In this document: positions 1 to 64,000 of the stretch, one piece after another
Layout of the letters: every line of letters begins with the position of its first letter
Position numbering within the stretch: the stretch's first letter is position 1
DNA from: Stylophora pistillata
Lineage: Eukaryota
Reading direction: 5' to 3'
Assembly (NCBI RefSeq): GCF_002571385.2
Contig: NW_019217993.1
Span: 62,307-126,306, forward strand
Length of the DNA: 64,000 nucleotides
Notes under the pieces: generated by a model
Told to the model about the DNA's origin: nothing
The model's database searches: none
What the model saw: only the letters and a program-made list of their open reading frames with translations
Translations under genes and position numbers: made by a program

Positions 1-200
1 AAAAACAAAAACGGAACACGTAAAAGCATGAATAATCCGACTGAATAAGAGTAGTTCGTTTGCGCTGATGTTTAATAGTGCTACAATGAAAAGTTACCAA
101 ATTTTAATTGTTTTCGTATAACGCCCCAGACTAAGAAACATCTTTTGCCTCTTAATTTTCCTATGTTCTTGTGCAATTGAGTGCCCTCGTCTGAAAACCT

Positions 201-316
201 TAAGGGACTAGTCCCTGCTACCGGTCCCCTCGTGTAAACTCTTCAAAGACTTGTCGCCGGGACTAGTCGCACGGACTGGTCGCAGGGACTAGTCCCCTCG
301 TGTGTGCCGACCTTAA
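201..316. mobile_element. MITE-like repeat remnant with repeated palindromic GGGACTAGTCCC motifs
   Basis: Several GGGACTAGTCCC/GGACTAGTCGC palindromes; ends ...CGTGTGTGCCGACCTTAA, which resembles (from memory) a TIR end of a common coral repeat. Confidence 0.5.
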
Positions 317-1476
317 TGACTTTTCACTTATTTCGATACGTACTCCATCTGCATCTTTACAAAATGTTCCGACAAGTTGCCAGGTTTCTGAAGTCATTTT
401 CTGTCTTAAATCAATCTCGTCTTTACTCAAACAGCCGCACCTGGCAATACAAACTAACGCTGTTTTGTTAAGCAAATCTTATCATCTGGTCCGTACGAAG
501 CTGCGAAAAATTAACATAACAGGTTCTCTCTATTCTTTGAATTAAATAAAAATCAAATGATCACAAAATGTGTCTTTGTAGGCTTTTGCTTGTAGCGTGC
601 TACAGATAACATTGATATCTCGATTAGGCTGCAAACTGTCAGCGCTCGTTGAAAACGCAGATGTTTTATTCTTAATTTATTCATCACTTCAAATATTGTA
701 TCAACGTAAACAAAGCGTCAAGTCTTGTTTTTCTCGCCGTTCTTAAACTACTCGAAAAGTTGACAGATTTCATAGGCCACACCTCGGTTTGTGATACCGC
801 TGACACGGGCTCGCCCTGCTCGGATCCTGGCAGAATTGAAGGACATGTACATGTGGTGTCATATGTGCAATACTGAAGGGCGTATTAACCTTGCAGTCAA
901 TACCGCACACCTTTGACACGATGACTTCACATCATCAGGTTACACTAGCACTGCATAGAGTCCGCAAAACGTACAGCAGGACAGATAGCCCACTGAAATC
1001 AACCGGCAAGTAAAGAATTCTATTCAGAACGTTTTTACTGAAGGAAGAAAGTCTTTTCGTCTCAAACCGACCCTCTGAAAAAAGCTCCCTGCCGGCAAAC
1101 TCGCTCAACCAAGTCAATTTGCAGCTCCGATTAAAACCAAGACGCAAAGAATATAAGACAGACCACTACTTTCTCAGGTAAGGGTTCTGCTGTTAATTTC
1201 CAATATCTCCATTTTATTAAGAAAAATTTAAGAGCTAAGTTATTCTTGAGGATAATTCCATAGCAGGTGAGAGATTCATTACCTTGAAATTTTGCAAACA
1301 GGTAGATTATACAGAAATGTCCGGCCGCGTACTCAAAAATACAATTCGCTTCCCAAACTAGTGATGATTCTACGGAATTACTACGTCTTAACATTCCAGT
1401 ATTTTATATTTTTACTTTCAGGAGGAAATTTGGAGAAGATTGTTTGTCTATAACCAAGCCATTTAAGCCGGTTACC

Positions 1477-4400
1477 ATGGGAACTACAATGAGTTCAGTG
1501 GGCTTGGCGAATAAGCCACCCGCATTACCACCGGTAAAACAAAATAATAGCACTGCGGTAAGTGGCTATCTTTTCCTGGCCGAGACATTTTCCATTTTTA
1601 TACAAACGTTAAAAAGAAGGAAATAAACTCGACGCTGGGTCTGATAATTAAATTTATTTGCTATTGATTCATTTATATCTTGTCAGTTAAGGTTTATACA
1701 AACTTCCTGTGTGTTGTCTTGGTGTTTGCCAAACGAAAATGGACGTTGTTGGCAACCGATGAACAATTTGTGAATCGAATCGAATATTAGGAAGGGTAAT
1801 ATTCTTGCTGATCTAATAGTGCGATATTTTGAGTTCTTATTTTCATGAAAATGACATACATTGATTTTTTTTTTCTATCCACCGCTCAGCACCAGAATTT
1901 GGTTGTCAGATCGTGCCAAATAGAAACTGGAACTAGACCAAAACAATTATATTTCGACACTTCCTCACATAAATTGATTTTACTGCTTGTAATCCTCCGA
2001 AAGGAAGATTCAAGTTGAGTTTGTTCTATTCAATGTTACGTGAAGATCATAAAATTACGAGCCAAACTTTAGGATTGTGTAATTTGAAGTAACCAAAAAA
2101 TGTCTATGGGCGCGTCTTCTAGCCACAAATTACGGCTCAGTTAATCTTCAGTGCCTATCTCGTGTAATTACTCGTTGAAATATCTCTTTGCATCTATTCT
2201 GACAATCCATAGAAACGTGTCTTTTATACTATTTGTACGTTTTGTTTGTTACTCAATGTTTGTTTCGAGTTGTGTGTTTCAGCCTTGTGTATTCTCAATT
2301 TGTGACTGACCGACAAAGACGAAAAGACAAAGTGAAGATAGAGTCCATCAGTGTGTTGTGAACATTTGTGTAACATGACTCGTATACGCCATTAGTTAGT
2401 AATATTGTTGTTCGTGTGATGTATCCGTGAGACAGGTAAGTCAGCCATGTCGGCTTTAATATTGATATCAGATTGACATCACAGATAACAAGTTCAAATT
2501 CTTCTTCTTTCTTGAAAATCATGTGATTAATTTAATCACTGTTTTCCTTTTCTCATTTCATCTTAATTCATTTGTTTGTGCTCTCCTGTATTTGGAGTTG
2601 TAACAATCTTTGATGAAATGTGCATGTGTTATGTATGTCGAAATAACGTGTAGTATAACATGAGTTTACAATCATCAACTAAAAGCTTCGATGAAAAACC
2701 TTGTATTGTAACACCTCCTTCGGAATTCCAACCAAGAACTCTCTGGAGTGATGTAGGATTAAATTGCAGAGAAATATTTTCGAATGGAGGCTGGGTTTTT
2801 GATGCACGATACAAAAGGGACCTTAAGCAACCACGACGACGAAAGGCAACGAGGACGTGGAAAAACAAGAGATCTAATTGGTAGAACAATAGCCCAGCAC
2901 GTGCATTTTTGAAACTTTGTACATTTCTTAGCCGTCCTATGCAAAACAACAACGTGAAATCGCCAAAACTTGCGTCGTCTGCGAACCGAAACCGCGACGG
3001 CAAATTATTTTAATTTCCATTTGGAACTCAACGCTGCTTTTATACGTCATGCTGAAGTTGAGCTGTGGCGTCGTATGAGACAGTAAGCTCATGCAGCCAT
3101 TTTTAAAATTCTAACTAATTACTGGGCTGGGTTATTGAAAGCTGGGTTGGAAGCTTTAAAAGAAAATTCAGCACAATTTAATTTGTCTACAATTTGATTC
3201 TTGGATCTTCTAAAAAGAATAAAGAATATTATCCCAAAAAGGCTTTTTGTAAAAAGGAATAAAGAACTCCGGATTAAAATTTAACCTTGGGCTAGCGCCA
3301 ATCGCCCTTCGAACAACTGGGCCCTGGGGTGTAAAAGCCAAACGCCACGCCCAATTCGCCACTGAGACATTTTGTAACAAATTTAACTCTTGGAGTGAGG
3401 GGTATAATAATCCTTGATTGGCAATTTTCTTGACGGTATATATTAGTATCATCTTCTAAAGGTGCTTTAGTTTTGTATCATTTGACAAAGTCGATACTTG
3501 TTTTAAGAACAAATTAAGTTTGACAACTAACGTTTCCATAGGTGATCGCCACCGTGCAATCTCCACCGGACTACAAGTTTGAACACTTTACCAAACTTTG
3601 TCAGCATTATCAAGAACAAAAGAAAATATTACAGGTGTGAATAATTTCGCTTACAGTCTTGTAAAACTGCCAAATTGTAATTGTAATATTTGAATAAAAT
3701 ATGACATTTTTCAATTTGGAAAATTAACTTTGTGACTAATTTATTCTGCATTTTATCAACGAATAAAAGTTTTGCTTGTAAAAGTAATTGAGAGAGGTTT
3801 ATAGACCACTGCTATGCGCCTTTGAATTAAAGTCGTAATATTTTTGCAACTTTTGAAATACGAGGTACTTCAGTCCCTGATCCAAACTGTAAAATAACTT
3901 TTTTGAAAGGATTTTTTTATCACTTTAATGTCTATTACCAGTAAAGGCAGATTTTGTCCTACATGTAGGTGCAAATTCGGACAGAGGTTCATAATTGGCA
4001 AAAGGTGGCAAAGAACGGTGATGAAGGGATTGAATGTCGGGAAAAGATCCTGGGCTTCCTCAGTCAGTTTCGCGAGGCACAGAAACAACAAGACGTGTTA
4101 ATCGAGAAAGAGAAGTTACGGTTGGATGCGTTTAGAAACTGTATCAATGAAGAAACCACCAACCGGATAAAAAAACGATTGACATTCTTCCAGAAGCTAA
4201 ACAAACAACACGAGGCATTGTTGGAGCATATACGACAGGATATTCAAGAATGTAGAATGATTTGTAAAAGATTTAATGATTCAAGTGGAAGGTAAGTTCT
4301 TTGTTTTTAAGCGAACGCTTTTATAAGTTTGGGTGGCTTCTTATCTAAACATTTTCGTGATGGGAAAATCAGCAAAAATATCCCAGGTAACTAAGAAATA

Positions 4401-5019
4401 CAAGTTTTTCTTCGGTTTCATGGCCAGCGAGTTTTAAAACGGAAAATTCATAGAGTGCCTCTAAAGCTCAAGTTTTTCTCAGTGAAATGCCAACAATAAT
4501 AGAGAGAGTTTTGATCCTCTATCGCTGTTTGTTAAATTTATAAACACAAGTAAAAAATGTGTGCTTTGTAGAATATGATTTAAAAAGAACATTTTTTCCT
4601 TGAAAATGTACATGGCAAGAAACTGGCCATATTTATAGCCTGGGGGAGGAGGGGCGGAGAGCTTCGGTTGTGTCAGAATAACATGTACCTGTTCCCCACT
4701 GGGGCTCTGTAGTATTCTGATGATTCCCCCCTCCCCCCCTTCCATTGGCAGTCAATTTTCCATATTCCCCTCTTTATACTCTGTTAGCGACGACTGATCC
4801 CCCTCCGTCCCCCCTGTAAACCGTGAGATCCTCTCAAAGTCCTCCCCCCCCACCTCCCTGCCTTAGGCGATGGAAAATGACAGGTCCCTAAATGATGACC
4901 TGATACTTTACATAAACTGACTTGATTTTTAATGTCTTCAAAGGTCTAAAGGTTTTGAGACTTGGATAAAATGTCCAGCAAGCCCAGCTTACGACTACGG
5001 TAGTATTGGAAGCTTATGA
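1477..5019 (+). CDS. Uncharacterised small coiled-coil protein, about 190 aa, 4 coding exons
   Basis: Exons 1477-1557 (ATG in ACCATGG context; acceptor at 1421), 3542-3634, 3969-4291, 4944-5019. All junctions are AG/GT with matching phases (0,0,2); total 573 nt. An upstream exon ending at 1177 (AG|GTAAG) is phase-compatible, so the N-terminus could be longer. No family recognised. Confidence 0.6.
2815..3100. repeat. Interspersed repeat (AGGGACCTTAAGCAAC.ACGACG family)
   Basis: GC-richer block inside an AT-rich intron; resembles (from memory) an abundant anthozoan interspersed repeat; explains spurious ORFs at 2629-3003. Confidence 0.45.
3121..3328. mobile_element. MITE-like element with degenerate terminal inverted repeats
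   Basis: Left end CTGGGCTGGGTTATTGAAAG versus reverse complement of right end CAGGGCCCAGTTGTTCGAAG; AT-rich interior. Confidence 0.45.
4615..4890. mobile_element. MITE-like element (AGGGACC.GTCATT..T.ATCGCCT TIR family)
   Basis: Right end GGCGATGGAAAATGACAGGTCCCTA; degenerate left end ATATTTATAGCCTGGGGG; poly-C/G tracts; related to 6581-6800. Confidence 0.45.
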
Positions 5020-6580
5020 GGTGAGATATGTGATTCACGACAAGAGAATTCAAATACTCTATATAAAAGTTTTAAACATGGCTCACCGCCGAAAGAGTGA
5101 TTTTTCGAAAAAGGAATCACAACAAAAAATGTGTGGTGTTCTTTCACTTTCAATAGGATGTATTTATAACTTTAGGGTAGTTCTGAGGTGAGAACATGAT
5201 TTTGAATTAAACCCTTGAAACCCTCCATGACCATGTTTTGAAACAGAAAAACTTACAGCACCAATCATTCATATACCATGCAAATGTCAATGTCTGCTTT
5301 TAAGTTGTTTCAGGGTCACCCCCAAAAGGGGTTTTATGTATAAAGGTAACCTTAGCATTGCCCTTTACATCCATCATTTGATTTGTCTGGTTGTTTTTTC
5401 TTCCCAACGTCTTTGAAGGTAGAAACATATTCTATTATCTCGTGGTTCTTCAGTCTACTGGTCAATGAAATGGACAAGCGAGAAATCACCAGGGTCAGAT
5501 TCTCCCTTTGATCAGGAGTAAAGGATGGATCAGCTCAAAATCAACTGAAGCAAAGCCGCCGAAGGGTTTATGAGACCATTACAACAGCATCACAATGGAA
5601 ATAAAGTTAATTACTTGCCACCATAGTGATAGATCCAGTTGGAGCAACTATCCACGGAATGTTACCCCTACTTTATAGCAATAAAGATTATCTCATTCGT
5701 ATTGTGTTGTTTCCACCTTCTTTCCATATCATGTAAGACACTTCAAGGCGACTTTTTATTTTTATACTCTCTTGTCATAAATGTAAAAAGCGTTTCGCGC
5801 AGAGGCGTTCCGGCTCTATATAGTACAAATGATCCAATAGATAACTTTTTAATGGACACCTTCTTGATTATAAGTTATGATAACTGTTATATAGGAAAAT
5901 ATTTTTTACTTTCATTTACTTTTAATTAAACTCTACCTTTTCCCAAGCTACGTGTACCAAACATTGCACTTGAAAATACTTTCAAAAGCGCCAATGGGCC
6001 TTAAACCTACTTCTTATATTAAGAGAGAGTTTTTACTGAGGTTTAAATTTCATGCTGGAGAACTCTGTCTTTGCTGTTGATCAGTATAGAAAACTAGCGC
6101 TACCCTCTCAACTAATCTTGGTGACACGCGTTTTTCCGCAATTTAGAGAGTTTGCTTATTTTACTTTCAGTTTTTATTGGTGTTCACCCACGTTTTTAAC
6201 AGCCGTTGTGACCTCCCTTATTTTTGGTTTTACAAAACTGAATAAAAAGCTCGAAAATAATGGTTAAAATTAAATAAGACCTAAATTGGACTCAACGGGA
6301 GTCTCGACATTGATGTTGAGACTCATTCAGTTTTTCCCTGATCGAAACGAATGCGATATCAATAGCAGAAACCAACCACTAGTGACAGTTTTTTCACAGG
6401 AAATAAGCCTCCCATTACTCCAATGTTCTTTATTCATCTGCAAACTAAACTATACAATGACAGTTTCAGAAAAACTACTGTAGTTAACTGTGTTTTACCG
6501 GTGGATATTAGTATTAACGAGTTTATCGTAAGAGTTAGCCACTCCTGTTCATGAAACTAAATCAGGCACTAAGAACTATC

Positions 6581-6800
6581 TGAGGGACCAGTCGTTATCT
6601 ATCGCCTGGGCGTGGGGAGGGGGGGGTAAAACACTTTAGGGGGGTCACATCGAAGGAAAACGGAAGGGGGGAGTTGGTTAATCGTCGTTACCAGAGTCTA
6701 AAGAAGGACTTTAGAGAATTGACCGCCAATGAGGAAGATCATTAGAATACTAACCCTAAGTGACTCCCCCCGGGGGGCGATAAATAAAGACCGATCTTCA
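6581..6800. mobile_element. MITE-like element, same family as 4615-4890, opposite orientation
   Basis: Starts AGGGACCAGTCGTTATCTATCGCCTGGG and ends GGGGCGATAAATAAAGACCG (inverted termini). Confidence 0.45.
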
Positions 6801-6932
6801 GGAGAAATCTTTTCTAAAAGAAAGACTGCAGCGTACTTAGTTCTTAAAATATCTAAGTCTTACCCATGTACGTTCGTAAAGGGGAATCTTTCCCCCCCCC
6901 CCTTTCCTACTCTCCGTTGAGAACGCTTCTCT

Positions 6933-9900
6933 CTAATCTTTGTTCTTCTTCCCATTCCCATTTTTTCTGTTTGTCTTCCGTTTTATCCAGCGCAAATGAC
7001 TTTTCAGTCGCGTATACACACCGTATTTTCCTTTCGTGGCACACCCATCTCCCCAGCTCGATAAACCAATCACCGCCCAGCTGTCATCGAGGGAACGTCT
7101 GAGCTGTAAAAGGAAAAAGTTTTAATGAAGCGACTCCGAAAATCACTGGGGGCAAAGAGAACACATCAGTGAAAAAAGATTTACCTCTTGTAGACAATTG
7201 TTATCACTTTGCCGTGCATCGGGGTGCGTTTTGCTTGCCAAAATAGAGATTTAACAAACCACAGTGGTTTAGCGTGGTCTGAACCCCTATCGACAACGAT
7301 ATTCGTCACCACAGTGATCGAAATGTTGAGGACTCATGAGGCGCAGCAGTTTTCTGCCACAATATCGACGTCAAATACTACAATTCTTTCAGTGCATGAC
7401 CATTGCGTGACACATTGACGCGAGCAACGTTGTCTGTACTCTCATCCACAAAAGCAAATTGGCCAATCAGATTGCGACATTGCTGTCAATTGTTGCAAAA
7501 TTGTCTTTTAGCCCGTTTGCACGCTCCCGTAATTTTTCAAACTGTTATTGTTGTTTTGTTCAGTTTATATTTTCTCAATTCCCTCCTAAGTGATGATATA
7601 AGTAAAAGAGTTTATGTTCTTGGGCATCAATGTGTTTGGGCCCTTATCTCAGAGTAATTTTGATCCTCGTCATTTCAGTCTCACTCAGTCTGACCCAAAC
7701 ATTAGGCAACGGTCATACAGCAAAAACGTAGATAAAAAAAACTCGTAATGTGCATTCAATTGTCAGTAAGAAGGTCTAAAAGAAGAAGCAAAATATATAT
7801 TTATATATATAATTTCCCGTCACGGTCCTTTTTCGCTTACCACAAGAGGCGAACCACTGTCCCCTTTGCATGCATCTTTCTTTCCTGAAGCATCACCAGC
7901 ACAGACAACGTTTTCTGTTATTGCTACAGCATTGGTGGCATTTTCACGGCAATCGCGCTGGGATACGAATTTTATTTGAATTTGTTGCAGGACTTCATTC
8001 GGTGGGCCTGCTAAATCATCCGGCGAAACCTGCAAAGAAAGGTTGGTTTAACAGGTTATGATTTTTTTCCAGGAAAATGGTCAGTCCGCTAGGCTACGAG
8101 TCAACGATTTCATCACCAAACCATTGCCACATTCATGTTGGGCTCTTCAGTGAGACATTCTGTTTTCACAGCGCCTCTCTATAATGATTATTTTATAGAA
8201 GTAATTGCATCGTAATTTACCTTTCTACACTCTCTTGGATAGAATTTTCGCCTTTGAAACGATGTTCTAAAAAGTGATAGGTGAAGTCCTGTCACGACTT
8301 CTAATACCGGGCAAGCGAAAAAGTTTCTTTTGTATAGTAACAAGGGATATGTTCCCTGTTTGCGAGGCTCTCTTTTTGTCTCAAATTTCTCGAGCATTTC
8401 TAGATCATTGGTTTGTCAGTGCTGACTGAAGATGCCGAAACTCCGACTTAAGCTGAATGTAACAAGGAGAGGAAAAACATTAGAGTGCACATTAACAGAG
8501 CATTCGGAGAGGGGTAACTCGTACTAACCTTTTGAGAAGATCCCCAACCGGCCACCACGCACGGTTTTTTTGGTCTGACGTAGAACACGTCCGTGGGTTC
8601 CGGGAGACACACAGTTCTTACCAACGGTGAGAATTTCACTGGGTGCTTAAGGCGAATCAAAGCTAAGTCATCTCCTACGTGTAAGTTCCCCCGGGTCGCA
8701 TTGGGATGCAAGATAAGCTTCTTTGCTCTAATATTCTGCTCAGCACCTTCTTCTTTGAATCGGTTGTGTTCTCCTAAAGGGTTAAAATCGTAAGTCGTTA
8801 GTTATTCTGTTTACATAATAAAACATGATAAAATAGGACGATAAAAAAGGGAACATGATGCCCTATGATGTCCATTGACAGAATTTTCTATTGAATCAAC
8901 TGAGAATTCCCTCTGATGACATTTTTTCCTTTATTCTCATTACTTGTCTGCTTGATATTGTATTGATATTGTGAGGAGAAATTCTGTTTTGTTCAGCCAT
9001 GGGAATTAAAGGGTTAGTTGTGAGTTGAGCCAAAGATCCTTCTTCCTCGCCATTTGTGAGGCTGAATGGCTCATATTAAGGGTGCAATCGAGTCAAAATG
9101 GCAAACTGAAGCCAAAAAACATGCACCTAAAATAAGTCGTCAATGTGACGCTTTTCTACCAGCTTCCTACCAGTTGTTTCGGCCTTATTTAGTCTGCTCA
9201 GAATAATGTAGTCTACAAAATGGCAGCGAGGTTCTCACGGAGGAGAGACACTTTTGAAGAGATGCAAGCATAGTACACCAACGTACTCTAACATCTTTAA
9301 GTTACCATTTTTCTTATCATTTCATCGTTTTGTAATCATGGCCACATCAAGCGTGTTTTTAAATTACTCTGTATAATGGCCCAGATTTGACTTACCCATC
9401 CTTACGACAACATCTTTCGGTTTCACAGTCCCATCGTAGAAAAAGCAGTGCGCCACAGTTAGAACCCAGTTCCCTTTGATAAGTGCACCACCACACCGGA
9501 AATTACCCTTCACGTAGATAGCTGCTTGCCAAGGCCAGGCACCTGGCTTGGCCTCCCTTCCACCGACAAAGCGGAAGTTTTCATCATCGTCATTTCTCAG
9601 CTGAGTATCTCCTGCAATGCCACATTCACTGTAATCTGCTCACACACAAAAGATGAAAGAAAACCCAATAAAGTTTATGCCAATCAAATTAGGGATATCT
9701 TATTAAGTGTATTTTTTCAAACATATTCTAAAGTAAAATAAGGGACAACCAAGAGAAAGAAAGTTGTTTAAAATTCTTTTTAATCCACGACATAGCTTGG
9801 GCCAGTTTTAGGATGTTACTCGGTGTTTTTAAAACTCGTGATAGTTGGCCATTATGTTGTAGGGTGAGCATTCGTTTGAATCTATAATCTTTTGGTATTT

Positions 9901-12900
9901 TTCACCTAGAGACCGTACCGTTCGCAACACCAAAAGGCCACAAAGAAATCCAAGTTACCGACAAGTGAGCGAGGTACAGAATTTCCGATGAGCTATCAGG
10001 TCGTCAGGTCGATTGGCAAACAACTCGTGGAAATACTAGGTCTCCCATGACGGAAAAATTTGTCTCAGATGTTATTCGTACAAAATACATCTTAGACGCA
10101 AAAACAAACTTGCCGAAGGGTATAGCTCAAAGGGACCCTAAAGTGCTCCAAAATACAGGTAAGAAACTGATGTAGAACCCAGCAGAAGGTCCTGCTAAGG
10201 CTCTTTTGAACTGAACAAAGTACATGTAGTTATTCGATGGAATAATGAGAAATAAGAAAATGTACTTACCATTCCCTTTGGCACTGATCAGCTGTTTAAG
10301 CTTGGCAAAGTCATCAAAGTCCTTGAGAAGGTAGACATGCGTTCTGAAGGGTTCAGAAGCAATGCTGCGCAGTTCTTTTTCATCCACGCTGTCTGTTACG
10401 CCAATAGCGTAGATTTCAAACTTCTGGAAGTCACGTAGTATCACAGCATCTGCGCTGGGATCACCACCTATATTGGACCTGCCATCAGTTATGAGGAACA
10501 AAGCCCGCTTGCTGTCTTTTCGGGCTTCGGGAACGATTTCCTCAATGGTCTTATTCAACGCAAGGCGTGTAGCAGTACCACCGGCGATGAAGTCTAAGTT
10601 CTCTAAGGAAGAAAGAAAGTAAAGAGATAATAAGAGAACAAGATTGATTGTCATTCATCAAACCACGGCGAACAAGGAGAAATGGTATATTCCCTTGGAA
10701 ATGATTTGTAAAAGTTATCTTTTCATTAGTGCAGCGTGCGTCGTAGATACGTTTCCAATTGAATAAGAAATGAGTTTGTACCATCGCCGGCAGTACTTCT
10801 CTTCTCATTTTGCACGCATTCTACGAATAAGTGGATAATGTTGATCGGCCACACTCTCCGTAATACGGCTAGATCGAGCTGATTTAAGTCATTCCGTTGG
10901 GAGAACTGACGAGTTAGATGCGTGGCAAAGAAGGTTTCACAGGCCAGTTGTGACTAATGGTGCGATTTCCTGGTTCAACAAGTGGGGTGTGGCATCATGG
11001 CAGCGGGATGATATGTGATTAAAGCTCGTCGTGGCGAAACAACCAGGTTGTCTTTAGTCTGTCATCTCAACCATTCGTTCAGTTTTAGAGTAAAACTATT
11101 TTAACAGAGGGGACTTATGATCATAGTCTCCGAGAGGAGACAAACGAAAGTAACCAAAACGGCATTCATGTATATTTATCAACATTCATCGACGAAATTA
11201 TGTGTTTTACGTTTAAGTTTCTCAATATCAGTACAGTTTAACCTACCGAGAGTCCTTATAGCCTCTGTTTTGTTAGCCATTGCATTCGTTTTCAGATTAA
11301 AAATTACTTTAGCTGTCGAGCTAAATGTAACAACAGCAACTCTTGTTCCCATTTGAGATGCCGATATACCAAACTCTTCAATGATCGTTTTGGCGAATTC
11401 AACTCCTTTTTTAAAGTTCGCACTACCGACGCTTGCCGAGCTATCGAATATGAACACCAGATCGAGGCCTCCGGCTCCCGAGGACAACCCTGCTCTTGCC
11501 AAACTGTCGGTTGTCATCCAGCTCAGTTTGTCGATGAAGTGTTCACGGAGTCTATCTGCGACCCTTTTCAAACCTCTCAACGGATCTGTAAACAACGGAT
11601 CCATCGTTAAGGACACGATTTGCTATTCTTTTCGAAACTAATCAAATATAACTATTCAGCTGTCAATGGTTTTCTCTCGTATCTGCATGGATGAAGGGAT
11701 CAGTGATTGAGTGTATGAGTTTAAGAAACACCTCTTGATAAACCTTCCTTTGGCTGTACCTCTAAGTTTTAAGTGTGAAAACGAGGACTATGTTTCTTCA
11801 ATAATAACGTGCGATTTTATCTTAGCTTCAGCTTCTTATATGCTCGGATCCAATGCACGATTGACCGGTGAATAAAATGAGTTGAGATACTTCTTCTTGC
11901 GCTATTGCGCAAACAACTGCTCAATTAACGAGTATTTTGACTTCTTTCTAAGAAGACACTCACCATTTTTTTCGCACGTTGGAGTTGTTCCATTCCATCG
12001 TACTGTCCTGCATGAGCTGCACAACGGAACACATTGAAGTGAATTAAGACCAACAAGCTCATACCCGTCATCACAGGAAAAACGAACCTGAGTTCCCAGT
12101 AGAAACAAACTTCCGTCTCGGCGACCGTGTTCGGGAGAGCCTGGATCCTTACACTTTGCTCCTAAATAAGAAAGCAAGACGGTCATTTCAGTTTAATGAA
12201 TGTCGCATTTATAATCAACAACTGTACCCAACAGACTTACTCGCCATATCGGGTTAATTCTGAGGCAATCCCTCTCAGTTTATTTTTTGGCGCAAAGTAT
12301 TTGATCACCAAGGAATGAATTCGCATTCCCTTATTTGTCTCCTGAGTGTTAAGGCGGGGAAAGGATAAAAGTTTCATGGGATGTCCATGCAAGAAACATT
12401 GGATATTTCTTTTAACAAGTCCAGACGAGCAGTCACTTAAAACAGGTTATGAGGGATTTCAGTGGATTATATTGGACCTCTTTCTTGTTAGACTCTGCTC
12501 AAATTTACGGGTAGTGGCGTCACGTTCAAAATTTACAGGTACTTATTAATAATCTTGTGTGGAGAGAGACACGACAACTTAAGGGAATGACCCAATGTTT
12601 CGATCAGATTAGAACCCAAACCCCTTGTCTGAGGTACGACGTGCTAGCCGTAAAGGCACTGTGTCTCACTCTTTGATGAAGTGAATATGACATCATCATC
12701 CCCCTAATGTCGCCTTCAATCTGGTCCTTCGGCCCGCTATCCCTCAGACCACCACTACTCCTATAATCGATGTTACACATAGCCAATTTTTGATACGGCA
12801 ATAAACATCAAATGATCTAGTTACTTTTTATACATCTAGGAAGTTGTTTGGGTGACCAGTTTCTGTTGTTGGTACAAGTCACTGAAGCACTTCCTCTGAG

Positions 12901-14932
12901 CCGGTAATTGTCTCTACAGAAATAAGTGACAGTGGTACCGACTAGGTAATCGTCTTCATGTGGCTTAAAATCTCCATGTCGGATTCTTCTGGGTGTTGTA
13001 CATGACTGAGGTTTTGAGCCTGTAGTAAGAGAACGAAAAAATTATGTAAGTTATCATATTTTGAGATGCCTTCCCAATGTTCTCAATGAATAAGTTAAAC
13101 TATAAGAGCACTTAAATATCTAAAACAACTTTACGGCAGAATATTTTTTTCTTCGCTAAATGTTCGTTTCTCAGTTGCTAACGATCTTTAAAACTAAGGG
13201 GTTATCTTGGTGTGTAGAAGGCTCGTTAAAAAAGGTTTATTGTACTATTTGTTCGATCATTAGGCGTGAGGAGATTATGAAAGAAGATCTTACTCCTTCA
13301 ATATCTTAATTGTTTTAAAGGAAAACAGTGTATATTCCCGGGTTTTTTCTCTATTCATTTGATGGCAAAAATCTCATTCATTAAAAGCACGAAACACATT
13401 TCTTATGTCTCACCTCGCTGACATGTGGGTGGACTTCCAGTCCACTTATTATTTCTACATCTGATCACGCGAATCCCAATGGTCTTATACCCAGAATTAC
13501 AAACGTACACGGCAATTGTCTTTGACGATCTAACCCTCCCATTCGATATACCTGGAGGAGATAAAATGAGTTGAGTGGTTAATTCTTAAAAGTCCACCTT
13601 CGAACAAAGAGATAAGTCAGGAAAAAGGCCGGTTTCCATCTTTAGACTCGATATTTCCTACGATAAAAATTTCGAAGCCTTTCGCGCCTCTGCATCTCGC
13701 TTTACATCAACAAAGGTCGATGACCCACGAACAACTTGCCCTCCTTAGGGACCTGGAACTGAGTTATGCAAATGCAGCATTCATTTGAATGGTTGTATGT
13801 GTAAGTTCACGTATTGCATGGATGGATGTTACATCAATATTGAGAGTCCTGAGAGAATTCATAGGTTAGCTAGACCACATACTTCATACATCCTACGAAC
13901 TGGCAAAATCAACATTGTTGAAATTGTCAAACGAGTAGAGAGTATATTTTGAGATCGGCTGTCGAATCAAAAACGACATGAAACATACTTTACCTGGAGG
14001 GTCAGTGCACTCCTTACTTCTCCTCTCGCATGTCGCTCCGGTGAAACCTCGTGCACAAGTACACGTGAATTTTTTGACACCGTCTTCGCATCTTCCCCCA
14101 TTCTGACATGGTTTGGAATCACACTCGTCGATGTCCACTTCGCAGCGTTGACCAGTATAGCCAGGAACACAAAGGCATTTGAATCCTGTACTAGTAATGT
14201 TTTCTTCCACACATTGTGAGCCGTGATAACAAATATTAGAGGCATTGGATGCACAGGGCGTTCCTTGGAAGAAACAATTTATCAGTCAAGGGAGGGGTGG
14301 GGAGTCATTCATGCGCTGGACCCAAGAAAATAGTAACGTGCGACAGAACAACGACGTTTGAGTTACTATGATTCGGCAGGTTTGCTTAGTAAAGCATGTT
14401 ACTTTAGCTGCGGCAGTTGATTTGTGGTCGAATTCTCAAGCACAGAGGCCGGTAAAGTAATGCAAATTAAAATTATTTGATAGAGAGCTTATATGTTTCT
14501 TTTATTGACCTAGTTCGTCTTTGGAAGCAGCTGTTGCTTAAGTTGCTCGAAAATCGAACCTACCAAAGTAGTCATTTCTGACACATGACATGGGTGGCAT
14601 GGCGTTTAACAAATATTTTCACTTTGTATAACGTTAGTTTTGTCTTGATACGAGTTGTATTTGCGTCAAGATATGAATATTATTGCTGTGTGTGGGTACA
14701 TCTGAAACCAGTCAACAATATGACAGGAGTCATCAGAGCAGGAACCCTTTCTGCTACCTCAGTATCCCATGCCCTTTACAGATGAATCCTTTATTTCTTT
14801 TTTTTGTTGTTGTTGTTGCAAGGGGCTCTAATGAAAACAAAACAATCGCCACTTACCTGCAATAACGTTGTTTGCAAAGCATCCTGAAAAGAAGATTATG
14901 CCGATAACAGACACGGACGTAGTAAATATCAT
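6933..14932 (-). CDS. CFB: Complement factor B/C2-like protease: signal peptide, 2xEGF, 3xCCP (sushi), vWA, trypsin-like serine protease; 797 aa, 11 coding exons
   Basis: Exons (minus): 14857-14932 signal peptide [20 protein letters not shown]; 13994-14263 two EGF (second is Ca-binding type, DIDEC); 13414-13551, 12825-13019, 11964-12161 CCP1-3; 11247-11585 and 10270-10602 vWA with MIDAS DSSAS..T..TDG; 9396-9635, 8529-8773, 7841-8029, 6933-7103 protease with TVAHC, DLALI, GDSGSP, SWGDGC, YGVYT. All introns are GT-AG, phases match, and the total of 2394 nt is divisible by 3. CCP-vWA-protease is the diagnostic Bf/C2 architecture. Confidence 0.93.
7244..7500. repeat. Intronic interspersed repeat
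   Basis: Contains CGACAACGATATTCGTCACCACAGTG...GAGGCGCAGC and TTGGCCAATCAGATTGCGA, typical (from memory) of coral repeats. Confidence 0.35.
8905..9016. repeat. Intronic interspersed repeat fragment
   Basis: TTGATATTGTATTGATATTGTGAGGAGAAATTCTG...AAAGGGTTA resembles (from memory) a common coral repeat end. Confidence 0.35.
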
Positions 14933-15137
14933 CTTCTGTATTATCTGAAAGAAGAACCATGATAACGTATTCACACTAGCTATGGATTATCAAAATACAG
15001 GCCGAAAAAGATTGAGAAGGTCTGTAGTTATTAGAATACCTTGTTTGAGTAATCATGTGAAAGCGCACCGCTTACTTACCAAGCTCCATCTCTTTATCGT
15101 AAGTCATAGCAAGCGAACCATAAATAAGGGATCCATA

Positions 15138-15835
15138 CCCGGCGGGGGAGGAGGGGGGAGGAAGGGGAGGAGGGGGAAGGAGAGGAAAACACTTTGGTAA
15201 TTTTTTTTCTGGGTATGTGCCGCTGGCCTCTCACAACCACTATCCCATATTGACTACCCCTACACACGGCCCACTACCCCCATATTGGTCAGTTATGGGC
15301 GTGCGTAATTTTCGCGATCCCAACTTAATCAAGAACGAATGTAATGCGAGCCGATTGTTATCACAACAACACCGCAAAATACGCTAATAAACTTTTAACC
15401 CCGCATCTTCCTATTTTGAAATCCTTACTTACCATAATACCTTTCTATAACATCAATAAATGGTTAGATATTCTAGTCTTCTCGGATAGGGACGAATAAA
15501 TGGAGGTCCCGTCTCCTGCAGGGTTAGGGGTAAGAGACGTTAATTTCCCACGCACGAGATTACTGTGTGATGGATGTCCTCCCCTGGGATGGGATGGGTG
15601 GGTTTGTTGGAGCTTAAACCTCGTAGGGGACCCATGTCCTATTGTTTCTGCTCCAATGCTTGGTACAAATCATTAAATAAATAAATAAATAAAAATTCCC
15701 CACCCCCCAAAAAAAAACCTGAAAACGCGCCACCTTATTCTTGCCACTCTGTTGAAAAGGAAACCCTACTCAATCCAGTCGTGCAAGGCGACCCCATCCA
15801 GCGACACATCCCCATTCTAGTATCCCCCATCCGAA
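15138..15835. mobile_element. MITE-like element split by a SINE insertion
   Basis: G-rich left end with GGGTATGTGCCGCTGG and C-rich right end with CCAGCGACACATCCCC (inverted match); the interior 15440-15695 is SINE-like. Confidence 0.4.
15440..15695 (+). mobile_element. 5'-truncated SINE (same body as 40411-40790) with (AAAT)n tail
   Basis: 15441-15605 is near-identical to 40527-40692 (CTCGGATAGGGACGAATAAATGGAGGTCCCGTCTCC...TTTCCCACGCACGAGATTACTGTGTGATGGATG); ends in AAATAAATAAAT. Confidence 0.75.
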
Positions 15836-18738
15836 GTTTTCCGCACCGAACAAGATGCCCAGCTTTGGAACAAATATAACCTCTACAGTGAATCTGACAG
15901 GTTCAGCCCTAGGCTACGCGCAGCTCTTTCAAATGACTCAGTGATACACGTCCAAAGCTCATCGATACCCGAAAAATAGGTGTTCGTGCCCCCCCGTGTC
16001 CCGCTTGTTTTCCGCCGGCTACTTCAAATCTAATTATTATCGCTTGCTTCTTTTAGCATCTGTCAGTCATTGCTCGTGTCATCATTTGCCTACGGCCGTT
16101 GACGGGCGGCTAGTCGAAAATCAACGTCCGGGGTAAATCAGTGAGAGAAACAAGGAAGTATTTGAAAGAGTTGTTTGGGATCCACTGGACTGTGCCTCTG
16201 GCTGCCCGAGTCCTTCGCCAATCGATGATATCCTAATGGGTCACATCACTAGCTAGGGTAAGGACTTACTTGTATCTTAAAAGCAGCAATGTGTCACATG
16301 CTGACACGTTGTTCTTATATGCTTAAAGGGAACTGGCACAGCTTAAATCATGTTATGGTATTCACGATTTCTAGTACATGTAAGATACAGAATTGACGTA
16401 CAAGCATGTTTGTTAATTGTTGTGAAAGCACCTTAGGCGGTCTCAGAATGGATTTCAATTGTCCTTGTCAAAAACTTATCGAAACAAGCTCGTAACTAAG
16501 CCTAATAGACAGACTCACCGCTGCTACTGAATGATCCGAGTCGTTGACGCGTAGAGTAAAGAACAAACCCACTTTCTGCAATCAGATTTTTCAGAAACGT
16601 GAGGATTTCAGACTTCCTTTAGCTTTGGCGATGACGCAGTGGGCCGAATCCGGTCAAAAACTATCAGTTATCAGTATGACACGTCTGTCATACCATTCTC
16701 AGCGTGACGATTAGTCACGCCATCCTCACTGGAAGTAATCAGTTTATAAATTCACATGGCAGTTTTAAAACATTCTTGAGTAGAGAGATCAGGAAAATAA
16801 GGAAAGTTGTCAATTAGGAGATAACTTCTGGATATAACCTAAAAAGTCTCAGGACCAGCCAACCTAGAAATGTATGGTAATTTGTGCAGATATAAAATAA
16901 GCTCTTCGGTCTAAAGGATCAAATGACATAAACGCCACGCTGATGAGCAACCGGAAGTGGCACCTTACGGATAAATCTCATCCGCTTTCCATGGAAGGGA
17001 AACTGTGTTACACATTTACATAAAGGGACCTGATGATTACCGATCAACACATTGAAGACAGAAATAAACGCTGATTACAATTTAGCCCAGTGTGAAGAGG
17101 CGCAGACGTAGATTGAATTTAAAAATTTCCTTTTTTACACTTCTTTGGAATGATAACGGGGAACTACCGTCATCGCTGAAATGATAAGAATAAACTACAC
17201 GATACCTACTTAGTGGAGATAATCCTTCTCAGATGAACGTCTCTGACACTAAAAAGTCAAATGTTGGCTTCATCAATACACGCGTACTTTCAGCACCAAC
17301 GACAATCAGCAACAATTCGAACTTTCTTGTAGAAATTTTTCAGGCGACCTTTCATCTACTTGCAACAAAAAGGGATTCGATCGTTGAGCGGTAACAGGAT
17401 GGATAGATGCAAAGAAACATCTTTTTTATATATCTTTGGTATTTGTATCACTAAGAGATTAAAAACAGGTGTCACGCATAGACTAAACCCCTTACTTCAA
17501 ACAGAAAGAAGGCAGTGACACAAAGAAAGTGCTTTTATTACGTAAAATTAATCAATAGCCCCCGACAAAGAAAAAAATCCCTTCACTTTTGATAGTGAAA
17601 TGTCCTCGATCGAAAAAGTACATAATGTAGCGGACTTGTTTTTTTTCGTAACTTACGTATTTCACAGAAATTAGTTGACCATTTCTATTTCTCCCAGAAA
17701 AGAAAACGATACTGTTGAGCTACTTAAAGAGCTATATAAATGAAAGTGTTTCTAGCGAAATAAAGTCGATATGATTAATTTTAGAACACCAAATACCGAA
17801 AGAAAAACATCCTAGAGTCAATAGTATTTTATGGCTTACACACCAGTTTCCACTAATTTTCTTACACCCTCAAATTACTGGTAAACTTTATAGACCGGTA
17901 ACATTCAGCCACCTAAAGAGCTGTGTTAATGAAAATATTTCTAGCGAAATAAAAGTTAGGTTACTCATCAATTGATTATGATTTATTAAAGACTACAGAG
18001 TTGAAAGGAGAAGTATCGTGCGTAGTCCCGAAAGCTTTTTATACCAATTACCATTATTATCCATCCACCCCCAGTAAACTACCAGTACATTTTATAAACA
18101 GCTTCAAGTACATCAAAGCCAATTCTCAAAAAAGACAAGTGCACTGGAAGAAAATACAATAAACAATACCCAAAACCTATCGTGGCTTAACTCTCGTTAA
18201 TCTAAAATGATAGATATCGCAAATATTAAAATCGCGATGAAACAAAATGGAAAATTTCCAATTCTTAGAATAATTGACAATTGTAACAACTCAGTAAAAT
18301 TTCGTTACCTTAGTCTTCTCAGTTTTAAAGCTCTAACTGACGCATTTTGTTCGGCTCTTAAACCCATACACAGTATTTATCGCACCTCGACGATGCCAAG
18401 TTAATTTCCTGTGTGGAAAAGTCTTGCTTTAGAACAAGTGTTTAAATCTTTAAAGAGCGAAACCCTCCAAATTAAAATCGAGGATTTCTATTAACTCTCT
18501 AATTGACGTTTCACTCGGTAATTTGCTTCAAATTGATACCTACTGCATATAAAGCAATAATAGATAGTGTATGTTTCCTTGAAACATCTACGAAGTCTGA
18601 TCTATTGTGAGACTAAAACTGATAAGGTTAAAAGATTTCCCCCTCCAAAAGACAAAATCGTCTGAAAGAAAAAACCGTACAATTCGACGCGACCTTCTAA
18701 ACCTATTTTTGACCTAACATGTGCTCTACTCTTCTTAT

Positions 18739-21700
18739 CTAATAGTAATTAGGTCCAGGCGTAGAATTGCTGGCCATGTAGGTAGTGCTGCCACTGTAAA
18801 ATCGCGCTGTATTTGTTACTTCGGAATTTTCTCCTGAATTAGCTGTGACATCTTCAACCTGTTAAAAATTTCTTAAAGTTAAGATTGCTGATGATTAAGA
18901 ACCTCTTATCACGCACACACACCTATTCTCAGTGACCCTGTTTTAACGTAGACAAATAATCAAGAAAAGGATTTTAGGGGTCTTAGACACCAAAGATAAA
19001 CAGTTCTTCTTTACAGCCAACAGTTACAATTGGAGATAAGCGGCCATGCGCTTTCATTAATATTTGTTCAGTTATTTCAACCTCACCTCTGGCATGAGAT
19101 CAGCTTTTCTTTCCTCTAAATCCCCTAGCTTTTCTCCCAGTTTCTCCAATTCTTTTTCGAGACGACCGTTGTTTGATTGAAACGTTTGGCCTCTTTGCTC
19201 AAGGATTCGGGCTGTGCCTTCGTTAGAGACCTTCGATGACTTCAGGAAAATAATGACATCGATTAATTCAAAACGCATGTAAGCACGTTAATTGCATAGT
19301 GTAACTGGGAACCTATATTTTTAACTGGTTCCTTCGGCTTTAAAACTTCCTCTCTTACAAATCAAGTTACCTATCTTATGTTTTGTTTCCTTTGAACTCT
19401 AGCTAGAGGAACTCAGCTTCTATTCGAGTCACTTTCACTCATCAATGCTCAGTTTTAGCTCCTTCTGCCTACAATTACCAGTGTTAAAAAAGCACAATTC
19501 TGCACTTTTTGTTAATAGTTTCCTAAAAATAGGCTGCTTCATATGGCTTTATAACATGACAGTGCAACAATTTGCGTTTTCTTACCCTTCGTTCTCCACT
19601 GTAAACCATGGGAAACTGTAAGGCTGACGAGGCCGTGGTCGTCATTTCTTGAGCAGTTTTCAAAACTGGACAATTCTTTCCACTCTCCCACTGTACAAGC
19701 TCATTGTTATAAAACTGAGCTTCTTTCGTTGCAATTTTCAACTTTTCGTTTTTGTGTCGTAACTCTTGAAGTTCTCGCTCTAGGAGACTTAGTTCCCGTT
19801 GTCTAGGACTTGACAGCTGCGTCTCACTCCTCAGTGAACTGACGTCTCTCCCGAGGCTATGCGCGATCATCTGCTGTTCCAGTAAAGCTCGTTCTAGTCT
19901 ACTCTTGCCTTCCTGAAGTTCTAGTATTTCGCTTCGTAGGTTTGACAAGGTGTTCTCATAAATCTTCCTTTCGTCTTGTGATCTTTTGTAAAACTCTTGT
20001 TCCAGGAAGACCTTCAATTCCTGTGTGATCCTTTGAGTTCGTTGCTCTATTTCCATTTTCTCGTGCTCAAATTGATGTTCCAACTTACTCTTCTCCTTCT
20101 TAAAGCTTTCCTCTGCTTCCACGATCTTCCTTTCTGCTTTGGCTAATTTTTCTTTGAGCACAGCTATAGTTGCGTCTGCCGATCTTTGGTTAGCTTGAAC
20201 TGCCTGTCTGTTCTCTTCTCGGAGTCGGGTCACCATTTCTTGCTTTCCCTTATCGACCTTGTTTCTCCACTCTGTCATTTCTGTTTCATACTTCTTCTCT
20301 AGCTCTCGTTTTTCTTTCTTGAAGGATTCGGAAAGACAATTCTTTTCCTCTCTCATCTTGGAAAGCTCCCTAGACATAGCCTCCAAGGTAACATTTAGCA
20401 ATTCTTTTTCATGTTCCAATTTTCCGGACATTTCATCTTTGTCCCTCTGACTTTGCTGAAGCCAGGATTCCTTTTCCCTTAACAACAGTTCGTTTTGCAT
20501 CCTCAATTTTCTTTCCGCCTCCAGCAATCGTTCCTTCTCTGCACGAAATTCAGCCTCTAGTTTCTGGAAAGAATCCTGCTGTTGCTTTTCCCGAGTTGAT
20601 ACTTCTTTTGTTATTTTAGCTTGGTAGTCAAGACGGATTTTCTCTTCAAATTCTTCCCTCTCAGTTTTAAATTTGGCTTCCATATCCAGCATATCGGTTT
20701 GCGAACGTTCTATGAGTTCTATTCTGTGTTTTTCCCTGGCTTCCCTCAACTCCATTTCTAGCTTGTACTCTATCTTACGACGTTCTTCGGTGAAGCGGTA
20801 CGTCAGTTGTTCTTTGGTCCTTTCAATCGTCCTCTCCAGATCGTATATCTTCCTCTCCATCTCCAACTTGGCCCTTGTGAGCGTTTCTACTTCAGATTTA
20901 TACTTCTCTTCGCCCTGAGTAAACCTCCTGTTCTCGTCTTGAATCCTCTTATTATAGTCTTCAATTAGTTGTTTCTTTTCTGCTAGGAATTCGTGCTGCA
21001 GGTCATTCTTCTCCTTTTCCAGTTCCTTACGGGTCTTCTCTATTTCCTTACTGCTTACTTCTCTAAAGTACTGCTCGCGTTCATAACGAACCGTATTGAT
21101 CTCGTGCTTGTATGTTTGCTCAAGTTGACTTAGTTTCCTTTCACAAATCTCCCTCTCGCTGGTTGTTTCTTCTTTCAGATCCTTTAGCTGCTTCTCATAA
21201 CTCTCCTCTAAAGTTTTCTTTTCTTTTAAGAGTTTTTCTTTTTCATCTCGATGTCTATAGCTGGCTTCTTCCATTTTTCGTTTGGACTCTCTGTTCTTTT
21301 CCTCAAAAGTGTGTGTCTTCTGCTGGAGTTCCTCCCTCAACGTCTCGGCCCTCTTCCTTTCACTTTCGTATTTTTCTAGTAAACCGTGAAATTCAATGCT
21401 AAAACGATCTTCGTTTCTCTTTTTCTCCTCATTAGCTGACTCGGCCGAGTCCTTTAAGCGTCTGATTGTACTCTCTAGCTCACTCATGATCTTTTGTAAT
21501 CTGTGCACTTCAACTGTTGCCCTATCTTTTTCACTGATGTATTTTTCTCTCTCCATTTCGTGCCTTTCTTTCAACTGCTCAAACTCCACTTTATATTCTT
21601 CCTCTGAATCTGAACATTTTTTAGCCATTGTTGCTAGATCTTCGGTAATTCTTCTATTAAGGTACTCCAACTCTGTTATTTTTAATATTAAGGCGCCATT

Positions 21701-24700
21701 CTCCTGGTTCAGTTTGCTTTCCTTGGCTGTCTTACTCTCAAGTTGAGATCGTAGGCGAGATAGTTCGTTAAGCATCTCACGATTTGCTGTCTCAACCTCC
21801 AAAGACGCTTTTATCTTTGTCTCGTATTCTTCAATCTTCGTATTAAGGTCTTTTATGGTTGCTTCATTTTGCTCTTCAGTTTCGCTGAGAAGTCTTTCAG
21901 CATCTTCTAATTTCAAGCGTAATCGTTCCGATTCATTGTTTAATTTTCTGTTTTCATCTTCAAGCATCTCAATTTTGTTTTTCATTGCGAGGGTATCTTT
22001 CTCCCATTCAAGGTTTTGCCTGGAAGCTTCCTCCTCAAGTCTTGCTACTGTGATAGTTAGCTCGTTTACCACCATAGTAAGCTCTTGCTTTCCTTTTTCC
22101 AGCGTCGCAACGGCTAAATCCTTTCCCTCCAATTGCTTATTCACATGGGCTAAGTCATCTTCATATCCGCTTTTGTGGTCATGAATGTCCTTTTCATGAC
22201 TGCTCTTCAAATCTTCCATGTTGTTGTTGTATTCTTCCTCTGCATTGCTGTATTTTGTCTTCCAGTTTGTCACTTCCCTCAGAAGCTCCTGGATTTCTTG
22301 GTTAAGCTTGTCTTTCTCCTGGGTCTCTTTGGTGAGTGAATCCTGTAGCTTTGATACCTGTGACATGTATCTCAATTCAATTTCTTTCCGTTCTCTAACG
22401 ATTCTTTCATCATAATTAGCTATTGTGTCTCTCTTTGAAACTTCAAGACTTTGTATACGGCTCAACAAACCCCTCTTTTCACTTTCTAACCCGCTAATTT
22501 TTTTTTTAAATGAAGCTGTCTGTAAGGTAAACTCATCTTGACTTTCCCTAAGATTGTTTTGAACTCGATCTAGCTCCTTCTCCATTGTTGCCACATGAAC
22601 GCTTTTAAGATCCAGGTCCCCCTTCATTTGCGCAATAATTTCCTTCATTTTATCTACCTCTTCTTCACTTCTGTTCTTGCTTTCTTCCATCCACTTCTCA
22701 CGTTTCTTTATTTCTTCTTTTAGTTCGGCTGTCTCTGTTCTATGCCTGGTGTTCTCCTCTGTAATCTTTCTGTCTAGATTCTGGCACTTCTCTGCTAATC
22801 TGTCGTTTTCTCTCGTTTGCTCAGCTGTCTTCTGATCATACTGGTTTTGCAAGTCCTTTATTTTGGTCTCCAGATCTCTTACTGTTTGCTCTAATTTAGA
22901 TATTATAGACTCTTTCTCGGTTTTTGTTTGCTGTAACTTCTTAGCATGTTGTGTCTTCAAAATGTCCATTTCCTTTTTTAATTGCTTTCCCAATTCTGCA
23001 TTCTCTCTTTTCATCTTGTCAGCCATTTCCTCCTTTGTAGTTTTCAGAGTCGTTTCGTACTGCTCTCTTAATTTTAACATTTCTTTGCGGAGTTTGTCCA
23101 GCTGTGTCTGTAGTTTCTTTTTCTGCGATTCGAGTTTCTCTTTTTCGGCTGTAAAACGAGAATTTCTTTTCTCAAAATCTTGCAGCAGATCTGTTATCTT
23201 AACCTCGTACTTTTTAACAATCTCACTCTGTCTCTCGATGAGCTGTTGCTTTTCTTGGTCAAAGTTTGCCTCAAGCTCGCTCTTCTCCGTTTCACATTTC
23301 TCTTTTAGAGAAGTTTTAATTTCTTTGATTTTTAATTTGTAAGTCTCTTCTATTGTCGCACATTTTTTAGTCAATTCATCTTCCTTTTGGCTGTGAGCTT
23401 CGTTCAAGGACACTTTTTCCTCTTTTAGTTTTTCTAACTTTAAAGCCATCTCCTCTTGCATATCGGCTATCTTCTTTTCGTAATCAGCCACAGTTTGTTC
23501 GTGACTTTCTGTTAGCTTGGATTTCTCATCAGCATATTCCTTATCCATCTCGTCTTTTTCCTTCTCATATTTTTGTCGAAGTTCTTTCTTCGTTTCTTTA
23601 ACAAGCTGTTCATACTTTTCCACGCTACTTGACAATTCCTCTCTCAGCCCTTGAATCTTTTCTTTATACTTCTGTTCGAGACTATTCATGGCAGCCTCTA
23701 AATCTGTCAATTTCTTCTCGTACTTTTCTTTGATTCCAGTTATTTGTTCTTCATACGATTTAACTGTGTTTGCATTGGACACCTTTAGCTCCTCTATCTG
23801 CTTTAAAAATCTTGACTCTAATTCTTCCTTTTCCTTTTCGAACTTAGCCGTCATTTCCTCCTTAAGCTCCTTGGTATTTAATTTATGCTTCCTCTCCAAC
23901 TCAGATATTTCTTGTCTTAGTGCCTCAAGAACTTTTTGATGTGACTCCTTTAGGCTCCTCAGTTCATTTTCCATCTCATCGCTTTTTGCATCAAATTCTT
24001 CTTGGAGACTAGTTATCTTTTCTTCATACTCTGTTACTACAGTCTTGTGGGACTCTTCCAAACTGTTTTTCTCTTTGAAAAATTTCTCCTCCATTTCACT
24101 TTTTTCCTTATTGCATTTTTCTGTCATCTCATCTTTGACCTCTTTAAGCTGTTTCTCGTGACCCTGTTTCAAAAGTAAAATTTCTTGCTCCATTTTTTCC
24201 ATGTTCTTCTTGTTGGTCTCTTCGAGCCTTTCTATCTCTTTTTCCATTTGAGCGATCTTCACTTCATATTCTTGTTGAGTGCTTGTCAATTTTGTTTCAT
24301 AACTCTGAATCGTGGTCTTATGGCTTTCAATCACTTCTTCTTTCTCTTTCAAGAAGTTGTCTTCAAATTCAGTCTTTTCCTTTTCATACTTTTCACGCAG
24401 CTCCTGCTCCATAGCTTTCATTTGGTCTTTGTACTTCTGTTCAAGGGAGTTAACCTTTTCCTGCCATGTCTGAATTTCAGCGGCATGTTTCTCTATTAGC
24501 TGTATTTTCTCTACCTCCAGCTTCGAAACAATCACTTTGTTTTCTTTTCGAATTTCCTGTATTTTCATCTCACCATGTTGTACAAGTTTCTTGTACTTGT
24601 TTATCAGGTCTTGCTTGTCTGTATCAAATTCACTTTCCATGGCATTTTCTTTCTGTAGGTATTCCATCTTTAGCTTATCTTGGAGCTCCTTCATCTGTAG

Positions 24701-25735
24701 CTCGTAGCTTTCCTCTAACTCGTTCAATTTTTTCTTCAGCTCTCTAATTTCCTCCAAAGAACCATTGTAGCTTGTTTCAAATTTTTGCTTCTGCGCTTTG
24801 AGCTGCGCTAACTGTTCCTCGTATTGTTCAGAGATTGAAGTTATTTTCGCTTCGTATTCATCCAGGGCTTTTTGGTGAATTTCCATCATGGATTCTTTCT
24901 CTTTAGTGAAGGCAGCTTCCATCTCACCCTTTTCAACTTGGCATTTTTCTGTCAACTCGATCCTCAGGTTTGCTAACATTTCTTCGTATTGTTTCTCAAG
25001 AGATGAACATTTTTCGCGCCATGTGGTCACTTGTGTGCTGAGGTTGGTATTCTTCTTCGCAAGTTTTTCTATGTCGAGTTTAAGCTGTCCTAGTTTCACC
25101 TCATACTCCTGCTGAATTTGTACAATCTTCATCTCATACTCTTTCGTGCTCTTCTGATGCGTCTGCAGCAGTCCCTCGTTTTCTGCTCGAAGCATCTGTA
25201 TTTGTTCTTCAAAGTTATCTTGCATTTCATCTTTTTCAGTGGAAAACCTGGTTTCCATTTCAGCCTTCTCCACCTTGCATTTGTTTGAAAGCTCCCTCTT
25301 CAAGTCTTCAATCATACGAAGATTTTCTATTTCCATGGCGGACATTTTTTGCTTAAGTCTTTGCACTTCTCTTTGAGACTCGTTGTACTTTTTTTGCCAG
25401 TTATCACGCTCGATTTTGAGTTGCCCGATCTTTGTCTCGTATTCTTGCATCATTTTTGTTTTCGATAGTTCGTAATCCGTGACCGTTTTTTGATACATAT
25501 TATTGAAACTTTTCTTTTCCCCTTCCAGCACCAGAATTCGTTGATTAAGAGACTCGATTTCCGCATTGTTATTTTGGTCCGTTGGAATTGTTCCTACGAC
25601 TTCCATGCTCCAACTTCCTCCTTGGCCCTCCATTGGAATTTCATTGGTAACCATGGAATATGAAGTAGGTTCAACATAATAAGGACTTCCCCAACCATCT
25701 ATGGCTTGGGACTCATTGATTTCGACCACGGACAT
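18739..25735 (-). CDS. Giant coiled-coil protein C, about 2,140 aa
   Basis: Giant exon 19586-25735 (acceptor near 25752; donor AGG|GTAAGA), exon 19087-19239, terminal exon 18739-18858; all phase 0. E/K-rich helical periodicity throughout and no globular domain recognised. The terminal exon frame is uncertain. Confidence 0.8.
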
Positions 25736-26089
25736 GTCTGTGATATTCTCCTAATTTAATAAGGACACATAAATAATCTTTAACGCTCTTGTCTTGTTTA
25801 GATTACCTACACATTCTATCACTAATCTATTTTATAACAAACGAGTTTTATTGTATGAGTTAAAGAAAATTTGTTGTTTTTTGAAAACTAAAGGTTGTGA
25901 AGAAATGGTATTTCATACAAACATGCTGACAATGATTGCTAAATTATGACACGGGTGTGTTCTCTATGTATTTTCAACAAGGTCTTGGTGCAACGTTTTC
26001 ATCGTAGTTAATGTTTTGTTTTGCTTTTTGGGTGCATGTCATAAACTTAAATCCAAGATAATCACGAAGGCAAATCAGAACAAAAAAAA

Positions 26090-26295
26090 AAAAAAATCAG
26101 AAGAAGCCAGTGAAAACTTAAAATAAACGCGAACATTTTGCTTGAAGCCCGGGATAATCCAACTCACCATTTAGTGGTTGATCTAAGTTCTGAACGTGAC
26201 TAGTTAGGAGAGTGGTGCGAGTTTTCTAGAACAATGGTAAAGCGAAGTAAATCAGAATCAAAGGAGTCCAGTATTACCTTTGTAAATTGCTTTTA
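26090..26295. repeat. Interspersed repeat, related in inverted orientation to about 6030-6215
   Basis: GGAGAGTGGTGCGAGTTTTCTAGAACAATGGTAAAGCGAAGTAAA versus AGAAAACTAGCGCTACCCTCTC at about 6088-6109. Confidence 0.4.
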
Positions 26296-26423
26296 ATCCA
26301 TGTCAAATTAATTTGGAAATGTATGCCAAAGACGTAGTGGGAGATAATTGAACCAATTAAACATTGAGCTTGGCTGTAATCATTATTTCTCAGTTGATGC
26401 GTGCGTTGTGATTGATCAATTTT

Positions 26424-26508
26424 GCGTGCCGCGCTACGCTATGCGTGCCGCGCTACGCTATGCGTGCCGCGCTACGCTATGCGTGCCGCGCTACGCTATG
26501 CGGGCCGC
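26424..26508. repeat. Minisatellite, 19-bp unit GCGTGCCGCGCTACGCTAT, 4 copies plus a partial
   Basis: Four perfect head-to-tail copies starting at 26424, 26443, 26462 and 26481; no spacers. Confidence 0.95.
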
Positions 26509-29500
26509 CCCAGTTCAAGGCTACTTTTTTCAGTCGCTTAAGTCTCTCGCTATCTATCGCCAATCGCTGGGAACTAGTGACAAATTGAAATATTGAATGT
26601 TTTGTACTCTTAAGATCATGAGTTGATTAAAACTTAATTGTGAAGGACTTAACGATGAAATCGATTTAGCGCGTTTTCGTGTAGACTTCTTTTCGTCTTG
26701 TTAGAAATCGTTTTATTCCGTCATTTTCTAAAGCAAACTCCACAGACACGGAGAAAAGAGAAACTGTCTTGTTTCCTCGTTTTTAAGTGTGTTGTGTAAG
26801 TTATAGATCTTTGCTCATTTTTCTCCTGTTTCCATTTAGGACCCGCTCGCTTTAGGGGCTCGCACTTGGTTCATAATTTACAGATTGTACCTCGACCACG
26901 ATCAGTAAGAAGTACTTGTTTTTTGGTCAAGTTTCCTTTCCAAGTCCTTGCAAGTTATTCCGAGGGGCTAGGCTTAATTTACTAAAGGAAAACGGTTTCG
27001 GAATTTTGCCTCCAAAGAGTCAAATCGAATCTAATTTAAGCACAAAACTGCGAATTTGGATGATTGTGGTTAAATCTTTAATATATACCTTGCTATATTA
27101 GTTTTAAACACCAAAGAAAAACAGCCAAGAACAAATTTTGGGTATAATTACCCAGTTTAAGTAAAAATTAGACTGGAGTTATTTTTAAACTGTCACTTTA
27201 TATGTTTCTAATAAAATCTTAATGTTAAATTGTAAATTTTTTTGGATTGAGGAAGAAAAATGAAAATACTCACAAATTTGAATTTCACAAGTAAAAGATG
27301 AAGCCTTGTTGCTGTCTGTAAAATTTTGCCAGCTAATGAATTAACACATCAATTTTTAACATAAAAAAGATTTAAGAGCTCTTATCAAAACGGTAGCGCC
27401 GATAGTGAGAAATACTTTGAATATCCAAGTTTTTGATTGATGAAAAGTGTAAGACTGACAGTTCACCAATTTTCTGGTACAGAAAGCATGTCCTTCATGT
27501 ATTTTTCTGTTGTTCATATCCATCTTAGCGCAAAGAGCAGCTGCCAATATTATTGTGCAAAGGAGTTTCGTAACGAACGTTTATCATAATTTTGCAAACC
27601 TACCTGAATTTCGTTTCCTGAACTCTATGAAGTTTGACTTTTCAAAAAATGTTCTGCACACAATAACTACATATTCTGTACAAGGACTAAGTCAGATTCG
27701 TCTGCAACGATAAAGCTTTCGTTTCTTAGTTGACAGTTCGAAGAATTTCTATGTTCTGGCACATAGACCGATTTTCTCTAGGATGTAAACAGTTGGTTAA
27801 GTAAAATATTGTCAACCATGGCGAAATCCAATCAGAGAAGTTGGTTTTGTCACGTCAAATAGATTTGCATTTCCCATTTAGCAGGTCACGCGGAGATGTA
27901 TCTTCCCTCATCAATAATGTCAGTAATTTAAAATTGCATTAAAAAAATAAATTTGAAATGTAACCTTAAATCAAAGCTTTACCCGTCAAACTAATGAAGA
28001 AAATAATCTTTTTTTGGAGGGGGGTGGGGACTTGTTGCTGAGAAATTATGATTTTACCCTCAAACCATTTTAAAAAACAGGAAAACTACAAATAAGCTGC
28101 CATTTTTCATTTTTATGCAATTTGCTCCAAAGCCGTGGGATATAAATGCTACGTAAAACCACAAATCTCCCGGGATTTTACAAAGGGAAAACCTCAATTA
28201 CCGTTATCCGTTTGGTGGCATGTAGTCAATTCTTTAAGAATTACCATGGCCTTGTTTCGTAACGTGTCCTGCAATTTTTTTCACCAGGTTGAGCGAACTT
28301 ATTCTACTTTAAAAAGCGGTGTTGGTTTAGGAATTTAGGACTCGGGTGGTTTTGCGGTTTGGTCTAATTATGCACCAGCAAAATGTTAATGTCATGCTGG
28401 CTCCTCTCCAATGCATTAAAGATGCTATGAAGGAAGGAAACAAAAAAGTGTTCTGAAGTCAAGCTGATTGAATAGTTCCTGCTTTTATGAAGATCGTGAC
28501 AAATGACGTACTTATTGAATAAAATGAAGGTCTTCCAGTCCATGTGTCGATGCAAATTTTATGGCATTGAGCCTTACCCAGTGGAGGGGGGTGTTAATTG
28601 ATGTGTAGATCGAGTTAAAGACAAACTTTGATTTTGCACCTTTAAATCTTCCTAGCTCCAGGAGGATTATTGAAATGCTTTATTAGTGTTACTGCCAAAA
28701 GGCGTGTCCTTACGTGGCCGCTTACAGCAATGATTTCATACGCTCGATCGGAGGGAGAGGTTTGAACTAATGAAGAACCAACAAAAATACAAGTTTACAA
28801 AATTCAGAAATATAAAACTGAAAGGCGGCTAAAGCGAACGCGATGAACCTAATAACTAGGAACTTACATTGTATCGGCGCTGTAGGCCGCCAAAAAAGGC
28901 AACTCTAAACCAGATGTTCTCTCGGTGAAATCATGGTGAAATCAACGATGAAATTAAAAAGCTAGAATATTAACAACATGTAAATTATACCGAACGCGGG
29001 AAAGAAAAACAAAACGTATTCCCGAGGGAATGCTAATAAACTGAAATAAAATGCAAAGAATGCTAAATTCTACTATTAGTACGCCGAAATTACCAGCCCA
29101 CGTAAAGAATTCCTATTTCTTGCTGGTGATGAGTAAAAAAATTATCTTCACTACATGTAAAACTCACACTGTATAAGATCAAAGCCCCTTTATTTGATCT
29201 TTTTCCTTTGCTCGCTAAAAGCTACTGTGTGCTTCACTGAAGCATTCAACACGGCTATTAAAAACCCCTCAAAGTGACCCCTGTATCTGAAGGAAAATTT
29301 GTTAACGATTTTACAGCTCCAACAACGTCTCATTAATTCAGACATAAATAAAATTTGATTACATGATAAGTGAAACTGATATCACTTTTAACCCTACATG
29401 TGTCTCGTGCAAACGTCGACTTAACCTATCCTTTAAAGTAGAAATCAATAATAAAAAATATGAAGAATAAAAGTATCGATCCCTCCAAGAGAAAATCAAA

Positions 29501-30189
29501 GTGCCCAATCTAATTATTTGCAATTCGAATCCTGCAAAAAGGTTAAAAAAAACTGGACCTGACAAAGGAATGATACTTTCTTTGATATATACAGTATCAA
29601 CATGTCAAAAACAATTCCTAGAAAATAAATTTAAGCTCATAGAGGATACACAAAATCACGATATCCGTGACTAAGATTTAGAACGAAAGGTACCAGAGCA
29701 TGTTGTAACTTATAAAAGCTTAATGCATTTAACTAACCAAATGCATCTCTTACTATTGCTTAACGAAACTAAAATAACAAACTGAGGCAGTTTGATCACA
29801 TGATCTCTTAAGTGCCCGTTTTAAAAAATAAAAAAATCGGCTTCTTAGTAATTAACAAAAGCTTTTACTTTGCCAACTTTGAAAATTAAGGAAGTTTGGT
29901 ACGTAACTGAGCATGCAATCCGCACATTACTAATAGGGTTTATATAATAGATTGTGAAAGGCCAAGAAGGATACATTAGCATAAGGGAACTCTTTTCATC
30001 GTGGTAATTCCTGATTGTGATGTTCAATGTATTCTGGATAAATTATGGTCTTTAAAATACCCCCTGTAGTTATCTCAACGCCCTATATTTCAAAATAGTT
30101 GTCATTGTATTGTCCTTGAAAGAAAGATTTGCTCTCATTGTGATCACTAAAGCCTGGACTTAAGTCCTCTGGTTGAGTTTTCACTATCT

Positions 30190-33100
30190 TTACCGTTCAG
30201 ACGGTGAATGATTCCCTTCTCTGCCATAAGAGGCGCCTCCGACTCCTTCAGCTATCAAATTTCCGCCTACATTACCGAGAGAACTGCTAACTTCGATATT
30301 TCTTATTCCCAGAGAAGAAACCGTCGATTGATTAAGCGTGCCTCCTGTTATTGGATTGCCATGCCTTAGTGCAGAACTTGTACCCCCAAGGAACCCTCCG
30401 CTGACCATTCCGCTTGTGCTTGCCATTGGACCCCTGAGAGCGTCATAAATACCTCCTGTGGTGTGCATTGTATACCGAACCTTATCAAGAATGTCACCAT
30501 AGGATAGCCCTGAACCCGACAAAGAACTGCCATTAGCCAAACTCAGTCTTGGAGAAAGGTTTGGCTGAAAAATTCTGGTTTCCGTCCTCATGCCACTAAT
30601 CATTGAGCCAGTTGAAAGGTCGTTGGCTCCGCGGATGTCTGATTCTCCATAACGTCCAGAACCTGACCGGAATACATCTTTGCCATAGCTCTGTAAACAA
30701 ATTCAGTGATTCTCATGAGTAAGGTAGCAGTTGGCTTTATGATTGAAGTGTACCTCTTGTCCATAGCTGGTACCAAACTAAGGAACTGAATCTGATTTGA
30801 CTTAAAAAACTAAACTTTTAATATTAAAAGGATATCATTCTCACCATTTCCTCCCTGTTAGCAGTTTCTAAATCCTTGTTTCGTACTTCCAGAGTTTTCA
30901 ATCTGTCACCGATAACTCTGAGCTCTCGCTCCAGTCTCTCTGTTTTGGTTTTGAGAGTCATATTCCTTTGTTCCACCAAGTTGATTTGCTCCTTGTACTG
31001 TCGAACATCAGATTGAGCGCAATGATGACAAGTTTCGGAGCCAACCTGTTCAAAAGAGCCAGGCTTTTAGTACAACGATCATATAAAACCATTTCATAAA
31101 TACATCTTTACATAAGTAATCAGTTTAACATTTACTTACGAGGACACTTTTTACAGGTGTTGCCACCATATGCTTCCCTATAACGTTCGCCTTTCTCTCC
31201 ATATCCTCTCTCGCTTTGCTGAGCTTTCTCTTCATCTCTGCTTGCATTTTCTCCCGCTCATTTTCAAGCTCTTGCTTTTCACCCTCCAGAACATCACTCA
31301 GTTCAGATTTTTCCCTCCTCAGCTTATTGATTTCTTGCTGAAGGTCCTTAATTTTATCTTCCAGGGGCCTTTTCTCGCGTTGCACCCGCTCAAAGAACTC
31401 GTGTTCCATCTGAATTACCATCCTGCTTCTTGACTCCTGCTCTGTTTTTGCGCTAGCATTGGCTGCCACATCGTTCTTATGCAACTTATCTTGAATTTCT
31501 TTCCTCTGATTTTGCAGGAAAGATATTTGTGTCGTTAATCCTTTAATTGTTTGCTCAAATTTTTGTTTTTCATCGATCAGCATCTTTCTGTAATCTCGTT
31601 CCAGTTTTATTTTTAACTCATCTTGACTTTGGATAAGGCTCTTTTCTGCATTCATTTTTTGTTCCTGGTAACGCATTCTCTCGTTCCGTTGTTGGGCTTC
31701 CATATCCCTGACTTTTTTTTCTGTTAATGCTATCTTTCGTCGAAATTCATCAATGTTTCCTTGCAGTCTTTTTCGTTCAGAGGCCAATTTTTCTTCATAA
31801 TTTTCTTTTACTCGTGTTACTTCGTCATCTTTATCTCTCTCTGCTCTTTCCCGAATGGTTTTCTTTTCGACATCGTTGACTTTTGTCAGCTTTTCCATTT
31901 CTTTTTTGAAGCAATTCTTCATTTCTTTCTTTTCATTTTTAAGAGCGTTAACCTCCTGCGTCAGAGAATGTATTGCCTCCATAAACTTTCTCTTTTCGTT
32001 CTGCGACTGGCTTTGATAATCTCTCGTTTCTTCTCTGTACACTATAGTTTCATTTTCTAGACCAGCTCTTCCTCCCATACCATCTTCAACAGTTTTTCTT
32101 CCTCTTCCAACTCTGTTGTCATCTTCAAAACCATATTGGCTTGTTATCTTAGTTGACTTTCCGTCTCGAGCGCCCACATCATTTGGATTCCCGGGTTCTT
32201 GGGAAAAGGCTCTATCAAATTCTTGAAAGCCATATCGATCTCTCTTTGTTCCCGACGTTCCAACCATTGCTTTGGGACTTTTTTTGTCTTGAAGGCCATC
32301 TTCTCTTCTTGTTTCGTTAATCTGATCAAAATGATTTGAGTTGTCATAAATGGTCGACGCACCGATCATGCCTCTTGATACGGTACACTCCGCCGTACGA
32401 AGTCTTTCCTCGAATTCGGCCCTCTGTTTTAATAGCTCTTCATTTAGTATATCTATTTCTTTTCGGTGCTTCCTTTTCAAGTCTTCGATTTCGTCCTCGA
32501 GTAAACGGCGATAACTAGTAAGTTTCTCCTTAGCTTCTCTTACTTCGTCCTCTAACTTTGCCTTCTCCCTTGAGGCTCGATTCAAAATATCCCTTTTCTC
32601 TTCATCATATCTTCTCTCCATCTCCTGGACTTTTTGCTGAAACTCACTTTCTTTAGATTTCTTGCCGTATATTTCGTTCCTGGATTGAAATCGAGGTAAA
32701 TCTTTTGTTCCTTCAATGTTTGGAGGAGATCTCCTTCCTAAATTGCTAATACTGTGTTCTCTACTCTCTCCTTCTATGCCAATAAACCCCACACCGTCTC
32801 CACGGATACTCGACTCAACATCTTGCAGCCTTTGTTTCAGAGTTCTATTCTCTTTTTCAAAGTACTTTTCTAATGACTGTCTCTCTCTGTCAAACTCTTC
32901 TGACATTCGTCGTTTTTGTGCCTCAAGATTCTTGAGGTCATCTGCATGCTTTTTGTTTGCATCTTTTAACATAGCCTCTAAATGTTCCACCTCTTCCTTT
33001 AATTTTTCGTCTTGTGAATGAATAATGCGACTCCTACGATCTTTTGTAGCGCCATTATCCGAAGGGAGTGTAGTGAGGGAGCCCCCCGTTTGAGTCCCAA

Positions 33101-36100
33101 CGCTTGCTGATATTTGTCCTTCTAGGCGTAGTATTTTCTCCTCAAGCCTTCTTGTTGTTTCTGTTTGCACCTGAAGTCTTCTCTCACAAGCTTCTTTTGC
33201 TTTTGTTACTTCTTCTACGGCTCTAGCCTTCTCATTTTCGTAATTTCTTGTCAATGTTATCTTTTCTTGAAGGAATGAATCTTCAAGTTCCTGAATCTTC
33301 CGCGTGAATCGTTCAGCTTCTTCAGAAAGCTTTCTGTTTCGCCTTTCCACATCTTCCAGTGTGCGAGACAAATGGTCAACTTCGCGAGTGAGGTTTCTCT
33401 GGCCAGCTAAGAGTTCATCTCGCTTTCGAGTCACTCGAGTGACCTCTTCCTCAAGATCTTCGTTTTTCCTCTTGAGCTCTTTGTTCTTCTTAGCTTCGTT
33501 TTTCGATACCTCTAGCTTATCTGGAAGATCATCTATTTCACTCTGCAGTTCTTGCCGTTTTTTAACACTCTCTTGGTTATTTATCGAAGACCCTACATTG
33601 TGTGTTTGATTTCCTCTCAAAGTGGCCCCTTTGAAATTAGCATGGTCAATTCCTTTGTGATTCGCATCAGCCGATAGAATTTCGTTTAGTTTATATAGAA
33701 GTTTCTTATTCTCTACTTCTAGGTTTTCTCGTCGTCTAATCTCGTTGGCTAGCTGCACCTGGAAATCATTGTTACCTTGACCAGACCTGGAATTCATATC
33801 CGTCTGAACACCTGTACAGCTGGTATGATTTTCCTCGCTGTATATCAGCCCATTTCTGCCAGCTTCGGCCTCTTGCCTTCTTTTAGTTTCATCTATCAGT
33901 GACCTCTGCAATTTGCTGATCTGTGTCAGATACTCCTGAGTAATTTCATTGGCCTGTTTCTCTATCATCGCTTTTATTTCCATTCTTTCTCGAAGGAAAT
34001 CATCTTGTAGTCTGTGGTTTCTTTCTTTAAGGTCCGTGATATCAGCTAGCAGATACTTCATGTCGTTAGCAAGCCTTATCTTGCTTCTCTTTTCTTCCTC
34101 GTACCTTTGACGAACCATTTGAATATCCTGGTATTCCAAGTCTGCGCCAGAATATCGATCCCTGCTACCAACAGATGAATTTCTTAAGTCCTCTTTGAGT
34201 CTGTTCCTCTCTTCTTCCAGCCGTTCTATTTTGGATTGTAAATCCTTCTGTTGGTTCTTTACCAGTAGTGTGTTTGAAATCTGACTTTGCAGTCTCATTT
34301 CAATGCCATAAATTTCTTCTGAATGTCGCTTTTTCAGACCAGATATCTCGTCCTCCTTGTCATCTAGGGTTTTTTCGTTTTCTTTTAGAGACCATTCCAA
34401 TTTTCGGATTTTATCTTTCAATTTAGAAATCTCTGTTAAAGATTCTCTTCTTATTTCTTCTAACCTATTCTGTTGATGCTTGTTTGTTCTTTTCAACTCT
34501 CTTATGTTCCCCTCTAACCTCACTCTTTCACGCTTTAACTCGATAAACTCATTTTCTCGTGCTAGTCCAAATTCGATGTTCTTTAAGCTTTCTTGGCTCT
34601 CGTTTTTCTTACTTAAGACGTCTAGAATTGACCTGAATTCTCTGTTCTCTTTCTCTAACGCAAGAATATTCTTCTTATATTCTGCAAGATCTTCATCATC
34701 GTCATCTCGCTGTACTGTCAACATTCCCATGTCCAGTGTGTGTGTCCGAGCTTGAGATGACGCCCACTCGTTTAGTTTGCTTTGCAAGCACTCATTGTCA
34801 CGTCTCAGGGACCGGATGGTTTCATCAAATCGATTTATGTTCTCCAACATTTCTTGATACCTTTCTTCGAGGTAAACTTTTTCGTCATTTTCAGTTTGGT
34901 ATTCCCTTTCAAACTCCTCTTTCTGCTTCTTTTCGTTTTCATAAGCTCTCTCCAGGCGTTCCTTTTCACGTTTTATTTGATCACACTTGGATTTATAATA
35001 CTCACAGTCATTTGACAGTTGATTTGAATTCCTACTAAATTCTCTAACACTTTCATGGACATCGCAAGTCTGGGTAAAATCATAACCTTGCACCCTACTG
35101 TAGTCCTGTGATGAGACATCCCTCGGAGTCGTGATGTAGTCTATCAAGCTACTATAGTCTTTCAAGATATCGCAACAATGATGATGATCCTCCGTCCTTT
35201 GCAGTCTATCCTTACTTGAAATCACCAAAGTTTCTCTCTCTTTTCGTAGTTCGTCGTAACGTCCTTCTAAATACTCTTTCTCTTTCTCAAGTTTGGTAAT
35301 TCTTTCCAGGAATTGATCTATTAATATGTTATGATCGCAGGTCTCTTTCTGTGTTACTTCAGTTTGATCTGATGTGGTTTTTTTGTCAATTACCTTCTTA
35401 TCAACTTCGTCAGACTTCATTGCTTCGCTCTTTTTGTTGTCAACAACAGATGCAACGTCATCGATAGACTGAACCTCTTCAGATTTCGCTTGATTATGTT
35501 TCTTCTTCTTGACGGATTTTTCAACTTTCTGACTATTATCTTTTGACATCATTTCTTGGGTCATAATGCCTTCTTCTTCTGTACTCCACCGATGGCCATT
35601 TTCCTGGTCAACAATTGTCCCAACTACGTCCATGCTCCAACTTTGCTCAGGTTCTTGTTCCTCTAAGGTTCCTATTTCCTCTATACTCCAGCTGGATTCT
35701 CCAATATTCGAAACAGCTTCTGTTGTCTGTTTCACAGGTGCCTGCTCCTCTTGAATGAGACTATTATCCAACTGAACTTGTTTCTGACTTTCAGTAACTC
35801 TCCTGGCATCGTCCTCTTCTAATGGCTTTTCTTGCATTGTGCTTTCAAGCTGCTCTGCTTGCGTTGTTCCTCCTTCCACAAAGAAAACTTCTTGACTTTG
35901 CCTCTCCACTGGCAGCTGATGGAAAGACATTTCATGAGTCTGAACGCCTTCTCCAGCCATATTCAGTGGCACTTCTTGTATAGTCATTTCGCTCTTCTCA
36001 AATTGCTGCTCTTGAATCTCACCCCCTTCCACAACTGAAATTTCTTGGTTTTGCATCTCCAAAGGCATTTCCTGCATAGACATTTCTTTTGTTGGTACGT

Positions 36101-38442
36101 CTCCCCCAGCCATATCCAGCGGAATTTCTTGTATGGTCATTTCACTCATCTCAGATTGCTGCTCTTCGATCTCGCCCCCTTCCAGAACAGAAATTTCTTG
36201 ACTTTGTATCTCCAAGGGCATTTCTTGTATAGACATTTCACTCATCTCGAATTGCTGCTTTTGTATCTCGCCCCCTTCTGCAATGGAAACTTCTTGACTT
36301 TGCACCTCCAGTGGCATTTCCCTCATAGACATTTCCAATATTTTAGTTTCCCCTTCGGTCATATCCAGTGGTATTTCTTGAATTGTCATTTCATCCATTT
36401 CAAACTGCTCTTCTTGGATTTCGCCCCATTCTACTACGGAAACTTCTTGACTTTGCATCTCCAAAGGCATTTCCTTCATAGACATTTCCAATATCTGAGT
36501 TTCCCCTCCGGTCATATCTAGTGGCACTTCTTGAATTGTCATTTCATTCATCTCAAACTGCCGTTCTTGGATCTCGGCCCCCTCTACTACGGAAACTTCT
36601 TGACTTTGCATCTCCGGTGGCATTGCCTGCATAGACATTTCCAGTATCTTAGTTTCCCCTCCGGTCATATCCAGTGGTATTTCATGAATTGTCATTTCAT
36701 TCATCTCAAACTGTTGTTCTTGGATTTCACCCCCTTCTACTGCAGAAACTTCTTGACTTTGCATCTCCAGTGGCATTTCCTGCATAGACATTTCCAATAT
36801 CTGAGTCTCCCCTCCGGTGTTATCCAGTGGTATTTCTTGAATTGTCCAANNNNNNAGAGTTTTCATTCATCTCAAACTGCTGTTCTTGGATCTCGCCCCC
36901 TTCTACAAAGGAAACTTCTTGACTTTGCATCTCCAGTGGCATTTCCTGCATAGACATTTCCAATATCTGAGTCTCCCCTCCGGTGTTATCCAGTGGTATT
37001 TCTTGAATTGTCATCTCATTCATCTGAAATTGCTGTTCTTGAATCTCACCCCCTTCTACAAGGGAAACTTCTAGACTTTGCATCTCCAAAGGCATTTCTT
37101 GCATGGACATTTCCAATATCTGGGTTTCTCCTCCAGCCATATCCAGTGATATTTCTTGTATCGTCATTTCGCTCATCCCAGTTTGGTACTCACTATCCAC
37201 AAGTATTGTTTCTTGACTTTGCATTTCTAAAGGCATTTCCTGTATTGACATTTCCAGTATCTGGGTCTCTCCCCCAGCCATATCCAGTGGAATCTCTTGT
37301 ATCGTCATTTCACTCATTCCAATTTGGTACTCACCGTCCACTGCTGGCATTTCTTGTATGGTCATCGTACTCATCTCTAGTTGCTGATCGCTCCCTCCTT
37401 CCATAAATGCTATTTCGTGACTTTGTAGAACCATTCCCTTTCCCTGCATTGAGAATTCTTGAGTTTGTATTTCTCCTCCATTCATCTCCGATGTCATTCC
37501 TTGTATTGTCATCCCACTCATCTCAAGTTGCTGTTCCTGGGTTTCGCCTCCTTCAAATGCAATCTCTTGATTTTGTATCTCCAGACTTTGCATTTCCAGG
37601 GGAATTTGTTGCATAGACATTTCTTGCATAGTCATTCCTTCCATAGCCTTTTCTCCTTCCATCGTCATTCCTTCGATACCCACTCCTTGCATAGACATTC
37701 CTTCTATAGCCATTCCATCCATAGTCACTGACATATCTTGCAAAGACATTCCTTGCACGTACATCTCCTGCATCTGTATTTGTTGTTCATTGATTCCTGG
37801 TGACATTTCTTGCATCATTCCGCCTTGTCCCCTGGACATTCCTTCAACTTTAATCATTTGGCTACTGCTATCAAATGCAATCTCTTGGGATTGTATTATT
37901 GAACCATTCATCCCTTCTGCTGTCATTTCTATTACTTGCGTTGGACTGTATAATATCTCTGTTCCTTGTATAACGCTCCCCTCTACCTGCAAATTTTGAC
38001 CGCCATATTCTCCCGTCGATGACATTGACATTTGCATTTGCCCCGAATTATTTCCCACCATTACTTGTTGTCCGTCTATTACTTGATGCTGAACCCCATT
38101 TTGAATGTCGAACAGCTGTCCATCGAGTACCTGTGACTGCATTATGACTGTCATTCCTTCACCGTTCATTGAGTCCAACTGTTGCTCGCTCATCATCTGA
38201 AATTGCATTTGAGAATCCACATTTACACCTATCATCTCAGACGTCATCTCGAGGCATCCACCGTTTTGAATCTCAATCTGGCCTCCTACCATTTGACTTT
38301 CCATTTCAAACACTTCTTGAGATGCCATTGTAACGGGTCCTTCTTTTGCTGAGCTCGCTGTCTCCGTGCATGCTTTTTCATGCAAATTTTGTTCGGAAGG
38401 GTTGTTTTCGGTTTGCATCACCTGTAAGGTTTTGTCTACCAT
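30190..38442 (-). CDS. Giant coiled-coil protein B, about 2,670 aa, with Met/Gln/Glu-rich N-terminal repeats and a Gly/Ser-rich tail
   Basis: ORFs 36820-38442 and 31125-36866 form one exon broken by the N-gap at 36850-36855; donor CTC|GTAAGT at 31140; exons 30845-31045 and 30190-30690; all phase 0. Confidence 0.8.
35900..37640 (-). repeat. Coding tandem repeat, 153-nt/51-aa unit, about 10 copies plus degenerate units
   Basis: Unit IQEIPLDMTGGETQILEMSMQEMPLEMQSQEVSVVEGGEIQEQQFEMNEMT; 153-nt spacing seen directly (ATTGTC at 36688 and 36841). Confidence 0.9.
36850..36855. other. Assembly gap (6 N) within the coding tandem repeat
   Basis: NNNNNN flanked by near-identical repeat units. Confidence 0.95.
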
Positions 38443-40410
38443 CTTCGTCTGTTGTTTTTAAAACATATCTACCACAAGAAAAAGATTCACAGCAGTTGGG
38501 ATGGATTTTGCTTTGTTTAGATCTTCACCTGGGCGTTTACCCTACCGTCGATTCACCTACTCGCACCATTTTGGATTGTAATAAATCATAAAAAGGTTGA
38601 AAGAGAGTCAACGTCGGCGACCTTTTCTAGGGTGAAGTGTTAAATTTCTTTAATGCCTTGGGGAGATTAACATGCCATCAGCTTAATGCTGATATGTTGC
38701 TGCGTAAGCTAACTGAAATATCGACTGTTTCTGTCTTTATTCCGATGGTTATGAATGCTTGCGGGTGCCTTAAGATTTTAAGTCAACTTTGCAGGTTCTG
38801 GATAAACAAAGATCAATGGGAAAATCATCTAAAAGAATCCACCTTTAATGAGAGATTTTGGGCAATTGGAATTTCATGTCCGGTCTATATTTTATCGCAA
38901 AATTCAAAAGTTACTTTAAGAGAATTGCAGTGCATCTCTACTGGATCTCACGGCTTGCTTTAAACCGTTTTTTTTTTCAACATTTGCTACTATTTGTAAT
39001 TGAAAAGCTACTGGTTCAAAGTTGACATTTGTCGTGTTTTAATAGCCCAAATATTTGTCAATAGAAGGTTCTCCCTTAATTCTGTGGTAGATTGGTAAAT
39101 TATTCATTAGCGTCACTAATTACCCTATCAAAAAAAGAAGGTAAGTACAAAACCACAATGCTACCTGGAAATCTTTGTTCATTTAACACAAAGCAAAACT
39201 TGGGCTTTTTTTAAGTTTCGAGTTAAACTTTCTTCATCTTGACAATTACTCGACATTTTTTTCCTTTCCTTTTAATGAGAAAAAACCACCATGTCACCTG
39301 CAAATTTTTGCATACAAATAATTTTGCTGGTGCGAAACACCGTCTAACTGTGACTATTGCGTTCGTGCTCAATTTTGTTCCCGCATTTTAATTGAAAGTG
39401 CAGCAGGTCGAGTGATTTTCAAGAATAATATAAAAAAATAACTCAGAAGTGGACTGACAAAACAATTATTGAACTCTGTTAGTGGCGTTATTTTGCAATA
39501 TTGCGAGATCACGAAATTTTGATCAACTCAATCAATGATTGTCACTTCTTTGGAGACAAAAAAGACGCGTCTCGCACTCCTTTTTCCCTTTTCTCTTCTA
39601 GGTTATAATGGGAGTTTATTGCAGGCTGTGTATCCTTTGATTAATCAGCATGGCTCTCGTCTTAATTCACTTCTTCCCTGTAGATTGATATCCACAGATG
39701 AGCATCTATTAATTTTATTTGAAAAAAAGAAAAAAAGCCTTCAAGAGTGCTTCAAAATTTACAAATCACTTTCCAAGTTCTTATCACGTACGATTTTGGC
39801 CATGTCGTGGAATGATTATCACTTTGGGAACATGTGGAAAGTTTTGTCCTCTGTTTATTGTTTACCTCCAAAGGAACCAAAAAGTTGTACCTTAGGGCGC
39901 AAAATTTTGATAAGTCCCGTCGAGATGTTTTCAACTGTATCACAATAATCTTATTTCGTTTGCTTTAAAACAGTTCATTTGACAGCCTATTATAATTCTA
40001 GCAATTTAATAAAACTACTAAAACCGCTTCACTATTTACACCTGGTCCTCTATTTCTTCACACCAATGTATGTCATACATTATACAATTCTGACTTGAAC
40101 CAGTGTATTTAAAGATTTGATTAATACAAGACTGCTAGTTATAGGATGCTCTTGAAAATTTTCTTTTTAAATGTTATCGTGAAAAAGGCTGCTTAGAAAT
40201 TGTCATCTGTTTACCGAAAACAAATTCTAGCAAAAGTTTTCATTCAAATAATGTTATACACATTTTTGATGAAATGGTTTAGGTTGCGTTCTTAGTTCCT
40301 TTTTAATTTCAATCCTGAAATAATATCTTAGAGGTAAACACTAATGAAAGCACCATAAACAACTATGCCTAGTTACAATTTTAGTCCCTTACACTACAAA
40401 ATTCTATCTA

Positions 40411-40790
40411 CCGCCTCCCGGTTAGCTCAATGGGTAGAACGCTGGACTGTTGTGCGGGAGGTCGAGGGTTCGAGCCCCGGCCGGACCAACAGTCAAGGTC
40501 TTAAAATAATTGAGAAGAATATGCTGCCTTTCCATAACATCAAGAAATGGTTTAGATATTCTATTCTTCTCGGATAGGGACGAATAAATGGAGGTCCCGT
40601 CTCCGTAGGGTTAGGGGTAGGAGACGTTAATTTCCCACGCACGAGATTACTGTGTGATGGATGTTCTCTCCTGGGGTGGGATGGGTGGGTTGTTGTCTTG
40701 CGTTTCATACATGAGCCTCTGGCTCGGGCAATATGGGTAACCATGCCCCACGTAAAGACATTAAACTTTGATTACTATTACTATTATTAC
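40411..40790 (+). mobile_element. Full-length tRNA-derived SINE, possibly Deu/Nin-domain type
   Basis: Pol III A box TAGCTCAATGG and B box GGTTCGAGCC; about 300-nt non-tRNA body shared with 15441-15605; short (ATT/ACT)n tail. The body CGGATAGGGACG..TAAA..GAGGTCCCGTCT resembles, from memory, the DeuSINE central domain. Confidence 0.8.
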
Positions 40791-41182
40791 TGCATAAACT
40801 GCAAAATATTACTGTTTTCAGGTTTCACTTTAACAACACGATCTATTTTGCTTAAAATTTACATTTAGTAATTTTAAAAGCATGTTTCCACACTTTCATT
40901 CTGCAATAAATAATTGCACACAGGTAAAAATTTGAGCGAAACAAACGATCTTCTTTAAAGTAGATAGCAAAGATTTTAGTCAGTTAATTTTCGCTAAATG
41001 AAAGCTCAATCTGAATATTTGGTAAAATAAAAATCTAAAATTTAGCTCCGATATCAATGAAATTACGAGCTCGTGATCAATATTATAACGCAATCTGAAG
41101 CTATGATTATTAAATATCCTGATGAATTTAAATCCGGAAGTGTGCTCTTCGTCAATAAGTAAAATATCGATCCTATTTCGAG

Positions 41183-44100
41183 TTAGACTACAACATTCTG
41201 ATCAAGTTCGAAGAGCCCAGCTTCTTCGCAGAGTTCAGACAGGACTTCCTCGTAAAAGTGTTTTTGTTCCAACAATTCTCTGACTTGAGAATCTCTGTGG
41301 CGTAGTTCTTGCAGCACCGTTTCATTAGGATCACCAGCGGTGTAACCCAAGCTCCTTGTTTCTACTTCGTCTGAGAAGGTAACCTGGAAGAGGAGAGCAA
41401 CATCGACAATGGTAACATTGTTCCTTACCGCCTCACCCCTGCCATTCCGTCGAAAAAACGTGAGACCATTATATTTGTGTCGATAAAAAAGTTTAATTAC
41501 GGTAAATGACGAGTTGTAAACGCGTAGTTTTTGTTTGGGATGGCAATGAGATTTTGAATTTAAACAGTGAATGACGGGAGACGTAATTTTCCTAAGCAAA
41601 GGATATCCTTTGGACATCACTGTGATGTTAAAACAGTTATCCACCGAAGTTTAGGTGACTAGGGGTAATAGTGATTCACAAAATATGTTTGCTCGCGCGC
41701 GATTGGTCAAGGCGCATCCCGTGACCGAATATTTCCAAACTAAAACTGGGGAAATCCGAGGATATACCTCAAATGATATTCTCCAATTTTCAGATCTTAC
41801 GTCCAATATGGAAAAATCTGCGCTCAGAAATTTCATGGAAGATGAGAACAGTTGTGTGGTTGTTACAGAAGGGGGATTTTTTGTTGTTGTTGTTCTTTAA
41901 ATCGTATTAGAGAACACCGAAAAGCGAACATCCCACACCGTAAACGGTAGGCTGTTTGAAAAAATTTTCTCGCGCGTTGTAAATATTTGAAGGATACTTA
42001 ACACAATTGCCCTATTTTGCGCGGAAAAATGCTCGTATATCTTTCCTGTTCCTCGAAACTAATAGTTTTCAAACCAGCCAATCAGCGTGCGAAAAGCCCT
42101 CTTCATTTGAGTGATATATACTAATCCAAAATATCAGCCACGATCTATGCTCGCCATTGATCATCAAATATGTATGATGTGACTGCGATCCCAAACTTTA
42201 ATGAACACGATGAAGTGCTTCAAAACGCTCTCTCTTTTGATGCCGTTTTCGTATGTATCGTCTGACTAACCTTTTTAGGCATTCTTTCTTGAATTCTCTT
42301 CATTTTTTCAACCTGTAAAGAAAGTCGTTTTCTATTACTGTGATAAATCTGAAAATATATAAGTATATTCCACTATCATTGTAAGGTAGTAACAGAATAA
42401 ACTAACGACGATGTCATAGCTTTTTATGATAAAATACTAAATCTACTTGACCAAATCTTCATTAAAAGAGGCTTAAAATACGATGAGTAAGATATCTTTA
42501 AGATAGTGTGGCCTTGGTTACTTCACAGCAAATATTGAAGTACCTTGTTATTCTTGGCACAATGAAGGCCTGGATTGCAAGCAATCTCGCTTTCAGTTTG
42601 GCAATACACTAATGTGCTATTTATTTTTCTAGGGTTTCATACCTTCGTCCTTTCTGAACACATGATTTCTTGAAAGTTGGACTCCAAGGTCTGAAGTTGG
42701 CTGGTCAATTGCCTCATTTCTTGCTCCAGTCGTTGATTGTCGTCTCTAAGAGCCAAGTTTTCCGATCTCAGCCTTCTAGGAGAGTCTTGTGGGCTGTAAG
42801 GGGATTCCTGGAGTAAAAAAGATAAAAGGTAAGGCGAGCGCTACGGACAAAAAAAAATTCCCTAGATTTGTTTTAAACAGTCAAGCGTTACTTAATGAAA
42901 ATTCGTGTGAAGTTTTTAACCAAAAGAGCTTGTCAGAAGTTTTTCACCATTAAATTCTAGCTTGGACTACTAAATTCATCTTGCACTACGCTTGAATTGA
43001 GTTCTTTAATTCGATTTCAAGCGGTTGGTCCTTTAGTAAATAATTTTCGTCATGATACTCACGGTAAAGATGGGACTTATTGCCCTATTGACTTTTTCTG
43101 CCCGCTTTGTCATCTGTCGTTGTAATCTTGCCTCAAGCTTGTTCTTTAGCTCTTCCTTTTCCTTTAAGAACTGATTTTCCATTCTTTCCTTTTCGAGTTC
43201 AAACTCTTCTTCTAAGTTGCTTCGATCTCGCCTTAGCTGGTTCCTCAGCTCCCAGCGTTGCCTCTTCAGTTCATCGATTTCTAACTGTTGTTCACTAATT
43301 GTCTCTTCAAGGGACTTTTTCTCTCGAGCTATTTTTTGCGCAAATTCCTCCTCCATTTTAGACAGTATCTCCATTTTGTAATTAGCGATACTCTTCTCAA
43401 CTAAGTTCCTATCTACAAGGGAGGGATCTTGGTTGTATATCTTGTCTTGAATTAGTCTTCGCTTTTCTTGCAGATTTCCAATCTCTCGTCGTAGGCCCTG
43501 CAGTGTTTCCTCAAACTTCAGTTTTTGCTCTTTCAGTTTCTTATCATATTCCTCCTCTAAGGTTTTTTTCACGGATCTAAGTTCCTTTGCATAAACCTCG
43601 TCCTCTTGGCCACTCCGACCACCCTTGTCATCCTCATAGACTCTAGCCTGGTCACTATCGATGGCATATCCTTTCAGACGATCTTCTAGTTCTTTTCTCC
43701 TATGTTCGGCTTTTTCCAACTGCTCTTTTAAATCCTCAAAATTTTTCTCAAGCTTCTGCGTCTCGTTTGCTAACTTGATGTCAAATTCTTCCTCAAGTTT
43801 GCTCAATAAGTCTCTTTTGTATAGTTCCCAGTCCTCTTTAAGCTTTATCCTATCCCGTTCGTAAATCTCTTCCATAGTTTCTTTCTCTTTTTTGTGTATC
43901 ATCCTAATTTCTTTTCTTTGGTGCTTCAATTTCACGACCTCTTTAAGAAGGTTTTGAATAGTGGATTCAAGAACTTTCTTTTCTTCCTCGTGCATCTTCT
44001 TTAGTGCTTCTTTTTCGCTATGGTTTTTTTCTAGCAGTTTATTTTTATCTTCCTGGAATCTTTCCTCTGCTTTCCGTATATCATTCTCGACGTTTTCTAT

Positions 44101-47100
44101 TTCTTTAGAGTGTTCCTGTAAGATTTTAGAAAGGATTTCTTGGAAGTCGGTTTCTGCTGCAATGTTTTTATCAAGTAACTGTTCGTATATCCTTCTCTCA
44201 ACAGACGCCTTAACTTCCTTTTTCTCTTTTGAAAACTTTCGATTTATTTCCATTGTCATTTCTTCGATTCTCTGTTTGTGTTGCTCGTCATTTTCAGCTA
44301 GCTTTCTCTTCAATTCATCATCAAACGTTTTTTGTAGCCTTTCTTTTTCCGCTTTGAATATTTCTTGCAGTTCGTCTTTCTCTGTCTTCCATTGTTCGTC
44401 AAGATTTTTTAACTCTATTGATGGACTTCTTTCTTCGTCTTCACCTTCTTGTTTCAATGTTTGCGTTAACAACCTATTCTCCCCGTGATTGATGTCTTTT
44501 AAGGTTTCACTTTCACCATTTTCGTTTGGAACATCAATTTCTGCGGAGAACCTTTCACTTGATTCTCTCAGTTCCTCTTGAAGGCTGTTAATGGTTCCTT
44601 TAAGATCGTCATTCATAGCAAACAGTTCTTGAAGCTGGGACTCGAGCTCACGTTTCGAAGCCACCAACTCTTCCATCATCTCTGATTTCTCTTTTTCACA
44701 TTCTTCCAGTACTTTATTTTTCTCTTCATCATGAGTGACAATTACCTCGCTTAATGCTTCTTTTAATTCCTTGACTTCTTTTTTTAGACGTTTGTTTTCT
44801 GTGTCGAGTTCTCCGATCTTTTTCCTTAAATTGATCATATCTTCTAAAAGTTTTCCGTTTTGGTTGTCATCATTCTTTTGTTTTAAGAGAAGTTCCTTTT
44901 CTCTCATCAAGCTGTTAAGCTCATCAAGCAAATCCCTTTTGCTTTCTTCTATGGACAATCTTCTCTTTCTTTCGTTTGTTAAGTCTTCTTGAAGTTGTTT
45001 GTTGTCCTGCTTCAACTCGATTTCTTCCATTATCCTTTTCCGTGTCTCCTCTGGCGTTTCACCGTCGTCATCGTCTACATTCTTCATCTTCAGGTCAACA
45101 ATGTCTTGAAGCAAATCCTGAATATCTTTTTCGTATTTCTGTTTTAAATTCGTCTCTTCCTCAAGCGCTTTCTCTAACTTCTTTACTCTATCTCGCAAAC
45201 TATCTAAATCTTCATTCTCATTTTCGATTTCTGTTGCTGCTTTTGTTTCTGCTAAATACTTCTCAGACCAGATTGAATTTGGAACTTCACTTTGATCGTT
45301 TTTATTTTCCTCTGGTAAATCATCACTAAACAATTCTTCCATATACTCGAGATTGAAATGTTCCTCATGCCTTGATACCTCCACGCTTAGGATTTCCTCG
45401 TTTATGACTTCTTGAACTTGAAGTGGTAGTGGAGATTCTTGGTTGGGTATCGTGATTTTCGGTTCCTTTGGAAAAAGGTTCTTCAGCGCACTGATATCCA
45501 TATCACATAAATCTGCCTTTTCACGATCGTCCGTGTCCTTCAGTTTATCACTAAAGCTCGTTCTCTCTTCACTCGGTACCAAGTTTGCCTCACCAGGATT
45601 GGGAGCAAAGTAATGGTTTACATCGTCTTGGTCACTAATTTCACAGTCTTCTTCTAAGATTTGACTGCTTGGCATAGTTAAATCAGTACTTCCGCTTTCG
45701 TCAGTGGGCGCCGAGTTGGCACCTGTTGAATTTTCACAAACAATGTGACTTGCGATCACAGGCCCACTGAAATCAGTCATTTTTACCTGACGTGGTTTTT
45801 TCAATTGCATTTCATAGCTTTCCAACACCTGGGCTAATGTTACTCTCTCTGTGACAACGTCATTAAAAGCATCAAGCTCCCTAACGGAAGCAAAAGTGAC
45901 AGCGGCGTTCATATCGTTACTGTCGTCTTCTTGTGACCTCATAAGTTCCTCCGCAAGTTCTGCACCTACCCTCTTGGATAGCCGTCTCAGTTTGAAGCGT
46001 AAAGCTTCGTTCTCGCTAACGAGTGTTTTAACTTGGTGCTGATCGCCTGATTTAATTTCCTCGCCTTCTCTGCTATTTTCCAGGGTGAGCATTTCCTCAG
46101 CTTCTTGGTATTGAGATTTTGGGTTTCTTTCATCTTCTGAAATGGAAATTACTGGCTCCTTCTCGTCAACATGAACTATCTGAGCTAATTTTACATCCTC
46201 GGTCAGAGCCTTTCTGAAAACCAAAGGACCAACGCCAACATTCCCTTTTTCTCTTAGTCGGTCTTCGTAGTTTTGCAAAACACGAGCCAATGTAATTTGA
46301 TTTTCCTCGACAGTTCTCAACGCTTGCAAGTCATTAATAGGTTCCAAGGGAACGTTATTTACTCTATCGGGTAAGTTCAGCAACTCTTCAACCAATTCCA
46401 CTCCTACCGTAAGAGTTAGTTTTTGCAGCCTTTTGTTGGATTCCAGGTTCTCACTGCTAAGCTTTTGAATTTTCTCTTCATATTCTGAAAAACATGCAAG
46501 ATCTGAACGATCAGCCAAACTTTCCTTCTCTGTCAATGCATGAAGGGCCCCGTTTTCCCTTTTAAGCTTGTTCAGCTCTCTTTCATAGCCGAGAATAACC
46601 TCTCCCAAGGTCTTCTCTTCCTCCGCCATCAATGCCAAGGCTTCAAAAGGAGGCTTCACGTCCGTTCGGGAACTCTCGGGTAGATTGTCCATCAAAATCT
46701 CATTTAAAAGATCGCTGCCGATTTTATCGTAGAGCTTTGTAAACGTAGCCTCTTTTTTGGCAAGCTCGTCGTTTTCATTGCGCTTTTCTACGATTTCCAT
46801 CTCGTATTCGTCTAAAATATCTGCGAGCGACTTTTCTTCATCTTCCATTCGTTGGACTAAATTATGGTAACCACGGTGGCTTTCCGTTGTTGGTGTTTTA
46901 TTCGATGTGTTCAATATTTCATTCACAAGCTCTCTTCCAACTTTATCAGATAATACGTCAAGCTCCTTGGCAATGATCTTTCTTACGTTCTTGAGTTCAT
47001 CTATTTCACTTTCTTGGGATGTCGCTATCGATAGTATATCACCGGACACTAATTCCTTTAGTGTTAATATTTCGTGATCTTTCTTCTCTAATTCGTTCTC

Positions 47101-50100
47101 GTAGTCTTTCAAGATATCTTCAAGGGTTGTATCGCTTTTCCTCTCCATGACCTCCACTGCCCTGAGAACGATCCCTTCTGTTTTATTTTCTCCCAGTGTT
47201 TTAAGCTGTTGTGCCAAGTCCATTCCTATTTTCTTCTCCAACAGAGTTTGCTCTCGAACTTTGTTTTTCAAGTTTGAAATCTCATCTTCATATTCTGATA
47301 CCTTATCCCAAAGTGATGACTTTTCCGGATCCTCAGAAACAAGATGATGCATGGCAGCAATTTCTCTCTTCATGCTCTGTAAACTGTTTTCATATTGTTT
47401 TGTTACCTCAGCAAGGGTTTTCTGTTCGTTTTTCATTATTTTTAGAGCATTTAGAGGCAAAGTCTCCTCTGCGTCACTAGGGCTTAAGATTTTGTCCGCC
47501 ACATCTCGTCCTACCCCATCAGCTAACATACCAAAGTTTGTTTCAATATCCTGTTTTTCTTTGACGAGTTCTTGAATCTTCATTTCGTAATTTGTGACAA
47601 GATTTGTTATCGAGTCACCATTTTCAACACCTCTTTCTGTGTTGGCGATCGTTTTAAGAGTCTCATTCTCTCTTGACAATTTTCCAATCTCATTTTCGTA
47701 TTCCTGCAAAATGACTGAAAGTTGCTTTTCTTCATCTTCCATTATCTTGAGCGCTTTTGTTGACGACTTTAACCTCGTTTTCTCCTTAAAACTCAATCTG
47801 AGAACGTCGTTCACCAAATTATCTCCCATTCTTGCTATCAATGTGGACATTTTACTTTCCATTTCAATATTCTGGCTCTTTAGATGTTCAATTTCATCTT
47901 CGTATTGTGAAATTACGTCGAGAACAGATTGACCATTATTTTCATCGTCTTTGACTAATGCCTCAATCGCATTCTTTTCTATGGTTAATCTCTCCAGTTC
48001 CAGTTCATAGGTTTCTAAAATATCTGCAAGGGTTGTGTTTTCCTCCTTTAATCTTGTGACTGCTCTCCACTTTTGTTTCATTCCTACCTCGGTCTCTGTT
48101 TGAGGAAGCAACAATTCGTTTGTGAGCTCTGATCCAACTTTTCCTCTCAAGATTTTCAGTTGTTCAGCGCTTGAAAATGCACCATCATCAGATTTAATAG
48201 TTAACATTGTCTCGTACGACTCCAAAACATCTTTTAAGGTAGTTTCCTTTTCTTGCATGATTTTCATAGCTTTGTACTTTGGTGTTTTGTTTGATCTGTG
48301 TCCTCTCTCAGTGGCGTTTGTACCACCCTTTGCTGTATTTCTTTTCATCGACATGACGTCCTCCGCAAGTTCCGGACCAATCCTTTCTTTAAGAAAGTCT
48401 AATTCGTCCTTCAGGCTTTCACTTTGGGTTTTCAATTCTTCAATTTTTTCTTCATATTCATTGACTATTCCCGTAATCGTGCATGTTTTTCCCTCTTTTC
48501 CTGGATCAGCTTTTCGTAACGCTTCTAGTTCTCTTTCATATTTTCTCAGGATGTTCTCTAAGGATTTGCCTTCTTTCTGCATTATAAAAGGAGCTTTTAG
48601 ATCGTCTTTCCCCTTCTCCATCTCCAACGCTGGATTTTCCAGGTCTCTCGCCGATTTATCTGATTGGTCGGGAACAAGTGACTTCAGAACTCCTTGCTCC
48701 TTCTCGTAATTTTTTGAGATGTCTTCTATTGTTTGTCCTCCCTCTATGATGACAATTTCAGCTGTCGTTTCCACTGGCGATGAAAGATTACTTCGAGGCC
48801 TGCTTGGATATTTTGAGGTCTTGGAAAATCTGCTCTCGTCTAAACAGGGGTCTCTTATCTCCACAGTTTCTCCATCTTCAGATTCATTTTTGTGAGCACC
48901 ACTGTAATCGTCCTTTGCGATAGCTAATAGTCGTTCTGACAGAGTTGGACCAATGCTATTTTTGAGAAGTTCGTTTTCTTTCTGTAATTCCTCGACAGGG
49001 TTGTTGTATTCAGCTATGACATTCCCTGTGTTTAATTCATCGGAGAATGGTGAAGCATCACTCAACAGAACTCCGAGTGCATTCTCGTAGGTTTCTAAAA
49101 CATCTTCCAAAGTTGACTTCTTTACATCCATGATCTTGGTTACTTTTAGATCTTTGTCCTGTTTTTCGAACCTGAATTCCGAGCTGTTATCTGGCTGCAT
49201 GGCACCATCGCTTTCCTCACTACTACTGATTTCGTTCAGTTTTTTTATATCTCCAACAAGTTTGGGGCCAATCCGTTGCACCAGTCTGTCTGAATCAAGT
49301 CTCTTCCTCTCGCTCTCTGCCCTTAGCTGGTCAACCTTATCTTCGTAGGATTTAACGATGTCGGTTATAGAACTAACTTCGTCTCCGTCTTTTGGTACTA
49401 GACTCCTAAGGGCGGTGAGCTCCTTTTCATACCTGTTGATAATATTTTCTAAAGTTTTTCCTTCACTCCGCACAATCTCTGGAGCCTTTAAATTATTTGC
49501 CATATCGTCCTCTTGATTTTCATTGTTGACAACTGAGACTTTCTCTTGTTCCCTTTGCTCTATTTTATTTAAAAGTGTAGTTCCAATTTTATGCTCTATG
49601 TCATCTAGCCTGCTTGACAAGTGGTCCTTTTCTTTTTCCAGTTTACCAATCTTTTCCTCGTAGTCTGCAGCCACTTGAAGAACAGAGACTCCGTCGCCAG
49701 CGGACAGCTCTTTTGATCTTATTCCCAGCTCCTTTTCGTACTTTATCAAGACATCTTCTACAGTCTTGCCTTCATCTCTTATGTGTAACTGAGCTCTCAG
49801 ATAATCAGAGCCAGGAATTGACCTAACGTCCTCTTCATCATTATTATTGTCGTCAAATGACTGAAAATTCCCTTCAAGTCTTTTTTCTGGTGACATCGAA
49901 GTAAACGGCACTTTGCTTTCTTCACAGTCGACTGTACTTTGCTTTTGTGAATCAACGAACAATGGTATCTGTTTTTCCACCGCTAAATTTAACAGAAATT
50001 TGGCAAGCCTTGGTCCAACAAAGGTCTTTAAAGTGTTTATTTCTTTTTCTTTTTCATCAAGATCTTGTTCATAAAACTCTATCCACCTTTCCAAGGGAAG

Positions 50101-53100
50101 CACCCTTCTATTCTTTGCTTGCAGCTTTTCTGTTCTTTCCTGCTCCTCACTTAGCTTTTCTGTGCTTCCTGATGAAGGTCTCCTGGCGCTTTTGAGGTCT
50201 TCGAAAAGACTGCCTCCGATATTTTCTTCAAGTTGATTGTGGATAAGTCTCAAGTCCGTATTTTGTTCCTGTAGGTCTTTGATTTTTCCTTCGTACTCTT
50301 TGATAACGTCAGCTACTGAATACTTTTCATCATCTTGACCAGGCACCAGCTTTCTTAATGCCAACAGCTCTTTTTCATAGTTATTTATGATGTCCTCTAA
50401 GTTCTTCTCCTCATATTTCATCACATTAATCACGTTTATGTCCATTCTCTCATCGCAGGAGTCTACTTTCTCATCATCTTTTTCTCTTTCCTTCTTAAAA
50501 CAGTCTAACGCGGCATATAGTTCTGCACCGACGGTGTCTTCGAGATGTTGCAACCTTTCCATTAAAATCCTCTTTTCGTCCTCTGATCTTTCGATGTTAT
50601 TCTGCAAATTTGCAATTGGGTCAGACACGTTGACGTCATCTTCGTTTTCCCCAGTAGTTATTTGTCCGAGTGCATCTAGTTCTTTTTCGTACCTTTTCAA
50701 AATTGTTTCGAGATTCAATCCTTCATCTTCAAGAAGTGAAATAGCTTTTAGCTCATCCGAATGTGTTTTTCTGTCATCTGTGTCGAGTTTGCTACGTGAG
50801 GGCCCCTGTGTATCTTCCTTGCATGTACCTGTAAACTTTCTCGCGTCTTTATATTCACCGGTGGGGCTACATTTGTATGACAAATCTTCAGTTGAGGGAG
50901 AAAGAGCTTCCAGTTCCTTTGCATCAAATTGACTTGACAAAAAACAGTCCTCCTTCTCTGCCATTACCAATAAAGCCTCGGCCAAATCTTTACCGATACC
51001 ATCCGTATATACCTTGTTTTCTCTTTTGAGGTTCTCAAGACCTTTTTCGTACATTGCCACAATATCTTCTAAAGGTTCTTGAGAGTTATTTAATATTTCA
51101 ATGGCCTTCAGGGCTCTCTTCGTCTTTACTTGACCAACTTCCTCCTTCGCGCTGGTTTCGTACCCATCTATTACTTCAAGATTGTTAACCTCTGGTTGTA
51201 GGTCTTCAAAGAGTCCATCACCAATCTTTCCTCGAAGTCCACGCAACCCATCCTCGAGAGCATTGTTTGTTTTAGTGAGGTTTTCAAGTTTGTCTTCGTA
51301 GTCTTTCACGATACCTGATATGGTATTTCCCTCCTCTCCTTGGTCTGGGACCAGTTTTCGAAGGACTTCTAATTCTTTTTCGTAATTTTTTAGGACGTCT
51401 TCCAACGCTCTGTTTTCATTTTTCATAATAATTGGTGCCTCTAAGTTTGAAGACTTTTTGTCGTCGAGAGTATACGTATCAGACTCTTTGTCACTTCTCT
51501 TCAAATTATGTAGGTCATACGTAAGGTTAGGTCCGATATTTCTCTCAAGGTGATTCATCATTTCCACCAAATGTTTCTTCTCATTTTCTAATTCCTCACT
51601 CCTATCCTCGAGGTCTTTTATCAGCTCTGTAAATGAATCACTTTCCTTTGACCCGGCAGTAGGTGACTTCTGTATTGTTTCCAGCTCCTTCTCCGGCGTT
51701 TTGAAGACATTTGTGGTTGTTGGGTCTTCGTGTCGCTCGAGTTCAGTATCGTGTGGTTTGTCTTCATCGGGAGAAACGGGCTTGTCATCCAAACCATCCC
51801 CACTTGAATGTTCACTGGATTTAGAAGAATCCGGCTTACGTTTTGTAGGAGCTGTAGCTTGAGTTTCCTCTTCGGCCGTCAGGATCAGGTCCGTGACCTC
51901 CTGGTTTCCAATTGCTTCTTTCAAAATCTCATTTTCTTTCTTAAGGTTATCGAATGTACTCATCTTGGCGTCAACAAAGTTCTCTTCATTTGGAGTACCA
52001 GGAAAGAGTCCTAATGCTTTCTCATACAATTCAAGAACGTCTTGTAGAGATGAATCGACATCTCTTTTCATGATGAATGGGGCATTTAGGTGACTAGCAT
52101 TGTTCGCGCTGGGCATTTCATCGTCAGATTGATGATCCTCGTCGGGCAGTGATGCCAAGATATCTTGTACTAAGTCATTACCAACTTTGTTGGCCAGTGT
52201 GTTGTAGTTATCCATTGCATCCTTGTTTTTGCTTTTAAGATCATCGATTTTTTCTTCATAGTCTCTTACAATGTCTTCCATACAGGTATTTTCGCCTTGG
52301 TTTGAATATAGTTTTCTCAAAGCCTCTAGTTCCTTCTCGTAACTTTTTATCACCCTCTCCAGCGTTTGATCATTCTTTTGCATCATTATTGGTGCATTAA
52401 TGTCATCTTTCTGACCCACTTCGTCAACTTCCTCTTTCTTTTGAAAATCTTCGTTTTCCACATTTTCCAACTTGTGAAGAAGATTTCTTCCTACCAATTT
52501 CGCTAGACCAGATAATCGATCTGCCAGTGCCTCGTTATCTCTCTCCAGATCTGATATCTTATCTTCGTAATTTGATATCAGCTGTGAAATTGATACGTCT
52601 CCGTAATCCTCACCTGTGACTAAGCTCGAAAGTTCATCTATCTGTTTTTCGTACTTTCTCAAGATATTCTCCACGGTTTCACCGTCGTCCTTTAGCAAAT
52701 ACGTAGATTTTAAATCATGTTCCGACTCACCACTTTTTATATCAAGGGAATCCGGATCGCGCTTGGTTGGGAGTCCTTGATCTGTCTCGTCCTTTCCCGA
52801 TGTCTCCTCATCCCTGAAATCCGAATGTGGAAGTAGAGTATGATAAAGGTCGTTGCCAAGTTTGTCTTTCAACAAACCAACTAGGCTCTGAAGTTCGCTG
52901 ATTTCTTCCTTAATCCTGTCTTCGTAATCTTCTATTACCTCTTCGAGAGTCTTTCCGCTCGTTGCCATAAGCTCAGGTGCCCGTAACTCTTTTTCCAAAC
53001 AATTTACTCCCTCAGTGCTAAATAGTACAGAGCCTCTGTCTGGCAGTGCGATATCGTTTTCTTTTGCGAGGTCCTTATCTGGTGCTTTTTCTTCTCTCTC

Positions 53101-56100
53101 TTCGTGTGTTTCTCCACATGTAAGACTTTCTTGAGGTACTTTCGCCCCTTCTTCGTCGTCTAGCGCTCCTCCTTCCACAGTGCTCAGTGTCTCCATGCCC
53201 AGTAGAGTATTTGTCAAGGATGGTCCTAATTTAGACCGCAAAGAATCCAGTCCGTCTTCATAAGATGCTATGACATCAAAAAGAGTTTTTCTATTCTCCA
53301 AGGCAATATTCGGTGCCCTCAGTACCCTCGCGTTTGAGGTTCTCTCGCCCTGTTGGTTTTGCTGTAATACGATTTCTTTATCATCCATTACGTCTGTCAA
53401 ACTTCCTTCTGCTGAAAAGACTGCTTTATCTTTTTGAGGTTGTCTATCGTCATGTTGTTCAGTGATCTCAGATTGGTTCTGATGCATTTCACTATCATTT
53501 GCTTCAATTTCATCGTTCACAAGATCATCAAGGTGACCTTCTTCTTTATCATCTATCAAGGCATGTACAAGATCTGCTCCAAGCCTTTCCTTCAGGACTT
53601 GAAGCATCTCCATGTTTTTCTCCTGAGCGTCAACGATACCCTTCACGTTCTCGTCCATCTCACGTATGTTGTCTGGCTCTGCTATACTAGATTCCACATC
53701 CATTCCTGCTTCCTTATTTTCTTTGACCTCTACTGGTTTTTCAAGATTTCTTTCGTACTGAGCTATGACGTCTTCAAGTGTTTTCCCACTAGCTCTCATT
53801 ATAATCGGTGCATTGAGTGGTTGTTTTATTATTTCTTCTTCCTCGACAGCCAAATCAGATGTGTGTCTATCGGCTGGAGAATCGAAATACGATGACAAAA
53901 TTTTATCTAGTATTGGTGGTAAGTAATTTGGCTCAATACTTGATCTTCCATCTAGTTGCAGTGGAGTTTCTGCATCTGCCAACATATTTTTATTTCCAGT
54001 GAAGAGTTCCTCAGAAATGCTCACATTTGTTTGTATTTTGTGGTCTTTATCTTTTAAAGTCTCGACTTCAGGAGAACCATACCCTGCAGCTTTCCTTTTC
54101 ATCTCTCTTTTCCTTCTCCTTTTTCCTTTCTTTCTTATTTCGCTTTCCGTTTCTTCAATAGGAGTGATGTCGCTATCTGCATCTTTTTGACTACTATACT
54201 CACTCTCTTGAGTAGTCTCTAAGGCCAATGTCTTATTTTCAAGCAGTTCATCCCGTGTGATTTTCCCGTCTTGAACCCCAGGTTGCAGTTCCTGCTCTGT
54301 ACCTTCGATGCTAATAGGCGTCTTTGGCATTTTGCTCATTTGTAGAAGAGCTCGAGAAAGATCTGTGCCCAGGTTCTCCTTCAGCAAGCTGTTTTCACGC
54401 GATAGATTATCTAGCTCTTTTTCATATGCCTTGATCACGTTTTCAAGATCCTCATCATATTTCCTCATGACTGCGGGAGCTGAAATGTTCCAACTGGAAT
54501 TGTGAGGTTTGTCTTCTATATCAAGGATATCACGTAACAGATCTTTTCCAAGCATGTCTCCTATTAACTCATTTGTTTCCTTCTGCTCGCGCAATATGCT
54601 TTCCAAAGTCTCTCCTCGGTTCCGTACCGCGTCAACAACGCCTTCAAATTCTGCCTCTTCACTCGGTGGTCTTTCACTCAACAATGCATCGATTAGTTCC
54701 TCACCAATTATCTCTTTAAGCGTTTCCAAATCGGAATTTAGTTCGCCATTAATATCGCTGAGCTGTTTATTTTCTTCGCTCATATCATTGAGTATGTCAC
54801 TAATTGTTACCCCATTAGCTTCTACTTCGTCAATCACTGCTTGATGTTGATTCTTGCCCTCCGATTCATTTTCTTCAGTATCAAGTGTTACGAGAGAACT
54901 GACTAGATTCTCGCCAATTTTGGAACTCAACAAATCGATCAGATTTTTTAAATTCTCGCTTTGTCTTTGAGCAGCAAGTTTTAAATCCTGCCGTTCTTTT
55001 ATCAGTTCTATTAACGTCTTCTCACCTCTTGCCATATCTGCCAGAATACCGTGAATGTGAAAACGTGGCATGGAGTCCCCATTTTTTCTTACTTTTTCAG
55101 CTAACATACCCACCACACCTGATTCGCGTATTATGTCAGAGATTTGCTCTTTTCGTGCCTCAAGTTCCCTCTTTTGCTGTTTTAAATCGTCCATGACCTC
55201 GTTCATTTCCTCGTCTTCGAATCCTATGTGCAACTTTGTCTTCTCTTTTTGTACATCATCCAACCTAAGTTTTAGTTTGTTCTTTTTCTCGCGAAGTTCC
55301 TCAATACTGGCGGGGTATTCTTGCCCATTTGAATCGCTATCGTAGTTATCGTCGAGTGCTCTATCGATTTCAGCCAAATAATCCCTTAAACTCTCTTTTT
55401 CCACTAGCGACTTTTCAAGGTCAAGAATGTCCATGTGGATGGAATCTTTGCTTTCGTGGACTTCTTGCTTGAGAAGATTTAATTCTTCCTCTACTTCTTG
55501 AAGCTCCTGGTTGCCTTGTTCGATCGCATTCTCTAACACTTCCAACTCTTGGTTTAGTGCCAGCTGTTCTTCGTCCGAGAGCCTCTCTTGTCCACTAATG
55601 TTAACTTGCATCTCCTCTAATGCTGCTTCTACTTCTGCCCTTGCAGTTGTAATCGTTTCCTTCAATAGTTGCATTTTTACATCCAGTTCCCTTCTTTCGC
55701 AATTCAAAATCTTCAATTGTTCTTCTTTGGCGTCTTTTTCCGCTTCTATCTTTCGTATTTTTCTTTCTCTACGATCAATCATATCATTAAGCTTTTTAAG
55801 ATCACTTCCAAGCTTTATTTTTCTTTGATAGCTGTCTTTGTTTGGTCCCGAGCCAGAACACTGTTCCTCAGAGGAAAGTTCTTTTTGCTTCAAAAGATCT
55901 TCAAAAAGTTGTGCTAGTTGAAGGTCTTCTTGTAGCTTAGCCTTTGTGGCAATCAGAGTTGTAACATTTTCAAGGACAGATTTTTGGGGCTCATCTGAAG
56001 GGTCACAATCTTGCAACATGATTTCAAGGCGATTGTCTATTTGAGAAAGGTTCTCTTCCAGTTCTCTGCGCTTTTCTTCAGTTTCCTCATTCAGTTCTTT

Positions 56101-59100
56101 GTTAGCTATGCCCATCTCTTCCTCACATTTTTCATCAGCAATAGGCAAAGGTAGCTCTGTTTCACTTCTTTCATTCTTCTCTTTCTGGATCTCTTGAATG
56201 GATTTTTCTATCAGTGCGTCATCACTGGTCGTACGCCGCGTGGTGTCACTATCTCGGTATTTTGCTAGTTCTTTGGCATCTGCTTGTCTTTCATTCTGCT
56301 TTCTCATTTTAGAAGGTAACTTAATTTTATCCTCTTTAGCATCGTGCTCATCCATCTCCTTAAGTCTGAAATCTATAGGAAACTTTTCTTCAATTGCATT
56401 TTTAAGAGCACGCTCAATCTCAATGAGATCTTGCCCCTTTCGTTTCGCTTCTGTTAGTTTTTCAGCTTCTCTTTTGACAAGGTTTTCCATCAATTGTTGT
56501 TTATGGCACAGTTCCTTTCTCTCCTTAGTGATTGTTGGTGTTGTCTCTGGATTAAGAATCAAACATGCTTCGTTGACGAATGTTTTAATTTCGTCTGAAA
56601 CACTCTTGTTATCGTTTTTGTCGGGATCATCAGCAATGCTTTCTTGTAACCTCTCTACAACGTCCGTAGCACGTTCTGTGTCACTTTTAAACTCTCTCGT
56701 AATTTCGGCTTTCTGTTCAAGAAGAGCAACCAACATCTCAGAGGCCCGTGCCATTTCATTATCTATTGAATCTTGAAATTTATTTATGTCGTCTTCAAGT
56801 TTTACCTTTCGCTCAACAAGCTCTTCAATAAATTCAGATTGTGGTCCTCTCAGAGCACCTGTGTTTAGACTCTGCAATATCTTCTCGTTGGTATCCTTTA
56901 GCTCTAGAAATAGATTTTCTTTACTCGCTATAAGCCCCTTGATGTTGGAGTCTGAGTCTCCATATATTTTTCCATTGTTCTTGAACTGCATTGCATCAAT
57001 GAAATTGTGCTGTTCGTACGAAATATCACTATCTAGAGCATGGATCTTTTCCAACAGACGTTCTCTTTGCGAGAAGAGTAACTCTAGCTGATCAACATCA
57101 GGGTTTTGCTCGTCCACACCACTTGAGTCACCCTTAAGTAATTGGTCCAGCCCAGCTTTCCCTCTTAATAGCTTTTGTTTTTCCTCCAGAGCCTGGATGA
57201 GTTGTATTGGATCGCTGTAGCCCACCTCTCTCAGTTTGCTTTCTTCTTCATTGATTTTTTCTTTCAGGCATTGCAACTCCTTTTCAGCTGCGACCTTATA
57301 TCCTTGAGTCATGCCCACTTTCTCAGCTGAGGTGATATCATCAGTAAGTTCACGTTTAAGCTCATATGGTAGGTCAATTTTACTCATTCCAAGGTCCAGT
57401 TCTTCAGTTCTCCTCTCGATTTCTGCTTCCTTTTCTCTAATACCTTCTGCTTCATCGAAAAGTCGTTGTTTATCTACAAAGAGGGGCTCAGAGTCTATAT
57501 CTACAGGGTCGTCGACATGATCCGTCGGATCGTTAGGTACTTTTTTGCTTTCGTTATCTGGTAGCGTACCCATTAAATCAAGAGAGCTCCTGATTCGTGC
57601 CAGTTTTCGTTTGAAGGGCCTTAATCTGTTGATTCTCTTTTCTAGCATTCTGCCGCATCTCTCAATCTCATTTTCTGTCCTCTTTATTTCCTTTTCAAGC
57701 CTTTCTCTCTTATCTTCTGCGTCTGCATTACTTTTAACAACCGACATTATTTCAGTCGGAAACTCATTATTACTCTGTCTTTTAGGATACCCATCGTTCT
57801 TGGTTTTGGGAATTCCTTCTTCTAAAGCTGCGAGCTGAAGTTTCAAATTAATGAAAGATTTCTGATAGTCTTCCTTTTCCTCACCCGACGCCTTCTTTGC
57901 TGCCTCTAGCGCCTTGCTCTTATATTTGTGTTGTTGTGCTTTTTCATTGAGATCATCTTTTAAAACATCCATCTTGCACATGAGCCCAGAGATCGTTTTG
58001 TCCTCCTTGCTTCCTAACTCCACCATTGCTTCTTTCTGTTCGTTTAACAGATTACTGATCTCATCAAGTTTTGTACAGACGTCCTCTTTTTCTTTCAGGA
58101 GATGCTCAGTCAATTTTTTATCGTCATTCCTTCTCAAACATTTTTCAATTTCCCCCAGTGAACGCAGCACTTCAATTTCCTCGTTTTCCAGTCGCTTATT
58201 AAGATCTGCAAGCCAATCGCTTCGTGTTGCAGCAAGTTCTCTTATCTGAGCGTCGACTTGCTTCAATTCATCTGTAAGTTGTTCGCTCTCCGTGTACAGA
58301 TCATTTATACTTTCTAATAGATCTTTACCTTCTACTTTCTCGTTCTTAAGTTCTGGAATTTCTTCGACAAATTCTTTTCCCACTAATTCACAAAGTAAAT
58401 TGAATTTATCCTGTAGCATTTTGTTATTAGTATTCAGCTGCCTTATGAGATCTTGGTCATCAACTGGAGATTTGCTCTGTGGTAATTCGGACTCATCGTC
58501 TTCGGTGATGACTGCCAAACGGGATTCTGCTCCGCAGGAATCAGTAAGATTGTCATCTCCCGGAAAATCAAATGTGTTTTCGTTACTGGGTTTCTGCGAG
58601 TTTTTGTCTTCCTTATTTCTTTCTAAGTTCTCACCTTCTTCAAGTGACCCACAAGAGGGCTGAGTTGTTGGGTTTGATTCTTCGGGCCTAAGTAGTTTTG
58701 GATCAGATACTAGCACTCGTATGGACGCGGTAGAGTTATCGGGACTTTCATCTAAAGAAATTCCTTCCTCAGCTTCTTTACTTTCCATTTCACGGCCAGT
58801 AGTAACCGAGTCGTTTTCTGCGATAGTTTGGCATGCTGCATCTCTCCTGTAAATATAAGGTTTCTCCTCCCCTGTCAGAACTTTAGTATCGGTTCCATCT
58901 TCTTCAGAACTGCCTCTTCTTTCTTTATAGTTTTCTCCCTCTGTTGTTCCCTCATCTCTCATTTCACTGGGATAATCTTTTTCATGCCGGTCTCTTTTTG
59001 AATCCCCATCCATTAGAGACGACCCATTTTCATTTTCTGTCTGATCATCTCCCGCATTTTCTTCTTTATTATCATTGTAATGCTCTGAAATCGGGATACT

Positions 59101-62100
59101 GTCTTCATCGAAAGCTTGTGCTTTGGATTGTTGGTCATCTTTATCTTGGTTTTTTATTTCGCGGTACGTTTCCCAGCCATGGCCATCAAGTCTCTCCTCG
59201 TTCTTTTGAAGAGATTTATTGTTTCCTAATTCTTCTTCCCCACCCACCGAGTTTTCTGTTTTGAGTTTTTACTCTTTTTCTTGATCTTCATTTTCATCTT
59301 TATTCCCTCGGAACGCCTCCTCTTTTTTTGTTCCCTCATTGCGTTGAGGCTTTCCTATAGACCCGTCATCCGGACGTTTAGCTGGTAAACCTGAACCAGT
59401 GTAGACTTCATCTATTCCTCCTGCCAAAGTATCTTCTTTTCCTTGTTCTCCGACAATTTTCTTATCATTGAGATTATTCCCCAGCCCTGGATCGAGGCCA
59501 ATTCGGTCACTGGCGTTGTTCGAAGTCTTTCCATCCTCAAGAAAGATTGGTTTAGGCTGAGGTCCAATTCCCTCGCCAGAGTCGTCCTTTTGGATATCGT
59601 TGTTTTGAAGATGATCCTCACGCTTGTTCTCGTCACCCTGATTAATCTTCTCCTGAGGAATCCCCGTGGCTAGTTTTTCGTCTTCAAAGCCATTGACCAG
59701 CTGTTTTTCTCTTTCGTCAGGTTTTTCACCCGGAGTGTTTCTCTTGTCATCGAGCTTTCTTTTGGTGTCTTCTTGTTCCTCCTCTTTCAAATCTCTCTGG
59801 GAGAGCTCTGATGTCTCATTATCGCCCCTACTGGTTAAAGAGCCATCGACTCTCTTCTCAGTTTCTAAGGAGCGCTCACCTTCAGTACCTTGCTCAGACA
59901 AATTATCATGATCAGCACTTGGTATGTCATTTATATCAAATGTCTGGGTGTCAATGTTCCGTTTGGTTACTAGGATTTGTTTAGTAGGATTACCAAACTG
60001 CGTCTTGTCGACTAATTGTTTGATGCCATTCAGCATCTCATTCTCTAGATCGTTTCGTTTATTGCGTAGCGAGTCTTTAGCTTTAGCTAATTTTCTCATG
60101 ACTTTCTTTAAACTGTCTCTGTATTCTCCATAGTACACTCTGCTCAGATTGAATCTCTCGAGATTAAAGGCAAAATATAACTCAGATTTCTTTATATTTA
60201 ATGCATCATCCTCCGTTGACTCAGGACCAGAATATGCTCCTTCGTCGCTTTCACCGATTGGAGTTGTCGGACCAGAATCCTCGGATTCTAAATCTGAGCT
60301 CGCACCAGAAGTGGATTCAGAATCGTAAAGAGAATCTTCGTCGTTGAGAACCAGTTCGATAAGGTTCTCCAGGGCAGCCCTTAATTCTTCTCTGTTGCAA
60401 ATCTCATCATCGGATACCAAAAGTCGTTTACAGTTTCTGACGTTCGCTTTTCCTATGGGTGATGTTACCACCAAACGCGGGGGGTCTTCACTAAGAAATC
60501 TTTGTCGGTTGTTTTGCTTTTCTTCTCCTTCTGAGATGGATTGAGTGCTGGATAACACTTCTTTCAATAAATCAATGGCGTTATTGAGATTGGCAACGGC
60601 TGTTTCATGTTCTTTTTGCCTTTTGTTCTGTAAATCAGCTAGTTCTTTCTTCAGTGGAATTGTAAGGTCCAGGTTTTCTTTCTCTCTCTCAAGTCGATCT
60701 TGGTCTTTCCGTCGTTTTTTAGCTTTATTCCTCTCAGGAGCGCTTCTTTTCTGCGCATCAAGGAGTTTCCTCAGTGTATCATTTTTGTCCTGCAACAATC
60801 TTAGCTCCATCTCACTCTTTTCCGACAGTAAAGTTTGTAAGTCTGCAATGTCTTTTTCGTATTTCAGGATAATTTCCATTTTGTCAAGATCATGATCCTT
60901 TTTCATTTTGTCTGTCTTGCAGTTAAGAGCACTCTCTAGTTCATCCTTCATTTCCAAGTAGTAAAGTCTGCCTAAGCAGAATCGTTCTAGATTGAAAGCT
61001 TCCTCCAAATTAGACTTCTGCCTCAGAAGATTTTCAATAATTTCTCCTTCAGTGCTCATCACAAATTCCTTATGTTGTGTTTGTAGTTTTTCCATTAGTT
61101 CCGACTTTTCACTTTTGAAATGCCTTTCCAGTTCTTCGATTGATCGTTTCATTTCTTTTTTCTCTTGCCTCACCTCTTCCGCAGTGTTTGAGGAAGAGTG
61201 TGTACTGTTCTCACTATTGGGTCTTTTCATGCTCCCATAACCGCCTTTGTCTTGCCTGAACTGAAGGTCATCTGTTGTTCTTCCTTTGTCTTCGGTGACC
61301 TTAAACGTTACACAATCCAAGGTTCTAGCTCTATTTTGGTCGTTTTCTTGAAGATATTTCAGTGCTAGCTGTGTCTCTTGAACTCTTTTTGTCTTCTCAT
61401 CTGCCAGCTCCTTCAGTAGCTCGTTGAGTTCTTCCTGGTGTCTTTCTATTAGATGTAGTTTTTCAACTTCATGTGATAAGTGTGCATTATTCAACACTGC
61501 TTTGATCTTTTCTTTAACCTGGTCATTACTAGCATTGTCATTTTCTCCACCTGTTCCTTCATCGGTCAGATGCTCATCCAGAGCTAGAAGCCGATCGAAG
61601 GGGGAAACTACTGTCTGTGACCTGATGTGGGTCACATCATCGCATTCAACTTTGTCATCGCAAAGCTTGTCCAGCTCCAAGATGGCCTGATTGATTGCTT
61701 CCTTTAGTCGCTTATTGGATGTGCCGAGATGTTCCAAGGTATCCTCGTTTTCCTTATCAGTTAGACATTCTTTCAATCTTTCTTGAATTTTCCGAATACC
61801 TTTGCTTACATCTTTTTGTTGGACCCGCTGCGGTCGCGTCTCCTCTTTCCTTTCTGTCTTTTCAAAAAACGCTCCATCATTTTCCTTCCCCACTAATTGG
61901 CCTTCTTCTTCTTCTTGATTTTCTCCTACTGGGATTTTGTTTTCTACTGTTTTAGGCTCATTGCTCCCCATTGCGTAGCTGCATGCGATATCACCTGCGT
62001 CGTCCTCAACGAAGTCCTTTTCCAGAACGTTCTCACTGGTGGCAATGATAAAGTGTTCTGGTGTTTTTTGGATTTCTTCCAACCTTCCCTTAAGAATTTC

Positions 62101-63729
62101 GATTTCCCTTTGCAAATTTACCTTTTCATTTTCACTGTTTTTCCTCAGTTCATCTTTTTCCTTGGCAAACTCTTCCATTTTTGCAACAAGTTCCTGATGA
62201 TGTAATGCTTTAGTTTCCTTCATGTTTTTCTCCAATACTTGCAGATCATTTTGCATATTTTGTTCCAGGTTTTGACATTGATTATTTTCCTTGTAAAATT
62301 TTTCCTCCATTCTATTCTTCTCGCTAGCAAACTCCTCCATCTCACCGGCCAAATCTTCCAGTTTCTGCTTGGATACTTCCAGTTCTTTTCTCTGTTCCTC
62401 TACAATTTTCTTGAGTCCATCAAGTTCCCCCTCGTAGATGTTTCGCATGTCGTCTTCCTTCTGTTGAATTTCCAATTCCTTCTCATTTATCATCTCTTCA
62501 TATCGTTGTTCTAAGTCATTTCGTTCAAATTCAAAATTCTTTAACAAATTGAACTGCTCTTTTCTGAATTCTGCCTCCAAACTCTCTTTCTCATTTTCAA
62601 ACTGCTTTTTAAGGTTCTCGATTTCTTTGCGTTGTTTGTTTTCTAATTCTTTGATAGGTTGCTGGCCCCTCTTAATTGCCTCTATCCTCTGCTTGTGTTG
62701 TCCATCCATCTCAGTTAGCGCTTCATCGTGGTCTTGTTTCAGTTTGGCAATTTCGTCGATGAGAGCGACTTCCACGTCCTCTTTGGTCGGACGATCTAGC
62801 TGAGTAAGCAAAGATAGTTCACGACTATAAACCTGAGCTAAACTAAACCTTTCGATTTGCAATGCATTCAGCAATTCTCTTTTCTCTCTCTCTAGCTCAT
62901 CAATAGCTTCTTCTTTTTCAAGAAGCTTCTCTTTACAGCCGATTTCTAAACTCTCCTGTAGCTCTTTTATCTCGCGCTCAAATTGTTGAATCATTCTTGT
63001 CTTTTCAAGCTCAAATTTCTCGGAAAGCAACCTTTCAGTAACCTCTAGCTTAAACTGTAATTCCTTTCGGTGATCTTCTTGGATTCTTTGCCTCTCCTCC
63101 TGAAAGTAACTATTCGTTCGTTCGGTCTGATTCGTAAAAACTTGCACAAGTTCTGCCTTTTCTCGGTCAGATTTCCTCTCTAGTTCTAATTTTTCACCAT
63201 CGAATTCTTCCTTGGCTCGTTTCAACTCAGTTTCATGTTCTGTTCGTTTAATGTAAACATCGCAGTCTGGCGAGGTCCGAGGTAAGCTGTCTCCGTTCTT
63301 CTGCATACGCAACAAATCTCTTCGCAGCATTTTTATTTCTTCGTTTTTATCTGCGATGACATCTTCGAATTCGCGTCTCATTTTTGATTTCTCTTCCTTG
63401 AACTTTTTATCAAGTTTCCTTTCTTTTAAATGATACTCGTTGGCGTGTTTGGCTTTCAAACTTTCCTGCTCACATTCAAATTCGTTTATCTTTTCCACCT
63501 GCTGTGAATGAAATCCTTGCAACAGGTCTTTCTTTTCCAATTCAAACTCATTTCGCATGCTTTCTTTTTCCTGCTCAAACTTTTCAATAAGCTGATTCAC
63601 TTCTTCTTGATGCATCATTTCGATAAATTCTTTTTCCTTGAGAAAACCGCAAACGATGTCATTTTTCTCCGAGGCATATTTCTTGGCAAGAGCGTCGGCA
63701 GTCTCATTTGGCGCTTCGAACTCTTCCAT
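41183..63729 (-). CDS. Giant coiled-coil/helical-repeat protein A, about 7,000 aa if the internal TAA at 59269-59271 is not functional; 5' end uncertain
   Basis: ORFs 59269-63729 and 43033-59247 are in the same frame, separated by one TAA. Donor ACC|GTGAGT at 43063; then exons 42643-42807, 42271-42312 and 41183-41383 (ends TAA), all phase 0 with AG/GT ends. Confidence 0.75.
41660..42125. repeat. Intronic interspersed repeat(s)
   Basis: GCTCGCGCGCGATTGGTC...CCGAATATT...AAACTGGGGAA and GCCAATCAGCGTGCG motifs, typical (from memory) of coral repeats. Confidence 0.35.
45800..55100 (-). repeat. Dispersed protein repeat in gene A, about 26-29 copies of L[KRN]A[PL]x[IV]MxxxxxTLE[DN][VI][IL]xxYEKEL, usually paired with a [IVL]GxxLxxxL motif
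   Basis: Counted by eye in the 5404-aa translation, e.g. LNAPIIMRASGKTLEDVIAQYERNLE, LKAPEIVRSEGKTLENIINRYEKELT, LKAPFIMQKEGKSLENILRKYERELE. Confidence 0.85.
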
Positions 63730-64000
63730 CTTTTGGCAAGCAAATAATTTTTCAAGACGATTTTAGATCATCGCGTAACATTGTTTTCCATAAGGTCTCT
63801 CCTCTAACTCGTCATTTGTTGGTGGGAAGACATGTCAGGTGATAAAACAGCGGCCGACTAAGCAAAAGTCTGTTAAACTTTAGTTTTTTGTAGTAACGCG
63901 CAAACGGCATATAAATGCGATGCGTATTTCGTTTAATAATTGATTACCCCACAAGCACAGCAGGTAAATAAAACTCGCAAAATGTTTTCTAAGTCTAAGG

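Follow-up and report, generated by a model that had tools for sequence, protein, structure and literature searches.

Tandem giant-exon genes of the coral Stylophora pistillata share a C-terminal domain and are predicted to encode long scaffold proteins

Three genes lying in tandem in the genome of Stylophora pistillata, here called A, B and C, each open with one very large coding exon followed by short ones. They raise the question of whether proteins of such length descend from a common ancestor, whether each is made from its own gene, and what they may do in the cell. We analysed a window of 64,000 nucleotides (contig NW_019217993.1, positions 62,307 to 126,306), for which an earlier note had proposed an uncharacterised, lineage-specific family of very long intracellular coiled-coil proteins.

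Layout of the locus and gene models

The head-to-tail order A, B, C claimed for the locus was borne out, all three genes being on the minus strand, as was the layout of one huge exon (20.7, 7.3 and 6.2 kb for A, B and C, respectively) followed by short phase-0 exons (Table 1). The ends of the span match exactly, 63729 belonging to the ATG of A and 18739 being the last base of the C stop codon. All three introns of A and both of B are seen as joints in stranded RNA reads, and the introns of C are predicted from splice sites only. The predicted products are ~7,000, ~2,660 and ~2,140 aa long, with net charges of -573, -176 and -71. As the earlier note had stated, they lack a recognisable signal peptide, transmembrane segment or globular domain: no hydrophobic 19-mer exceeds 0.93 in Kyte-Doolittle scans of A, B and C, and no Pfam family passes its curated cut-off in the 11 pieces scanned. 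The coiled-coil label holds in part, since a crude heptad score passes in 12% (A), 13% (B) and 26% (C) of windows; the poor score across much of A and B lends no support to a continuous rod.

Table 1. Coordinates of the features of genes A, B and C within the window
Feature	Position	Strand	Remarks
A giant exon, ATG to donor, 20,667 nt, 6,889 codons	43063..63729	-	donor is an RNA joint; orthologues 6,272-7,957 aa
A N-terminal motif (GF-L/I-x-EK, then helix)	63460..63700	-	common to paralog clade D and Nematostella P0157
A in-frame TAA, codon 1487	59269..59271	-	aligned residue is Gln in closest orthologue P0094
A, ~27 copies of ~95-residue helical repeat (TLEDVLxxYExEL ... IGxxL)	45775..54825	-	
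A shared C-terminal domain, ~300 aa, predicted three long helices	43063..43974	-	dN/dS ~0.07 (rough)
A exon 2, shared short coil exon	42643..42807	-	RNA joints; NCBI model P0093
A exon 3, ending in KK of KKVTF motif	42271..42312	-	RNA joint
A terminal coding exon, starting with VTF of KKVTF motif	41183..41383	-	RNA joint
A likely 3' UTR, AATAAA at 39719	39713..41182	-	polyA-run contig pieces 40757-41379, 39713-40464
B giant exon, ATG to donor, 7,303 nt as assembled	31140..38442	-	donor is an RNA joint
B Met/Gln/Glu-rich tandem array, unit 153 nt / 51 aa	35872..37727	-	
B six-N assembly gap, apparent frameshift	36850..36855	.	one RNA contig 13 letters shorter there
B shared C-terminal domain	31140..32036	-	dN/dS ~0.13 (rough)
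B exon 2, shared short coil exon	30845..31045	-	RNA joints; statistics vs controls
B terminal coding exon, Gly/Ser-rich tail	30190..30690	-	UTR likely to ~29,200
C candidate promoter and non-coding first exon (putative)	27604..28165	-	donor-like site at 27603
C giant exon, ATG to predicted donor, 6,150 nt	19586..25735	-	acceptor-like site at 25750
C SWSMEVVGTI motif, common to B and C	25570..25620	-	
C rod, 91-residue (13-heptad) repeat	23036..24958	-	autocorrelation; equal lags in P0001
C shared C-terminal domain	19586..20470	-	
C exon 2, shared short coil exon (predicted)	19087..19239	-	
C terminal coding exon (predicted)	18739..18858	-	

Each gene had been credited with its own repeat expansion, and the units indeed differ, at ~95 (A), 51 (B) and 91 (C) residues. 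The A repeat occurs in 14-33 copies in all seven A orthologues scanned. AlphaFold2 models it as four helices (pLDDT 83, pTM 0.44); the model has no Foldseek match at E<=0.001 and no clear relative by VIA-align, where the best Z of 5.1 falls among unrelated helices. Pfam scans of 20 copies returned sub-threshold coiled-coil families only and lent no support to a likeness to RH1 or the CC1-box. The repeat bears no detectable relation to the shared domain described below, nor to C and B sequence. The B array varies in unit and length among orthologues, and the C rod has an autocorrelation of 0.23 at lag 91, against a shuffle maximum of 0.148 (all lags, 300 shuffles).

Two irregularities of the sequence had gone unmentioned, the in-frame TAA in A and the 6-N gap with a frameshift in B. 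Orthologues of A have no stop at codon 1487, which in the reference is either a nonsense allele or an assembly error; the A exon is open at 7,000-7,950 codons in many corals, and two spliced transcript contigs, each ~24 kb, carry A orthologues. Orthologues of B are single ORFs spanning both halves of the giant exon, and the absence of 13 letters from one RNA contig at the gap would bring the two halves into frame.

At the other end of A, the N-terminal motif profile gives 35-55 bits against at most 11.4 for shuffles, and the motif is retained together with the start methionine in 23 of 27 A orthologues. It is absent from the other four, where contig breaks or a tolerated loss may account for the missing N-terminus; P0111 (68 members) begins ~1,750 residues in. 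The N-terminal motif that B and C were said to share is real though marginal: SWSMxVVGTI scores 55 against a maximum of 54 in 5000 shuffles and occurs in 5 of 10 proteins scanned (4/6 B orthologues, 1/1 C orthologue, 0/3 A orthologues), but in B it lies ~930 residues in and is therefore not N-terminal.

The shared C-terminal domain and its family

The earlier note had placed the sharing in the first short exon, and the peptides that it quoted fall in exons A2, B2 and C2, all in phase 0. Local scores of 63 (A2/B2), 56 (A2/C2) and 80 (B2/C2) were reached by none of 2000 shuffles in each pair and by none of the real heptad-rich windows of the A, B and C proteins (0/118, 0/248 and 0/248), so that the exon outscores the shuffled controls named in the note and real coiled-coil windows as well. 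Homology is nevertheless not confined to it: it covers ~350 residues, made up of the short exon and the end of the giant exon before it. In each gene the final ~300 codons of the giant exon form a shared domain, with cross-profile scores of 33-109 bits: a profile of A orthologues scores 108.6 bits on B, 39.7 on C and 50.3 on the C orthologue, and a profile of B orthologues 91.3 on A, 56.1 on C and 32.9 on the C orthologue. The controls are lower: no more than 8.8 for window and heptad-block shuffles, no more than 10.2 for reversed sequences and 0.9-3.0 for the N-terminal 1,486 residues of A. Every match lies where the giant exon ends. Common ancestry of A, B and C is shown for the end domain of ~300 residues together with the exon that follows it. 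A profile over three exons detected no copy of the short exon in P0232 and P0142, two members from other clades introduced below, so that this exon is established for clades A, B and C only.

Identity among the three copies of the domain is 22-30%. Judged from coding changes, it is under purifying selection, with dN/dS of ~0.07 in A and ~0.13 in B, compared with 0.10-0.20 elsewhere, all of them rough values as dS is near saturation; between A and its Nematostella orthologue it is the best-conserved block. Structure prediction gives three long helices with no compact fold (pLDDT 78, pTM 0.26), and a predicted complex of the A and B domains reaches ipSAE values of 0.18 and 0.21 against a mark of 0.34, in runs made with neither alignments nor folded controls. 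Sequence searches of the PDB returned generic leucine zippers or weak coiled-coil matches only.

A quick family tree, made after 14 of 70 rows had been dropped for short or weak matches, resolves at least seven clades among 56 domains. Among 1.84 billion proteins, a profile search found 58 matches, most of them C-terminal; 30 clusters were looked up among the 52 new ones, and the three with an organism name are sea anemones. As this profile was built from three sequences, with Orbicella and Nematostella proteins left aside, distant relatives may be missed. All named-organism matches of the family are stony corals or sea anemones. The proposal of a lineage-specific family of very long intracellular proteins is therefore supported, but three genes are too few for it, given at least seven clades that reach sea anemones.

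At a locus of another coral (L003), B is followed by C on one strand, 5 kb apart, and the C orthologue P0001 is 52% identical to C. Beyond this locus, the signs of synteny come mostly from contigs of equal length and not from sequence. The Nematostella RefSeq model P0232 (3,440 aa) fuses clade E and clade D modules, and in the clade F protein P0142 the Gly/Ser/Met tail is longer than the tail of B. Public labels on family members are myosin-10-like, trichohyalin-like, CEP290 (centrosomal protein of 290 kDa), RNA-binding protein 25 and uncharacterized; Pfam scans leave the first three unsupported. No myosin family was found in either half of the B giant exon, contrary to a myosin II heavy chain label on B, and P0232, labelled CEP290, has no Pfam family at E<=0.01. 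Searches of the literature by gene identifier, topic or motif, with thin coverage of subscription papers, found no description of the family. It is unnamed and hidden under unrelated annotation, and its shared domain and ~95-residue repeat match no curated family.

Predicted proteins and candidate roles

The reading that we prefer, held with about even confidence, is that A, B and C are coral and sea-anemone paralogs, each probably with its own transcript. Their products are predicted to be long cytoplasmic scaffolds of the rod-and-linker type and would dock on a cytoskeletal anchoring site through the shared C-terminal helical domain. The tandem duplication of an ancestral gene with one large exon would predate the split between stony corals and anemones. 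Each copy would have retained the end domain as a dimerising and targeting module, and its upstream length would have been altered by repeat copying within the giant exon, so that the three proteins may differ in the distance that they bridge or in how many binding sites they offer. Splicing of A and B, the purifying selection, the paralog-specific repeats inside one exon and the conserved order of B and C are established. Candidate sites of action are the basal body or another microtubule anchor, a cell junction and the fibre of a specialised cell. The stop in the reference allele of A and the lack of the N-terminal motif in four of its orthologues count against this reading.

The tail of A carries KKV(T/Q)F, which we take to be an RVxF motif docking protein phosphatase 1, and is predicted to recruit that enzyme. 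KKVTF or KKVQF is present in all three spliced A models, and RKVRF occurs downstream of the shared domain in a clade F protein; RVxF is short and may occur by chance. The terminal coding exon of A is 83% identical in Orbicella and 41% in Nematostella, and an ESM Atlas search with it gave no usable match.

Among known systems, pericentrin/AKAP9, CEP250/rootletin, CEP290 and giantin are rods of several thousand residues with a conserved C-terminal targeting part, and some large centrosomal and Golgi scaffolds carry phosphatase docking motifs. Unlike them, A, B and C have no PACT, rootletin, CEP290, GRIP or membrane-anchor family above cut-off. Membership of the golgins was rejected on the lack of a hydrophobic segment and of a GRIP or GRAB family in A, B and C, and membership of the pericentrin/AKAP9 and rootletin/CEP250 groups on the lack of PACT and rootletin families among the Pfam matches; an AKAP9-fragment cluster in the ESM Atlas (0.90, low recognition) is a lead only. 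AHNAK, titin, MUC16 and the giant ankyrins have single exons of 6-20 kb or more with repeat arrays that vary between species, and the A exon (20.7 kb; up to 7,957 codons in another coral) compares in size with the largest human coding exons. No sequence similarity to these proteins was detected, and, unlike the vertebrate giant-exon proteins, A, B and C have helical or Met/Gln/Glu-rich repeats and their conserved module at the C-terminus.

A reading of wider reach, which we regard as doubtful, is a modular cytoskeletal system of hexacorals: at least seven old giant-exon paralogs would polymerise or co-assemble through the shared end domain, with the repeats as molecular rulers, into fibres that take the place of cytoplasmic intermediate filaments where tissue is anchored or cnidocytes are supported. 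Equally unlikely is that A, B and C self-assemble into structural filaments of their own, analogous to intermediate filaments, for example in desmocytes, spirocytes or muscle. B does show a head-rod-tail plan like that of cytoplasmic intermediate filaments: its head is Met/Gln/Glu sequence, its rod is helical and its tail is Gly/Ser-rich. The longer tail of P0142 in clade F and the regular 13-heptad repeat of C point the same way; clustered paralogs recall the keratin clusters. However, most of A is made up of short helices with acidic linkers, intermediate filaments have rods of another length and another exon structure, and Pfam scans of A, B, C and relatives found no intermediate-filament family, the Filament rod domain PF00038 included. 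Bulk RNA expression is low as well (mean depth 0-17.5, at 1.9 billion letters per run), although a rare cell type would look alike.

We also consider improbable an origin from the 3' half of a ninein or ninein-like gene that lost its N-terminal dynein-binding part and then multiplied, its products anchoring microtubule minus ends. The C-terminus of Nematostella P0232, in its clade D part, may resemble that of ninein, and searches of P0232 against the PDB and Pfam gave nothing significant. The C orthologue P0001, alone among the proteins, has a precomputed match to PF27974 (Ninein_long_CC), and an ESM Atlas cluster of ninein fragments scores 0.87 against the A end (a lead only); PF27974, however, also covers 82% of a FAM184-like cluster and is thus promiscuous among coiled coils. 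Residues 807-1518 of ninein are encoded by a single large central exon, and NIN and NINL are long acidic coiled-coil scaffolds with a large coding exon followed by short ones, as in A, B and C (PMC12651242; PMC12135376); the weak PF27974 signal on the C orthologue is a further possible likeness. Unlike in NIN and NINL, coding in A, B and C begins with the large exon, whose length is up to tenfold that of theirs, and the genes form a tandem paralog cluster. No EF-hand family was found in the A/B/C pieces or the 12 relatives scanned, the EF-hand N-terminus of ninein is absent within the window, where conserved start methionines open the giant exons (further exons upstream of A may lie outside it), and no named ninein appears among the new profile matches looked up.

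Probable separate transcription and wider meaning

Returning to the preferred reading, A, B and C are likely separate paralogous genes, separately transcribed. The earlier note had put second the possibility of a single locus with alternative giant 3' cassettes. On that view A, B and C would be joined to a common upstream exon or to one another, and our results disfavour it to the point of being quite improbable. Consistent with cassettes, an acceptor-like AG lies within 26 nt of each giant-exon ATG, with phase 0 compatible in A and C; RNA molecules end at the C acceptor (8 of 11 from one run at 25749, possibly copies of one molecule); and P0232 unites clade E and clade D modules in one protein. 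Against them, each gene has its own terminal exons, stop and likely poly(A) signal, start methionines are conserved, that of clade D even inside the fused P0232, and an in-frame TAA lies five codons before the B ATG, although a second AG follows that TAA. Two short non-coding blocks 2.1-2.4 kb upstream of C (28165-28115 and 27899-27864) are conserved in another coral too; contig depth in bin 27123-27789 of one polyA run is 2.31. No cross-gene joint is listed among the RNA joints, at low depth and with the 5' ends of B and C near zero.

It is very improbable that A, B and C are unrelated coiled coils made alike by compositional convergence alone: coiled coils do yield false matches and identity in the shared domain is merely 22-30%, but the real matches exceed shuffled, reversed and internal coiled-coil controls, lie at the exon end in all genes with intron position and phase shared, and number just 58, most C-terminal, in so large a protein set.

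These results define an unnamed gene family concealed by unrelated public labels. Nematostella has members and allows knock-out and tagging, so that function is directly testable. If the proteins build anchoring fibres, the family would bear on the hold of coral tissue on its skeleton and on cell tension in hexacorals.

Gene layout, transcription and frame breaks

Long minus-strand reading frames occupy 19.5-63.8 kb in three blocks, and parts of B and A match S. pistillata NCBI proteins at 100% identity. The predicted products of A, B and C (about 7,024, 2,660 and 2,140 residues, respectively) are strongly acidic and carry no hydrophobic segment, and a Pfam scan of the three gave no family above its cut-off.

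Coordinates of genes and other features in the window
Feature	Position	Strand	Description
A start	63729	minus	giant exon of 20,667 nt and three short phase-0 exons
A codon 1487	59269-59271		in-frame TAA
A 3' end	about 39713		reached by RNA contig pieces; AATAAA present
B start	38442	minus	giant exon of 7,303 nt and two short phase-0 exons
B, end of RNA reads	near 29250		
C start	25735	minus	giant exon of 6,150 nt and two short phase-0 exons
Interspersed repeat	40410-40750		within the likely 3' UTR of A; hundreds of reads, both strands
Similar repeat copy	about 15450-15600		upstream of the complement-like gene
Second, rarer repeat	28700-29060		between B and C; reads from both strands
GC-rich 19-nt unit	26423-26508		4.5 near-perfect copies upstream of the C giant exon
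Putative complement factor B/C2-like gene	7800-14970	minus	multi-exon, directly downstream of C; exons for a signal-peptide-like start, EGF, CCP, two vWA and trypsin-like parts (vWA by Pfam, the others by eye)
Short tandem repeat	248-294		13-nt unit

Reads from three raw RNA runs, together with one set of polyA contigs, were aligned to 23121-43120, with the C introns and the 5' part of A lying outside. All three A introns (5-44 reads per run) and both B introns (0-7 reads per run) were seen on the expected strand, and the exons defined by these joints match the NCBI models. At a threshold of three reads and two starts, no cross-gene joint was listed in this interval, where depth is near zero at the 5' ends of B and C. 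Spliced transcripts of A orthologues occur as two JGI contigs (24.1 and 23.7 kb), indicating that the giant exon is retained in mature RNA.

The TAA in A reads, on sequence comparison, either as a nonsense allele or as a mistake in the assembly, since the closest orthologue has Gln at the aligned position and 23 of 27 orthologues show no interruption from the conserved N-terminal motif onwards, over 6,272-7,957 residues; most of these terminate by reading into the first intron and are thus genomic single frames. Two other A orthologues, P0111 and P0116, begin some 1,750 residues or more into the protein; as P0111 has 68 members, its start possibly reflects a break that recurs, or a truncating allele that is common in another coral. 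The frameshift in B sits on a 6-N gap within the tandem array, where one RNA contig lacks 13 letters, equal to the frame offset, and B orthologues are continuous across the position.

Homology among A, B and C

The short exons of A, B and C score above every one of 2000 shuffles and every real heptad-rich control window, which bears out the likeness claimed in the earlier note. The shared part is however not the short exon alone, as the last ~300 codons of the giant exon, directly upstream, carry the larger signal. A profile of 28 A sequences scored 108.6, 39.7 and 50.3 bits on B, C and the C orthologue, and one of 11 B sequences scored 91.3, 56.1 and 32.9 bits on A, C and the C orthologue; control maxima were 8.8 for shuffles (thirty window and thirty heptad-block shuffles per target), 10.2 for reversed sequences and 3.0 for the coil-rich N-terminal part of A. 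This domain, predicted as three long helices, is the best-conserved block versus Nematostella, with dN/dS near 0.07-0.13, at a dS close to saturation. B and C have in common the SWSMxVVGTI motif, which scores marginally yet recurs in orthologues. We are highly confident that the three genes are paralogous.

That each gene has its own repeat expansion is confirmed. In A, a ~95-residue unit recurs about 27 times (14-33 times in seven orthologues scanned); four helices are predicted for it, with no compact monomer fold, and the third of them resembles a leucine zipper. B holds a 51-residue Met/Gln/Glu array, varying between species in unit and length; the head measures 288-1,300 residues across 13 orthologues. 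C has a 91-residue, 13-heptad period, also present in its orthologue.

A larger family

The family is real and larger than first reported. A shared-domain profile built from three sequences found 58 proteins among 1.84 billion, two of the weakest resembling noise. Fifty-six domains, left after 14 rows had been dropped, went into a quick tree that gave clades A (17 rows, SH-aLRT 91), B (12, 100) and C (7, 97), and four further clades that we label D (6, 100), E (4, 99), F (7, 97) and G (2, 100). The N-terminal motif of A is common to clade D and the Nematostella protein P0157. Thirty clusters were looked up, and three of them have an organism name (Actinostola once, Nematostella twice); other searches found relatives in Stylophora, Orbicella, Montipora and Nematostella, and the family is likely restricted to hexacorals.

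At one locus of another coral, B with its two short exons is followed by C 5 kb on, in the same order as here. Equal-sized source sequences suggest, indirectly, wider linkage: A+B+D (950,248), A+B+F (228,799), A+C (472,469), B+F (2,821,714) and, in a single Nematostella sequence of 17.4 Mb, A, P0157 and the E+D model. This E+D model (P0232, XP_048587492.1, labelled CEP290 in RefSeq) joins a clade E module to a clade D module; it represents either neighbours fused in annotation or a genuine read-through.

A scaffold reading and its alternatives

Giant coiled-coil scaffolds encoded by a giant exon are a known kind of protein; the present family, its shared domain and the A repeat match no curated family, and we found no description of them in the open-licence literature. 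B and clade F have a head, a rod and a Gly/Ser tail, which points to a self-assembling filament system, a reading that seems rather unlikely. In the Nematostella E+D model, the terminal part may resemble ninein. An origin from ninein, which has a large central exon of its own (PMC12651242, PMC12135376), draws further on a precomputed PF27974 match on the C orthologue; that Pfam model is promiscuous, no EF-hand family turned up in the pieces scanned and no named ninein occurs among the 30 clusters looked up, so that we hold this origin to be doubtful. Alternative cassettes of a single locus are disfavoured and quite improbable, and convergence of A, B and C, which fails the controls, can practically be dismissed.

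Large coiled-coil scaffolds dimerise and are targeted through an end domain, and the remainder spans distance or presents repeated sites. The A/B/C family follows the same plan, with a conserved C-terminus common to its members, predicted as a long amphipathic helix set, and an upstream part varying in length and repeat type. These proteins would then be large scaffolds attached to a cytoskeletal anchor, and a single intron-free exon would let repeats expand without disturbing splicing. The tail of A carries KKVTF (KKVQF in Nematostella) and that of a clade F protein RKVRF, which we take to fit the PP1-docking RVxF consensus, and this predicted motif may recruit a phosphatase. As a whole, the scaffold reading stands at about even chances.
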